DNA from: Vulcanimicrobiota bacterium
GTDB taxonomy: Bacteria > Vulcanimicrobiota > Vulcanimicrobiia > Vulcanimicrobiales > Vulcanimicrobiaceae
DNA length: 64,000 nt
Direction of reading: 5' to 3'
Assembly (NCBI GenBank): GCA_963714015.1
Contig: OY970223.1
Span: forward strand, 1,088,001 to 1,152,000
Shown: piece after piece, positions 1-64,000 of the stretch
How the letters are laid out: every line of letters begins with the position of its first letter
Position numbering within the stretch: position 1 is the stretch's first letter
Position numbers and translations under genes: made by a program
Notes under the pieces: model-generated
Seen by the model: only the letters and a program-made list of their open reading frames with translations
Told to the model about the DNA's origin: nothing
The model's database searches: none

Positions 1-358
1 GCGAGAGCACTGCGAGCGCGCTGCCAATTAAAAAGATGCTTACGCACGCAACGTAGATCGGGCGCCGTCCGTAGCGGTCGGCTAGCGTGCTCATTACCGC
101 GATGCCGGCGATGTTGACGAGCAAGTACAGCGTAAAAACCCACGACAGATCGCCGATTGCGACGCTGAACTGTTTGCCGAGGGCCGGCAGGGCAGGCGAA
201 AGTACGCTGAGATCGAGCGCGCCCAAAAAGACGCCCAGTCCGAGCGTCAGCAGCAGCGGCAGCACCGAACGGTCCAGCCGGTGTCCTGCGATCGTTGCGG
301 TTTGCGTGCCGGCAGCCTCGTCTATAAGAGAAACCGGTCGAGCACCATGAACGCGCAT
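1..358 (-). CDS. MFS transporter (DHA2/EmrB-QacA-like), runs off the window edge
   Basis: Manual translation: ...LLTLGLGVFLGALDLSVLSPALPAL...WVFTLYLL...TLADRYGRRPIY (MFS motif A). In-frame ATG at 358, start uncertain. Confidence 0.8.
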   Translation of the reverse strand, partial: MRVHGARPVSLIDEAAGTQTATIAGHRLDRSVLPLLLTLGLGVFLGALDLSVLSPALPALGKQFSVAIGDLSWVFTLYLLVNIAGIAVMSTLADRYGRRPIYVACVSIFLIGSALAVLS

Positions 359-1260
359 ATCGCCGCTAGATAGAAGAGCGAGTACAGAAACGCCGATCGG
401 GCGGCTTGGCGTTCCGATCCTGCGCGCGTGTCGGGCGTTTTGAGCAGCCGCACCACGTCACGAACGAAAAACAGGCCCAAAACTGCTGCGGCCGCCGCGT
501 AGAGCGCTCCCATGACGTGCAGCGGATACCAGAGCACCAGCGACCCTGCAACCAGCAGCAGCGTGTAGACCAAAATCTCTATCTTCGTCCGGCGCACGCC
601 CAGAACGTTCGGCAGCATGGGAACCCCGGCGCGCTCGTAATCCGTGTCGGTCATCAGCGCAAGCGACCAGAAATGCGGCGGCGTCCACAAAAAGATGATT
701 GCGAAAAGTCCGACGGCCGGCCATCCGACGTGGTTCGTCACCGCGGCCCACCCGACGAGCGGCGGAATCGATCCCGCAGCGCCGCCGATGACGATGTTTT
801 GCGGCGTTCTGCGCTTGAGGAGCATTGTGTATAGTGCGACGTAGTAGACGTTTCCGCTCAAGGAAAGCCACGCCGCCAGATGGTTGACGCGCAGATAGAA
901 GATCGCGAAGGAGATTACGCCCATGACGCACGCGTGCGTAGTCGCCGCGAAGATCGTGATACGTCCGGAGGGAATCGGCCGCGAGGCCGTTCGCTTCATC
1001 AGACGGTCGATATCGGCGTCGTAGACGCAATTCAGCGTTCCGGCAGACATCGCCGCCAGGGCTCCGCCCAGAATCGTCCACAACAGCACCGGCGCTGAAG
1101 GAAGCCCGCGCGCCGCCATGATCATCGCCGCGACCGTGGTGACCAGAAGAAGATACATGATCCGCGGCTTGCCGAGATCGTAGTAGTCGAGGGCTTTTCC
1201 CACAAGTCCCGCAGCTCGCGTCTGGGTTACGCCCGCAACGCGCGCAAGCGCAGCGTTCAT
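322..1260 (-). CDS. ctaB: Protoheme IX farnesyltransferase (heme O synthase)
   Basis: KPRI, NCVYDADIDRLMKRTASRPIPSG, WTPPHFWSLA and DYERAGVPMLP motifs. Confidence 0.95.
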   Translation of the reverse strand: MNAALARVAGVTQTRAAGLVGKALDYYDLGKPRIMYLLLVTTVAAMIMAARGLPSAPVLLWTILGGALAAMSAGTLNCVYDADIDRLMKRTASRPIPSGRITIFAATTHACVMGVISFAIFYLRVNHLAAWLSLSGNVYYVALYTMLLKRRTPQNIVIGGAAGSIPPLVGWAAVTNHVGWPAVGLFAIIFLWTPPHFWSLALMTDTDYERAGVPMLPNVLGVRRTKIEILVYTLLLVAGSLVLWYPLHVMGALYAAAAAVLGLFFVRDVVRLLKTPDTRAGSERQAARSAFLYSLFYLAAICAFMVLDRFLL

Positions 1261-2162
1261 CGCGCAGATACCCCTTGGGTGATGGAGGTGCGTCCCGAAA
1301 CTCGTGCGATTTCGAGCGCGCTCGCGACAACGAACGAAAGAAACACGAGCGCAGCGTTCGCCGCATGAGCTTCACGCAGATCGATCGGAAGACGCAGCGC
1401 TACGTTAAGCAGACCCAGGAGAACCTGAACGAACAGCAGCGCCAAACCTGCGCTGGCCGCAATCCGAACGTTGCGCGGCGCCTCCAGCGCCCAAACGATG
1501 GTGAACGCCAGGACGCCGGTCAGGAGCGCTGCCGCTGCAACGAAGCGATGGAGCATTTGAACATACTGTCCCGCCGTATATACCACGACATTGCCGGCAC
1601 AACCCGGAACCTGGAGGCAGGCGAGGCCCGCACCACTGGAACTGACGTACGCGCCTATGCACATCGTGACGAATGTCATAAAAGTTGCGGCAAATAGAGC
1701 TGCCAGCACGATACCGTTTCCGCGCGAACCGGCGGCGGGAGCCGCCAGCGAAAATACGGCCATTGCCGCGAGGGACGCGACGAACGCCATTGCCGTTCCC
1801 CAATGCCAAACGACGGAGAGCGGACTATTCGAAAGATGTACGGTGGCAGCACCGAGGAAAACTTGAAAAGCGAACAGCGCGGCAACGATGGAAGCGATCG
1901 GTGTGACGAAACGCGCGCGGCTGCGCCGGCGCCAGGCGGCTATCAGCAGTGCGACGACCAGAATGGAGAGGAGCGCAGCGGTCAACCGATGCGTCCATTC
2001 CCAGACCGTGCCGCCGCCCATGGAGGGAATGAATTCGCCGTGGCACAGCGGATAGTCCGGACACGTCATGCCTGCTCCGTTGATTCGGGTCCAACTGCCC
2101 AGCATGACTTCGCCGTAAGCGACGGCTACCGCCGCGAGGCTGAGGCGCGCAAGAGTCCTCAC
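1257..2162 (-). CDS. ctaA: Heme A synthase (COX15/CtaA)
   Basis: GMTCPDYPLCHG, EWTHR, GLAC...PGC, QMLHR, EAHAANA; 4-nt overlap with ctaB. Confidence 0.9.
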   Translation of the reverse strand: MRTLARLSLAAVAVAYGEVMLGSWTRINGAGMTCPDYPLCHGEFIPSMGGGTVWEWTHRLTAALLSILVVALLIAAWRRRSRARFVTPIASIVAALFAFQVFLGAATVHLSNSPLSVVWHWGTAMAFVASLAAMAVFSLAAPAAGSRGNGIVLAALFAATFMTFVTMCIGAYVSSSGAGLACLQVPGCAGNVVVYTAGQYVQMLHRFVAAAALLTGVLAFTIVWALEAPRNVRIAASAGLALLFVQVLLGLLNVALRLPIDLREAHAANAALVFLSFVVASALEIARVSGRTSITQGVSAR

Positions 2163-2224
2163 TAGACGTTCAGTCTATCGGAAGGCGCCCGTCCGGACAA
2201 TGATTTTGTCGGCCGGCGCCATTC

Positions 2225-2899
2225 TCAGCATCCGCTGAAGGCAGCGTCGGCGTGAGACGCGGCGGTGTCCTCGTCGCGAATGATGGCCGGGAAGCGGGCC
2301 TGGAAATCCTTGGCGGCGTTTTGCGCGTACGCAGTCGCCGTATACTTGCTGCGCAGCGCGGGCGGCGCGTACGGATCCGGCGCGAAGAAGTCGTTGTCCA
2401 TCGGACTTCCCGCCTCGCTCAGGCCGCGATTGTCGAGGTAATCGACGTAGGCAAGATAGCCGTCGAAGTCGCGCGCCATTTTTAGCTGCCGTCCGATTGC
2501 CCCGCCCAGGGCGTCCGCGAATGCTTTCAGCTCCTTTGCTTCTTGCGGGTCGCCGGATTTTGCGGCGAGCGCGCGAAGCGCCGCGATTTCGTTTTGGCCG
2601 CTGGCCGACTGCTTGTGAAGCGACGATGCGAGGTCGCGCAAAACCGCGAGACCCGCGTTGCGGTGTATGAGGCTGCCGTCGTCTAAATTCACCATGCGCA
2701 GTTGCGTAATGCTTTGGGAGATCACTTCGTTGTCTTCAAGCGTGAACGTGATGGCGTCGTTGGCGTGCGTGACGATCTGAGCGCAACGCGCCGAGGCGCG
2801 AACGTTTGCAATCGTTTTCAGCGGGGCAGACGCTACAGGAGATGGCGAAGGCGACGGGCTTGCCGACGCAAGCGCTGCGAGCAAGATATGCGCGAACAT
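2225..2899 (-). CDS. Hypothetical secreted protein
   Basis: Signal-like N-terminus, SPSPSP linker, helical body, Cys near both ends. Confidence 0.7.
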   Translation of the reverse strand: MFAHILLAALASASPSPSPSPVASAPLKTIANVRASARCAQIVTHANDAITFTLEDNEVISQSITQLRMVNLDDGSLIHRNAGLAVLRDLASSLHKQSASGQNEIAALRALAAKSGDPQEAKELKAFADALGGAIGRQLKMARDFDGYLAYVDYLDNRGLSEAGSPMDNDFFAPDPYAPPALRSKYTATAYAQNAAKDFQARFPAIIRDEDTAASHADAAFSGC

Positions 2900-2917
2900 A
2901 CGCGAAACGGCTTGCGC

Positions 2918-3352
2918 GTGAAGCGCCTCTGGCCCCTGCTAGCTTTGGTCCTTGTCACGGGCTGCCGGGACGTTCGCGTGAAGACGCTGGCCATCGGGGA
3001 CACCGCTGTTCTCGGCGGCGGAAATGAAATCGTCATCGTCCGCGATGACCCCTCGCTCGAGAAACTGGGGATTCGGGCGCCCGTCCGCTACCGCAACGAG
3101 TTCGGCGTCGTGCTTTTAATGGGTCCGTACGATCGGAGCGGGTACCGGCAGATCATCGAGTCCATCCGCGCGAACCCCGACGGAGTACGCGTGGTCGCAT
3201 TCGAAGAGTCCCCCGCAAATGGGGGAGAACCTTCCGACAAATATCGTACGTATACGCTTTGGATTGTCCCAAACTCGGTCTATCGGCGGGGGATAAAGGT
3301 ACAAGTCGTAACGCCGTCCGATACCCCGGTTGCTTCGACGGTACTGCCTTGA
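2918..3352 (+). CDS. Hypothetical lipoprotein (possible PrcB C-terminal-like domain)
   Basis: GTG start, lipobox-like VTGC, MGPYDRSGY..IESI segment. Confidence 0.65.
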   Translation: MKRLWPLLALVLVTGCRDVRVKTLAIGDTAVLGGGNEIVIVRDDPSLEKLGIRAPVRYRNEFGVVLLMGPYDRSGYRQIIESIRANPDGVRVVAFEESPANGGEPSDKYRTYTLWIVPNSVYRRGIKVQVVTPSDTPVASTVLP

Positions 3353-3415
3353 ATCGGGGTACGAGCGTTTTCGAAGGTCTAAGGCTTTACGCAGGTATGT
3401 CGATACTCTAGAGGT

Positions 3416-4519
3416 TTGATGCTGGCACACGACACGATCGAATCCGAGTTTCAAGTCCGGCGGCTGGGTTTGGCCCTCGAGCCGAATGGAACCGCATCGG
3501 AAGCCGAAGGCACGCTGAATCCCGCAAGTGCTCGCGCCCGCAGCGGCGAGTTGATCGTCTACCCCCGCGATGTTGCGCGCGGAAACATTTCCCGTGTCGG
3601 TTTGGTCCGTGGCGTACCCAGAGGCGACGGCTTTACGTTCGAGCGAGAAGGCTTTGCGCTCGAGCCCGACGCCCCTTACGAGCTTCGGACGCATCCCGGT
3701 TACGGTTGCGAGGATCCGCGAGTGACGTTCGTTCCGGTTCTCGATTCTTACGTCATGGCGTACACGGCCTTCGGTCCGCAAGGTCCGCGCATCGCGGTCG
3801 CAATATCGGAAGACGCGATCGCCTGGAAGCGCGTCGGATTACTGCACTTCGATAAACCGGGCATGCACATCGGCGACGACAAAGACGCCGCCTTCTTTCC
3901 GGAACCGGTCACCTCGCCGTCCGGCGTGAAGTCGCTGGCACTCTACCATCGCCCGATGCTTCACCTTTCAGCCGTCGACGGCCGCGCGGCTATTCCGATG
4001 ATCGAACGAATGCCGTTCGCCGATCGTGAATCGATCCGCATGGCGTACATTCCGCTCGAGCCCGTGCTCGACGACGTCGAGAAAATTTTGGACGTGGCCG
4101 AAAGCGTACTCGTCATGTCGCCGGACGCCCATTGGGGTTCGCTCAAACTTGGCGCGGGCACGCCTCCGGTGCGAATCGCAGAAGGATGGATGTCGCTCTT
4201 TCACGCCGTCGACGTCATCGACCACGGCGTGAGTAAACCGAAGCTGCGCTATAGCGCCGGCATGATGATTCATGACTACGATGAGCCGCACCGCATCGTG
4301 TACCGTTCGCCGGTACCGCTGTTGTCGCCGCAGTCCGACGCAGAGTTGCGCGGCATCGTAGACAACGTCGTTTTTCCAACAGCGATCGATCCGCGCCCCG
4401 ATCTCGGGCCGCGCACGTTTGATTTCTATTACGGCATGGCCGACTGGTCCATCGGCGCCGCACGCCTTACATTGGGCGATGACGGCGGATCGGGCAAACC
4501 AGCCGAAACAGCTGCTTAG
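3416..4519 (+). CDS. GH130-family glycosidase/mannoside phosphorylase
   Basis: LNP, GCEDPRV, YVMAYTAF, DKDAAFFPE, YHRP, KLGAGTPP, NVVFP motifs. Confidence 0.85.
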   Translation: MMLAHDTIESEFQVRRLGLALEPNGTASEAEGTLNPASARARSGELIVYPRDVARGNISRVGLVRGVPRGDGFTFEREGFALEPDAPYELRTHPGYGCEDPRVTFVPVLDSYVMAYTAFGPQGPRIAVAISEDAIAWKRVGLLHFDKPGMHIGDDKDAAFFPEPVTSPSGVKSLALYHRPMLHLSAVDGRAAIPMIERMPFADRESIRMAYIPLEPVLDDVEKILDVAESVLVMSPDAHWGSLKLGAGTPPVRIAEGWMSLFHAVDVIDHGVSKPKLRYSAGMMIHDYDEPHRIVYRSPVPLLSPQSDAELRGIVDNVVFPTAIDPRPDLGPRTFDFYYGMADWSIGAARLTLGDDGGSGKPAETAA

Positions 4520-5021
4520 ATATCTCCTGATTGCGACGGTGCTCGTCGTGAGCGCCGTCGTAATCGTAGCGGGTTACGCCAATCGCGAACGGCTCGCCCT
4601 GAAGATCAAGTCCGTGTACGCCCCCGCAGCGCCGAAACCGGTATCTCCGGGCCTGCAAACACGCCGTGCCGACAGCGCGTTCATTGCCGACGCGCGATGG
4701 GCGTTCTCGGCGCTTCCCGAGTGTTTCACGCAGCAGAGCCGCACGACCGGCCCGGGCGCATACGTGCTGCCGCATCTGCCCAAAGACGCGCGCCGCGTTG
4801 CGCAGGGTTCGACGATATTTGCGGGCGACTGCCGCGCGTTCGTGCACGGGTCGGACGTTTGGGTTTGGCGCGGCAAGGATCGCCTGCGCATTCCGCCCCC
4901 GGCGAGGCTTTACGAGTCCGGTTCCGGTCATAACCGGATGCTCGAACTGCTGCAAGGACCCCCGAACGCTCTGGATTTGCGAGTGTATTCGCTCTCACCC
5001 GCGAATGGGCCGTCTACGTGA
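4479..5021 (+). CDS. Hypothetical membrane-anchored protein
   Basis: N-terminal TM helix; GTGA overlap with prfC. Confidence 0.6.
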   Translation: MTADRANQPKQLLRYLLIATVLVVSAVVIVAGYANRERLALKIKSVYAPAAPKPVSPGLQTRRADSAFIADARWAFSALPECFTQQSRTTGPGAYVLPHLPKDARRVAQGSTIFAGDCRAFVHGSDVWVWRGKDRLRIPPPARLYESGSGHNRMLELLQGPPNALDLRVYSLSPANGPST

Positions 5022-6652
5022 CTCCGATTGAAGAAGAAGTCCGCAAGCGGCGGACGTTTGCGATCATCTCCCATCCCGACGCCGGAAAGACGACGCTCAC
5101 CGAAAAGCTGTTGCTCTACGGCGGCGCAATTCAGACGGCCGGTCAGGTTTCGGCGCGCCGGGCGCAGCGCGCCGCGACGAGCGATTGGATGGAACTGGAG
5201 AAGCAACGCGGCATTTCCATCACCTCGACCGTGCTGCAGTTTCCGTACGGCGGCTACACGATCAACTTGCTCGACACGCCCGGACACCAAGACTTCGGCG
5301 AGGACACGTATCGCACGCTGCTTGCCGCCGACAGCGCAGTGATGCTCATCGACGCGGCCAAAGGCGTGGAACCGCAGACGAAAAAGCTCTTTGCAATCTG
5401 CCGCGCGCGCCGCATACCGCTCTTCACCTTCATCAACAAGATGGATCGGCCCAGCCGCGATCCGTTGGAGTTGCTCGACGAGCTGGAAAACGTGCTCGGC
5501 ATCGGCGCGTTTCCAATGAACTGGCCGCTTGGAAATGGGTCCTCGTTCAAGGGCGTATACGATCGCGCTGCGCGTGAGGTGCACCTTTTCGAGCGCAGCG
5601 CTCACGGTGCCAAGCGGGCTCACGTGCAAGTTGCGGACGTGAACGATCCGCAGATCCGCGAGCTTTTGGACGAGCACTCCTTTTCCGAGTTTCGCGACGG
5701 TTTGGAGTTGCTCGAAGGGGCAGGAGCCCGGTTCGATCTTGAAGCGATGCTGCACGGCGACGTGACGCCGGTGTTCTTCGGGAGCGCCGTCACGAACTTC
5801 GGAGTGCAAAACTTCCTGGATTCCTTCGTGAAGCTTTGTCCTGCACCGGCGGCGCGCCTCTCCGATAAAGGAGCGGTCGATCCGGCGTCGGAGCAGTTCT
5901 CGGGATTCGTCTTCAAAATTCAGGCGAACATGGATCCGCGCCATCGCGATCGCGTGGCGTTCGTGCGCGTGTGCTCCGGCAAATTCGAACGCGACATGAC
6001 GGTGCGCAACGCGCGCACCGGAAGAGAAGTGCGACTATCAAGGGCGATGCGGCTGTTCGCAAGCGAACGCGAGTCGCTGGACGCCGCATATGCCGGCGAC
6101 GTGGTTGGTTTGGCTAACCCGGGCGTCTTTGCGATTGGGGACACACTTTCGGACGGGCCGGCTCTGCAGTTCGAGCCGATGCCGTCTTTTTCGCCGGAAC
6201 ATTTTGCCTCTTTGCGCAGTATCGATACTTCGAGTTACAAATCGTTCGGGAAAGGAATCGCACAGCTGAGGGAAGAGGGCGCTATTCAGGTGATGTATCC
6301 GTTCGGCTCGATGCGGACCGAACCCATTTTGGCGGCGGTCGGTGAGTTGCAGTTCGAGGTCGCTAAGTACCGGCTGGAATCCGAGTACAACGTAAAGACC
6401 GTCTTCTCGGCGCTTCCATACGCAGTGGCGCGGCGAGTGACCGGCGACTCAGCCGAAATCGCTCGCGCGCAGCTGCCGACGAACGCCAAGCTGGTCGAAG
6501 ATTGGGACGGACATCCGGTCGCGCTCTTCGAATCGGAATGGAGCCTGCGGCTGGCCGAGGAGTGGAATCCTGAGCTGAGTTTCGTATCCTTTACCGCAAT
6601 CGTCGAGAGGCAAAATGAAGAGATTTTTCGCGCTCGCGCCGGCGGCGCTTAG
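5018..6652 (+). CDS. prfC: Peptide chain release factor 3
   Basis: RRTFAIISHPDAGKTTLTEK, RGISITS, DTPGHQDF, NKMD, FKIQANMDPRHRDR. Confidence 0.97.
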   Translation: MTPIEEEVRKRRTFAIISHPDAGKTTLTEKLLLYGGAIQTAGQVSARRAQRAATSDWMELEKQRGISITSTVLQFPYGGYTINLLDTPGHQDFGEDTYRTLLAADSAVMLIDAAKGVEPQTKKLFAICRARRIPLFTFINKMDRPSRDPLELLDELENVLGIGAFPMNWPLGNGSSFKGVYDRAAREVHLFERSAHGAKRAHVQVADVNDPQIRELLDEHSFSEFRDGLELLEGAGARFDLEAMLHGDVTPVFFGSAVTNFGVQNFLDSFVKLCPAPAARLSDKGAVDPASEQFSGFVFKIQANMDPRHRDRVAFVRVCSGKFERDMTVRNARTGREVRLSRAMRLFASERESLDAAYAGDVVGLANPGVFAIGDTLSDGPALQFEPMPSFSPEHFASLRSIDTSSYKSFGKGIAQLREEGAIQVMYPFGSMRTEPILAAVGELQFEVAKYRLESEYNVKTVFSALPYAVARRVTGDSAEIARAQLPTNAKLVEDWDGHPVALFESEWSLRLAEEWNPELSFVSFTAIVERQNEEIFRARAGGA

Positions 6653-6995
6653 TTTTGCGGCCGCGCTCAGCCTGACTGCGTGCGCCGGCAATCCAAATCA
6701 AGGCGAGGCGGATAAAATTACGCGCGCCGTCATCAACAACGACATGTCGCCCGTCATGAACGACATCGCGCCGTCGATCAAAGGCGAAATCACGCGGGTG
6801 CGCATTGCGGAAATCTCGGACGAGCTCAACGATCAGGGGGCTTACCAAGGGCTCAAAGAAGACCCGTCATGGTGCAATCCGGGCTTCCATTGTTTCGACG
6901 TACAGTTTGCCAAGCGCCCCTACTACGAAAAGATGAAGATCGACTCCGGCGGAAAGGTCGAGTACTGGTGGATACGCGCAACCAAACCGCAGTAG
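6615..6995 (+). CDS. Hypothetical lipoprotein
   Basis: Signal peptide with LTAC lipobox. Confidence 0.7.
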   Translation: MKRFFALAPAALSFAAALSLTACAGNPNQGEADKITRAVINNDMSPVMNDIAPSIKGEITRVRIAEISDELNDQGAYQGLKEDPSWCNPGFHCFDVQFAKRPYYEKMKIDSGGKVEYWWIRATKPQ

Positions 6996-7942
6996 GCATC
7001 GACGACGTTCGCGCCGCTGCGCGAAGGCTCCACGGGATCGTTCATAAGACGCCCGTCCTAAGTTCACGCACGCTGGACGAGTTGACCGGCGGACGCGTTT
7101 TTCTGAAATGCGAGAACTTTCAGCGTATGGGCGCGTTCAAAGTGCGCGGCGCATACAACCGGATGGTGCAACTGGCGGAACGCGAGCGCAGCGGCGGCGT
7201 TGTAGCCTTCTCGAGCGGAAATCACGCTCAAGGCGTCGCACTGGCGGGCCGGCTACTGAACATACCCGCAATTATCGTAATGCCGTCGGATGCGCCCTCG
7301 TCCAAAATTGAGGCGACGCAAGGCTACGGCGCCGAGATCGTGTTTTACGATCGGAACCGCTCGCACCGCACCGAAATCGCGCAGCGCATCTGCATGGAAC
7401 GTGGAGCGACGCTCGTTCCGCCGTTCGACGACCCGCATATCATCGCGGGCGCGGGAACGGCCGCACTCGAGCTGCTTCAAGAAGTTGACGCGCTCGACGT
7501 CGTGGCAACGCCGGTGGGCGGGGGCGGATTGCTCTCGGGAACTTCAATCGCCGTCCACGCCGCGAATCCCGGCATCGCGGTCTACGGCGTGGAGCCCCAG
7601 GCCGGCAACGACGTGCAGCGTTCACTCGAAGAAGGCAAGATCGTACACACGGACGTGCCTCAGACGATCGCCGACGGACTGCAGACGCAGGCTCCCGGCG
7701 AGTTGACGTTTCCGATCATCCGCGATCACGTGACCGCTATCGTAACGGTCACCGACGATCAGCTCGTTCAAGCGATGCGCTTTGCGTTCGAGCGAATGAA
7801 GCTCGTTATCGAACCCAGCGGAGCCGCCGCTCTTGCGGCCGTCATGAACGGCATCATCGACGTACGCGGAAAAACGGCAGGCCTGATCGTGAGCGGCGGA
7901 AACGTCGACGCGCAGCGCTTCAGCCGGCTGCTCAGCTCCTGA
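6968..7942 (+). CDS. PLP-dependent Ser/Thr dehydratase family (threo-3-hydroxyaspartate ammonia-lyase-like)
   Basis: KCENFQRMGAFKVRGA, SSGNHAQG, PVGGGGL, IEPSGA, SGGNVD. Confidence 0.9.
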   Translation: MDTRNQTAVGIDDVRAAARRLHGIVHKTPVLSSRTLDELTGGRVFLKCENFQRMGAFKVRGAYNRMVQLAERERSGGVVAFSSGNHAQGVALAGRLLNIPAIIVMPSDAPSSKIEATQGYGAEIVFYDRNRSHRTEIAQRICMERGATLVPPFDDPHIIAGAGTAALELLQEVDALDVVATPVGGGGLLSGTSIAVHAANPGIAVYGVEPQAGNDVQRSLEEGKIVHTDVPQTIADGLQTQAPGELTFPIIRDHVTAIVTVTDDQLVQAMRFAFERMKLVIEPSGAAALAAVMNGIIDVRGKTAGLIVSGGNVDAQRFSRLLSS

Positions 7943-7943
7943 C

Positions 7944-9192
7944 GTGCCCCAGAAAACGGGCGTCTTCGGCCGCAGGCACTGGATTCCGCCGGCGGCGCTC
8001 ATTTACGCACAGGCGGCGCACGGGTTTTCGTGGGCGCTGATTCTGCTTACGGCCTGGACGGGTAATTTCGGCAACGTTCTCTATGCGTTTGCATGGATCC
8101 ACACGGTCGCCCTGGGCTGGATAACGATGGCCGCGCTGGCAATTTTGGTTTTTGCGATTCCTCAGTTCACCGGCGTCGTTTGGCGTGGTGAAACGATCGC
8201 GCGTTGGTCTCTTGCGGCGTATGCAGTAGGCACAGCCGCTCTGATTTGGGGCTTCTTGAGCGATTCGCCGCTGATTGCCATAGCGGCGGGAATTATCGTT
8301 GCAGCGCTGCTGGCGTACCTTGCAACGGCGTTTGCCTCGCTATCGGCGGCATTCTTCTACGATTCGAGCAAACGCGTCGAGCGCGCCGTCGCGCGCGCGT
8401 TTGCCGGAACGCTGCTGTTTTTGCTGGCTACGGGCCTGCTCGGTTTCGGCCTTGCGTGGATGCTTGGAGGCGGCGCTATTCGCGGCGGCATCATTCCGTC
8501 GCCCGGCTCGCACGCCGCATTGGGGACGCTCGGCTGGCTTTCGCTGCTTATCTTCGGCGTGTCGATGCGTACGCTGCGCCCGATTAGCGGCGTGGCAACC
8601 CGTTTCCGAATGCTTCACATTGCCGTCGGCTCGCTGACGCTGATCGGAGTACCGCTGATCGCAGCCGGCGCCGGACTCAATTCAGCGGCTATCTCATGGA
8701 TCGGCGCCGCGCTCTTTGGCGTTGCGGCATTGACCTATGCTTTCGACGTCATAGACATCCTGCGGCGCGCCGTCGTGCGGCACCGTCCTCCGCAAGCATT
8801 CATCGGCGCCGCGATCGCGTGGTTTCTCACCGCGCTCGCTCTTGGTACGGGCGTTTTGCTGGGAAAACCGTGGCAGCCGGCTTATATCTTCGTTCTGCTC
8901 GCCGGATGGACCGGACAGATGGTGAACGGGCATTTCCACCACATCGGCGTGCGATTACTGGCGACGGTCTACCGCGGTGAAGACGACGAAACGCCGCCGG
9001 AAGATTTGCTCGAAACACGCCTTTCCTGGTATACGTTTGCCGCCATTCGAGCTGGGTGTGTTAATCGTGCTCGTCGCATTGCTGCGGGACGATGCCGCAC
9101 TCGCTGCGCGCGGAGCAATCTTCGGCCTCGGCGGGTGGATTGCGATGGTCGCGAACCTGCTCGCGGCCCGCACTCGTGCCGTAGCGGCTTAG
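7944..9192 (+). CDS. Polytopic membrane protein with His-containing helices (heme-copper-oxidase/NnrS-like), apparent +1 frameshift at about 9049
   Basis: About 12 TM segments, WIHTVALGW and HAALGTLGW repeats; C-terminus continues in ORF 8977..9192. Confidence 0.65.
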
Positions 9193-9764
9193 TCGCGCCC
9201 CATGCGGTAGAATTCGACGTTCGGCCGCATGTCCATGACTCCGGCCATGCGGTTGGAGAATCCGAAGAACGCGGCGATTGCGGCAATGTCCCAGATGTCG
9301 TCGTCGCCGAATCCCGCCAAATGCAGTTCGTCGATGTCGTGCTCGGTGGCGGCGAATCCGGGCTCGTTGACTTTCGAAGCGAATGCAAGCATGGAACGCA
9401 GCCGCATGGAGATGCCGGCGGTTCGCCAGTTGTTGGCTATCTGCTCGGCGGTAACGGCGTTCTTGCCGATCAGGCGCAGTGCCGCACCGTGGGCGACCAT
9501 GCAGTATTGACAGCGGTTTTCGGATGAAACGGCGACGACGATTGCTTCGCGTTCCGCCCGGCTCAGATTGCCGGGGCCTTTCATGAGGACGTCGTGGTAC
9601 GTCATGAACGCGCGAAAGTGCTCGGGCCTGCGCGCATATGCGCGAAAGACGTTAGGGACGAAACCGATCTTCGCTCGGTTCTGCTCGTAGATTTCGCGGA
9701 TGTCGTCGGGGAGTTCGCTTTCCGGCGGCTCCCCGAAGCGTGAAACCTGTAGACGGGTTTCCAA
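9189..9764 (-). CDS. AhpD/carboxymuconolactone decarboxylase family peroxidase-related enzyme
   Basis: GFVPNVF, EREAIVVAVSSENRCQYCMVAH, FFGFSNR. Confidence 0.9.
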   Translation of the reverse strand: METRLQVSRFGEPPESELPDDIREIYEQNRAKIGFVPNVFRAYARRPEHFRAFMTYHDVLMKGPGNLSRAEREAIVVAVSSENRCQYCMVAHGAALRLIGKNAVTAEQIANNWRTAGISMRLRSMLAFASKVNEPGFAATEHDIDELHLAGFGDDDIWDIAAIAAFFGFSNRMAGVMDMRPNVEFYRMGRD

Positions 9765-9857
9765 GAGCGACTACTTGCTGTTCCCGCAGGAGACGCAGAT
9801 CGCGATTTGTTTCAGGCTCTCGTGCACGTTGACGGCAGGGCTTGCCTGTCCCCTTTC

Positions 9858-12707
9858 TTAGCGGTGCGCTCGTAGGGCGCGTTCGATTGAATCGACCGCA
9901 GCGGCAGCTTGTTCCGTCGGAACGGCGTCGGCTCCCTCTACTACGTCGAGAAGCGCCGAAAGCTGATCGTTCATAGCGGCCATTTGCGGATTGGATCGAG
10001 CGGCATAGGTGCGATTCATGAGTTCGACGATGCGGCTTGCCAGCGCGAACTGTTCGCGCAATCCGGCCTGCGAGATCGCGACCCGCGGATCCATCCGCAG
10101 GCGCAGCGGCCGCGTGTACGTGCGGCCGTCTACGGTCATCTTCACGGTATACGTCCCCGGAAGCGCCAGGACGCCTTGCGGAATGCGCGGGGTATCCTCG
10201 TATATGGCCGAAATCGGATAGTCGTGCGTGACCGCATCGGGATCCCCGTAGCGATAGTCCCAAACGAAGCGGTGCAGCCCCGCGGTGGCTGCGGGAATTT
10301 GCGTCCGCGCTACCCAGTACGTCGGCTTGTCGATCTCCGGAACGATCGGAATCGGCTGGTCCGTGCTGCTGAAATGGCGGACCAGATGACCGGCGCTGTC
10401 GTATATGGCAAGCGTAAGGGGGCCGCTCGCGTCCTGCGGCAAGTAGTAGTCGATGACGGCGCCGTCCGGGGGATTCTCTCCCGCCGGTTCTTCGGGCGGC
10501 AGCGGAGTATCCGTCCACGTGTCGCGGCGCAAACGGTACGCGCCGGCCGGTTTGAACAAATACGGCCGGGTGCCCGTTGCCGCTGTGTCGCGCAGTGCGC
10601 TGACGTCGTCCAGGATCCAGAACGAACGGCCGTGCGTCCCGACCACGAGATCGTTGCCGTGCACGACCAGATCGCGGATCGAAGTGGACGGAAGATTGAA
10701 CTGCAGAGGCTGCCACAGTTTACCATCATCCAAGGAGACGTAGACGGTTTGCTCGTTCCCCGCATACAACAGACCGCGCCGCACCGGGTCTTCGCGCACC
10801 GTGTTCGTCGATTGGCCGGCCGGGAGCCCCGAGGTAACGAGTTGCCACGTGCGGCCACCGTCGTGCGTGCGATAGACGTAGGGACGATAATCGTCGATCC
10901 GGGTTGCGTTAACCGCGACGTATGCGGTGCCCGCATCGAAATGCGAGGCATCGATCTGCGCGATCTGACTCCATGAAGCGATGCCGCGAGGCGTTACGTT
11001 TTGCCAGCGCCGCCCGCCGTCGCGCGTGACCCACACCAGTCCGTCATCGGTCCCGGCCCAAATCGTGTTCTTGTCGATGTAGGACGGAGCGATGCTGAAG
11101 ATTTCACCGCGATGCACGCCGTTCGCCAGCGGTGAGTCTTTAAATGCGCCTAAGTTCGCGGGAACGCCGGGATTGCTGCGGGTGAGATCGGGGCTGATCG
11201 TCTTCCAATGATAGCCGCCGTCCGTAGTTGCAAGCATGACGTTCGATCCGAGATACAGCGTGCGCTTGTCGACGTAGCTGAAAATGATCGGCGTCGTGCG
11301 GTTGAACCGGAGCGTTCCGCCATACGAAGGTGAAACGTCTTGAGTCTGCTGCGTGCGTTCGTCGTAACGGGAAACCACGCCGATTCCGGCTCCGTAGATA
11401 AGGTTGGGATGAAGCGGATCGGGCGCGATGTACGCGTACTCTTGCGCGCCTACCGGGTGAAAATAGCGGATCCAGATTTCTCCGTCTTCGCTGCGGCTCG
11501 CAACTTCCGCGCTTCCGCTCTCCTGCTGTCCGCCGAAGACCCAGTAGGGAAAGCGATTGTCCGTGATGACGTGATAGAACTGCGCGGTCGGCTGATTGTA
11601 CCAGCTGCTCCACGTCTTGCCGTAATTCACGGAAAGCGTGGCACCCTGATCGACGCCGAGCAAAATGACGTTGCGGTCCGTCGGGTCGATCCAGATCGTG
11701 TGATAGTCGTCCCCGCCGGGCGCGCCTTTGGTGGGAACCCACGTCTTGCCGGCGTCCGTCGATCGATACATCGACGTGTTGGCGACGTAGACGACGTCCG
11801 CGTCGGTCGGATCGACGGCCACGCCCGAGAAGTCGTCGCCGCGCCCGCAGACGCGCTCCTCCGAATCGGTCTGCGTCCAAGAAGCTCCCGCATCGCTCGA
11901 TCGGTATATCCCGCAGCTCTTGGCGCCGTTCACCCAAGCGTAAAGCCGGCTGGAATTGCTCGGAGCCACCGCCACGCCGATCCGGCCCACACCGGACGGC
12001 AAGCCGGTCTTGAGCTGCGTCCACGTAGTGCCGCCGTCGGTCGACTTATAGAGTCCGCCGTCCTGCCAAATCTGCAGCGTGTCGCGCAGGCGCCACGGCG
12101 GATTGCGGCCGGCCCAAAGATCCGCATAGAGCGTATCGGGATGATTCGGATCGATAACCACGGTCGCCGATCCCGTGTCGGCGTCTTTGCCCAGCACTTT
12201 TTGCCACGTTCGCCCGCCGTCGGTGCTTCGGTAAACGCCGCGCTCGGCATTCGGTCCGTACGGGTCACCCATCACCGCAGCGTACACGCGATCCGGCGAT
12301 CGCGGATCGACGGCAATCGCGCCGATCTGCATGCCGTCGCGCAGGCCTAAATGCGTCCACGTTTTCCCGGCGTCCGTCGACTTATAGATACCGTCGCCCG
12401 TGGAGAGATCGGGACGGCGCAAACCTTCGCCTGACCCGGCATAAATGACGTTCTGATCGCTCGGCGCTACTGCAAGCGCGCCGATCGAGCCGGTGTCTTG
12501 TCCGTCGAAGATGGGCTTCCACGTGCGCCCGTAATCGGTGCTCTTCCATACACCGCCGTCGGTTGCGCCGAAGTAATAGACACCCCGCTGCGCCGGTGCG
12601 CCGGCCACCGCGACGGTTCTGCCGCCGCGAAACGGTCCGATGAGCCGCCAATGAAAAGCCGTCTGCCCCTGTGTCAAGAGCGCGGCAGAAAAAGCAAGTG
12701 CGAGCAT
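9858..12707 (-). CDS. Secreted BNR/Asp-box (VPS10-like) repeat glycosyl hydrolase
   Basis: WRLIGPFRGGR, many S/TxDxGxTW repeats, ATHGR-like VGTHGRSFW, C-terminal PGTYTV. Confidence 0.88.
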   Translation of the reverse strand: MLALAFSAALLTQGQTAFHWRLIGPFRGGRTVAVAGAPAQRGVYYFGATDGGVWKSTDYGRTWKPIFDGQDTGSIGALAVAPSDQNVIYAGSGEGLRRPDLSTGDGIYKSTDAGKTWTHLGLRDGMQIGAIAVDPRSPDRVYAAVMGDPYGPNAERGVYRSTDGGRTWQKVLGKDADTGSATVVIDPNHPDTLYADLWAGRNPPWRLRDTLQIWQDGGLYKSTDGGTTWTQLKTGLPSGVGRIGVAVAPSNSSRLYAWVNGAKSCGIYRSSDAGASWTQTDSEERVCGRGDDFSGVAVDPTDADVVYVANTSMYRSTDAGKTWVPTKGAPGGDDYHTIWIDPTDRNVILLGVDQGATLSVNYGKTWSSWYNQPTAQFYHVITDNRFPYWVFGGQQESGSAEVASRSEDGEIWIRYFHPVGAQEYAYIAPDPLHPNLIYGAGIGVVSRYDERTQQTQDVSPSYGGTLRFNRTTPIIFSYVDKRTLYLGSNVMLATTDGGYHWKTISPDLTRSNPGVPANLGAFKDSPLANGVHRGEIFSIAPSYIDKNTIWAGTDDGLVWVTRDGGRRWQNVTPRGIASWSQIAQIDASHFDAGTAYVAVNATRIDDYRPYVYRTHDGGRTWQLVTSGLPAGQSTNTVREDPVRRGLLYAGNEQTVYVSLDDGKLWQPLQFNLPSTSIRDLVVHGNDLVVGTHGRSFWILDDVSALRDTAATGTRPYLFKPAGAYRLRRDTWTDTPLPPEEPAGENPPDGAVIDYYLPQDASGPLTLAIYDSAGHLVRHFSSTDQPIPIVPEIDKPTYWVARTQIPAATAGLHRFVWDYRYGDPDAVTHDYPISAIYEDTPRIPQGVLALPGTYTVKMTVDGRTYTRPLRLRMDPRVAISQAGLREQFALASRIVELMNRTYAARSNPQMAAMNDQLSALLDVVEGADAVPTEQAAAAVDSIERALRAHR

Positions 12708-12746
12708 TTGCTCGCACTTGGCTCACGTTCGAAGGCTTCCTGCGCT

Positions 12747-13418
12747 CTACCGCTTGCGGATTTTGCGGCGCTTGGGCTGAAAAGGACCGCCGATCTTGAG
12801 CGCTTTGTTGCGCGGCAGCGACGCATCGACGTCCTGGCAGCCGATGGGTGAGAAATCCCGGCAGTCACCGGGGCGGGCTTCGTAAACGCCGCAGTAATAC
12901 CGGCCGGGCGCCGCTTCCTTTAGAAACACGCAGCGATCGGCTACGTCATCCGTGATTTTTCTAACCCACCCCAGATAAAAACCGTCGGCGGATTTGCGTT
13001 TGACGATGTACTCGTCCAAAACTTCTTTCGGCGGCATATTGAGGAAGCGCGCCAGGCGATCGACGTCGCCGCGGCTCACGAACGGCTCGTAACCGCTGCA
13101 GCACTCCGCGCAGCCCGGCGGGCACGCGATATTCTCGGGCAAGTCTCTGTGGTGTTTGCGCGCCAGCTCGATGACCTTTGCAATCGCCGCGACGAGCTCC
13201 GGATCGTCGTTGTACTTGTACTCCCACTCGCGCACGCTGATCTCGTTTGCGTTGTAATAGCGCGTGATGCTTTCGTTGTACGTTACGGTGATGTGCTCTT
13301 CGTCGATCTCGATCTTCTTGACGTGTTCGATGGGGCGCGCGTCGAGCATCTCCGGATGCGCGGGCTGGCCGGTTTCGCGCGCGTAGTTTCGCAGGGTAAT
13401 CAGGTCGATGGTTTCCAT
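12747..13418 (-). CDS. YkgJ-family (CxxCxxCC) cysteine-cluster protein
   Basis: CPPGCAECC, CVFL, CGVYEARPGDCRDF. Confidence 0.85.
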   Translation of the reverse strand: METIDLITLRNYARETGQPAHPEMLDARPIEHVKKIEIDEEHITVTYNESITRYYNANEISVREWEYKYNDDPELVAAIAKVIELARKHHRDLPENIACPPGCAECCSGYEPFVSRGDVDRLARFLNMPPKEVLDEYIVKRKSADGFYLGWVRKITDDVADRCVFLKEAAPGRYYCGVYEARPGDCRDFSPIGCQDVDASLPRNKALKIGGPFQPKRRKIRKR

Positions 13419-13509
13419 GTCGGATAGGGGCTTCGACAAATGGCTCGAAACTGCCCCCAGTCTTTAGGAAACCGCTGAATTATTTCAGGGTTCTTTAGGG
13501 AGGAGCAGA

Positions 13510-14472
13510 GTGCGCAAGGCCATCGGCGTGGATTTGGGCGGTTCCCACGTAACCGCTGCGGTCGTGCAAGAAGACGGCAAGATTCTCTCGCAGCACGAAC
13601 AGGACATCAACGATCGTGCGTTCGACGCCGTGATTGCGTCCGTCGAAGAGGTGACCAAGAACGCGCTCAAGGACGCCAAGGATGACGACTTAGCCGGCAT
13701 CGGCATCGGATCGCCGGGGAACATAGATCTGCCGAGCGGCGCCGTTCTCTGGTCGCCCAATTTCTTATGGACCAATGCGCCGCTGGGCGAACGGCTGCGG
13801 GCGACCTTCCGGCTGCCGATTTTCGTCGCGAACGACGCGCGCTGCGCAACTCTGGGCGAGTACATGTTCGGAACGGGGAGCGGAACCGAGAACTTCGTGC
13901 TGCTCACGCTCGGTACCGGCATAGGCGGCGGCATCGTATCGAACGGCGAGCTGCTGATCGGACATCGAGCGGGTGCGGGCGAGATCGGACATCATCAGAT
14001 ACGGCCGACGGACGGATTCATCTGCGGTTGCGGCAAGATCGGTTGTTTTGAAGCGCAGGCATCCGGCACCGGTTTATTGCGCCACGCAGTCGCCGTCGCG
14101 CCCTCTTTTCCGCGCAGCGTACTGCTCGACAAGAGTAAAGACAAACTGGGCTCCAAAGCGATTCGCCGCGCCGCTCAAGCGGGGGACTTGCACGCTTTGG
14201 CGGCCTGGCGCAATTACACCGGCGATCTGGCGCTCGGACTGGCGAACATCATCGCGTTCATCAATCCTCAACGGATTGCGCTTGGCGGGGGCGTGAGTTC
14301 CGCGGGCGAGTTTATGCTCGAGGCTGTTCGCGCGCGCGTCGACCAGCTCACGACGATGGTTCCTCCCGGCACGACCGAGATCGTCATCGCGCAGCTCGGC
14401 AACGACGCCGGACAAGTCGGCGCCGCTACGGTCGCGTTTCAAGGCGGATTAAAGCGCAGCCATGCGCGCTAA
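13510..14472 (+). CDS. ROK-family sugar kinase (glucokinase)
   Basis: IGVDLGGS, ANDARCA, TLGTGIGGG, GEIGH, CGCGKIGCFE; SD GGAGG. Confidence 0.92.
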   Translation: MRKAIGVDLGGSHVTAAVVQEDGKILSQHEQDINDRAFDAVIASVEEVTKNALKDAKDDDLAGIGIGSPGNIDLPSGAVLWSPNFLWTNAPLGERLRATFRLPIFVANDARCATLGEYMFGTGSGTENFVLLTLGTGIGGGIVSNGELLIGHRAGAGEIGHHQIRPTDGFICGCGKIGCFEAQASGTGLLRHAVAVAPSFPRSVLLDKSKDKLGSKAIRRAAQAGDLHALAAWRNYTGDLALGLANIIAFINPQRIALGGGVSSAGEFMLEAVRARVDQLTTMVPPGTTEIVIAQLGNDAGQVGAATVAFQGGLKRSHAR

Positions 14473-15232
14473 GCTCGCGCTCGTCACGGGGGGTTCAGGC
14501 GGCATCGGACTCGAGCTCGCGCGATTGTTCGCGCAAGCCGGATACGACCTGGCTTTGGTTGCGCGCGGCGCACTGAAGCTCGAAGAGGGTGCGCAAGCGC
14601 TGAGCTCGGCCTTCGGCGTCAACGTCAAAAGGATGGCTCTCGATTTGGCGCAGCCTGGTGCGGCGGCGGACGTCTTCTCGCAGATACCGGCATGCGACGT
14701 GCTGGTCAACAACGCCGGTTTTGCGAACAGCGGCCCGTTCGCGGCGGCGGACCGGCAAGCCGTTTCGAGCGAACTGCAGCTGGACGTCGTTGCGCTCACC
14801 GAGCTCACGCGGCTGTACTTGCCCGGAATGCTGGAGCGTCGCGACGGAAAGGTTTTAAACGTCGCTTCCACAGCGGCATTCGTTCCGGGCCCAAACATGG
14901 CAGTGTATTATGCCGCCAAAGCTTACGTGCTTTCATTCTCCGAAGCGCTTGCGGAAGAAGTGCGCGCGGGCGGCGTTACCGTAACGTGCCTCTGCCCGGG
15001 AGCGACCGATACCGGTTTCCAGAAGCGCGCCGGAATCGAACGAACGCCGTTGATTCGCCTTGGCATGGCGGACGCAGGAAAGGTCGCGAAGGCGGGATTC
15101 GAAGGTTTGATGCGCGGCAAGCGCGTCGTCATTCCCGGCTTGACGAATAAACTCGTCGCTTTTTCACCGCGCATCTCACCCCGCGGTTTATTGTTGGCGA
15201 TCTCCGCCCGCCTCGTGAAAAGCTCAAACTAG
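14462..15232 (+). CDS. SDR-family oxidoreductase
   Basis: TGGSGGIG, NNAG, YYAAK. Confidence 0.92.
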   Translation: MRAKLALVTGGSGGIGLELARLFAQAGYDLALVARGALKLEEGAQALSSAFGVNVKRMALDLAQPGAAADVFSQIPACDVLVNNAGFANSGPFAAADRQAVSSELQLDVVALTELTRLYLPGMLERRDGKVLNVASTAAFVPGPNMAVYYAAKAYVLSFSEALAEEVRAGGVTVTCLCPGATDTGFQKRAGIERTPLIRLGMADAGKVAKAGFEGLMRGKRVVIPGLTNKLVAFSPRISPRGLLLAISARLVKSSN

Positions 15233-15368
15233 AAGGCGGGCCAAGGATACACGAATGTTTATCGTCGGCCTGCTTTCGCAGTTCGAACGACCCGACGCGT
15301 AAATTGATCTTTCTGGATAGACTCGTCGCGGCCGGCCGGCATATGAACGCCCAACGCGTTAATCAGAG

Positions 15369-16085
15369 TCATTGGGGCGCCGAGGCTTGGCGCCGGATGT
15401 TGCCGGGAAGCCGTTCGTAGAACTGATAGTTGGAGTATGTGACCGTTGCGCGCTCGCGCAGCCAGAAGAGCAGTCCATGTCCGCGCACGTGCGCCTGCAC
15501 GTCGCTTGGGAACACGAAGGAGCCGAAGCGCCCGAAGTGTTCTTCTAAGTCGACGGTCACGCCTGAATCGTCGAAAGTGCCCGCGGCGCCCACCGGCGTG
15601 AGCGATACCGGGTCCACATAGAGCCGGCCGAACGGATTGTCGCTTGTATCCCCGTCCGTATCGCGGCAAACGGCGCTGAGCGAAATCTCCAGTACGCTGC
15701 TGCCTTCCCAGGTCGTCTTCTTTTCGGATTGCGGCACGTAGCACTGCGGCCGGAAGGCGGGACGGGTGACCGGATTGGTGTTTTGACGGCTTTCATAATG
15801 GCCGGTGGAGAAGTTCTGCAGCGTTCCCTCTACCACGGCTCCGTCTTTGGTGCGCACGAAAACCGTCTGAAAAGGTTCGGAATCCCCGGCGATGCCGTGC
15901 GCACTCGCACTCGTTTGAAACGAGACGTATGGCGGACGGCTGGGGTGCTGCAGCATGAAGACGGCCTTGGCGTAATCGTCGGCTGGAATCATGCCGGATA
16001 TACATGCCGGCGCTCCCTCTTGTTTCGCGTCGCCATACGGCGGGAGGGCTCTCGCAGCGCCAAGAATTGCTCCTGCACAGCACAT
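15369..16085 (-). CDS. Hypothetical exported beta-rich protein (start uncertain)
   Basis: 238-aa ORF, divergent from the receptor gene. Confidence 0.55.
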   Translation of the reverse strand: MCCAGAILGAARALPPYGDAKQEGAPACISGMIPADDYAKAVFMLQHPSRPPYVSFQTSASAHGIAGDSEPFQTVFVRTKDGAVVEGTLQNFSTGHYESRQNTNPVTRPAFRPQCYVPQSEKKTTWEGSSVLEISLSAVCRDTDGDTSDNPFGRLYVDPVSLTPVGAAGTFDDSGVTVDLEEHFGRFGSFVFPSDVQAHVRGHGLLFWLRERATVTYSNYQFYERLPGNIRRQASAPQ

Positions 16086-16111
16086 CTTCGAGTGAGTGGA
16101 GGAGAGCTCAG

Positions 16112-19100
16112 ATGGGCATTCGGCGCAGTTCGTACCGTTGGATCGCGCGGGCGATCGCGGCGGCTTGCTTTTCAGTACTATTCATCACGTTTTCGACTCT
16201 GCCGGCCTTTGCTTCGACGGTCGGCGTCATCAGCGGCGTCGTGACGGACGCGAGCACGGGAGCGCCGCTGTCCAACGTTTCGGTGGTGGCGCAGTCCCCC
16301 AGCGGCCGATATGGCGGCGCAACGGACGCGCACGGGTTTTACTCGCTGGCCGGAGTGCAGGCCGACACCTACAGCGTCAGCTTCAACAAGAGCGGCTATC
16401 AAGCGATCTCGATCGCGGGCGTGGGCGTGTTCGCGGATCAGACGCAAACCGTCTCGGCGAAACTCTGGAAAGAGCTGCGCACGATTGCGAGCGTGCGATC
16501 GTCTGCTGTCGGCAGCGCCTACCATCCGACCCAGACGACGGACACGTATACCGTCTCGGCGCCCCAGGTTCAGAACTTTCAAGGGACCGTATTCAATAGC
16601 GATGAGTCCAATCTCATAGCGTCCCTTCCCGGCGGCATGTACGACTCGAGCGGCTATCCGGTGATTCACGGCGGTCGCGAGTACGAGAACGATTTCGAGT
16701 TCGAAGGCATTCCGTATACCGACGCATACTCGAATCAGTTCGTAAACTCGCTCGCACAGCCGACGATCGGCGTGGCCGAGGTCGAGCTTACGCCCGGCGC
16801 GGGCAACGCGACCGTCTCGACCAACGGACAAGGCTCGTTCAACGTCGTGGCAAAGCGCGGAACGTATCCTTCATACTTCGATTTTGGAACGAACGTGCGC
16901 GGCGGCGGTGAATACGACCACGGCTTCATCATGGATTGGAGTCTGGGCGACACCGGACAGCCGGTTTTCAAACTACATGACGTTTCAAGGCGACAACCGC
17001 GTTCCGATCATGGACAGCCAAGGCTTGCCGCTGGCGTACGTCGGCGGTTTCGGTGACGACCGTCTGGATGTCAACCGCGAGTTTCTCGACAACTTCGTCT
17101 TCCGGTTCGGACCATCGAAGAATCAGTCGCTGCAGCTGTTCACCGATATTGCCCAGCACAATTTCTATACCGGGCAAGGCGGCTTGGGCAATCTATGCTT
17201 CATGACCTGCGATCCGGTGATCACGCAGGTCTATGGCGGCATCTGGGGCCTCTCACCCGCGCAGATGACTGCGATCACACCCATGATCGCCTATCAAAAC
17301 AGTCCGAACGAAACGCTCGCGGATGCGAACCGCGCGCCGACGACGTACTATCAGCCGAATCAAGCGTACAAGGCGGAGTACACGATCAATCTCAATCCCT
17401 CCACGTATCTCTCCGAGGAGTGGTATCGCGTCAACTCGACCACGATTTTCGACATCGCGAACACGCTCGGCAGCATCACGGGCGACGGCTACATCTATCA
17501 GGGCGGGCAAACAACGGGCAGCAGAACGGAGTTCACTAAACAGCTGAACCGCCAAAACCTGCTCCAGCTGGCCTTTGACTACAATTACATCAAGCCCGAC
17601 GATCAGTGGATTTCACCGACCTTCCAATACTTCGGAGCGCTGATCGGCACGTCGGATCAGTTCTCGCTTCCGTACGCGTTCGTCAATCCGAGCGATCCCA
17701 ACTGCCCGGTTGCCGATACGCCGACGGGCTATGACTATTGCGGATACGCGTACGGCGCGAACCCGAGCGCTTCGCAGGCTGCAGTTTCCTCCCTTCGACC
17801 AGATCGACACCGTAACGCGCGAAGACTACTCGCTTGGCATCAACGACAAAATCGATTTTACCGACAAATTCAAATTGGAACTTGGCCTGCGCGCCGATCA
17901 TGCGACCTATCTGATGCCCGCCCCCGGAGTCGATCCGGCGACCTGCACGACGGAGTATTTGCCGCAGACTTGGCTGCCCAATCCGGCATTCAAACCGATC
18001 GTCGATTCCAACGGCAATCCGACGGGCGCGACCTTCGGCAACGGCAACTGCCCTTACTCGGCGACGTACGGATTCAACAACGATTACTTCAAACCGACGA
18101 TCTGGCAGCCCCGAACGGGCCTCTCCTACGAACTGGATCCGAATACGGCCATTCGCGTTACGTATAACCGCAGCGTAACGTTCCCGCCAATCGCCACCGT
18201 AGCGTTCGGGCAGATCGATCCGTCGTTTTATGGGAATCCCTACGGCAAACTGCCGGCTTACAACCTCAACTTCAATGCATCGCCGGGCTGTGCGCCGGTG
18301 ACGGCGGCAAATCCCAACGGCGTTTGTGCGCCGGGCCTGGCAGGGCTGACGCCGGCACAGCGGATCCAAAATCAGACTCAGCACGAATTGCGGCATAAAC
18401 GCATCAGTCGGCAGCAACTCGCTGCTGGTCCCATGCGTTAACTTCGGCGAGCAGCTCTACTGGATCGCGCAGAACTTCGACGGGATTCCGTTCCAGCCGG
18501 TCAAGCCCGAAACCGCCAACAATTATCAGATCACGCTGCAGCACCAGTTTACGAAGGGCTGGCTCAACGGCGTCGCGATGAGCATCGCGCCATGGACGCG
18601 CCACCAGTACGATACGACGGCTCAGCAAGCGCAATTGATCCTCACGCCGAGCGGGCAGCCGCTGGTAGTGAACGGCCAGATCCAGCAGGGTCCAGCCGTT
18701 TTCAACAACAACGCGCACGAGTACGCATCCGGGATCGATCTCGACGTCACGCGAATCGAACCGTACGGACTCAGCGGACAATTGACGGCTTCCTACATCA
18801 ACGAATTCTCGAGCGTCATTCCGCTCAGCGGCTCCGAGGATTTCTATCCGAACATTCCGGCGCCGTCGATTCTGGCCGGGAACGTCTACCGCGTGGGCTT
18901 CCTTTCACCGTTCCAAGCGACGCTGGCTCTTTCGTACAAGACGCGCAGCGGGTGGACGTTCAATCCGCGGTACTATTACGACATCGGCTATCCGACGAGC
19001 ACCGGAACGCTGACCGCCGCAATCATCAACGGCGTGGCGCTCAACCTTCCCAATACCGATGCGGTCGTCGGAACCTCACCGAACGGCCCCGCCTTCTACG

Positions 19101-19507
19101 TCGATCCGCTCAATCCGGGATCGGTATTCAAGCCGAACGTCATCGGAAGTAACGGCACGTCCATGACCAGTTCGCCCGGCGGAAAGCTCTCGCCGCCGAA
19201 CGCCACAGCCGACTTTACGGTCACGTATTCACCGCCGCAGAGCCGCTGGACGATCGGCTTCAACGTGAACAACGTATTCAACGAGATCTATAACGGCGCG
19301 GTGTTCAACGACCGCTTGGCGCCGATCACGCAAGGCGTCAACGGCCCGCTTACGGGTTACTCGAGCAGTACCACGGATTACGCACCGAACGCGCCCTATG
19401 CATGGCCGCGATACGATCCGGGAATCGAATACGGCCAGCAGATGTACGTCGATTTCCCAAACACGATCCCGCGCAATTACTACTTCTTCATGCAAGTGAA
19501 GATCTGA
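16112..19507 (+). CDS. TonB-dependent-receptor-like outer-membrane protein with N-terminal carboxypeptidase-regulatory-like domain; three apparent +1 frameshifts (about 16942, 17778, 18376)
   Basis: Signal peptide; GVISGVVTD...G.Y.....ADTYSVSF domain; plug-like IHGG; barrel motifs LGLRAD, WQPRTGLSY, VKPETANNY, FNVNNVFN; C-terminal YFFMQVKI. Spread over ORFs 16004, 16884, 17710 and 18578. Confidence 0.85.
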
Positions 19508-19514
19508 GGTGCAC

Positions 19515-20769
19515 ATGCGCAAACGATTGGCGTCACGTCGTATTAGCGCCGCAATTGCGGCGGCCTTTCTGGCCGGGTGTTCGACCAACGGCGCAACGAG
19601 CATTCCTTCCAGCGCGCAGGCGCCGCTGACGGGCTTCACCCTGCAAGTCGCCGTCGGTACCGCAATCATCGGCCAAGACGGAAACGCGCCGGCACTCAAC
19701 GTCGTTACGACATTCCGGCAGTCCGGCGGTTCCACCGCAGTGCTCATGGACGATCCGGCGCTCACCGGTCCGGCGGGATTCAAGGTTCCCGCGGGCGCGC
19801 GCGGAGCGTATTCGAATCCCGGCGCGTTTCCGAATATCGGCGGAAACGTCGATGCCGGCACCTCAACGATAAGCACGGCGCCGCAGGTGCCGCTCAACGT
19901 CAATCCGGTAAACACGACGCTCGGAACGTTTACCGGCGCCTTCAGTTACGGATTCGGACCGTTTAATTCGGACAATGTCATGACGTCGGTCGGCGCGTAC
20001 ATGCCGGGCAATCCGAACCAGACGCCGGGCAACGGATTTTTGTCTTCGATCTATGCCGGTTCTTCCGTCATAGCACTCTCGCAGAACACTACGTTTGATG
20101 CCACGCAGCCGCTGCCGTTCTACGGCACGAATCTCATGGACTATCTCGGCGGTCCGCCGGCTTATCCGTTCTTCAAAGACGGCACGTTCCCCGGAACGTT
20201 TGCGGGCTATTCACAAGGCTTTTATCTCTTTGAAACCCCGCCGGTTGCCGGTAGCTACGATCTGTCGGTAAAGATCCCGGCCGTGAATGCTGCGGTCCAG
20301 ACGTACAAAGCATCCGCTACGCTCAAGAGCGCGGCTTCGCCTTTTGGCGGACCGCTCACGGTGGGCGGAATAATCGAAGACGGCAAAGGCGGTTTGAGCG
20401 GAACGGTGACGATCCCGTCGGGCGTTACCGAGGCCATGGTCTACATCGTCGACGCTACCGCAGGGTTGTTCTACACCGTCGGTCCGATCAAAGCAACGGG
20501 AACGCAGAGCTGGACGCTTCCAGACTTTCTTGGACCGTGCAACGGAACCGGATGTCAAAACAGTGCGTCCACGCAAACGGCTTCGATCGCTCCCGGAACC
20601 GTCCGGGCCGAATACGGGCGACGCCTACTTTGTAACGGCCGTAGGCTACGATTATCCGGCGTTCGAAGCGGGGCCCCCGGGCAATACTTCGACCGCACCG
20701 GTCATCACCGGCGCGAACGGCCAGGCAGATTTGATTACGGCCGCGATAACGGGGCCAAACAGCTACTAG
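19515..20769 (+). CDS. Gly/Thr/Pro-rich lipoprotein downstream of the receptor; apparent frameshift at about 20597
   Basis: LAGC lipobox; C-terminus continues in ORF 20530..20769. Confidence 0.7.
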
Positions 20770-20771
20770 TC

Positions 20772-21962
20772 CTAAACGGAGACTGCTTGGCGTAAGGTCA
20801 GGTATTCGTCGTCGGCGGGGATCGTGTGATAGTTCGCCATCGATGCAATGAGTGCGGCGATACGGCGGGAGCTGCGTTTAGGCGCCACGAGCTCTTGGTT
20901 GCGCCGCATGTTTTCGAGGAGACCCGGATTCTTCACGAGACGCTCGACCGCGCGGCGTACTTCCGCGGCGCTGCTCAGTGCGACTAGGCCGATGCCGTTG
21001 CTGCGAACGAATTCGACGTTGCCGCGTTCCTGACCCGGAACGTAGTCATACACGACGAGGGGAAGCTGCGCGGCGTTGGCTTCGGCAAGCGAGCCGGGTC
21101 CCGCTTTGGTGACGAGCAGATCCGCTGCGCGCATCAGCTCCGGAATCTTGTCCGTAAAGCCGAGCGGAGTCATCGGCGTAGGCAGCGTGGGCGCCAAGTC
21201 TTCCAATTTCATCCGCAGCGCCTCGTTGCGTCCGCACACGACGACCAGATGAATCGGTAAGCGAGATTTCGCGAGCGCCATCGTCGTGGTCATTAATTTG
21301 CCGCCGCCCTCACCTCCCGCCATCAGCAGCGCAACGAACGTCTGTTGGGGCAATCCCAGACTGCGGCGCAGATCTTCCTTGCTCCCGACGACGTCGTCGA
21401 ATTTCGGATGGATGGGCTGTCCCAGCATGCGCAGGCGTGACGGAAGGACGCCTCGTGAAAGTGCGCGTTCGTAGACTTCGCGCGCCGGCACGACGACCGC
21501 GTCCGCTTCCGGCGTCAGCCACGATTCGTGCACCTTGCCTAGGTCGGTGATCACCGTGATGATCGGAATCCGCTGCATTTTGGCGTCGGCCCGCGCGCGT
21601 AAGGCAGCGTGGTTGAGCAGCGGGTGGACCGAAACGATGACGTCGGGGCGATAGTTCGTGAAGAGGTCGCGCAGGCGTTCGCGATAGAGGGGCTCGCAAA
21701 AACGCACCAATGCCTTGTAGCGGCGGCGGCCGTTCGTCGCATAGTAGAGCGCGCCGTAAACCGGCGGCGCGTAGCGCAGGGCCGTGGAGTATCCCCAACC
21801 GAGTTGGGTGAGCGGAAAAGAGCAGTGCGCTGCGACGTCGTCTATGCGGTGCTCGAACGAACTGGGCTCTTTGATCTCATCCAGCGCGGCCGTAATCGCG
21901 TTGGCCGCACTGCGGTGCCCGCCCCCGGTGTCGGAGATCAGAAAGAGCGCTCGTTTGGTCAA
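20772..21962 (-). CDS. MGDG-synthase/UgtP-like diacylglycerol glycosyltransferase (GT28)
   Basis: SDTGGGHRSAA, PDVIVSVHP, VITD, GGEG, VCGRN, TKAGPG, PGQERGN. Confidence 0.9.
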   Translation of the reverse strand: MTKRALFLISDTGGGHRSAANAITAALDEIKEPSSFEHRIDDVAAHCSFPLTQLGWGYSTALRYAPPVYGALYYATNGRRRYKALVRFCEPLYRERLRDLFTNYRPDVIVSVHPLLNHAALRARADAKMQRIPIITVITDLGKVHESWLTPEADAVVVPAREVYERALSRGVLPSRLRMLGQPIHPKFDDVVGSKEDLRRSLGLPQQTFVALLMAGGEGGGKLMTTTMALAKSRLPIHLVVVCGRNEALRMKLEDLAPTLPTPMTPLGFTDKIPELMRAADLLVTKAGPGSLAEANAAQLPLVVYDYVPGQERGNVEFVRSNGIGLVALSSAAEVRRAVERLVKNPGLLENMRRNQELVAPKRSSRRIAALIASMANYHTIPADDEYLTLRQAVSV

Positions 21963-22494
21963 ATCCGTACCTCGATGCCGGTCCTCGCCCGACTTGCTGG
22001 GGGCGCAGCCACCGTTTGATTATGCCCCGCGTCGGGGCGAGTTTGGTCAAAAGTGCCCGAGCAGGGGCGTCATAAAACCGGAAAATGTCGCCAAACTCAA
22101 CGTCGGGGTTTCGGTGGTGGCCGTCGTGGTCCTCGGGCAGCACGATCGCCAGCGGACGCAAGAGAGCGCTCACCCACTTCGGAGTCTTCCACCCCAAGTC
22201 CGTCGTATGTCGCCACCAAACGTGAAGTTGTCCCAGCGCGAGACCCGCCAAAGCACCCTGCCAAGACATGCGCCAAACAAGAGCTGCTGCAATCAGATAC
22301 GGCAACGCCCCGAGCAGGCCGTCGAGCAAGACGCAAGGATCCATCGAGAGCACGGCATGATCCCAAAACGGCCTGCGCCGATCGTGATGCGTGCGCAAAT
22401 GAAGCGTGAACCATAGGTGCTGCGGTAGGTGATAGAAGAACGTCGAGCCGAAGTCGCCTGCCGCGAGGACGATCAACGCTGCGAGTAAGGGCAT
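21877..22494 (-). CDS. Fatty acid hydroxylase/sterol desaturase superfamily protein
   Basis: His boxes HLPQH, HLRTHH, HVWWRH, HDGHH. Confidence 0.8.
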   Translation of the reverse strand: MPLLAALIVLAAGDFGSTFFYHLPQHLWFTLHLRTHHDRRRPFWDHAVLSMDPCVLLDGLLGALPYLIAAALVWRMSWQGALAGLALGQLHVWWRHTTDLGWKTPKWVSALLRPLAIVLPEDHDGHHRNPDVEFGDIFRFYDAPARALLTKLAPTRGIIKRWLRPQQVGRGPASRYGFDQTSALSDLRHRGRAPQCGQRDYGRAG

Positions 22495-22514
22495 TCGCTA
22501 TTTTCTTTCTCGGT

Positions 22515-23163
22515 TTGTGCGCGTGTACGCCGGTAACTTACCGCCACAACAATACCACGGTGTACATACCCTACGTCGTTAACGCTGCCTTAAGCTGGCA
22601 TTCGCCAGGCTATGCGGATGTGATTGCGGGTATGCGCCTTTTGCGCGACGGACCTCCGACCGCGAGCGTTACTCTTGCAATCACGCGCGCCATCCTGCAT
22701 ACGAACCCGCGAATTGCGCCTACGGATGCGCTGCAGCTCTGCAGCTGCCGCGGTGCGCGCGGCGCGCGCAAATGCGCTGCCGCCGGAGTTTCTCGCCGCG
22801 GCGCTGCTGCAGGAGTCCGCATTCGATCCTTGGGCCATCTCGTCCGCCGGAGCAGTGGGCATCGCGCAATTCATGCCGTACACTGCCGCCGGTGAGGCGG
22901 TGAATCCGTTCGATCCATTTTCGTCAATCGACGGCGCGGCGCGGCTGCTCTCGTCTTACCTGATCGCTTATTCCGGAGTGTACGCGAACCCGTACGCGGC
23001 CGCACTGGCGGCATACAATGCCGGTCCCGGTGCGGTGCAAGCATATGGCGGCGTGCCTCCGTACCCTGAAACGCGCGCGTACATTGCCGACATCGTCGAC
23101 CGGTGGGCCCAGATCGCCGGTTACGAGCGCCCCGCGCGGGAAATGGATGCATCCGGCGAATGA
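22515..23163 (+). CDS. Lytic transglycosylase (SLT domain), probable lipoprotein; apparent frameshift at about 22739
   Basis: QESAFDP.AISSAGAVGIAQFMP, AAYNAGPGAV, GVPPYPET; start uncertain. Confidence 0.8.
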
Positions 23164-23170
23164 CGTGCGG

Positions 23171-23671
23171 ATGAACGTGCGATCTCGTTTGACAAGCGCG
23201 ATCCTTTGCGCTTTGACGCTCTCGAGCTGCGGAAGCCCGGCGGCGGATATCAACTTTGCTGCGCCCGGCGCCGGCTGGACCGCCACGCCGGCGATTTTAG
23301 GGCGCACGCAGATCTGGATGAAGAACGAGCCCAATTCCAACACTCACGATTCGCTGGTCATCCTCGTGCGCGGCGTAGGACAAAGCCAGAACTTTCTCAA
23401 TAGCCCGGGCGTGAGCTCCACCGGATCGCGAATTCTCAAACAACGGCAGACGAAAATTTGCGGCAATCAGCCCGCCGAGTACGTGCTCGCAACCGGAAAG
23501 TACAACGGCGTGGCTTCGGGCGGCTCGACCGGAAAGCCGGCGACGTTCGAAGCGTACCTCTCGACGGTGCGTGACGTGCGGTACATGGCGATTTACATTC
23601 ATCCGCAAAATCAGCCTGCGGACGAGCAGGCCGAGACGGCGATCCGATCCCTCTGTCCTAAAACCTCGTAG
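23171..23671 (+). CDS. Hypothetical lipoprotein
   Basis: LSSC lipobox. Confidence 0.65.
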   Translation: MNVRSRLTSAILCALTLSSCGSPAADINFAAPGAGWTATPAILGRTQIWMKNEPNSNTHDSLVILVRGVGQSQNFLNSPGVSSTGSRILKQRQTKICGNQPAEYVLATGKYNGVASGGSTGKPATFEAYLSTVRDVRYMAIYIHPQNQPADEQAETAIRSLCPKTS

Positions 23672-23678
23672 TTTCCCA

Positions 23679-25085
23679 GTGGCGAGCATTCTTCGGCGGC
23701 TGATCGCGCGCCAGCCGCTCGAGTGGACGCTGCCCGAAGACGAAGGGCCCAAACTGCGGCGCGCGCTGGGCTGGCCCGGACTCACGGCAATCGGTCTGGG
23801 CACGATGCTCGGGGGAATCTTTCCGACGATCGGCGCGGGTGCGCATGCGGCCGGCCCCGGCGTGGTGCTCGCATTCGTGCTCTCGGGAGTCGTGAGTTTA
23901 TTCGTTGCGCTCTGCTACGCTGAATTCGCATCGATGGTTCCCGTTGCGGGCAGCGCGTACACGTACGCTTACGCGACGCTCGGTGAATTGGTTGCGTGGA
24001 TCATCGGCTGGGATTTAATCCTCGAATACGGCTTGTCCGTTGCGCCTACCGCCTCGTCGTGGTCCGATTACCTGCAGCACCTGCTCGCGAACGCGGGAGT
24101 CTATCTGCCGGTGCAGATGCAAACCGCACATTTGCTCGGAGCGCATCCGCAGTTCGATCTCCTCGCGGCGCTCTTCTCGCTCGCGGTCGCCGTACTGGTC
24201 GCAATCGGAATTCGTGAATCGGCGAACGTGAACGGCGCGCTCGTCGTCTTTCAAATTGCGACCATGCTGACGTTCTTTGCGGCGGTAGGCGGGTCCGTGC
24301 ATCCGGCAAATCTGCATCCGTTCGCCCCGTTTGGATGGAACGGCATCCTTGCGAGCACCGCGCTCGTGTTCTTTGCCTATATCGGCTTCGATACAGTCAC
24401 AGTGGCTTCTGAAGAGGCGGTGAATCCGGTCCGCGACGTGCCCATCGGAATCATGCTGGCACTGGCAATCGGCGCTCTGCTCTACGGTGCGCTCGCGTAC
24501 GTAACTGTGGGCACGGTTCCGTATGCAAGGTTGAGTGAAGGCGCCGCCATGCTCGACGCGGTTGGTGCTTCCCATGCAAGTCGCGCAATTTATTGGATCG
24601 TCGCGCTGGGCGGTCTGGCCGGCAATACGACCGTGATGGTGACGTCGCTGCTCGGCCAAATTCGAATCTTTTACGTAATGGCGCGCGACCGAATGCTGCC
24701 GCCGGGTATCGCCCGCGTTCATCCGCGATTCCGCACGCCCGCTCGCATGACGATGATCACCGGTGTTATCGTGGCAGCGTTGGCCGCGGTCTTGCCGCTT
24801 TCGGCGCTGCTGGAATTGGTGAACATCGGCACGCTGGCGGCCTTTGCGATCGTCTGCGCAGGCGTACTCGTGCTGCGCATCGTCGAGCCGCATGCCAAGC
24901 GCCCGTTCCGCGCACCGCTGGGCCCGGTGATAACGGTTCTAGGCGCCGCCGCGTGCTGCTACTTGATATCGGGGCTTTCGCACGTCACCTGGATACGCTT
25001 CGTCGTTTGGTTTGTTATCGGAGTGATTGTGTACGCGGCGTACGGATATCACCGGTCACGTCTGCGCGCACTGGCTGCCGGCTGA
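23679..25085 (+). CDS. APC-family amino acid permease
   Basis: LCYAEFASMVPVAGSAYTY, FFAYIGFD, RIFYVMARD, LVNIGTL. Confidence 0.92.
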   Translation: MASILRRLIARQPLEWTLPEDEGPKLRRALGWPGLTAIGLGTMLGGIFPTIGAGAHAAGPGVVLAFVLSGVVSLFVALCYAEFASMVPVAGSAYTYAYATLGELVAWIIGWDLILEYGLSVAPTASSWSDYLQHLLANAGVYLPVQMQTAHLLGAHPQFDLLAALFSLAVAVLVAIGIRESANVNGALVVFQIATMLTFFAAVGGSVHPANLHPFAPFGWNGILASTALVFFAYIGFDTVTVASEEAVNPVRDVPIGIMLALAIGALLYGALAYVTVGTVPYARLSEGAAMLDAVGASHASRAIYWIVALGGLAGNTTVMVTSLLGQIRIFYVMARDRMLPPGIARVHPRFRTPARMTMITGVIVAALAAVLPLSALLELVNIGTLAAFAIVCAGVLVLRIVEPHAKRPFRAPLGPVITVLGAAACCYLISGLSHVTWIRFVVWFVIGVIVYAAYGYHRSRLRALAAG

Positions 25086-25842
25086 AGATGTCCTTGAGGA
25101 ACATTCGCACCAGGTCCCACGAATCGGCGACGGCATGTGCGATCGCTTCGTCCGAGTAGCGATGGTGTTCGACCACGGCTTCAGGGCGTCCGTGCCGGAA
25201 GAATGAATGTCCGACTTGCGGATAAATCTGCATCCGGAATTCCGCGCCGGCGTTTTGCAGAGCCGTTTCCATGCGCCCCATATCGAAACGTGAGACGTAG
25301 TAGTCCTGTTCGCCGAAAACGAGCAGCAGCGGGATTTTTAGGTCTGCCGCGCGCTCTATCGGTGCTTCGCCGCCGGCCGGCAGCGGCGCCATGACGTTGC
25401 CCGGATAGAAACAGATCGCTCCGCTCAATTCCGTGACATCACCCGCGACGAATGCGCCGGTGGCGCCGAACCCAAATCCCCACGTCGCATACTTTCCCGG
25501 CCGCACGAACGGCTGCTGTGAAAGCCAGTCGATCGCAGCACGGACGTCCGCACTCATATTCGCGCCTGTAACGTTCGCCGCTGCGGCGAAGGCTCTCGCG
25601 CTGCCTTCTTCCGTGTAGGATTCACTCAAGCTTGGGTTCGTGCGATGGTAGTAATCGATGGCTAGTCCCACGTAACCGATCGAGGCCAAAAGATCGGTCA
25701 CTCGCCGAACCTCGGGCGTCAAACCGAAGACCTCCTGAAGGACGATGACTGCGGGATGCGATCCCGAGTCCTCTTCGGGCCTGGCTACATACCCCGCCAT
25801 CTGCGTTCCATCAACGGAAATAGAGACATCCCGGCCGATCAT
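25015..25842 (-). CDS. Dienelactone hydrolase family protein
   Basis: VLQEVFGL, GFGFGA in place of GFCxGG, FGEQD, VGHSF. Confidence 0.85.
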   Translation of the reverse strand: MIGRDVSISVDGTQMAGYVARPEEDSGSHPAVIVLQEVFGLTPEVRRVTDLLASIGYVGLAIDYYHRTNPSLSESYTEEGSARAFAAAANVTGANMSADVRAAIDWLSQQPFVRPGKYATWGFGFGATGAFVAGDVTELSGAICFYPGNVMAPLPAGGEAPIERAADLKIPLLLVFGEQDYYVSRFDMGRMETALQNAGAEFRMQIYPQVGHSFFRHGRPEAVVEHHRYSDEAIAHAVADSWDLVRMFLKDIFSRQPVRADVTGDIRTPRTQSLR

Positions 25843-25949
25843 GATTTGGCCCTCCCGCGTGGAATATACCCCGCCCCGGGGGCGGCCTAGCATCCCCGGC
25901 GCCGTCGGGCGGTGTTCTGGGTAAGAGCCCGCCAAGGAGTCGCTAACAA

Positions 25950-26948
25950 ATGAGCGCGATTACGCTTAGCCCGTCGAAACGCCTCGAGATTATCGCCGGG
26001 CCCAAACCGCAGGCGGTCGCGACGTTTTCGAGCGACGTCCGCGCCGGGTTGACCGCTTCGCCGAAGCGCTTACCCTCGAAGTACTTCTACGACGGATTGG
26101 GGTCGGCGCTGTTCGACGCCATCACGCTGCTGCCCGAGTACTATTTGACGCGCGCCGAGACGCAGATCTTGCGCGAGTGGGGCTGGGAGATGGTGCGGGC
26201 ACTCGGCAATCCGGTCGAGTTCGTCGAACTGGGCAGCGGCAGCGCCGTCAAAACCCGGATCTTAATCGAAGAAGCCCTGCGCGTGCAGCGCAGTTTGCGG
26301 TATTCGCCCATCGACATCTCGCCTGAAGCGTTGCGCGCATCGGCGCAGTCCCTCGTCGAAAGCTACGAGACGTTGACGGTCTCGGCCTACGCAGCGGACT
26401 ATTTCTCCATTTTGGCGGATGGGATGCTCAAGCGCAGCGGCCGCGTTCTGGCGATGTTCATGGGATCCAACATCGGCAATTACGAACCGCGTGAAGCCCG
26501 CGACTTGCTGCGCGCCATCGCCGCATGGCTCAAAAAAGGCGACGGCCTGCTGGTCGGCATGGATTTGAAGAAAGATCCGGCCGCGCTCAAAGTGGCATAC
26601 GACGATCCCACCGGCGTCACGTCGGCGTTCAACAAGAACTTGCTCGGGCGGATCAACCGCGAGCTCGGCGGCCGGTTCGATCTCGACGACTTCCGGCACG
26701 TGGTCAATTACGACAAAAACTCGGGGTGCGTGCGATCGGACCTGCAGGCACAGCGCGCCCACAGCGTTCGCATCGAAACGCTCGATCTAACTGTTCCGTT
26801 TCGCAAAGGCGAACGGGTCCATACGGAGTCGTCGTACAAGTTCTCGGCCGAAGATATCGCTGCGCTGGCCGACGATTGCGGTCTCACCCTGACGCGCTCG
26901 TGGGTTGACGCGCAGAAGCGCTTTAGCGTCAATCTACTCCTGCGTTAA
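25950..26948 (+). CDS. egtD: L-histidine N-alpha-methyltransferase
   Basis: PSKYFYD..GS.LFDAIT.LPEYYLTRAE, ELGSG, GSNIGN, AYDDPTGVTSAFN, HTESSYKF. Confidence 0.92.
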   Translation: MSAITLSPSKRLEIIAGPKPQAVATFSSDVRAGLTASPKRLPSKYFYDGLGSALFDAITLLPEYYLTRAETQILREWGWEMVRALGNPVEFVELGSGSAVKTRILIEEALRVQRSLRYSPIDISPEALRASAQSLVESYETLTVSAYAADYFSILADGMLKRSGRVLAMFMGSNIGNYEPREARDLLRAIAAWLKKGDGLLVGMDLKKDPAALKVAYDDPTGVTSAFNKNLLGRINRELGGRFDLDDFRHVVNYDKNSGCVRSDLQAQRAHSVRIETLDLTVPFRKGERVHTESSYKFSAEDIAALADDCGLTLTRSWVDAQKRFSVNLLLR

Positions 26949-26977
26949 GCCGCCCTTACGTCCTTGGAGGTAACCAT

Positions 26978-27406
26978 ATGCTAGCCGAACTTTCCATGGC
27001 CGCCGGTCTTTTCGCGCAGACTTTCTCCGGTTCGTGGACCTGTCATAGTCAAGGGACGGACGTGCCGTGGAGCATCGCTTATGCGCCCGGGTCGAACTGG
27101 ACGACCGTACGCTGGAGCGATCAATCTTCCGATCGCGGCGGCATCGCCTACGTCGGTTACATTCCGGCCCTCAGGCACTGGATCTACGAAGACTTTCACT
27201 ACGATGGTTCTTATGCCGTCAATACGTCGGACGGTCCCCAAAACGGAACGTGGACCTGGGAAGGGACGTTCTATACCGGTGAGCGCACGATGCACGGACG
27301 CATCTTGTGGAAGCTTTCATCACCTGCGCGCATCGATCGCACGTTCATGGTGCTTGCCGGCGGCAAGGCCACACCTTCGGGCGCGGACTACTGCACGAAA
27401 AACTAG
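26978..27406 (+). CDS. Hypothetical Trp-rich beta-barrel-like protein
   Basis: SD GGAGG; FSGSWTC...YC pattern. Confidence 0.6.
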   Translation: MLAELSMAAGLFAQTFSGSWTCHSQGTDVPWSIAYAPGSNWTTVRWSDQSSDRGGIAYVGYIPALRHWIYEDFHYDGSYAVNTSDGPQNGTWTWEGTFYTGERTMHGRILWKLSSPARIDRTFMVLAGGKATPSGADYCTKN

Positions 27407-27412
27407 AAACGG

Positions 27413-28033
27413 CTAAGCCGTGCGCCGGCGTACCGCCCCTTCGATCGCGCGCAAGAGCAAGTCTGCGGCAATTGCCAAGAGCGCGGCCGGAACGCTTCCG
27501 GCCAGGGTTTCTGCAACGTACTGACGCTCGAGACCGAAGAATATCTCCGTCCCCAATCCTCCCGCTCCCGCGTAACCGCCGAGCGTCGCGATCGCGATCA
27601 GCGCGACTGTCGCCAGCCGCAAACCGCCCAAAAATACCGGCGCGGCCAACGGTACCTGCACGCGAATGAACGACTGACGCTCCGACATTCCGAGCCCGCG
27701 CGCCGCATCGATCTGGTCGCTCGGCACGCCGTTTAAACCCACGGCGATCGCGCGCACCAGCATGAATTGCGCGTACGCCGCAAGGACGAGCACTACGGGC
27801 CAGAAGCCAAGCCCCAAATAGCGCACTGCAAGAGCGAGAAGCGCAAGCGACGGTATCGTGTATATCACGCCCGCGCCGCCGAAGACGATTGGCGCGGTCC
27901 TCGCGTTTTTAGCCGCTGCAATTCCCGCCGGTATCGCGATCAGCAGTGCGATCGAGAGCGCCGCAGCAACCAGCTCTACGTGCTGAAGGGTCAGCGCTCC
28001 GATGAACCGGAGGTGACCCAGCGCGTAGCTCAC
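27413..28033 (-). CDS. Osmoprotectant-type ABC transporter permease
   Basis: YTIPSLAL, DAARGLGMS (EAA motif), GAGGLG. Confidence 0.9.
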   Translation of the reverse strand: MSYALGHLRFIGALTLQHVELVAAALSIALLIAIPAGIAAAKNARTAPIVFGGAGVIYTIPSLALLALAVRYLGLGFWPVVLVLAAYAQFMLVRAIAVGLNGVPSDQIDAARGLGMSERQSFIRVQVPLAAPVFLGGLRLATVALIAIATLGGYAGAGGLGTEIFFGLERQYVAETLAGSVPAALLAIAADLLLRAIEGAVRRRTA

Positions 28034-28983
28034 CGGCACAGAACCCGGCGCACGTCGTCGAATTCCAGCACACCGTGCGAGGTGCCGTTGCTCTTCACAC
28101 ACAGACGCTGCGCGCCGGTCAAGAAGCAGTTGAGCGCCTCTCGCAGCGTTGCGCTCTCGGCGATTTCCGCGTCGCACGCCGCGTTATCGTCCTGACGCAT
28201 CGCCTCGTTCACGAACAACAGCCCGAGGCGACGCACGCGATCGCGCGCGCCCAGAAGATCTTCCACGTAGCGGTCTGCCGGCCGGCTGAGGATTGCGAGC
28301 GGCGTGTCGTATTGAACGACGACTCCGTCCCGCATCACGACGATACGGTCGGCCAAGCGCAATGCCTCGTCGACGTCGTGCGTGACGAAGAGGATCGTCG
28401 TTCGAAGCGTGCGCGCAATCCGCAACGTTTCATCCTGCAAGGCAGTGCGCACGATCGCATCGACGGCGCCGAAAGGCTCGTCCATAAGCAGTACGGCAGG
28501 CTGAGCGGCAAGCGCGCGGGCAACGCCGACGCGCTGCTGTTCCCCGCCGGAAAGCTCGCGCGGAAAGCGGCTCCGGTAGCGCTGCGGCTCCAAATTGACG
28601 AGCGCGAGCAGTTCGTCGACGCGCGCATCGATACGCGCCGTATTCCATCCAAGCAGCGACGGAACGGTAGCGACGTTCTCCGCAACGGTCATGTGGGAGA
28701 ACAGTCCTACGGCTTGAATGACGTAACCGATTCCGCGCCGCAGCGCGATCGGATCTTGCGAGGCGACGTCGCTCTCGCCGATCAGTACCCTGCCTGCGCA
28801 TGGCGTCACCAAACGATTGACCGTCCGCAGCAGCGTACTCTTCCCGCACCCGGAAGGGCCCAGCAGTACGGTGAAACTGCCGGCAGGAACCTCGAGCGAG
28901 ACGCCGTTTACGGCATTGCGATCGGCGCCCGGATACCGGACGGCGATGTCTTCAAATCGAACGAAGGAACTGGGCTGCGGCAT
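28030..28983 (-). CDS. Osmoprotectant-type ABC transporter ATPase
   Basis: GPSGCGKS, LSGGEQQRV, LMDEPF, VTHD. Confidence 0.93.
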   Translation of the reverse strand: MPQPSSFVRFEDIAVRYPGADRNAVNGVSLEVPAGSFTVLLGPSGCGKSTLLRTVNRLVTPCAGRVLIGESDVASQDPIALRRGIGYVIQAVGLFSHMTVAENVATVPSLLGWNTARIDARVDELLALVNLEPQRYRSRFPRELSGGEQQRVGVARALAAQPAVLLMDEPFGAVDAIVRTALQDETLRIARTLRTTILFVTHDVDEALRLADRIVVMRDGVVVQYDTPLAILSRPADRYVEDLLGARDRVRRLGLLFVNEAMRQDDNAACDAEIAESATLREALNCFLTGAQRLCVKSNGTSHGVLEFDDVRRVLCR

Positions 28984-29830
28984 CGGTGGGATCCATCTTT
29001 TGCAAATCCACCTGCTGATTGAGACGGCGGACTGCAGCGTCGGTCAGATGCGGAGCGATCCGGTTCAGTACGGAAGCGATCCGCGTATTCGTCCGAAGCA
29101 CTTGCGCGCGAACCACCGGAGCGATGTTGTACGGAGGCCAGAAATGCCGGTCGTCTTCGAGCACGACGAAATCGTTCGAGACGAGCTGCGCATCCGTCGT
29201 GAAGGCCGTCGCGACGTCGGCACTTCCGCCGGTAAGCGCGGCGTACTGCAGTCCGATCGCATACGAGGCGACGCTCTTGAAGTTGAATCCCCCGTAGTAC
29301 TTCTGCAATCCGGGCAGCGCGTCCGCGCGTGCAAGAAACTCCGGAATGGCGGCAAACCGGAGCTGCGGCGCGAGTCGCGCACACTGCGAGAGCGTCCGCA
29401 AATTGTAGCGGCCGGAAACGGCGCGCGTCGTGGCGATGCCTTGTGAGTCGTTCGCGGGTGAGGGCGAAAGCCACAGCAGATCGTAGCGTTTGCGATACTC
29501 GCTGCGCACGCGCGTGAGGAGGGCGGCGGCGTCCCGCATCGGCGGGAGGTGAAGAACGTCGATGAGTGCGGTTCCCGTGTACTCGGGATAGACGTCGATG
29601 TCCGCGCGCAACATTGCTTCCGTTGCGATCTGCGTGCTTCCCAAATTCATGTGCCGTTCGACCGTCAATCCCACGCCTTCTAAAGCAGCCGCGTAGATTT
29701 CCGCAACGACGATGTCCTCGGTAAAATTCTTCGATCCGACGCGTATGACACCCGGTCGGCGTGAGGAGCAGGACGGCAGCGCTCCGGCGGCCAGCATCAG
29801 CGCGATCGCGGTCTTTCGATTAAGGCTCAA
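28952..29830 (-). CDS. Betaine/OpuCC-type substrate-binding lipoprotein
   Basis: TTG start, lipobox-like LPSC, GSKNFTE, YPEYTGT, DDRHFWPPY. Confidence 0.85.
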   Translation of the reverse strand: MSLNRKTAIALMLAAGALPSCSSRRPGVIRVGSKNFTEDIVVAEIYAAALEGVGLTVERHMNLGSTQIATEAMLRADIDVYPEYTGTALIDVLHLPPMRDAAALLTRVRSEYRKRYDLLWLSPSPANDSQGIATTRAVSGRYNLRTLSQCARLAPQLRFAAIPEFLARADALPGLQKYYGGFNFKSVASYAIGLQYAALTGGSADVATAFTTDAQLVSNDFVVLEDDRHFWPPYNIAPVVRAQVLRTNTRIASVLNRIAPHLTDAAVRRLNQQVDLQKMDPTDAAAQFLRSI

Positions 29831-30433
29831 CGGGCGTGCGTCCTCATGCGCGAAGCAGCAGACTGCGAGTGCAAATTCGGTGAGCAATGCCAGCGCCGCG
29901 ACGGCGATTGCTCCGGTCCATAGTTGAGCGGGGACGTTCGCCTGCAGCCCGCTCTGAATATAGTCGCCCAGGCCGCCGGCGCCGATGAAGGACGCCAGCA
30001 CGGCGCTCGCCACGACCTCCGTGGCCGCGGTGCGAATCCCGGAGAAGACGACCGGAAACGCGAGCGGCCACTCGACCCGCACGAAGGTTTGTGCGCTTGT
30101 CATCCCCATGCCGCGGGCGACGTCCCTCGCTGCCGCCGGGACACCGCGCAGCGCCACGTCAGTCGTGATGACGATCGGCGCGACCGCGAGCAGCGTTATC
30201 GCCGCCAGCGCCGGCAAGAAGCCAACGCCGAAGAGCGGCAGCATGAACGTAAGCAGCGCGAGCGAGGGTACCACGCGCCCCAAGTTCGCCGCTCCCAGAA
30301 TCAACCCCCGAAGCGCAGGAAGGCGAGCGGCAAGAACGCCGAGCGGAACGCCGGCGGCACAACCGGCGGCAAGCGCAGTCGCGGCCAATTCGACATACTG
30401 CCGCACGTGAATCAGAAAATCGGGCCAATCCAT
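29827..30433 (-). CDS. Osmoprotectant-type ABC permease (a +1 error at about 29862 fuses it to the binding protein)
   Basis: VPSLALL, DVARGMGM, GAGGLG; removing one base gives ...SRMRTHAR-stop with a TTGA overlap. Confidence 0.85.
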
Positions 30434-30479
30434 GAGGTCCCCTAGCATTTCCGCGCAGGCCGGCGAATCCCACGCCCTT

Positions 30480-32588
30480 ATGCTTTCGCGCCCCGAAGTG
30501 CTGCCCGCCGCCGAGCCCGCCTTACGAATCCTGGACGATCCTTCGCTCTACTTCAGCCGCGAACTCTCGTGGCTGGAATTCAACGATCGCGTGCTGGAGG
30601 AGGCGCTGGACGACCGGACGCCGCTGCTCGAGCGCATGAAGTTCCTGGCGATTTACGGCACCAACCTGGACGAGTATTTCATGATTCGGGTCGCGGCGAT
30701 CAAGCAGCAGATCGAGGCGCAGATTCACCGCCGTTCGGAAGACGGCCGCTTACCTTCCGAGCACTTGCTGGCCATTTCCGAGCGGCTGCGGGTCTCACTT
30801 GCCCGTCAAATGCATTTGCTCAACGACGTTCTACTGCCGGAGCTCCAGGAGCGCGGCATCCGGATCTTTCGCGTCGCGGAGTTGGACGAGGAGCGCAAGG
30901 CACAGCTCGAGCGCGCCTTCGACGACCAAGTCTTCCCGGTGTTGACTCCGCTGGCCGTCGACTCAGGCCACCCGTTTCCATACATTTCCAATCTCTCGCT
31001 CTCGCTCGCGGTCGAGCTGGAAGAAGTGACCGCCGACGGCGTCGAGCTGCACTTTGCACGGGTCAAGATTCCACAAACGCTGCCCCGGTTCGTTACGGTT
31101 GAACCTTCGGCCGTCGGCCAGCGATGGTTCGTTCTGCTCGAGGATCTGATAGCCCACCATCTGAGCGCGCTCTTCCCCGGAATGGAAGTTCGCGATTCCT
31201 ACTTGTTTCGCGTAACGCGCGATGCGGATTTGGATCTTCAAGAAGACGAAGCCGACGATCTACTGCGCGCGATCGAATCGGAGTTGCAGCGCCGCCGCTT
31301 CGGTGAGCCGGTCCGGCTGGAGATCGAACGGGGCATGCCGGAGTACATGCGCGAGCTGCTGCTCAAAGCGCTCGAACTCACGCCCATGGACTGCTACGAA
31401 ATCGACGGTCTGCTCGGGCTGGGCGATCTGTGGGCCGTCGCCGGTTTGAGCGACTACGAACATTTACACGATCCGCCTTTTACGCCGGCAATTCCGAAAC
31501 GCTTGATCGGCGTCACCGACATGTTCGCGGCAATCCGCGAATCCGATGTGCTGCTGCACCATCCGTACGACTCGTTCGACCCGGTGGTGCAATTCGTGCG
31601 GCAGGCGGCAGAAGACGAGGCGGTGCTCGCCATCAAGTCGACGCTGTACCGCACCTCCGGCAAGAATTCGCCGATCGTTCGAGCGCTGTTGGACGCTGCC
31701 GACAACGGCAAGCAGGTCGCCGTGCTGATCGAACTCAAGGCGCGTTTCGACGAAGAGAACAACATCGACTGGGCGCGGCGTTTGGAGCGCGCCGGCGTCC
31801 ACGTCGTTTACGGCTTTGCCGGCTTGAAGACGCACGCCAAAGCAACGCTCATCGTTCGCAAAGAAGATGACGGCATCCGGCGCTACATGCACTTCGGCAC
31901 CGGCAATTACAACGAAAAATCGGCGCGCTTGTATACCGACCTGAGTTTGTTCACGTGCCGCGGCGAGCTCGGCGCGGACGTCTCCCAGCTCTTCAACGCG
32001 CTGACCGGCTTTGCCAAGATTACCGACTACGAGGATCTGCTGGTGGCACCCGTCAACCTGCGCCGCGAGCTGACCGCACTCATCGAGCGTGAAACCGAAA
32101 ACGCGCGCGCGGGGCGGCCCAGCGGCATCCGGGCGAAACTCAATGCGGTTACGGACGGCGAGATCGTGCGCGCTCTTTACCGGGCCTCTCAAGCGGGCGT
32201 GCCCATCGATTTGCACGTCCGGGGTATGTGCGTTCTTCGTCCAGGCATTCCGGGCGTCAGCGAACACGTGCGCGTGCGCAGCATCGTCGGACGCTTTCTG
32301 GAACATTCGCGCATTTACGTTTTCGAGAACGGCGGCGATCGTGAAATCTACATCGGATCGGCCGACTGGATGGGACGCAACTTGGACCGCCGCGTGGAAA
32401 CGGTCGTTCCCGTTCTGGATCCGCTGCTCGCCGAAACGATCTACGGACACATCCTGGCGGTGCTCTTCGCCGACAACGTCAAAACGCGCGAGCTGCAAAC
32501 TGACGGCAGTTACCGTCGTCTTCGCCCGTCGGGAGAGATGCCCATCAACGCGCAGCAGGTCTTCCTTACTCAAGCGTCCGCGCTATGA
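30480..32588 (+). CDS. ppk1: Polyphosphate kinase 1
   Basis: RELSWLEFNDRVL, NLDEYFMIRV, HPFPYIS, HHPYDSF, ELKARFDEENN, GRFLEHSR. Confidence 0.97.
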   Translation: MLSRPEVLPAAEPALRILDDPSLYFSRELSWLEFNDRVLEEALDDRTPLLERMKFLAIYGTNLDEYFMIRVAAIKQQIEAQIHRRSEDGRLPSEHLLAISERLRVSLARQMHLLNDVLLPELQERGIRIFRVAELDEERKAQLERAFDDQVFPVLTPLAVDSGHPFPYISNLSLSLAVELEEVTADGVELHFARVKIPQTLPRFVTVEPSAVGQRWFVLLEDLIAHHLSALFPGMEVRDSYLFRVTRDADLDLQEDEADDLLRAIESELQRRRFGEPVRLEIERGMPEYMRELLLKALELTPMDCYEIDGLLGLGDLWAVAGLSDYEHLHDPPFTPAIPKRLIGVTDMFAAIRESDVLLHHPYDSFDPVVQFVRQAAEDEAVLAIKSTLYRTSGKNSPIVRALLDAADNGKQVAVLIELKARFDEENNIDWARRLERAGVHVVYGFAGLKTHAKATLIVRKEDDGIRRYMHFGTGNYNEKSARLYTDLSLFTCRGELGADVSQLFNALTGFAKITDYEDLLVAPVNLRRELTALIERETENARAGRPSGIRAKLNAVTDGEIVRALYRASQAGVPIDLHVRGMCVLRPGIPGVSEHVRVRSIVGRFLEHSRIYVFENGGDREIYIGSADWMGRNLDRRVETVVPVLDPLLAETIYGHILAVLFADNVKTRELQTDGSYRRLRPSGEMPINAQQVFLTQASAL

Positions 32589-33050
32589 GTTCAGGGGTTT
32601 CTTAGACAGCTCCAGCACGATCTTCCACTCGTGCGGCATAACGGGCTGAACCGATAGTCGCTGCCCTTTCTTGAGCAGTTCCATTCCGACCAGCCTCGGT
32701 TCGGCACGCATTCGCGCGATCGTAACCGGGTTTTTCAGCGGTTCGACGTACTCGACGTCCACCATCCGCCACATCGGCTTTGAGGGAGTGCTGCGCGGGT
32801 CGTAGTAATCGCCGCCTTTCTTCCAGGCGGTGAAGTCGGGATAGGCCTCCTTGACGACGCGGCAGATCCCCACGGCGGCCGGTTCGTCGATGCTGGAATG
32901 ATAGAAGAACCCCAAGTCGCCGATCCGCATTTCCATCATGTTGTTGCGCGCCTGGTAATTGCGCACGCCGCTCCACGGCGTAATCCGATCCTTCGAGAGT
33001 TGCTCGAAGCCATAGGCGTGCGGCTCGCTTTTGAACAACCAGTAGCGCAT
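32583..33050 (-). CDS. EVE domain protein
   Basis: YWLFKSEP, WSGVRNYQARN, FFYHS, QRLSVQPV. Confidence 0.93.
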   Translation of the reverse strand: MRYWLFKSEPHAYGFEQLSKDRITPWSGVRNYQARNNMMEMRIGDLGFFYHSSIDEPAAVGICRVVKEAYPDFTAWKKGGDYYDPRSTPSKPMWRMVDVEYVEPLKNPVTIARMRAEPRLVGMELLKKGQRLSVQPVMPHEWKIVLELSKKPLNS

Positions 33051-34377
33051 GCGAGTGTTTTTCGCCGTGCTGCTGCTGCTTTGCTTGCTGCCCGGAGCGG
33101 CACGCGCGGATCAGCGCTGGCTGGTTGTGAGCGATATCCATCTCAATCCTTACGACGCCTCGCCGCAGCCCGCACCCTATCACACCGATTCCAACTGGGC
33201 CCTCGTGCGGTCCGCTCTCGAGCGAATGCACACCGTCGATCCGGATCCGGGCGTGGTCTTCATCGCGGGCGATTTTCTGGCGCACCGGTGGGCCGACAAG
33301 GTTCATGCGGCGGGATTCGCGTCGTCGGAGGATCAGGCGCTGGCGACCATGCGCCGCATCGCAGCAGCGTTCGGAGAGCGCTTTCCCAAAGCGCAATTCG
33401 TCGTCACGGTCGGAAACAACGACGATCCTTGCGGCGACTATCGCACCGCACCGGGAACGGCGTACATGCAGAAACTGGCGCGGATTTGGGGACCGCTGGT
33501 CGATCGGCACGGCGCCGCGCCGGATTTCGTTCGTGATTTCTCACGGACCGGCGCATATGCGGCGCGCTTGCCGATTCCGGGCCTGAAGGCAGTGGAGATC
33601 GACGACATCTATTGGTCGTTCGTCTATCGGCCGTGCGGCGCCGCGCAGAACCCCGATCCCGGCCGAGTTCAGCAACAGTGGCTCGAACGGCAGACGGCAA
33701 CGCGCGGGAGCCGCAGTATTCTGCTGATGCACATTCCACCCGGCGCCGATCCGGTGAGCACGATGCTGACGCACCGATTCTTAATAGTGCCGTTTACCGC
33801 CGACAGATGGAGCAGCGCATACGAGCGGTTTGCTCGTTCCAATAAACGCCGCATCGCTTTTGCGCTCGCGGGCCACGTGCATCGCGACGAGTTCCGCATT
33901 CTGGGCGGCGTGCCGATGCTGGTCGCTCCCTCGATCTCGCCAATCTACGACAACAACCCCGCGTTCCTTACGATCGACGTCGCGCCGGACGGCACGTTGC
34001 ACGACTACCGGAATTACGCGTACCAGGACTACTCCGGCACTTGGGTGCCCCCGGTCGACTTCGACGCGCTTGAAGGAACGCGCCGGTTTACCGCACCGCA
34101 GCTCGAGGATTTGCGCCGGCGGTTGCAGCGCAACGAGCGGCTGCGCGATGGTTGGGCGACGCTCCAGATGAGCGGCATGCCGGATCGCACCACCGAGCTC
34201 GCATGGCGAATGTTCTGGTGCGCGCAGACGGACTTTGGTGCAGCCTACGCGGCGTGCGCCGGATCGCAGCGCCGCGTCGCCGCGGTGCCGGTAATCGCCG
34301 GTTTGCTCGGCGCGGCCGTGCTGGGCGGCATCGCGCTGATCGCCCTGCGACTCGCGCGGCAGCGTCGCGCCCGCTGA
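33049..34377 (+). CDS. Secreted, C-terminally anchored calcineurin-like metallophosphoesterase (ASMase/Ppn1-like)
   Basis: SDIH, AGDFLAH, VGNND, MHIPPG, GHVH, APSISP; signal peptide and C-terminal TM. Confidence 0.85.
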   Translation: MRVFFAVLLLLCLLPGAARADQRWLVVSDIHLNPYDASPQPAPYHTDSNWALVRSALERMHTVDPDPGVVFIAGDFLAHRWADKVHAAGFASSEDQALATMRRIAAAFGERFPKAQFVVTVGNNDDPCGDYRTAPGTAYMQKLARIWGPLVDRHGAAPDFVRDFSRTGAYAARLPIPGLKAVEIDDIYWSFVYRPCGAAQNPDPGRVQQQWLERQTATRGSRSILLMHIPPGADPVSTMLTHRFLIVPFTADRWSSAYERFARSNKRRIAFALAGHVHRDEFRILGGVPMLVAPSISPIYDNNPAFLTIDVAPDGTLHDYRNYAYQDYSGTWVPPVDFDALEGTRRFTAPQLEDLRRRLQRNERLRDGWATLQMSGMPDRTTELAWRMFWCAQTDFGAAYAACAGSQRRVAAVPVIAGLLGAAVLGGIALIALRLARQRRAR

Positions 34378-34397
34378 TATGTTATGCTCGTGGCGGC

Positions 34398-34886
34398 ATG
34401 AAGACGCAGACGCAGCGCCGAGTGATTCGCGCGACGGGTAACGGCTGGGAGGGCGTCCCGGTTGAAGGTTATCGTCCCGGCGCGGCGGTGGGGGTAGAAC
34501 GTCACACGATCGTCGGATCGCGCAAGAGTGATGAAGGGCAAGCCGGACCGTCGAAAGAGCTGCGCTATTTCGAGCTGCAGCCCGGCGCGGTTTCGCGATT
34601 GGAGAAGCACGAGCACGAGCACTTCGTTATCGTCAAGCGTGGCGTGGGCTATGCCGTCGTCGGAGAAACGCTCACCGAGATTGGACCCGACGACGTCATC
34701 TACGTCGCGCCGCTCGAACTCCACCAATTCGTCAACCGCGCCGATGAGCCGTTCGGGTTTTACTGCTTCGTCGACGCGCACCGGGACTATTCGCAAGAAC
34801 CCTCGCAAGAAGAACTCGATCGTTTGATGAGCTCGCCCGCCGGCGCGGTCGCCAGACCCTTCGCCGTGCCGCCCCCGACGCGTTAA
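34398..34886 (+). CDS. Cupin domain protein
   Basis: LRYFELQPG...EKHEHEH...HQF. Confidence 0.85.
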   Translation: MKTQTQRRVIRATGNGWEGVPVEGYRPGAAVGVERHTIVGSRKSDEGQAGPSKELRYFELQPGAVSRLEKHEHEHFVIVKRGVGYAVVGETLTEIGPDDVIYVAPLELHQFVNRADEPFGFYCFVDAHRDYSQEPSQEELDRLMSSPAGAVARPFAVPPPTR

Positions 34887-34916
34887 TTCGAAAATTTGCC
34901 GATGGTGATTCCACCG

Positions 34917-35765
34917 TCAGATGGCCGGCGTCACCATTGGGCGGGACGGATCGCTGCACCATTCGCTCCAGGAGCCGGGGTAGATGCGGCTGCCTTGCAT
35001 ACCCGCAATCTCCATCGCCAGCAAATTGACGGCCGCGCTCACCCCCGAACCGCATTGATGCACTAATCGATCAGGCGGGACGTCGAGCGCTGCGAAGTCG
35101 TTGCGAAGGTCGGCCGGCGCTTTCATCTGTCCGAACGGCCCCGTGTAATTCAAACGAAACGGGCGATTGAGCGCGCCGGGAATGTGGCCGCCGACCGGAT
35201 CGACGGTTTCATTGCGGCCCATGAACCGATCGGCTCCACGTGCGTCGACGATGGTAAACTCGTTCCCGTCCAGCGAACGCAGGACGTCGTCCGCGTTCAC
35301 GGCCAACTCGCCGCGCACGCGCGCTTGAATGGTGCCGTTACCGGGCCGCGGCGGCGCTGCGGCACTGACGGGTTTTTGCATTCCCGCCCACGCCGCAAAA
35401 CCTCCATCCAAAACAGCGACGGCATCATGACCGATGTAGCGGCACAAGAACCACATTCGCGCGGCGCTCATGTCGGCGCCCGCGTCGTAGGCGACGATCT
35501 GCGTCTGCGAATTTACCCCGAGCTCGCGCAAAAAGCCGGCGAACGTTGCGGGATCCGGCATGGGATGCCGGCCGTTTTTTCCGGTTTTGGGGCCGGCCAG
35601 TTCCGTTTCCATGTCGGCGAAGAACGCGCCGGGAACATGCACCGCATCGTACATGCGGCGTCCGGCGCCGAAGTCTTGGAGCAAATACCGGCAGTCGACA
35701 ATCACCCACTGCGGGTCGTTCAGATGCGCCGCGAGCTCCTCGACGGAGACGATCGTCGTATACAC
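34917..35765 (-). CDS. Tandem rhodanese sulfurtransferase (SseA/3-MST-like)
   Basis: HVPGA, GRHPMP, LDGG, GHIPGA, CGSGVSA, YPGSWSEW. Confidence 0.92.
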   Translation of the reverse strand: MYTTIVSVEELAAHLNDPQWVIVDCRYLLQDFGAGRRMYDAVHVPGAFFADMETELAGPKTGKNGRHPMPDPATFAGFLRELGVNSQTQIVAYDAGADMSAARMWFLCRYIGHDAVAVLDGGFAAWAGMQKPVSAAAPPRPGNGTIQARVRGELAVNADDVLRSLDGNEFTIVDARGADRFMGRNETVDPVGGHIPGALNRPFRLNYTGPFGQMKAPADLRNDFAALDVPPDRLVHQCGSGVSAAVNLLAMEIAGMQGSRIYPGSWSEWCSDPSRPMVTPAI

Positions 35766-35768
35766 GTG

Positions 35769-36125
35769 CTAGTGAAGGTTGATCGTCGTCTTCGGCTGGC
35801 CGGCAAAGCCGAACGTTTCGTGCAGGATCTTCTGCAGTTCGCCTTTCTGTGCCATCGGTCCCAGAATATCGGTGTCGCCGTAGAACTTCCCGTTGATGAA
35901 GACTTTAGGCAGCGTCGGCCAGTCGGTCATCTCCGCGAGCACTTCGCGTTTTGGCACGTTTTCGAGCACGTCGATTACTTCGAACGGATAGCCGAATCCG
36001 TCGAAAAATTGGATCGTTTCGAGCGTGAATCCGCAGCGCGGCATCGTCTTTGTGCCTTTGCCGTAGACGAGGATCTTGTTGGCGGCGATCTCGCGATCGA
36101 TCTCTTGATGAATCTGTTCGGTCAT
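35769..36125 (-). CDS. grxD: Monothiol glutaredoxin (Grx4-like)
   Basis: KGT..MPRCGFT, WPTLP. Confidence 0.85.
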   Translation of the reverse strand: MTEQIHQEIDREIAANKILVYGKGTKTMPRCGFTLETIQFFDGFGYPFEVIDVLENVPKREVLAEMTDWPTLPKVFINGKFYGDTDILGPMAQKGELQKILHETFGFAGQPKTTINLH

Positions 36126-36373
36126 AGTCTCTCACTCTGGGCTTCGGGAAGCATCGTTTTGAGTTCGACCGCGTGAACGCGGCCATCTTTGAGCGCGCCT
36201 TTGAGCGCGCCGTATACGAGCTGGTGCTGTTCGATCAGCGTCTTGCCGGAAAACTCGCCGGACTGGACGGTGATGTTGAAGTGATCCATCGTGCCCGTGC
36301 GGTCGACGATGTGCACGCGTGCGTCGGGAATGTGCGCGCGAATCAGCGCGGTGAGGGAAGCGTCGTCAATCAT
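36122..36373 (-). CDS. bolA: BolA family protein
   Basis: DHF.ITVQS..F.GK...QHQLVY.AL...HAV. Confidence 0.88.
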   Translation of the reverse strand: MIDDASLTALIRAHIPDARVHIVDRTGTMDHFNITVQSGEFSGKTLIEQHQLVYGALKGALKDGRVHAVELKTMLPEAQSERL

Positions 36374-36384
36374 TACTTCAAATC

Positions 36385-36627
36385 TTAGGGGTGCAATTGC
36401 TGGGGCGGTTCCGGACGGAACGTCTGTGCCAACGCTCGCGCCTCGCGCAAGGTTTCAGGCAAGCGCTCCGAGTGCTCGGTGATCGCCCGCGCCAGCCCGC
36501 CCGCCACGACAACGCCGGTAACGGCTATCAGAACGGCAGGGACGCCTTGCGCCCGGATGGGTCCCACCTCGAGCGAGAAACTCTTCGTCACGCGAGCGAG
36601 CCCTTTGAAGAACTTGTTGAAATTCAC
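36385..36627 (-). CDS. Small hypothetical membrane protein (80 aa)
   Basis: GTG start 6 nt after TACAAT; one hydrophobic helix; first gene of the bolA-grxD run. Confidence 0.6.
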   Translation of the reverse strand: MNFNKFFKGLARVTKSFSLEVGPIRAQGVPAVLIAVTGVVVAGGLARAITEHSERLPETLREARALAQTFRPEPPQQLHP

Positions 36628-36720
36628 CCCACTATTGTACGCCGCGGCCGCCTTAGCGCCCGCTCCATTCATCGCAGGGGACCGCGCGGAGGCGACGAGT
36701 CGAGCGAGAACCACGAGACG

Positions 36721-37689
36721 ATGAAGGCAGTACGGCTTGAACAAATCGCGGGTCCTGAGAGTCTCGTCCTGCGGGACATCCCGCAGCCGCAACCGGGACC
36801 GGGCGAGACCTTGGTGCGGGTGCGAGCCGCTGCCCTGAACCATCGTGACGTCTTTATTACAAGGGGTCTTTATCCGCGAATCGAGCTGCCGCAGACGATC
36901 GGGGCGGACGGCGCCGGCGAGGTGGACGGGCAGCCGGTCCTGGTGGATCCCACGATCGGCTGGGGCGACGAAGAGCGTGTTTGGCGGCCCGACGCGAGCA
37001 TTCTCGGCGTGCCGCGTCCCGGCACGTTCGCGGAGTTTATCGCGGTGCCCGAGACCAACGTGCATCCCAAACCGGATCATCTGAATTTTCAGGAAGCGGC
37101 CGCGCTGCCGCTTGCCGGACTTACGGCGTACCGCGCGGCCTTCACGCGCGGTGAACTCGAGCAAGGCGAAACGATACTGATTACCGGGGTCGGCGGCGGC
37201 GTGCAAACCTTCGTTCTGCTGTTTGCAAAAGCTGCCGGCGCCCGAGCAATAGTCACGTCGGGAAGCGACGAGAAACTGCGCCGGGCGCGCGAGTTGGGCG
37301 CGGACGTGGCGATCAACTACCGTACCGACCCCGATTGGAACAAGACGGCGCAGAAAGCCGGTCCCATCGACATTGCCGTCGATTCCGCAGGCGGCGAGTC
37401 GTTTGCGAAAGCGCTGTTTGCCGTGCGGCCGGGCGGGCGCGTGGTGATCTACGGCGGCACCACGGGCGAAGCGAAGATCAAAATGTTTCCAATCTTTTGG
37501 AATCAACTCGACGTTCGCGGAACGTCGATGGGCTCGCCGGCAGACTTCCGGGCAATGCTCGATTTCGTATCGGCGCATCGCATCAAACCGGTCGTCGATC
37601 GCGTTTACGAACTGGAAGAGGCGGCCGCAGCAGTAAAGCGGCTGGACGAGGCGGAGCAATTCGGAAAGATCGTTCTTAACGTCGCATGA
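36721..37689 (+). CDS. MDR-family NAD(P)-dependent oxidoreductase (quinone oxidoreductase-like)
   Basis: ALNHRD, GADGAG, TGVGGGV, GKIVL. Confidence 0.9.
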   Translation: MKAVRLEQIAGPESLVLRDIPQPQPGPGETLVRVRAAALNHRDVFITRGLYPRIELPQTIGADGAGEVDGQPVLVDPTIGWGDEERVWRPDASILGVPRPGTFAEFIAVPETNVHPKPDHLNFQEAAALPLAGLTAYRAAFTRGELEQGETILITGVGGGVQTFVLLFAKAAGARAIVTSGSDEKLRRARELGADVAINYRTDPDWNKTAQKAGPIDIAVDSAGGESFAKALFAVRPGGRVVIYGGTTGEAKIKMFPIFWNQLDVRGTSMGSPADFRAMLDFVSAHRIKPVVDRVYELEEAAAAVKRLDEAEQFGKIVLNVA

Positions 37690-37698
37690 ACGCCGGCG

Positions 37699-38625
37699 CT
37701 ATTCGATCAATTCGTAGATGCGCGCCTCGTCAAGATGCAGCATGGCGCCGAGTTCTTCCTCGACGATCGGCGCATGCTCCGGACCAACGATGCTTGCCCA
37801 AGCCGGGTTGAGCAGCGCCCGGTCTTCGTTACTCATCTCCGAAGCGCCCGATCGCGAACGCACGACCCTCTCTTCCTCGAGCGCGATGAGATATGCCAAT
37901 AACTGCCGGGCCGCGGCCGGCCAAAGAATCGGGTTCGTCTCGCGATAGACGGTTCGCACCAGCTCGGGTATCGTCTGCGGACCGCTCCGCAACACGCGAA
38001 GAATCTCTTGCTGCCGGGCGCCGCGATGGGCCAGATAGTCGCGCAGCTTTGCGGCTGGATCGCGTACCGGATCGCCATGTCCGCCGTAGATCGTTCGCGC
38101 GTCGCCGAAGTCGTCAAGCAAACGCTGAAGCGTTCGTTGGTACGGCCGCATTGCACCGCCCGGCGGCGCGATGACGACGTAGCCTTCGCCAAGCACGACG
38201 TCACCGGTAAACAGCGCGCCTTCTACCGGTTCGTAGAACACCAAATGATCGAAGGTATGTCCCGGTGCGTCCACGACGTTCAGCCGCCGGTCGCCGAGCT
38301 CGATGAGGTCGCCGTCGGAAAGGTTCACGGTGTGCTGAACCGCACTGTTGCGATGGGCGGCAACCATAGCGCCGGTGCGCTGAGCCAGAACGGCAGCCGC
38401 GGGCGCGTGGTCGGGATGGCCGTGCGTGAGCGCGATGGCCGCAATTGCGCAGCCGGATTGCGCGGCGCAATCGATCAGCGCGTCGATGTGCCGTTCAACC
38501 AGCGGTCCGGGATCGATACAGAGCGCCCGTTTGTCTGCGCAGTCGATGATATAGCTGTTCGTTCCGCTAAGCGTCATCGCCGAAGGATTGGGCGCGCGAA
38601 CCAGCGCGATGCGCGAGGTTACCAC
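37699..38625 (-). CDS. MBL-fold metallo-hydrolase (LACTB2-like)
   Basis: APNPSAMTLSGTNSY, THGHPDH, PGHT, FTGD, GGHG. Confidence 0.9.
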   Translation of the reverse strand: MVTSRIALVRAPNPSAMTLSGTNSYIIDCADKRALCIDPGPLVERHIDALIDCAAQSGCAIAAIALTHGHPDHAPAAAVLAQRTGAMVAAHRNSAVQHTVNLSDGDLIELGDRRLNVVDAPGHTFDHLVFYEPVEGALFTGDVVLGEGYVVIAPPGGAMRPYQRTLQRLLDDFGDARTIYGGHGDPVRDPAAKLRDYLAHRGARQQEILRVLRSGPQTIPELVRTVYRETNPILWPAAARQLLAYLIALEEERVVRSRSGASEMSNEDRALLNPAWASIVGPEHAPIVEEELGAMLHLDEARIYELIE

Positions 38626-39434
38626 GCGTACTCGAGTTCGGCGGGCAATACGAACTGATGCTCGCCCGGCGTCTGGGGCATGACGCTGACGATCGGTTTG
38701 GTGCGCGTGAACTCCAGCAGTTCGGAAGGGCTGCCGAAGCGCGCCAAACGTTCCACATGCTTGATTGTCGGATACACCATCCTCAAATCGCCGTCCGCGA
38801 GGCGCTTCAGCGCGGTTTGCGGTGCAATCCAGATACCGTCGTGCGTCTCTATCAAATCGGCGCTGGCGGCTTGATCCGCCGAAGCAAACGCCACGAAGAA
38901 GTGCGCGTTGTAGCGCCGCGGATAAACCGGCGGCGTGATCCACTGCGAGAATAGCGAGAGCGCGGACGCATCGGCATAAACGCCGGCCTCCTCGAGCAGC
39001 TCGTCGAAGCGCTGTTCGCCGCTATGAACCCTCCGCCGGGCCGCATGCAGCAACGGTTCCAGCGGCGCGAGATCCCCGACCGAAAGCGCGTTGCCTGCGG
39101 CGTTGCAGGCGAGCAGGACGCCCGCCTCCTCGAACAATTCGCGCACGCCGGCGATCAGCAGACCCGCGCACTCCCGCGTTGTAGGCTCGTCGACCGGGAC
39201 CGGAAGTGCGGGCGTGCGCTTCGCACGGAACTCGCGTCTCAACGCGCGTAGATCGATGCCGCGCGTCCGATCGAATGCCTGCTGGGACAGGTCGGCCGCA
39301 TCGACGGTACCGCCGGGGAAAACGTAGACGTCCGGCACGAAATGGCTGGCCTCGCTGCGCCGGAGCATGAAGACTTCGAACGGTGCGTGCTCCGCCCGGC
39401 GGACAAGCATCACCGTGGCTGCTAAACGGACCAA
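38619..39434 (-). CDS. NUDIX hydrolase (NUDT19-like)
   Basis: AATVML, VFPGG, RELFEEAG, WITP...RRY. Confidence 0.88.
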   Translation of the reverse strand: MVRLAATVMLVRRAEHAPFEVFMLRRSEASHFVPDVYVFPGGTVDAADLSQQAFDRTRGIDLRALRREFRAKRTPALPVPVDEPTTRECAGLLIAGVRELFEEAGVLLACNAAGNALSVGDLAPLEPLLHAARRRVHSGEQRFDELLEEAGVYADASALSLFSQWITPPVYPRRYNAHFFVAFASADQAASADLIETHDGIWIAPQTALKRLADGDLRMVYPTIKHVERLARFGSPSELLEFTRTKPIVSVMPQTPGEHQFVLPAELEYAW

Positions 39435-39470
39435 TGGAACCTCGGCGGAGTAGGGTACCGTTGAACCTGT

Positions 39471-39890
39471 ATGAGTACCCGATTTGTAGCAGCCTGCTCC
39501 GCCGTCCTGTTCGTCGCGCTGGCCGGAAGCTTCGCCGGAGCGCAGCAGACACCGGCGCCTACACCGCCTCCGCCTTCGGCGCCGAATCCGGTTCCCAGCG
39601 TTCCCGCGGGCATCGAACAAGATGCGATCAACGCTCTAGGCAATATCGTCAAGGGCGCATTCGGGTGGAACGACAACGAGTCTATCGGCACGATCACGTA
39701 CTATCGCGGCTACGAGATGCAACTGCGCATGCAACTGAGTCGCTACCGCGAGATCCATTTGCATAAGGGGACCGTCATCAATCCGCGCGGATGGACGCTT
39801 GCCACCGGACAGCTCGTCGACGTGCGGGGAAGGCCGCAGTCGGACGGCTCGCTCGATGCCGACATGATCGTCGTTCAAAATCCGCATTGA
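39471..39890 (+). CDS. Hypothetical secreted protein
   Basis: Signal peptide, Pro-rich linker, small beta domain. Confidence 0.65.
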   Translation: MSTRFVAACSAVLFVALAGSFAGAQQTPAPTPPPPSAPNPVPSVPAGIEQDAINALGNIVKGAFGWNDNESIGTITYYRGYEMQLRMQLSRYREIHLHKGTVINPRGWTLATGQLVDVRGRPQSDGSLDADMIVVQNPH

Positions 39891-39903
39891 TGCGAAAAAC
39901 GTA

Positions 39904-40332
39904 ATGCGGATTGCGGTCGGCAGCGATGAAGCGACCGAATTTACTCGCGCCGTTATGGACGATTTGACCGATCGCGGACACGAGATCGTACCATTCGGTG
40001 CGCTGCGCGAGCCGGAGGACGATTCCTGGCCGAACGTGGGGCGCGGCGTGGGTGAAGCAGTTGCGCGCGGCGACTGCGACTTCGGGATCGTCTGTTGTTG
40101 GACCGGAACCGGTGTCAGCATTGCCGCTAACAAAGTTCCGGGCGTTCGCGCGGCGCTTTGCGGCGACGCTCAGACCGCTGCAGGCGCCCGAACGTGGAAC
40201 GACGCCAACGTGCTGGCAATGAGTTTGCGTGCCACCTCCCCGGGCGTCGCTAAGGAAATGCTGGATGCATGGTTTGCGGCTGCTCCGACCAGCGATCCGA
40301 AGTACGCGCGCATGATTTCCGAAATTCGGTAA
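39904..40332 (+). CDS. rpiB: RpiB/LacA/LacB family sugar-phosphate isomerase
   Basis: CWTGTGVSIAANKVPGVRAA, NDANVL. Confidence 0.88.
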   Translation: MRIAVGSDEATEFTRAVMDDLTDRGHEIVPFGALREPEDDSWPNVGRGVGEAVARGDCDFGIVCCWTGTGVSIAANKVPGVRAALCGDAQTAAGARTWNDANVLAMSLRATSPGVAKEMLDAWFAAAPTSDPKYARMISEIR

Positions 40333-40419
40333 AGGCGGTAAATCCGAACCGCAGGCTGCCCCGTTGGTAGAGCATCACCGTTCTAGTACTGCGGAGCGTT
40401 GCTCCGGAAAGGAACTCAG

Positions 40420-41034
40420 ATGTTCTCCATTCGGAAGGCTGCGTCTATCGCCGCCCTTCTCGTTGTTGCGCTGCCGATTGCCGCACCGGCGCACGCAATG
40501 AGCGCCCCTTCGGACCTAAACACCCAGGCGCCCTCGCGTTTTTCGGGGCCGGGGGTCTACACGGGAAAACCGGCGCTTCCGGTAACGCTTTCAATGGTCG
40601 AGGCCGGCGGCGGTCCGGCCGACTTCAGCACCGTGACGCTGCTCAAGGATCTCACCGGGCCGCTGTACGGCGCGGAAGTGAAAAAACTTACCGCGCAGTA
40701 CGGTCAAGACAAAGTCGGAAACTTCCTCAAAGTTTTTGACTTCGTCGTGGCCGATTCGCTGAAGATCGTCACCGAAAAACACGTGGCGCTTCCGAAAACG
40801 CCGTCGCCGGATCCATCCAACGGGAAAGCGCTCGCCGCCGCACTGTGGTCGGCAGGGCAGATTCCGGGCGGCTTCAACGTCGAAGTGATGCTCGACCGCG
40901 CCGTCTCACATCCGATTCACGTTCAAGTGATGAAGGACATCGACGCAAAGTACGGCATCGCCGCCGACGCCGATTACCACGCGATTCTGACGTCCGCGAT
41001 GCACGATTTGGCCTCGGCTTACCACCTGAGCTGA
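40420..41034 (+). CDS. Hypothetical secreted helical protein
   Basis: SD AAGGA, signal peptide ending AHA, His-rich C-terminus. Confidence 0.75.
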   Translation: MFSIRKAASIAALLVVALPIAAPAHAMSAPSDLNTQAPSRFSGPGVYTGKPALPVTLSMVEAGGGPADFSTVTLLKDLTGPLYGAEVKKLTAQYGQDKVGNFLKVFDFVVADSLKIVTEKHVALPKTPSPDPSNGKALAAALWSAGQIPGGFNVEVMLDRAVSHPIHVQVMKDIDAKYGIAADADYHAILTSAMHDLASAYHLS

Positions 41035-41049
41035 AGGCTGAACGAACGC

Positions 41050-41078
41050 CAAAAGGCCACGCAATGCGTGGCCTTTTG
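41050..41078. terminator. Bidirectional intrinsic terminator
   Basis: CAAAAGGCCACGC-AAT-GCGTGGCCTTTTG perfect stem between convergent genes. Confidence 0.85.
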
Positions 41079-41086
41079 CTTTATCG

Positions 41087-41236
41087 AGCACCGGAAGGCA
41101 GACTCAACTCCCCGCTCCGGTTCCGTCTCGCGAAGTGACCTCGCGAGCCAAGCCATCATACCCCGAACCTTGCGTCCTGGAACAGGTCCAAAAGGCGGGT
41201 TCTACCGGACTAGCCGCAGTATGGCCAGAACCAGCA
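41087..41236 (-). ncRNA. Candidate structured RNA, 6S-like 3' half (unconfirmed)
   Basis: Several stems that pair better on the minus strand (G-U pairs); see findings. Confidence 0.35.
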
Positions 41237-41588
41237 GCGCAGCGTTCGCGCCGTGTGAGATGAAGCAATACAAGCAGGGGCGTTTCGTCACGAACAGCAG
41301 ACTATACGCCAAAAATGCCGAGGTCGCGGCAGCCAGCAAGGCGGCACACGCGGCGGCGAACTTTGCGGACGGCAGCGCGCTCCATGAAACCGCCGCCATC
41401 GCTGCATAGTAAACGAGACCGATGAGTGCATTGGGCAGCCCCCCAACCAGTCTGGCGCGCGGTGTCTGGACGACGCTGGGCTCGCTCAAGCGGCCTTTCG
41501 CGTCAAGGACGGACTTGCGCAGCATAAAGACGGAAGCATAAAACCCAACGGCGCATAAGACCGTGATGAGCAACTGGACCAGGAGCAT
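41202..41588 (-). CDS. Vitamin K epoxide reductase (VKOR) family protein
   Basis: 4 TM helices, GLPNALIG..YY, CLYC redox motif. Confidence 0.8.
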   Translation of the reverse strand: MLLVQLLITVLCAVGFYASVFMLRKSVLDAKGRLSEPSVVQTPRARLVGGLPNALIGLVYYAAMAAVSWSALPSAKFAAACAALLAAATSAFLAYSLLFVTKRPCLYCFISHGANAALLVLAILRLVR

Positions 41589-41609
41589 GCCGTCCTCCTC
41601 CACGAGCCT

Positions 41610-42284
41610 TTGACCGCAGACGAACGACGCCTGCGGTTACTCCGCAGAACCGCCGGTCTGGCAATGCTGGCGTTCTCGTTCGTCCTCGCGGCGCTGGTTA
41701 TTCGCTATCAGCCGCTCATCGAGCACTTCATCCGGATTATCCGTCCGATCGTTGCGGTACCGATCGCAGCGGCCGTGTTTGCCGTGGTCGCTTCTGCCCC
41801 ATTTTCGGTAACCGACGCGCTGGCGATCATGAACGGCGCAATCTTCGGCCCATTCTGGGGTTCCATCGTCAACGCCGCCGGTATCCTTGCAGCCGGCGTC
41901 ATCGGGTACTGGATCAACCGCCATGCCTCGCACCTGCTGGATCTCCACGCTGCGCTCGCCAAACTGCCGGCTTGGGTGAAACGCTTCAAGCCGGGGTCCC
42001 CGATGTTCTTGGTCGCCGTACGGATCATTCCGGGGTTCGGCGGCACGGTCGCTACGGCCAGCGCCGCGGCGTTTCGCGTTCCCGTTTGGATTCACGTCTT
42101 CACGATGTCGATCGTCGCCATCCCGGTCTGCACGATCTTGGCGATATTCGGCGATCGTGCGGTCGCCGCGATTCATGGGTACGAACACCGCGCGCATATG
42201 TATATTCTGCGGCATCGTCCGCATTGGCATTTCCGGCTGCGGCGGCATTCGGCGTCGCCGCGTCCGAGCGGACCACCGACGTGA
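41610..42284 (+). CDS. VTT/DedA (TVP38/TMEM64) family membrane protein
   Basis: GAIFGPFWG, VRIIPG. Confidence 0.75.
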   Translation: MTADERRLRLLRRTAGLAMLAFSFVLAALVIRYQPLIEHFIRIIRPIVAVPIAAAVFAVVASAPFSVTDALAIMNGAIFGPFWGSIVNAAGILAAGVIGYWINRHASHLLDLHAALAKLPAWVKRFKPGSPMFLVAVRIIPGFGGTVATASAAAFRVPVWIHVFTMSIVAIPVCTILAIFGDRAVAAIHGYEHRAHMYILRHRPHWHFRLRRHSASPRPSGPPT

Positions 42285-43457
42285 TGACGACGCAGATGAT
42301 CGCGACGACGGGCGAACTTACAGCGCTGTGCGAGCGCGTTGCGTCGTCCGGTCAGGTGGGGCTCGACACCGAGTTTCATAACGAGCGCAGCTATGCCGCG
42401 CGGCTCATGGTCGTGCAGACTCGCTTTTCGCGATGGTTGCGCGATTGTCGATCCGCTCGCGGTAAGCGATCTAAGACCCCTCGCGCAAGCATTGTGCCGG
42501 ACGACGGTCGTCGGCCATGCGCTCACGAGCGATCTCAAGATCTTTGCGGACCGCTTCGGCGTCGTTCCGGAAGACGTGTTCGACTGCCAAGTCGCGGCGG
42601 CGTTTCTGGGTTACGGCATCTCAATCTCGCTCGCCGATTTGGTACGCGAACTCTGCGGCGTGCGGTTGAAGAAGTCGCAGACCGTCAGCGATTGGTCGCT
42701 GCGTCCGTTCTCCGAGAAGCAACTGGAGTATCTGGTCGACGACGTCGCTCACCTGCTCGAGATGCACGACATTCTTACAAATAGGTTGAGCGCGAATGGC
42801 CGCTTGGAATGGGCGAACGAGGAGTGCCGTGCTCTCGGCGGAGCGTCGCGCTATCAGACGGACGAGCGCCGGATGGTCGGCCGCATTCCGGGCGCGAGTC
42901 GCATGAACCGCCGGGAACTTGCGATTCTCGGCGAACTCGTGAAGCTGCGCGACCGCTTGGCGCGAGAGCGCGACCTTCCGCTCAAATACATCGTTCCGGA
43001 CGACGTTCTCGGAGGATTGGCGACTTTGCGTCCCCGACGGATGGAAGAGTTGGCACAACTGCGCCGTCTCGACGCCGGAACGCGCCGCGGATTGGGAGAA
43101 CAGCTTCTCGAAGCGATTCGCCGCGGTGAGGCGATTCCCGAAGAGGATCTGCCCCCAAAATTCGCGCGCCCGCTGGGAAATGCGCGCGAAACCATCGTTT
43201 CGCTCATGAGCGTCGTAGTCGGCGAGATTGCTCGCGAGAATGACCTGCCGGCGAGCTTGCTTGCGCCTCGCGCAATATTGGAGAAGGTGGCGCGAGAGGT
43301 ACCGCCCGAGCGCGACGCGTTCGAACGAGCACTGGACCTGTCTCCCTGGCGCAGGGGCCTTGTGGCAGAGCCTCTGTGGCGACTTTTGTCGGCCGAGAGC
43401 GCAATCCGAATCGAAGGCTACGCAACAGGCGAGCCACGAATTGTCCTAGAGTCATGA
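42284..43457 (+). CDS. rnd: Ribonuclease D (DEDD exonuclease plus HRDC), apparent +1 frameshift at about 42419
   Basis: [12 protein letters not shown] in the first frame, then FDCQVAA, SDWSLRP...QLEY..DDV and HRDC. Confidence 0.88.
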
Positions 43458-46205
43458 CTGAGATAGTGAACTCCTTCGGGGCGGTCGATCGCATGACGGT
43501 CGCCAACCGGACCTATTCGTACGTTCGACTGGGCGCGCTCGAAGATGCCGGGATTGCGAAGCTCGAACGTCTGCCGTTCTCGTTGAAGATTCTGCTCGAG
43601 AATTTGTTGCGGTTCGAGGACAATCGTTCGGTCTCCAAAGACGATATCGAAGCGCTGGCGCGTTGGAGTCCGCACCATCACACTGCGCGAGAAATTGCGT
43701 ATCGGCCCGCGCGAGTGCTGCTGCAAGACTTCACCGGCGTTCCCTGCGTCGTCGATCTCGCCGCTATGCGGGACGCAATGGCGAAGATGGGGGGAGACCC
43801 GAACGCGATCAACCCCCAGCAGCCGGTCGAACTCGTGATCGATCACTCGGTTCAGGTCGACTCATTCGGATCGAGCGATTCATTCCAGCGCAATGCCGAT
43901 CTGGAGTTCGCGCGCAACCGCGAACGGTACGCGTTTTTGAAATGGGGACAGCACGCGCTCAAGAGCTTCCGGGCCGTGCCGCCGGACACCGGAATCGTGC
44001 ACCAAGTGAACATCGAATTCTTGTCTCGCGTGGTGTTCGGCGCCGGAGGCGCCGGATCGAATGGCGAGTCCGGCGAAGCTTGGGCGTTTCCGGATACAGT
44101 CGTCGGAACCGATTCACACACGACGATGGCCAATGGCCTCGGCGTGCTTGCCTGGGGCGTTGGTGGAATCGAAGCCGAAGCCGCGATGCTTGGCCAACCC
44201 GTCACAATGCTCATTCCGGACGTCATCGGGTTCAAAGTCACGGGGCGTCTGCGTGAAGGCGTAACCGCGACCGACCTCGTTCTAACGGTTACCGAAATGC
44301 TGCGCAAGAAGGGCGTCGTCGGAAAATTCGTCGAGTTTTACGGCCAGGGGCTCTCGACTCTCGGTGTTGCCGATCGCGTTACCATCGGCAACATGTCGCC
44401 GGAATACGGTTCCACTTGCGCGATCTTTCCGATCGACGATCAGACGTTGGAGTACCTGCGTCTTACCGGCCGCGCGCCCGATCACGTTGCGCTCGTCGAG
44501 GCGTACGCCAGACAGCAGGGGCTGTTCCGCACCGATGCTACACCGGATCCGTCGTTTACGGACACGCTGGAGCTCGATCTCGAAGGCGTCAAACCGAGTT
44601 TGGCCGGACCGCGCCGTCCGCAAGACCGGGTTTCCCTCGAAGAGGTCAAGCCCGCGTTCGAAACGGCGATGCAAGAATGGGTTGCTGCGCGCGAAGCCAA
44701 GCCCGCCAGCGCAGCGGCGCGAATGGAGAACGAAGGCGGACCGGGCGTTGCCGTCGAGTCGGCGCGCGTTTCCGACGGTTCGGTAGTCATCGCTGCGATC
44801 ACCAGTTGCACCAATACCAGCAACCCTTCCGTGCTCGTTGCGGCGGGACTGCTTGCGCGCAATGCTATTCAAAAAGGTTTGTCGCGCAAGAAATGGGTCA
44901 AGACGTCTCTTGCGCCCGGATCGAAAGTCGTCACCGACTACCTGCGCAAATCCGGCTTGCAGACGTACCTGGATCAGCTCGGCTTTAACCTCGTCGGCTA
45001 TGGATGCACGACTTGCATCGGCAACAGCGGGCCCCTTCCGCAAGAAATCGCGGAATCGATCGCAGAGCACGATTCGATCGTTGCTGCGGTGCTTTCCGGG
45101 AACCGGAACTTCGAAGGGCGCATCCATCCGCAGGTTCGCGCGAATTACTTGGCCTCGCCGCCGCTCGTCGTCGCGTACGCTCTCGCCGGGCGGATCGACA
45201 TCGACCTCACCAGCGAACCGATCGGTGAAGACCACGCGGGCAACCCGGTGCATTTGAAAGATATCTGGCCGAGCAACGCCGAGATTTCCGCCGTCATCGC
45301 CCAATCCATCAGCGACGAGATGTTCAAGGCCAACTACCGTGACGTCTTCCGGGGCGACGACAATTGGGCAAGATTAGACGTGCCGACCGGCGATCGTTAC
45401 GCTTGGGACCCCGAATCGGAGTATGTGAAAAATCCGCCGTACTTCGAGGATATGAAATCGGAGCCGGACGCCGTAGCGGATATTCACGGCGCCCGCGTGC
45501 TGGCCGTGCTCGGCGACAGCGTGACGACCGACCATATTTCCCCCGCCGGCAACATCGCCAAGGTCAGTCCGGCCGCAAAGTACCTGATGGAGCGAGGGAT
45601 TCAACCGGCCGATTTCAACTCATACGGCGCCAGACGCGGCAACCACGAAGTGATGATGCGCGGCACATTCGCTAACGTCCGGCTGCGCAACCAGCTGGTT
45701 CCGGGAGTGGAAGGCGGCTACACGCGATACCTGCCGACCGGCGAACAGATGTCCATTTTCGACGCCGCGATGAAGTACAAAGCCGGCGGCACGCCGCTGA
45801 TTGTCATCGCCGGCAAGGAATACGGGTCGGGATCGTCGCGCGACTGGGCGGCGAAAGGGCCGTACCTGCTGGGAATCCGTGCGGTGATCGCGGAGTCGTT
45901 CGAGCGCATTCACCGCAGCAATCTCATCGGCATGGGGATTCTTCCGCTGGAGTTTGAATCGGGCGCCGATCGCTCGACTTACGGACTGACCGGCGAGGAG
46001 ACGTACGAACTTACCGGTCTGGAGCGCGGCATAACCCCTGGAATGCACGTGCACGTTCGCGCGTCCGACTCCAACGGCAGGCCGATCGGTTTTCGGGCAT
46101 TATTGCGAATCGATACGCCCGACGAAGCCGAATACTACCGCCATGGCGGCATTTTGCAGTACGTTTTGCGGCAGACTGCGGCAAAAACAGACTGCCGGCG
46201 TCTAG
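43454..46205 (+). CDS. acnA: Aconitate hydratase A (apparent +1 error at about 46175 near the C-terminus)
   Basis: [60 protein letters not shown]. Confidence 0.97.
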
Positions 46206-46217
46206 CATCGTCGAACG

Positions 46218-46860
46218 ATGCGGCATCATGACGAGCCGGAAGAGCGCTTTATCCGTCGGCTCGAGGCGTTCTGCGACGTCGTTATCGGGTTTAGCCTGGC
46301 CCAGCTCGGGCTGAACCTGACTATTCCCAAGAGCGGTGCGGGAGCTCATTACGAGTCCGCTATGGTTCTTCGGCTATCTCTTTGCCTTCTCAATCGTTTG
46401 CAGTATGTGGTTCTTCCATCATCGTCTCTTCTCGCAATTCTTCGTTCCCAAAACTTGGCCGATTCTTTTGAATTTTGCATGGCTCGGTCTCTTGGTATTG
46501 CTCGTATATTTCACGCTGTTGTACGTGAATCCCAAACTGGCGGGCGATCCGGTCATCATGCGTCTCTATTTCGGCGGTTACGCCCTTGCCTACGCGATTC
46601 TCGGCGCGCAGTATCTTATAGGAATGCGGTATCTGCGTGATACGCTCGACCAGCATGCGCGGGCGCAGGGCCGCCGCGGCGCGGCATTCATGTTTCTGTG
46701 GATGACGCCGTTTCTGTTTTGCTTTATCGTGGTCATAGCACTGCCGGCCAGCCCGCTCCTCGGTATGTTGATCGGGCTTGCGTTCGTCGGCGTTGGCATC
46801 GCATCGGGCGTACTCGGAAGCCGATACCGCCGTTCCGAGCGAACTTTGTCGTCGACATAA
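46218..46860 (+). CDS. TMEM175/DUF1211-family membrane protein, apparent +1 frameshift at about 46341
   Basis: [10 protein letters not shown]...W..HHRLF. Confidence 0.75.
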
Positions 46861-46919
46861 ATTGCTTTCCCCCGGGGCCTTCGTGCGAATGACGTACAAC
46901 CACGATGAGGAGGATGGAG

Positions 46920-47480
46920 ATGGCAGAGCTCGTTTTTGCGATGAATCTATCGCTCGACGGATATGTGGCGGGCGAGGAAGGCGAGTTGGATGGAATGTTC
47001 CAGCCCAGCAACGAGCTTTTCCGTCATTTCATCGACCATGAGCGCAGTTTGGCGGCCGGTTTGTACGGCCGCCGCATATATGAAGTGATGCGCTATTGGG
47101 ACGATGACCGGCCGGAATGGGACGCGCTCGAGCACGACTTCGCAGCGGCATGGCGGGCGCATCCGAAATGGGTCGTCTCAAGCACGCTAAAGTCGGTCGG
47201 CGCCAATGCCACGCTTATCGATAGCGACGTTGAAGCATTCGTGCGAGGCTTGAAAGAGAAAGTCGACGGCCGGATCGCCGTCGCCGGCCCCCAGCTTGCA
47301 GGCAGCCTCACCGAACGCGGCCTAATCGACGAGTATCACCTTTACTTCCGCCCGTTCGTGCTTGGCCGCGGAAAGCCGTACTTCGCCGGTGCTCGGCCGC
47401 CGCTCCGGATCGTTGCCCTCGATCAAATCAGCGAAGACGCGGCCCGGCTCGTATTAGCCGACGCTCGCAGCCCAGATTAG
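46920..47480 (+). CDS. Dihydrofolate reductase-like (RibD C-terminal) protein
   Basis: SLDGY, GRRIYE, LIDEY, GRGKPYF. Confidence 0.88.
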   Translation: MAELVFAMNLSLDGYVAGEEGELDGMFQPSNELFRHFIDHERSLAAGLYGRRIYEVMRYWDDDRPEWDALEHDFAAAWRAHPKWVVSSTLKSVGANATLIDSDVEAFVRGLKEKVDGRIAVAGPQLAGSLTERGLIDEYHLYFRPFVLGRGKPYFAGARPPLRIVALDQISEDAARLVLADARSPD

Positions 47481-48946
47481 ACCGCCTTTTGTTTGATGCA
47501 CATGATCGTGCGAGCTTCGGCGTCGAGCGGTCGAATTTCCAAGCCGTCCGGCGTAAGAATCACGTTCTGTCCGGCCTTGAGCGCTTCGCGCAGCGGCGTA
47601 TCGCCCGGAATGTCTACGTCGTTGAGCAGCGTTCCGACGAACTCGGACGTGTCGTCATTGACGGCGGCATTCTGAAAGGCCAACGTATAGCGGCCGTTTT
47701 CCATCGCATAGATCTCGACGTGTCGATCGACTGCGTCGATTGCGGCAACCAAAGCCGCCATCTGTTCGTGCGTTTGACGGCGCATGCTGATATCGCGTCC
47801 GACGGACACCCAATGTGAGAACTGACCGTCGGGTTGACGAAGCGGGCGGCCCGTATACTCGACCCAAAACGAAGATCCGTCTTTGCGGCGCATCATGATC
47901 TCTTTTTCGGTATCGCGGCCGCGCTCGATGTTCTCCGAAATCGTCTTGAGCACCACGGGATCGTTTTCGCCGGCAAACAGGATGCTGTAAGGCTGCCCCT
48001 GCAGCTCCGTCGATCGATACCCGGTCGCTCTCAAAAACGGAGCACTCGCATATTCTATGAACGGACCGCCCTTCGAAGGCGGTGTGAAATCCGTGACGAC
48101 GACGAAGTCCAACGCCTCGTTGATTGCTCGCGAGAGCAGCCGCATCGTTCGCTCTGCATCGCGCCGGGCAGTGATGTCGCGGCAAATCGTGACATAACGG
48201 CGAACGATTCCGTCCTCGTCTGCGAGCGGCTGACAATGCACTTCGGTCCAGAAGTGGCTGCCGTCTTTGCAGTAGATCGGTAAATCGAATTGGCGCGCGA
48301 TGTTCTTGCGGATGTCGCGAAGGACGGAACGGAGCATCGTCATGTCGGTCTGCGGGCCGAATACCAGCGGCGAGGTCCGTTCGAAGATCTCCTCGCGCGT
48401 AAATCCGGTGCGCGCGATCGTGTGATCGTTTACATACACGTGCCGGCCGGGCCAATCGGTGGTGGAGTCGATCTCGTGAATAGAAATGCAATCGCCGGCT
48501 CTATCGATCGCGCGCCGCAGGAGCCGCGACTGGCGGGCGGACTCGAAGAGCTCCTGAGCAACTTCGGCTAGGTCCCGCAGCCCGGCAATCTGTTCCGGCG
48601 AAATCGTTCGCGGCTTCGTGTCCATAACCGCCATCGTTCCGAGAATCGCGCCGTCACGCGAACGCAACGGAACGCCCGCGAAGAATCGAATGTGCGGCGG
48701 TCCCGTGACGACGGGGCTGTCGCTGTATCGCTCGTCCGCCGCGGCATCTTCGACTACCAGGAACGAAGGGGCGGCCAGAACGTCCGGAAGAAACGCGCAG
48801 CAAGAGAGCGGTATCTCGTTGCCGAGTGATTGAGCCCCAACGTGCGCTTCGACGATCGCAGCCTCGCCCTTCATAACCGCCAGCCCGGCTATCGGGGCAT
48901 CGCAAAGGGCGGCAGCGCGACGAACGAGCGCAGCATAGGATTTCAC
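47477..48946 (-). CDS. GAF-PAS-PAS sensor protein with no recognisable output domain
   Basis: VTGPPHIRFFAGVPL (GAF); two PAS/PAC units with KDGS.FW and RDI. Confidence 0.8.
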   Translation of the reverse strand: MKSYAALVRRAAALCDAPIAGLAVMKGEAAIVEAHVGAQSLGNEIPLSCCAFLPDVLAAPSFLVVEDAAADERYSDSPVVTGPPHIRFFAGVPLRSRDGAILGTMAVMDTKPRTISPEQIAGLRDLAEVAQELFESARQSRLLRRAIDRAGDCISIHEIDSTTDWPGRHVYVNDHTIARTGFTREEIFERTSPLVFGPQTDMTMLRSVLRDIRKNIARQFDLPIYCKDGSHFWTEVHCQPLADEDGIVRRYVTICRDITARRDAERTMRLLSRAINEALDFVVVTDFTPPSKGGPFIEYASAPFLRATGYRSTELQGQPYSILFAGENDPVVLKTISENIERGRDTEKEIMMRRKDGSSFWVEYTGRPLRQPDGQFSHWVSVGRDISMRRQTHEQMAALVAAIDAVDRHVEIYAMENGRYTLAFQNAAVNDDTSEFVGTLLNDVDIPGDTPLREALKAGQNVILTPDGLEIRPLDAEARTIMCIKQKAV

Positions 48947-48997
48947 CTCGTAAGTATCGCACGGCCGCCCCGCGCGCAAACTGCCGTCCGGTAAAGT

Positions 48998-50575
48998 TTA
49001 GAGCAACGCTCTGCGCAGATCGCTTAACACGCTGCTTAACAAAGTGATAAACCGTGCCGCGGCGGCGCCGTCGATTACGCGATGGTCGTACGAAAGTGAG
49101 AGCGGCTGCATGAGTCGCGGCACGAATGCGGTTCCGTTCCATACGGGCCGCATTGCTGCGCGGCAAGCGCCGAGGATGGCGACTTCCGGCGCGTTGATGA
49201 TGGGAGTGAAGTACGTCCCGCCGATGCTGCCCAAGCTGGAAATCGTAAAAGTTCCGCCCTGCATGTCTGCGGACGAAAGTTTTCCGTCGCGCGCTTTCGC
49301 CGCCAAATCCGAGGTTTCACGCGCGAGTTCGGCGATGCCCTTGCCGTCGGCGTTTTTCACTACCGGCACCACCAGCCCCGCGGGTGTGTCTGCGGCAAAA
49401 CCCACGTTGTAGTATTTCTTGACGACGAGTTCGTCGCCGTCGAGCGAGCTGTTGAATTGGGGGTAGGCTTTCAATGCGGCGACTGCAGCTTTCATCAGAA
49501 AGGCCAGCATCGTCACTTTCACGCCTGACTTTGCGAGCTCCGCGTTGAGCTGGGCGCGAAACGTCTCCAGGTCCGTGACGTCGGCATCGTCGTTCTGCGT
49601 AACGTGCGGAATCATCACCCAATTGCGGTGCAGATACGGTCCGGAAAGTTTCTGAATGCGCGTCAGCGGTTTGCGTTCGATCTGCCCGAAGCTGGCGAAG
49701 TCGACTTTCGGCCACGGTGCTAGCGCTACTCCGGCCGCGGACAATCCCGGCGTGGGCCGGTTGCGGCCGTTCTGAAGCGCGTCTTTGACGAAGCTCTGAA
49801 CGTCTTCGCGCGTAACACGTCCGTTCGGACCGCTCGGAGGCACGTCGTGCAAAGCGACGCCGAGTTCACGGGCAAACCTCCTGATGGAGGGGCTTGCGTG
49901 CACCGCGCCGTTTCCGCTCATGGCGCTCGCCGGCGCTTGTTGCGGTGCGCGTACTTCCTCAACGCGACGGGGTGCCGGCGCCGGCGATGCCGCGGCGACG
50001 GCAGCTTTTGGTCGTACCTCGGCCTCGCTCTCGAGCATTGCGATGACGGTGCCGCGGGAGACCTTGTCGCCCACCCGCACCTTCACGTCGCGCACTGTTC
50101 CGGCCGCTGACGCGGGGACTTCCATCGTCGCCTTTTCGGACTCCAGGGCAATCAGCGAGGCATCCTTTGCGACTCGGTCACCGGGCTCGATCATTACCTC
50201 TATCACCGGGACGTTTTGAAAATCGCCGATGTCCGGAACTGTCAGCGGAATCAACTTCTCCGCGGCCGGCGCTTGCGGTGCGGCTTGCTGTGGTTGCTGC
50301 GCGGCTTGTTGCGTTTGCGGCGCGGCTTGTTGCGTTTGCGCAGACCGCAGCGTGAGAATTACCGAGCCTTGCGATACTTTATCACCGGCCTTGACGCTTA
50401 CGCTCTCGACGGTACCTTCGTCCGGCGAGGGAACTTCCATCGTCGCCTTTTCCGACTCGAGGGCGACGAGCGAGTCATTCTTCTTGACAAGATCGCCAGG
50501 TTTGACGAGGACTTCGATTACGGGAACGTCATGGAAGTCGCCGATGTCGGGCACGCGAATCTCCATGGTGCTCAT
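48998..50575 (-). CDS. aceF: Pyruvate dehydrogenase E2, dihydrolipoamide acetyltransferase with two lipoyl domains
   Basis: Two LESEKATMEVP, HASPSIRRFARELG, YDHRVIDGA. Confidence 0.96.
   Translation of the reverse strand: MSTMEIRVPDIGDFHDVPVIEVLVKPGDLVKKNDSLVALESEKATMEVPSPDEGTVESVSVKAGDKVSQGSVILTLRSAQTQQAAPQTQQAAQQPQQAAPQAPAAEKLIPLTVPDIGDFQNVPVIEVMIEPGDRVAKDASLIALESEKATMEVPASAAGTVRDVKVRVGDKVSRGTVIAMLESEAEVRPKAAVAAASPAPAPRRVEEVRAPQQAPASAMSGNGAVHASPSIRRFARELGVALHDVPPSGPNGRVTREDVQSFVKDALQNGRNRPTPGLSAAGVALAPWPKVDFASFGQIERKPLTRIQKLSGPYLHRNWVMIPHVTQNDDADVTDLETFRAQLNAELAKSGVKVTMLAFLMKAAVAALKAYPQFNSSLDGDELVVKKYYNVGFAADTPAGLVVPVVKNADGKGIAELARETSDLAAKARDGKLSSADMQGGTFTISSLGSIGGTYFTPIINAPEVAILGACRAAMRPVWNGTAFVPRLMQPLSLSYDHRVIDGAAAARFITLLSSVLSDLRRALL
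50299..50340. repeat. 21-bp tandem duplication encoding the AceF inter-lipoyl linker (QTQQAAP)
   Basis: GCGCGGCTTGTTGCGTTTGCG twice, plus degenerate flanking units. Confidence 0.85.
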
Positions 50576-53292
50576 ACGGTCACCGGATTGGGTCTCTGCG
50601 GATCGATTCCGTACTTCCGGATCGCCGAGCCGACGATCTTTCGTTCCATCGTCCCTTCGTCCGCGAGTGCTTTCAGCGCGGCAACGGTCACGTAGTGACG
50701 ATCGACCTCGAAAAATTCACGGAGTCTGCGTCGCAGATCGCTGCGGCCGAAGCCGTCCGTCCCGAGCGCGACGTAAGGACGCTTGACGTACGGCCTTATC
50801 TGATCGGCAAGCGTGCGGATGTAATCGGTTGACGCCACTACCGGTCCTTGCCGGTCCTGAAGCGATTGTTCCACGTACGAGAGACGCGGCGTCTCTTCGG
50901 GATGGAGCAGATTCCAGCGTTCGGTCTCGATGCCGTCGCGGCGCAGTTCGTTGAAACTCGTCGCGCTCCAGACGTCGGCTGCTACGCCGAAGTCGCTTTG
51001 CAAAAGGTCGGCCGCCGCTTCGACCTCGCGCAGAATGGCGCCGCAGCCGAGCAACTGCACGCGCGGCGTCTTCTTTGCAGTCTTGCCCGCGTCTCGCAGG
51101 AGGTACATTCCCCGCAGAATGCCCTCTTCGGCTCCGGAAGGCATATCGGGATGCCGGTAGTTCTCATTCAGAAGCGTGATGTAGTAGTAGACGTCTTGCT
51201 GATCCGTCAGCATGCGCCGCAATCCATCTTGAACGATCACGGCCAGTTCGTAGCTGTAGGTCGGATCGTACGAGACGCAGTTGGGAATGAACGATGCGAA
51301 AACTTGACTGTGGCCGTCTTCGTGCTGCAGGCCCTCGCCGTTGAGTGTTGTGCGGCCGGAGGTACCGCCCAGTAAAAACCCTCGAGTCCGCGAGTCCGCC
51401 GCCGCCCAAGCCAGATCGCCGACGCGTTGAAAGCCGAACATCGAATAGAAGATGTAGAATGGAATCATTGGCACGTTGTGCGTGGAGTACGAGGTTCCGG
51501 CGGCAATCCACGACGAGATTGCTCCCGCTTCGTTGATCCCTTCCTGGAGAATCTGTCCCTGTTTGTCCTCGCGGTACCACATCAGCTGCTCGGCGTCTTG
51601 CGGATGATACAGCTGCCCCACGGATGAGTAGATGCCGAGCTGACGGAACAGTCCTTCCATACCGAAGGTGCGCGATTCGTCTGCGACGATGGGAACCAAA
51701 CGCGCCCCGATCGTCTGATCTTTCATTAGATGGGAGAAGATGCGCACGAACGCCATCGTCGTCGAGAGCTCGCGATCGCCGCTGTTCTTGAGCTGCGGCT
51801 CGAACACCGAGAGTTCGGGAACGGTGAGCGACGACGATTTCATGCGGCGCGTCGGTATGTGACCGCGTCGCGTGACGAGATCGCGCAGGTACTGCATCTC
51901 CGGGCTGTTGTCGTCGGGCTTTGCGAACGGCAGTTTCTCGACCTCGCCGTCGGGAATCGGCAGGTGAAAACGATCGCGGAAGGCCCGCATCGATTCAACT
52001 TTCATCTTCTTGGCTTGATGAGCGATGTTTTGAGCCTCTCCCGATTCACCCATGCCGTAGCCTTTGATGGTCTTGGCGAGAATGACCGTCGGCTGTCCTC
52101 TGTGCTCGAATGCGGCTTTGTAGGCGGCGTAGACTTTGCGCGGATCGTGACCGCCGCGCGAGAGCGCCCAAATATCGTCGTCGCTCATATGTGCGACCAG
52201 CTCGAGCGTCTCCGGGTAACGTCCGAAGAAGTTTTCGCGCACGAACCGGCCGTCGCGGGATTTGAACGTTTGGTAATCTCCGTCGACGCACTCGTTCATC
52301 AGCTGCACCAGTTTGCCGCTGTGATCGCGTTCGAGCAGCGGGTCCCAGCCGCTTCCCCAAATCACTTTGAGCACGTTCCAGCCGGCGCCCTTGAACACGG
52401 TCTCGAGTTCCTGGATGATCTTGCCGTTGCCCCGCACGGGTCCGTCGAGGCGCTGCAGGTTGCAATTGATCACCCAGATCAAGTTGTCGACTTTTTCCCG
52501 CCCGGCGAGCGAAATCGCGCCCAGTGATTCCGGCTCGTCCATTTCACCGTCGCCGAGGAATGCCCAAACTTTACGATCTTGCGCGTCGACCACGCCGCGA
52601 TCGTGCAGATAACGCATGAAGCGCGCTTGATAGATCGACATGATCGGCCCGAGGCCCATCGATACCGTTGGAAATTGCCAGAAGTCCGGCATCAGCCACG
52701 GATGCGGATATGAAGATATTCCTTTGCCGTCGACTTCGCGGCGGAAGTTTTCGAGCTGCTGTCCGGTTATGCGGCCTTCGATGAACGCCCGCGCGTAGAT
52801 GCCAGGCGACGAATGTCCTTGCATGAAGACCAAATCGCCGCCGAACTTCTCACTCTGCGCCCGAAAAAAATGATTATACCCCACGTCGTAGAGCGTCGCC
52901 GCGGAAGCAAAGCTCGCGACGTGTCCGCCGAGTTCCGACGATTCCTTGTTCGCGCGCGCCACCATCGCCATCGCATTCCAGCGAACGTAGTGACGAATTC
53001 GCGTTTCCAAATCGTCGTTGCCCGGAAAAGGCGGCTGCTCGGATGCGGTAATCGTATTGATGTACGGCGTTGAGAGCCCGAGGGAAACGTGGGCGCCGCC
53101 GCGCTGCGCGGCCTCGACGATCGAGCCGATGAGATCTTGGGCTCGAGTGCGGCCCTCGTGCTCGAGCACGCCTTGAATGGCTTCTATCCACTCGCGAGTT
53201 TCTTCAGGATCCGCCTGCGGCGCCGGCGGGGCCACCGGCGAGGCAGCATCGCTGCTGATCGTGGTCATGCGGGCGCCATTCGGCGGGTCCAT
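50572..53292 (-). CDS. aceE: Pyruvate dehydrogenase E1, homodimeric type
   Basis: DPEETREW, SSYPHPWLMPDFWQFPTVSMGLGP, GDGEMDEPES, LGTDGFGRSD. Confidence 0.97.
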   Translation of the reverse strand: MDPPNGARMTTISSDAASPVAPPAPQADPEETREWIEAIQGVLEHEGRTRAQDLIGSIVEAAQRGGAHVSLGLSTPYINTITASEQPPFPGNDDLETRIRHYVRWNAMAMVARANKESSELGGHVASFASAATLYDVGYNHFFRAQSEKFGGDLVFMQGHSSPGIYARAFIEGRITGQQLENFRREVDGKGISSYPHPWLMPDFWQFPTVSMGLGPIMSIYQARFMRYLHDRGVVDAQDRKVWAFLGDGEMDEPESLGAISLAGREKVDNLIWVINCNLQRLDGPVRGNGKIIQELETVFKGAGWNVLKVIWGSGWDPLLERDHSGKLVQLMNECVDGDYQTFKSRDGRFVRENFFGRYPETLELVAHMSDDDIWALSRGGHDPRKVYAAYKAAFEHRGQPTVILAKTIKGYGMGESGEAQNIAHQAKKMKVESMRAFRDRFHLPIPDGEVEKLPFAKPDDNSPEMQYLRDLVTRRGHIPTRRMKSSSLTVPELSVFEPQLKNSGDRELSTTMAFVRIFSHLMKDQTIGARLVPIVADESRTFGMEGLFRQLGIYSSVGQLYHPQDAEQLMWYREDKQGQILQEGINEAGAISSWIAAGTSYSTHNVPMIPFYIFYSMFGFQRVGDLAWAAADSRTRGFLLGGTSGRTTLNGEGLQHEDGHSQVFASFIPNCVSYDPTYSYELAVIVQDGLRRMLTDQQDVYYYITLLNENYRHPDMPSGAEEGILRGMYLLRDAGKTAKKTPRVQLLGCGAILREVEAAADLLQSDFGVAADVWSATSFNELRRDGIETERWNLLHPEETPRLSYVEQSLQDRQGPVVASTDYIRTLADQIRPYVKRPYVALGTDGFGRSDLRRRLREFFEVDRHYVTVAALKALADEGTMERKIVGSAIRKYGIDPQRPNPVTV

Positions 53293-53305
53293 CCATTCCC
53301 TTCCT

Positions 53306-53322
53306 AATGGACCGGTCCAATT
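53306..53322. promoter_or_regulatory. Palindromic operator candidate upstream of aceE
   Basis: Perfect palindrome TGGACCGGTCCA (53308-53319) with AT-rich flanks. Confidence 0.55.
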
Positions 53323-53404
53323 CCTGAACTGGAGCGGGCCGAAATTTGGTACGTTGCCTTACGGTGCCCTTTAAAATTCAACCCGGCCGGACGATTGCAG
53401 AGGT

Positions 53405-54259
53405 ATGGCCGTTTCAATCGTCACCGACTCCACGTGCGATCTGAGCCCCGCGCAGGCAACTGCCCTGGGTATCGATCTGGTGCCCATTCTCGTTAAGTTC
53501 GCGAACGAGGAGTATCGTGACGGCGTCGATATTACGCTCGATGATTTCTACAAGCGGCTCGATCCGGACGGCGAGCTGCCCGTTACGGCGCCGCCCACAC
53601 CCGACGCCTTCGCGCAAATCTTTCGAAAACACGTGCAGGCCGGCAGAGAAGTCGTCTGTCCGACGGTCTCTTCCAAAATGTCGAAAATTTTCGAACTCGC
53701 GAGCGCGGCTGCAAAAGAATTCAACGGTAAGGTCCGGGTGATCGACACCAAGACGTTCTCGGGCGGGGTCGGGCTCATTTCGTCGGGAGCTGCGCGCCTT
53801 GCGCGCGCCGGAATGGATGCGCAGACGATTGCAGCGGCGATCGCCGGCTGGATCGAAACACAACGGGGTTTTGCGATCTATCCGGACTTGAAATTCATGG
53901 CCAAGAGTGGGCGCATCAACAAGGCGCAACTCGTCCTCGGGACCGTGATGCGCCTGTTTCCGGTAACGCGCGTAGCTTCCGACGGATCGCTCGAAGGAGA
54001 AACGACCGTGAAGTCGTGGGATCAAGCCAAAGAGATGCTGGCGAGCATCGCTTCGCGCAAGCTCGAGCGTCCCGCCCGTTCTCGCGTGTTCATAACCCAT
54101 ACCAACTCACCGGATCAGGCGAAATTCGTCGCAGAAGAGTTGCAAAAGAAAATCACCGTCACTCCGAAAGAACTAAGCATCTACGCGGCCGGCCCGACCA
54201 TCGGCGCGAACGTGGGGCCGGGTTCTCTCGGAGTCTTCATGCTCGAGGAAGCATCCTAA
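53405..54259 (+). CDS. DegV family fatty-acid-binding protein
   Basis: IVTDSTCDL, YRDGVDI, SSKMS, KSGRI, NVGPG. Confidence 0.9.
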   Translation: MAVSIVTDSTCDLSPAQATALGIDLVPILVKFANEEYRDGVDITLDDFYKRLDPDGELPVTAPPTPDAFAQIFRKHVQAGREVVCPTVSSKMSKIFELASAAAKEFNGKVRVIDTKTFSGGVGLISSGAARLARAGMDAQTIAAAIAGWIETQRGFAIYPDLKFMAKSGRINKAQLVLGTVMRLFPVTRVASDGSLEGETTVKSWDQAKEMLASIASRKLERPARSRVFITHTNSPDQAKFVAEELQKKITVTPKELSIYAAGPTIGANVGPGSLGVFMLEEAS

Positions 54260-54289
54260 GCACGCTGTCAGAAAGGCCGCCGAGCACTT

Positions 54290-55249
54290 CTAAGGCTCTT
54301 CTCGCAAAAATATCGCAATCGCAGCCAACACCAATATTGCTCCGGCGATTGCAGAGGCGCTCAAGCGCTCGCCGAATATTGCAAGTGCCAGCAGAGCCGC
54401 CACGATCGGTTCGACGAGCGTGCTGAAAGCCACGGCGCTTGCCGAGAACCAGCGCAGCGCTGCATTCATCGCGGTATGACCCAGTAACTGCGAGATCAGC
54501 GCCATCGCAAGAATTCCGCCCCACGCGGAAGCGTTCGTGAGCGGGGGCGGAGTTTGTCCGGCTGCCGCGCAGCCTGCAATAAGGATGATCGCCGACCAAC
54601 CGTAAGTGCGCGTGACGATCTCGCGCGTGCCATACGCCCCGCGCACCTCGCGTATCAATAGGAAATAGGCGCCGATGGCAATGGCGCCGGTTACGGCGAG
54701 TGTATCGCCAAGAAGGCGGTGGCCGGGCAGAGGCGGCACAACCGCGTTTGACCCGGTAATCAAGTAGACCCCAAGCCCGCCGCCCGCGATCGCCGCCCAA
54801 GACCAGATCGAAAGCGCGCGCCGCTGAGCGATCGACTCGAATAGTGCCGTCCATACCGGCGTCGTTGCCACGAGCAGTGTGGAGATCGCCACGCTGATGT
54901 ATTGAAGCGACCAAATCCACGTTGCGAAATGGATTGCAAGCGCAGCACCCGCAAGCAGAAATATGGGGCTGCGCGCAGTTTTGGCGGTCGAATGAACGTT
55001 CGCAGAGCGTCCGGCGAGCGCAATAACCCACAGTACCGCTGCTGCAATCGTCAACCGCAGTGCCGCTACTGCCAGCGGTCCCGCGCCGGTTAACGCAAGC
55101 CGCGCAAAAATTGCGGCGGCGCCGACAGCGACCTGAGCGCCGCCCAGAATGCCGTACCGAAGGGCTTTTCGAGCGGGCATTGCGCCTCTCTTCGCAGCGG
55201 TAAGCGACCGACCTGGCGCATCGTCTTGACGCAAATCCAAGGGGGACAT
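54290..55249 (-). CDS. DMT/EamA family transporter
   Basis: About 10 TM helices, AIHFATW, QLLGH, EPIVA. Confidence 0.85.
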   Translation of the reverse strand: MSPLDLRQDDAPGRSLTAAKRGAMPARKALRYGILGGAQVAVGAAAIFARLALTGAGPLAVAALRLTIAAAVLWVIALAGRSANVHSTAKTARSPIFLLAGAALAIHFATWIWSLQYISVAISTLLVATTPVWTALFESIAQRRALSIWSWAAIAGGGLGVYLITGSNAVVPPLPGHRLLGDTLAVTGAIAIGAYFLLIREVRGAYGTREIVTRTYGWSAIILIAGCAAAGQTPPPLTNASAWGGILAMALISQLLGHTAMNAALRWFSASAVAFSTLVEPIVAALLALAIFGERLSASAIAGAILVLAAIAIFLREEP

Positions 55250-55276
55250 GCCGTGCTGATGCGGTAGTCTCTATGC

Positions 55277-55365
55277 ATACGCGGGAGCTCGCAAGGGCTG
55301 AGAGGGCCATATTCAGGCCGACCGCACGTAACCTGATCCCGGTAATGCGGGCGTAGGAAGGAGTA
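55277..55365 (+). ncRNA. TPP riboswitch (THI element)
   Basis: GCGGGAGC...GCTGAGAG...GACCGC..AACCTGATCCCGGTAATGCGGGCGTAGGAAG directly upstream of thiC; overlaps SD AAGGAG. Confidence 0.93.
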
Positions 55366-55366
55366 G

Positions 55367-57067
<1,701 letters not shown>

Positions 57068-57108
57068 GCGTGTGACCGGCAGGCCGAAGCCGGGTAGAAG
57101 CTTACTCG

Positions 57109-58410
57109 ATGAGCGTTGAAACGGCCGCACGCGGGGCGGTCCGCGAGCAAGACCGCGACCGCTCGCTGATCGGGCGGCTGAAGTGCCTGGGGCCGGGGCT
57201 GATCACGGGCGCCGCCGACGACGATCCTTCAGGTATCTCGACGTACTCCGTGGCCGGTGCTTCTACCGGCCTTTCGATGCTATGGCTCTCCCTCCTCACC
57301 ACGCCGATGATGGCTGTAATTCAAGGGATGTGCGCGCGCATCGGAATGGTAACCGGCGAAGGCCTGTCGGCAAATATTCGCAAGTCGGTGCCGGCGTGGA
57401 TCGCGTATCCCGTAGCGGCTGCCGTGATCGCTGCCAACACCTTCAACATCGGCGCGGACTTCGCCGGGATGTCGGCTTCGGCGAATATGGTGCTTCCTTG
57501 GGTCCCGACAAGCGTATGGGTGCTCGTCTTCGGTGTGACGCTCTTCGCCGGTATGATGTATCTCTCGTATCGGCGCCTGGCCGACACCATCAAATGGCTC
57601 ACGACTTGCCTTTTCGCGTACGTTGTCGCGGCTTTCATCGTGCGCCCGAACTGGGGCGCAGTGTTCCATCATCTGTTTGTTCCGGAGGTTCGCTTTAACC
57701 GGCAATGGCTAACGACGATGATGGGTGTGCTCGGCACGACGATTACGCCGTACCTCTTCTTCTGGCAGTCGTCCCTCGAAGTCGAAGAGGAAAAGTGCAT
57801 GGGACGCGTCACGGTGGCTCAGCGACGCGGCGCGCGTCCCGACGAGATCCGCGATGCGCACTTTGACGTGAACGCCGGAATGATTTACTCCAACGCCGTG
57901 ATGTTTTTTATCATCGCGACGACTGCCCTTACGCTTTTCGCACACGGAAAGACGAATATTCAAACTGCGCAAGACGCGGCGCGAGCGCTCGAGCCCCTGG
58001 CCGGACATTTTGCGGCGCTGCTTTTCACGCTTGGGATGGTCGGAACGGGATTGCTTGCGATTCCCGCGCTGGCAGGATCTTCCGCGTACGTCGCCGCTGA
58101 AACGTTCGGCTTTCGTTCCGGCGGATTGGACGAGAAACCCAGCCGCGCTCCTCGCTTCTACGCCGTGACCGGCGCCGGGTTGCTCATCGGGGTGCTGATG
58201 TGCCTTGCGCACATCGATCCCATTCGCGCGTTGTATTGGTCTGCGGTACTGAACGGAGTCGTCGCCGTTCCGCTGATTTTTCTGCTCGTGCGAATCGCCG
58301 GAGATACGGGCGTCATGGGCGAATGGGTCAGCTCCACATCCGCAAAGGTTTGGGGTTGGTTTACGTTCGTCCTGATGGGCCTTGCAGCCATTTCGATGTT
58401 CGCGATCTAA
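57109..58410 (+). CDS. NRAMP-related divalent metal transporter
   Basis: GPGLITGAADDDPSGI, LGTTITPYLFFWQ. Confidence 0.88.
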   Translation: MSVETAARGAVREQDRDRSLIGRLKCLGPGLITGAADDDPSGISTYSVAGASTGLSMLWLSLLTTPMMAVIQGMCARIGMVTGEGLSANIRKSVPAWIAYPVAAAVIAANTFNIGADFAGMSASANMVLPWVPTSVWVLVFGVTLFAGMMYLSYRRLADTIKWLTTCLFAYVVAAFIVRPNWGAVFHHLFVPEVRFNRQWLTTMMGVLGTTITPYLFFWQSSLEVEEEKCMGRVTVAQRRGARPDEIRDAHFDVNAGMIYSNAVMFFIIATTALTLFAHGKTNIQTAQDAARALEPLAGHFAALLFTLGMVGTGLLAIPALAGSSAYVAAETFGFRSGGLDEKPSRAPRFYAVTGAGLLIGVLMCLAHIDPIRALYWSAVLNGVVAVPLIFLLVRIAGDTGVMGEWVSSTSAKVWGWFTFVLMGLAAISMFAI

Positions 58411-58461
58411 CGGTCATCTGGTTGCGCGCGGCCTGCCACTCGTGTATTCAGAATACCTTAT

Positions 58462-58953
58462 ATGAAAGTATGCGGCGTCATCTTCGACAGGGACGGCACG
58501 ATCGTGTTCGACGTTCCTTATAACGGCGATCCGGATGCGGTTCGACCGGTGCCCGGCATGCGCGATGCGTTGGACCGTTTGCGCGGGGCGGGCATTCCCG
58601 TTGCGGTCGTTTCCAATCAGAGCGGCGTAGCGCGTGGAATGATTACGACCGATCAGGTCGAGGCGGTAAACCGGAGAATCGACGCGCTCATGGGCCCGTT
58701 TTCGGCCTGGCTGTACTGTCCGCACGGTCCGGACGACGCTTGCGATTGCCGCAAGCCGAAACCGAAGATGATCTTAGACGCCGCTCAAGGCATGGGCGCA
58801 GACGTGACGTGCTGTGTCGTGATCGGTGACAAAGCCAGCGACGTCGAAGCCGCGCGCAGTGCCGGTGCGAGGAGTATTCTGGTCAGCGGTCCGCTCGAAG
58901 CCGTAGCGGCTATCGAGACGCTGCTGTCCAATATGTCAGATCGGGCGAAATAG
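58462..58953 (+). CDS. HAD-IIIA phosphatase (GmhB/HisB-like)
   Basis: FDRDGT, SNQSG, CPH...CDCRKP, IGD. Confidence 0.88.
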   Translation: MKVCGVIFDRDGTIVFDVPYNGDPDAVRPVPGMRDALDRLRGAGIPVAVVSNQSGVARGMITTDQVEAVNRRIDALMGPFSAWLYCPHGPDDACDCRKPKPKMILDAAQGMGADVTCCVVIGDKASDVEAARSAGARSILVSGPLEAVAAIETLLSNMSDRAK

Positions 58954-59569
58954 AACCAGCCGCTATCGCGCTCGTGCGTACGGCGGGGCGCAGTTTGGGA
59001 ATGTGCACGACCGACCTGATCAGGTGCCATGCGCTCATCACTTTGACGACGTAGTTTTGCGTCTCGGCGTACGGAGGAATGCCGCCGAACTGGGCGACCG
59101 CCTTGGGTCCGGCGTTGTACGCCGCAAACGTAAGAGCGTAGCGGTTGGGCTTGCTCCGATAGCGCGTCAGCAATCCATAAAGGTAACGCGCCGCGCCTTG
59201 AAGATTTTGATACGGATCGGCCGGATCGACGTGAAGATTCGCCGCCGTGCCGGGCATCAGCTGTCCAAGACCGATTGCACCGGCCCAGGAACGCGCGTGC
59301 GTATGCCAAGCGGACTCGACCGATACCAGTGCGACGAGCATGTTGGCATCGATTTTCCAGCGGTCGGCGTTGATCAGAAGATGCTTGGCGAGATCCTGGC
59401 TTTGCCAAACCGGCATCTGCGGATTAATCTTGCGCAGAACTCGGCCGTACGCGCGCACCGCCCCCGGATTACCCGGTGTGACGGCAGGAGCGGCCGAAGC
59501 GGGAAGGGCTGCGGACATGCAAAGCATGATTCCAAGTCCCGTAACGAACGGGGCAATGAAACGAGGCAT
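58910..59569 (-). CDS. Lytic transglycosylase (SLT domain)
   Basis: VESAW, GAIGLGQLMP, AAYNAGP, GIPPYAETQNYV. Confidence 0.9.
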   Translation of the reverse strand: MPRFIAPFVTGLGIMLCMSAALPASAAPAVTPGNPGAVRAYGRVLRKINPQMPVWQSQDLAKHLLINADRWKIDANMLVALVSVESAWHTHARSWAGAIGLGQLMPGTAANLHVDPADPYQNLQGAARYLYGLLTRYRSKPNRYALTFAAYNAGPKAVAQFGGIPPYAETQNYVVKVMSAWHLIRSVVHIPKLRPAVRTSAIAAGSISPDLTYWTAASR

Positions 59570-59648
59570 CGGCGGGGGATACGCTCCCTGGCGGGAGGGT
59601 CCTTGTGAGTAACGTCGCAAGGCGGCCCGGATGGGACGCTATTCCGGC

Positions 59649-59798
59649 ATGTCCCCTCGTGCGCGGCGCGCTTGGGGCTACGGGCTTATCGCATTCTTTA
59701 TAGTCATGTGCGGAATGATCGCCTTCTCGCAGTGGTGGGCGTACCACGTCAACGTGCCGGCGTACGAACGCGCCGAACAGAGTTCGCCGAAGCACTGA
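59649..59798 (+). CDS. Small membrane protein (49 aa)
   Basis: Manual translation MSPRARRAWGYGLIAFFIVMCGMIAFSQWWAYHVNVPAYERAEQSSPKH; below the ORF-track cutoff. Confidence 0.55.
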   Translation: MSPRARRAWGYGLIAFFIVMCGMIAFSQWWAYHVNVPAYERAEQSSPKH

Positions 59799-59851
59799 GG
59801 CGTCGGCGTGCCGCCATATTGGCAGCAGTCTATGCCCTCGAGCACTTTTGC

Positions 59852-59880
59852 TTGCGCCGGCGCATTTCGTTCCCTAGAAT
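59852..59880 (+). promoter_or_regulatory. Sigma70-type promoter, leaderless transcript
   Basis: TTGCGC-N17-TAGAAT-N7-ATG(59888). Confidence 0.7.
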
Positions 59881-59887
59881 AACGTGA

Positions 59888-62800
59888 ATGCGACGCTATT
59901 TTTTTGCTTTCGTTTTCGCACTCTTCGCTGCAGCCGGAGGATCGGCGTTCGCGCAATCGAGTCCGTCGCCGCAGCCAAGTCCTTCGCCGCGCGAGAATCC
60001 GCCCAAGCCCGCTAATCCGACGCCAACGCCGAGTCCCTCGCCTACGCCGGGGCCGCCGTGGTCCGGCATTCACTGGCGGGAGATCGGTCCGGCGCTGCCC
60101 GGCGGACGCGTCGCAGCCGTTGCGGGATCGGCGTCGGATTCTAAGCCTGTACTATTTGGGTTCGGCCGGCGGCGGCGTTTGGAAATCGCAAGACGGCGGT
60201 GAAACGTGGCAGCCGGTCTTCGAAAAAGAAGACGTTTCGGCCATCGGCGCGGTCGAGATCGATCCGCAGAAGAACGACACCGTTTGGGTTGGAACGGGTG
60301 AAAGCAATCCGCGCAACGACGTCAGCTACGGCGACGGCGTATACAAATCCACGGACGGCGGCAAGACCTGGAAAAACATGGGTCTTCGAGCCACGCGGCA
60401 CATCTCGCGTATCCTGATCGATCCGCATGATTCCAACCACGTTATCGTCGGTGCGCTCGGCGATGTTTTCGGTCCGAGCCAGGATCGCGGCGTGTACGTT
60501 ACGACCGACGGCGGCCAGACGTGGAAGAAGACGCTGTATCTGAGCGATCAAAGCGGCGCTTCGGACTTGGCGATGGATGTGCAGAATCCGAACGTGATTT
60601 ACGCGGGTATGTGGCACTTTTTGCGCCGTCCTTGGACGTTTACGAGCGGCGGTGAGGACGACGGTCTATTCAAGTCGACCGACGGCGGTCAAACTTGGAC
60701 GAAGCTTACGGGACATGGTTTGCCTTCGGGAATCGTCGGCAGAATCGGCCTCGCGGTAGCACCCAGCGACGGAAAGAGCGTCTACGCGCTCATCGAATCG
60801 AAAGAGGGCATTCTGTGGCGTTCGAAAGACGCCGGCGCGACGTGGACGATGGTCAGCAACGACACTCTCGTCGATCAGCGGCCTTTCTATTTCACGCACA
60901 TCGCCGTCGATCCGAAGAATCCCGAAAAGGTTTACGGCGTCTCCGAAATGCTCTCGGATTCAACGAACGGCGGCAAGAAGTTCACCGAGATCGCTCGTGA
61001 CGTTCACGTGGATTATCACGCGATTTGGATTGCGCCGAACGATCCGAACCGGATCATCGTGGGTGAGGACGGCGGCATCGCCCGTACAGTCGACGGCGGC
61101 GATAATTGGTTCTTTGGACGCAACATCCCGATCGGCGAAGTCTATCGCGTCGCGGTTTCAAACGAGAATCCGTATTGGGTTTGCGGAGGATGGCAGGACA
61201 ACAACGGATGGTGCGGACCGAACAATTCGCTTGACCCTTCGGGCTTGCTCAACAAATATTGGATCGCTTCGACGGGAGGCGACGGCGAATGGTCCGTTAT
61301 CGATCCAATCGATCCCAACTGGTTGTGGGCGGATTCGGAGAACGGCTCGATCAGCGTGTACAACAAAGTCACCAAAGACAGCATCGGCGGGATGCCGTAT
61401 TTGCAAACCGGCCTCGAGCAATATAATCTCTCGCTCTCCAAGTATCGCTACAATTGGGAGTCCCCGATCGCGTTCGCGCCGTGGGATGGACACATCGGTT
61501 GGCTCGGCGGGAACGTCATTTTTCAAACGACGGATCGCGGAATCCACTGGACGGTGATCAGCCCCGATCTGACGTTGAACGACAAAGCCCATCAGCAGCC
61601 TTCGGGCGGGCCGCTTGTGCACGACGTCTCCGGTGCGGAGTATTCCGATACCATCCTGGACATCGAGGGCTCGACGTTGCACAAAGGCGAGATCTGGGTC
61701 GGTACCGACGACGGTCTGGTTCAGCTCACTCGCGACGGCGGAAAACACTGGAAGAACGTTACGCCGCCGGGACTTGCGCCTTACGGACGTTTCGAAACGG
61801 TCGCTCCTTCTACGCTTCACGACGGCACCGCCTATGCGGCGCTCGACCGCCATTTCATGGGCGATTTCCGGCCGTATCTATTCGTTACGAACGATTTCGG
61901 TGCGCATTGGACGCCCCTCGTCAGCAATTTACCGCAGGACCAGTTCGCGCGAACGATTCGTCAGGACATTCGCAATCCGCAGATCGTCTATGCGGGAACC
62001 GAAAACGGCATGTGGGTGAGTTTCGACGGCGGCCGCAAATGGAACGACTTCCGCAACAACATTCCCGCGGTTTCAATCCACGACATTCGCTTTCAGCCGC
62101 AGTGGGACGATCTGGTCATCGCTACGCACGGCCGGGCGATTTACATTATGGACGACATTCGTCCGATTCAGAACCTTCCCGCCGCAATGGCTCAAGGTTA
62201 CGCGTTCTTCGGGCCGCGCACGGCATACCAATACAATATGCACTCCGACGATGAGGGCATTTACACGGACTATGCCGGAAAGAATCCGCCCAACGGCGCC
62301 CTGATCTACTTCTATCAGAAGAACGCTCCAAAAGCTGCGCCGGAAATTCAAATCTTGGACGCGCACCGCAGCCTGATCCGCACTATTTCGGGGACGCACA
62401 AAGTCAACGGCAAAGATCAGCCCTATATCCCGAACAAAGTCGGGATCAACTCGTTCGTATGGGATTTCAGCATCGATGGTCCCGTCAAGTGGTACGGCGC
62501 CGCCAAAGAACGCTATCAAGGTCCGGATCACGGCCCGACTGTGCCGCCCGGCACCTATTTCGCGCGTATGACTCTGGGCGGACGAACTTACACGGACCGC
62601 TTCGCCGTCAAGGCCGACCCGCGCACGAAGATCACGCAGGCGGAGCTCCTCCAATCATTCGACTTCTCCAAACTGTGGATGCACCGTTTCTCCGTCGTGG
62701 ATACGATGCTCAATAACCTTGACGCCGTCCGCAAGCAACTCCAGTCCGTCAAAGCGGCGAATCTTTCCGCTCAAGCAAAAGCCGATCTGGACCGGCGGGA

Positions 62801-63056
62801 TACTCTATTTCATGAATTGACCGCCGACTACCACAACGACGAAGATTCTATCCAGCGTCCCGGCGCTTTGAGGGAAGACATCCAAGGGTTGGGCTACCAG
62901 AGCGGAAGCATCTTGGCGCCTCCGGTGATTGCCTTCGCCAAACGGATAGAGGCGAACTATCGTAAGGCGATAGGCGATTACAATGCGTTTGCCGCCTCGG
63001 TAGCGCCGCTGGTGACGTCGCTGCACGAAAAGGCGCCGGCGCAGGTGAGCCCGTAG
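59888..63056 (+). CDS. Secreted BNR/Asp-box (VPS10-like) repeat glycosyl hydrolase, apparent +1 frameshift at about 60146
   Basis: Signal peptide and SP-rich linker in ORF 59888, WREIGP...GGR, then Asp-box repeats and IATHGR in ORF 59904. Confidence 0.88.
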
Positions 63057-64000
63057 CGTCAAACGGTCTGCGCGGCTGGGTGCTGCGTATATCGATCGGC
63101 GGCTGGTTCGAGTTGTACGACCTGTTCATGACGGCGTACGTCTCGCTCGGGCTGATTCGCGAGAAGCTTTTCGTAGCCGCAGCACCCTCCGCATTCGCCT
63201 CGAACGCCTTCGGCACGTTCGTCGCGTCCGGCTTTGCCGGAATGTTTGCCGGAACGCTGGTCTTCAGCTGGATCTCCGACCGCTTCGGACGGCGCGCAAC
63301 ATTCACGTACTCGCTGGTGTGGTACTCCGCTGCCACGCTCGTTATGGCGTTCATGCACAGTGCTCCGGCTATCGATCTCTGGCGGTTCATCGCCGGAATC
63401 GGCATCGGCGTACAATTGGTGACGATAGATTCGTACATCTCCGAACTGGCGCCGAAAGAGGAACGCGGGTACTGGATAGCGTTCTCGCAGTTCATCGGGT
63501 ACTTGGCAATCCCGTTTGCGGCGCTGCTGGCGTATTTGCTCGTTCCGCGTGAACTCGCGGGCTTGGCGGGATGGCGCTACGTCGTCATGGCGGGAGCGCT
63601 CGGCGGAATCGCCGTGTGGTTTTTGCGCCGCGGCTTGCCCGAATCGCCGCGCTGGGTTCAGCAGCGCGCGCAAGGACACTGCCCGACACCGTTGGAGGCG
63701 GTCGGAACGATCTTTGCCGCGCCGCTGCGCACGCGCACGATCATGCTCGTCGTCTTTAATTTCATGCAGACCATCGGTTTTTACGGCTTTACGTCATGGG
63801 TACCGGTGCTGCTGGCAAGCGAGGGCGTTACGTTTACCAAATCGCTGCTCTACACGCTCATCATGGCGCTCATCAATCCGGCCGGTCCGCTCATCGCGAT
63901 GCGGTACGCCGACAGATTGGAACGTAAGTGGCAGATCGTCTGGCTCGCCGGCGTGATCGCTGCCGGCGGTCTCGCGTTTTCAGCAGCCCGGGCGCCGATC
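63057..64000 (+). CDS. MFS transporter (sugar/aromatic-acid type), partial; start uncertain
   Basis: Manual translation: GGWFELYD, SDRFGRR, WRFIAGIGIG, YISELAP..ERG, LPESPRW, ADRLERK. Confidence 0.85.

Follow-up and report, generated by a model that had tools for sequence, protein, structure and literature searches.

Modification-associated errors in nanopore reads and consensus assemblies, as described in parts of two reports (PMC12392509, PMC11610603), fall in methylated motifs or within a few bases of them, at some occurrences only, and the same portions describe motif discovery from such errors. AGCT is absent from the main text of PMC11610603. Enzymes that place N4-methylcytosine (m4C) in AGCT are also documented. 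Table S3 of Blow 2016 (PMC4752239) gives three enzymes for Methanohalophilus mahii, and its one Type II entry, M.Mma5219II, is an m4C AGCT enzyme with 96.2% of sites detected. M.MhuIV of Methanospirillum hungatei appears in the relevant entries of PMC4752239 and PMC11033074 as an m4C AGCT enzyme. In the portion of PMC10609329 that treats them, HG11, HG16 and HG19 are persistent orphan AGCT m4C groups of Nitrososphaerota and Methanomicrobiales. Errors of this class, like enzymes of this family, are already known.

We analysed a 64,000-nt stretch (the window) of a bacterial genome assembly, G000, in which single extra bases at AGCT interrupt genes. These frameshifts are very probably an artefact of assembly from native long reads at methylated AGCT, the mark most likely being m4C written by the methyltransferase P0001, and the genes themselves would be intact.

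Extra bases in the window

The initial annotation had listed 11 single-base insertions that break genes, ten of them repairable at AGCT, and all 11 strings are present in the sequence at the coordinates given. The sites were evaluated with proteins of relatives, a frameshift-aware aligner, DNA alignments to three relatives (G001, G002 and G003) and contigs of the public run X1. By protein and DNA comparison, all ten AGCT sites carry one base more than the genes of relatives. The relatives' proteins switch frame at about 9050, 16942, 17778, 18375 and 20590, and further at 22742–77, 42417–27, 46330–42 and 60144–60; the aligner takes a +1 step at every one of these sites and also at 46175. At 16942, 42419 and 46175 the DNA alignments have a one-base gap and leave AGCT intact; for 9050, 17778, 18376, 22739, 46343 and 60146 such a gap lies no more than a few letters away, 60146 being the least clean case. 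A single base deleted at random leaves AGCT across or next to the deletion point with a probability of 0.014. The aligner scan of the window also returned seven −1 events and +1 events at 9750 and 28966, all with G013 or G017 as queries; these were set aside and put down to errors of G013 and G017 themselves or to gene junctions.

The affected genes lie on the plus strand, with one exception noted below. The ORF from 7944, an uncharacterised gene that resembles those of membrane proteins, has an extra base beside AGCT at 9048..9053 and changes frame there relative to the proteins of G001, G002, G013 and G017; the aligner interval stops at about 9049, and a one-base gap is close by in the DNA alignment. 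A TonB-dependent-receptor-like gene, the pieces of which match PF13620 and PF00593 in Pfam, is broken three times, by AG[T]CT at 16940..16944, where G001 reads AGCT, by AG[G]CT at 17776..17780 and by AG[A]CT at 18374..18378, the latter two being +1 relative to a 1108-residue G001 protein. The lytic transglycosylase (SLT, PF01464) gene changes frame at AGCT[C], 22735..22740, relative to seven proteins of relatives. The ribonuclease D gene rnd is split by AG[A]CT at 42417..42421; the model NF008089 extends over both ORFs, and G001 and G003 have AGCT. Near the 3′ end of the aconitase gene acnA, AG[A]CT at 46173..46177 (AGCT in G001 and G002) creates a false C-terminal extension, the AcnA proteins of relatives stopping about eight residues past the site. 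An uncharacterised gene has an extra G before AGCT at 46341..46346, as seen in the frame change of relatives, the aligner and the DNA alignment. The same three comparisons, together with Pfam, place AG[C]CT at 60144..60148 in a glycosyl-hydrolase-like gene with VPS10/BNR repeats, close to its 5′ end.

The view that the insertions break genes fails at 29860..29864 on the minus strand. Here an extra base in AGCT joins an osmoprotectant ABC permease and a substrate-binding protein in a false in-frame fusion. The two are separate genes in all five relatives examined (G001, G002, G009, G013 and G017), and the shifted frame stops at the permease length of relatives; this is the least certain of the listed sites. 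The shift reported at about 20597 as lying off AGCT indeed does so. Relatives' proteins and the aligner place it at 20590, a +1 in a CCC run (20587..20597), and it is a background error.

Independent contigs bear directly on whether the bases are real. Between window positions 10000 and 29990, all three indels in X1 contigs are single bases omitted at AGCT (16104, 16942 and 22739; p about 3e-6). The contig over 16942 is 450 nt long and has no other difference. The base at 16104 is a twelfth one, missing from the initial list: an extra G beside AGCT (16104..16108, plus strand) in the non-coding spacer between a GGAGGA ribosome-binding site and the ATG, omitted at depth 3. Base 22739 is omitted at depth 4. 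X1 contig depth is 3–4 with patchy cover, and differences at a depth below 5 may be errors. X1 has rows at two of the six initially reported sites within the stretch covered, and none at 17776..17780, 18374..18378 or 29860..29864. X1 may be the source sample of the assembly. Cover by two other runs, X2 and X3, was not usable, and the contig comparison is with X1. One X1 contig with substitutions at 29754 and 29756 may or may not span 29862.

Genome-wide error spectrum

Homology-defined +1 shifts over the whole assembly are AGCT-repairable in 47 of 79 cases versus 9.9 expected, which ranks AGCT first among the 256 four-mers. The enrichment of the window extends to the genome as a whole, for which ten in 11 is too high a proportion and about half is the figure. 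The 32 shifts that AGCT does not repair displayed no clear second motif. Some 42 events above expectation in the 513 kb aligned, at a density of 2.6 AGCT per kb, mean that roughly 3% of these sites are affected. Events wider than 16 nt were left out of these counts and of those for the relatives (G000 2/81, G007 3/20, G013 1/54, G008 2/7, G017 1/5, G001 1/1, G065 6/20).

A reference-free scan of G000 linked 269 of 570 events to AGCT (112.4 expected, rank 1), with AGACT at 44 versus 1.8 and AGTCT at 30 versus 2.3. The setting used recovered 8 of the 11 known sites, and its false-positive level, taken from 398 kb of G001, was 21 +1 and 23 −1 calls that are not at junctions; an initial over-strict scan had given 190 events and recovered one of the 11. 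Since 15 of the 16 flank combinations occur, the motif is the four-mer itself, and the longer GAGCTC, CAGCTG and AAGCTT are ruled out by the flank counts. The AGCT-linked events are evenly distributed over the chromosome. AGCT density is equal inside and outside called genes, and no AGCT clusters hinting at an origin or promoter role were seen (top 1-kb bin 12, mean 2.6).

The commonest class is one base exactly at AG^CT, with 115 of the 269 events and a further 17 G insertions that were assigned to the position immediately to the left; real scars of an AluI-like AG^CT cut would leave such a class. In mycobacterial non-homologous end-joining, the joining of a blunt cut adds one base. Nevertheless, it is scarcely credible that the extra bases are such scars, or ordinary pseudogenising mutations. 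They are missing from the X1 contigs at all three indel sites, and many insertions lie beside AGCT instead of within it. The inserted letter also tracks the flank, with A after a 5′ C in 41 of 52 cases and T before a 3′ G in 26 of 43, as expected of k-mer signal error. Core genes are affected, namely relA/spoT, metF, nadA, aroA, rnd and acnA. Moreover, G001 carries P0001, yet its 210 kb of aligned sequence contain no +1 shift that could be placed. Real scars are thus largely refuted, and the proposal that the genes are intact and the bases consensus errors gains support from the X1 contigs at 16942 and 22739 and from G001.

The reading as a consensus artefact at a modified AGCT would work as follows. 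The C of the palindrome would be methylated on both strands, most likely to N4-methylcytosine, by P0001. The single-contig assembly would derive from native long reads, probably nanopore. At the affected 3% or so of sites the modified base would distort the signal enough for a single spurious base, mostly at the centre of AGCT, to remain in the consensus.

The candidate methyltransferase P0001 and the bias in relatives

The search for an AGCT methyltransferase, proposed along with the window list, led to P0001, an apparently stand-alone beta-class enzyme at G000:C1:1044674-1045630, 43 kb upstream of the window. It has a PF01555 domain, in which the catalytic DPPY motif precedes the FxGxG motif (beta order). 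Along 320 residues, P0001 is 57% identical to ADE36743 of M. mahii DSM 5219, a value below the 80% used by Nanomotif for motif transfer. Its identity is 57–61% to Methanoculleus and Methanofollis proteins and 54% to a Methanospirillum homologue. We take ADE36743 to be Mmah_1239, that is M.Mma5219II, because a single Type II enzyme is among the three listed for the strain, and because two sister genomes have no other full-length match to PF01555. Judged by sequence, P0001 is the best candidate writer of the AGCT mark. PDB, plasmid and cluster look-ups yielded no specificity for it; the ESM Atlas gave a lead toward archaeal clusters only.

P0001 occurs in 32 of 301 genomes of the class and 12 of 79 genera, including all sampled members of genera g1, g7, g35 and g37. 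In a quick tree, the 11 rows labelled Baltobacteraceae fall with eight unlabelled proteins in one branch of 19 (support 94). At this locus, where a cognate nuclease would be hard to recognise, the neighbours of P0001 are a histidine kinase gene and a protein with no Pfam match.

The error bias accompanies the enzyme. In four long-contig relatives with P0001, 36 of 79 +1 shifts are AGCT-repairable (G007 12/17, G013 16/53, G008 4/5, G017 4/4), the enrichment in G013 being weak (z 3.5, rank 2). Each of the five genomes with the bias has a matching methyltransferase. G065, with no P0001 match, has one AGCT-repairable case versus 1.9 expected among 14 placeable +1 shifts in 271 kb aligned. The positive side consists of five P0001-bearing genomes, four more long-contig genomes with P0001 standing outside the comparison, and the negative side of one informative genome, G065; with G000 left out, Fisher's test gives p = 0.007 for related genomes that are not independent. 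G006, G011, G015, G048 and G067 have no +1 shifts and therefore test nothing. AGCT avoidance was rejected as evidence, since the observed/expected ratio is 0.80 in G000 and 0.79 in G065 and so does not track the enzyme.

The biased relatives may share one pipeline that, with no modification involved, has difficulty in basecalling or polishing AGCT. This is very unlikely, given the matching methyltransferase in every biased genome and the 14 +1 errors of G065, which show no AGCT bias. The 57% identity of P0001 and its co-occurrence with the error pattern lend indirect support to the claim that the genome modifies AGCT.

There is a small chance that the artefact is the same but the mark at AGCT comes from a different enzyme or has a different chemistry, such as AluI-like m5C, m6A or a non-methyl mark. 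AGCT enzymes of the m5C type exist (M.CspCY2I), and G000 has an AluI-like candidate, a C5 methyltransferase with a convergent uncharacterised gene whose homologues are all hypothetical (G000:C1:2073055-2074479). Other methyltransferases of G000 are two PF00145 and three PF01555 genes, two PF02086 matches and an MT-A70 gene. P0001 itself has the DPPY motif, and its homologues carry automatic JGI labels of 'adenine-specific'. However, the C5 enzyme was not found at 1e-10 in the biased G007, G008, G013 and G017, nor was a split N4/N6 enzyme (at 429688) with the query used for it, and the commonest insertion point adjoins C, not A. The Dnd phosphorothioation model for dndC, TIGR03183, has no match in G000, which is 89.6% complete. 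Of the mark types first suggested, m4C is favoured and AluI-like m5C disfavoured: m4C is the more likely because P0001 resembles an AG(m4C)T enzyme and co-occurs with the bias in relatives.

Implications and comparison with described systems

If the artefact is as proposed, this assembly contains a few hundred genes that seem broken, truncated or fused and actually are not, and related long-read assemblies contain such genes too. Pseudogene, fusion and completeness claims (89.6% here) for such genomes should be checked at AGCT first. A probable methylation motif and enzyme can be assigned to an uncultured soil lineage, on which literature searches found no methylome paper. More tentatively, one Baltobacteraceae clade of about a dozen genera might have retained a stand-alone AG(m4C)T methyltransferase throughout, with the gene for a sensor kinase next to it in several of them. 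The mark would then be a regulatory, epigenetic one like those of Dam and CcrM, and would be common to methanogens and to archaea that oxidise ammonia. Frameshift spectra of public long-read genomes might also allow the methylomes of uncultured lineages to be screened without reads; we consider this reading as a whole possible, though doubtful.

The pattern in G000 resembles nanopore modification errors in that one short motif is enriched genome-wide and a minority of its sites is affected. The examples in the portions of PMC12392509 and PMC11610603 cited above are substitutions at 6mA or 5mC motifs, e.g. GATC, whereas in G000 single bases are inserted, the motif has four bases and its mark is probably 4mC, and the errors are seen without reads as frameshifts in a public assembly. 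P0001 shares the PF01555 beta-class fold and a similar length with M.Mma5219II and M.MhuIV, for which no cognate nuclease is listed. It differs from them in belonging to a soil bacterium of Baltobacteraceae (a name taken from homologue labels), in adjoining a histidine kinase gene and in that its activity is predicted. Like HG11, HG16 and HG19, P0001 is persistent within a clade, as in the four fully covered genera; unlike them, it belongs to a bacterial clade and to a minority of the genomes and genera of its class.

Extra bases at AGCT in the window

The genome under study (G000) is a single contig of 3.56 Mb, with a completeness of 89.6% and a contamination of 0.06%. The window covers G000:C1:1088001–1152000. 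The labels of homologues place the genome in Candidatus Baltobacteraceae, and DNA alignments with its nearest relatives show about 75% identity. The initial annotation listed eleven single-base insertions, ten of them AGCT-repairable (deleting one base leaves AGCT at or next to the site), and all eleven strings are found where it placed them. Relatives' proteins reveal a frame change at nine of the eleven sites, and a frameshift-aware aligner places +1 steps at ten, 46175 being the addition. In DNA alignments, AGCT is uninterrupted in the relatives G001, G002 or G003 at 16942, 42419 and 46175, and six further sites have a one-base gap nearby. At 29862 the extra base stands but the supposed gene breakage does not; instead, a permease is fused to the following gene. 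The two are separate in 5/5 relatives, and the shifted frame terminates at the permease length seen there. The +1 at 20590, already set outside the AGCT pattern, falls in a run of CCC. The TonB-receptor-like operon at 15900–20800 lies on contig C36 of G001 and the window neighbours on C30, with no match at that position in G002 or G017.

Contigs of a public soil sequencing run (X1), which contains 36% of sampled words from 15900–20900 and may be the source sample of the assembly, were compared over 10000–29990 at a depth of 3–4 with patchy coverage. The differences listed include three indels, all single-base omissions, at 16942 (in a 450-nt contig otherwise identical), 22739 and 16104. The first two omit the very bases predicted to be extra. 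The third lies between a ribosome-binding site and the start codon, immediately adjoining AGCT, and is therefore beyond the reach of any frameshift hunt. A single deletion at a random place yields AGCT at or next to the site with p=0.014. The listed differences hold no row for 17778, 18376, 20590 or 29862, and one contig, carrying substitutions at both 29754 and 29756, possibly extends to 29862. Seven differences in one X1 contig at 17507–17654 point to a second related strain in the sample.

Genome-wide enrichment of AGCT

In a reference-free test, a codon model yielded, junctions set aside, 570 +1 and 232 −1 shifts in G000, and 17 +1 and 20 −1 in 398 kb of the control G001. Within 8 nt of the +1 shifts, AGACT occurred 44 times (1.8 expected), AGTCT 30 times (2.3 expected) and AGCT 85 times (19.2 expected). 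Exact rescoring found 269 of the 570 +1 shifts AGCT-repairable, with 112.4 expected, ranking AGCT 1 of 256 four-mers. A homology test drew 1672 proteins from the fetched portions of relatives' genomes; they covered 513 kb of G000 and gave 81 +1 and 29 −1 events; AGCT again ranked first, with 47/79 narrow +1 events repairable and 9.9 expected. Both tests bear out the enrichment suspected from the window, and the AGCT pattern is real. By arithmetic, the AGCT excess of ~42 events amounts to about half of the +1 shifts and, at 2.6 sites per kb, to ~3% of AGCT sites; the other 32 narrow +1 events showed no clear second motif.

Because 15/16 flank pairs around AGCT are represented, the motif is the four-mer itself. 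Most frequently one base is inserted between G and C, and the inserted letter tracks the flank, being A in 41/52 cases after a 5′ C and T in 26/43 before a 3′ G. The AGCT events are evenly distributed along the chromosome and affect, among others, homologues of relA/spoT, metF, nadA, hutH and aroA. Clusters of +1 shifts mostly away from AGCT, at G000:C1:1030650–1036925 and 1211366–1217706, are perhaps low-coverage stretches of the assembly.

A candidate methyltransferase and its relatives

G000 carries two PF00145 genes, three PF01555 genes, two PF02086 matches and one MT-A70 gene; no N6_Mtase scored above the cut-off, and dndC was not found in this 89.6% complete genome. Among these candidates for the anticipated AGCT methyltransferase, P0001 (G000:C1:1044674–1045630, 319 aa, PF01555) best fits the relatives' pattern. 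It is flanked by a histidine kinase gene and, on the other side, by a protein that matches no Pfam entry; the kinase is recognisable, from the sequence starts, next to the homologue in G001, G002, G003 and G017. The peak AGCT density of the genome, 12 in 1 kb against a mean of 2.6, is at G000:C1:1039001–1040000, ~5 kb from this gene.

Counterparts of three candidates were sought in 40 relatives. P0001 has homologues at 62–74% identity in ten, and is found in 32/301 class genomes and 12/79 genera; the ten-relative and 32/301 counts take in the unpublished G021, of which every other claim is independent. Neither the C5 enzyme at 2073055 nor the split enzyme at 429688 has a close counterpart in the comparison genomes of the frameshift test, among them G007, G008, G013 and G017. 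The former is HTH-fused and faces a convergent 338-aa gene that lacks a Pfam match and has 54 homologues, all hypothetical; both genes (G000:C1:2073055–2075505; L080:7055–9505), with hipA and an integrase nearby, are probably a Type II restriction-modification pair. The latter, a second N4/N6 methyltransferase (G000:C1:429688–430426; L081:5688–6430) in island-like surroundings, is possibly intact, since the +1 shift that splits it is near AGGCT. A prophage-like region at ~2676000–2686000 (L079:6000–16000) holds an N6/N4 methyltransferase, a partial C5 methyltransferase and an MT-A70 gene.

From each of four long-contig relatives with P0001, 200 kb were fetched and narrow +1 shifts scored. AGCT-repairable shifts numbered 12/17 in G007 (2.4 expected), 16/53 in G013 (7.2), 4/5 in G008 (0.7) and 4/4 in G017 (0.6). 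G001, a 60-contig assembly, carries P0001 and has zero narrow +1 shifts in 210 kb aligned; carrying P0001 is therefore not in itself enough to break genes. G065, with no P0001 match, had 1/14 at AGCT (1.9 expected) in 271 kb aligned, and five other genomes without such a match (G006, G011, G015, G048, G067) had 0 +1 shifts and are uninformative for motif bias. The association of P0001 with AGCT bias, G000 excluded, gives a Fisher p=0.007, which is overstated because the kin are non-independent and, on the negative side, only G065 is informative. AGCT under-representation does not track P0001 (0.80 in G000, 0.79 in G065). The G013 loci L116–L125 bear far more +1 errors, 54 in 114 kb aligned. 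Besides AGCT they show CGCG-type enrichment, perhaps owing to a second motif, perhaps to slippage in repeats. The methyltransferase gene is itself frameshifted in L093 (G013, ~2074) and L092 (G007, ~2245), both at AGCT or within a few bases.

Origin of the extra bases and known enzymes

In the likeliest account, P0001 modifies both strands of AGCT to m4C, the signal of native long reads is mis-segmented there, and the consensus retains one extra base at a few percent of sites. We infer the platform, chemistry and enzyme activity behind these errors. A blunt cut followed by end-joining can leave a scar, and the extra bases might instead be real scars of this kind. This is contradicted by the X1 contigs, which lack the extra base at three sites, by G001, which carries P0001 yet lacks narrow +1 shifts, and by the core genes among those affected. 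The same observations uphold the view that the genes are intact and the extra bases artefactual. The AGCT frameshifts are artefacts of a known error class: two papers describe nanopore calls disturbed by methylation near a motif, only at some occurrences (PMC12392509), and such errors exploited for motif discovery (PMC11610603). Literature searches on AGCT with nanopore basecalling errors, on Eremiobacterota methylation and on the Vulcanimicrobiota methylome found nothing relevant in the library searched, the Eremiobacterota search giving one unrelated listing; the supplements of bioRxiv 2024.04.29.591623 could list AGCT motifs of soil genomes.

Remoter homologues of P0001 (49–61% identity, 80/80 loci) occur in Methanoculleus, Methanofollis, Methanospirillum, Methanohalophilus and many uncultured bacteria. 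A member of the Methanohalophilus cluster, ADE36743 from M. mahii DSM 5219, shares 57% identity with P0001 across 320 residues. For this strain, Table S3 of PMC4752239 gives three methyltransferases, of which two are Type I; the third, a Type II enzyme, is Mmah_1239 (M.Mma5219II), with the motif m4C AGCT, 96.2% detected, and no cognate nuclease. Since Table S3 holds one Type II enzyme and no full-length PF01555 match other than the P0001 homologue occurs in two sister genomes, there is a strong, if indirect, case that ADE36743 is M.Mma5219II and that P0001 is related to an m4C AGCT enzyme. Persistent orphan m4C AGCT enzymes are described in Methanomicrobiales and Nitrososphaerota (PMC10609329). 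P0001 probably adds a new member to an enzyme family already known.
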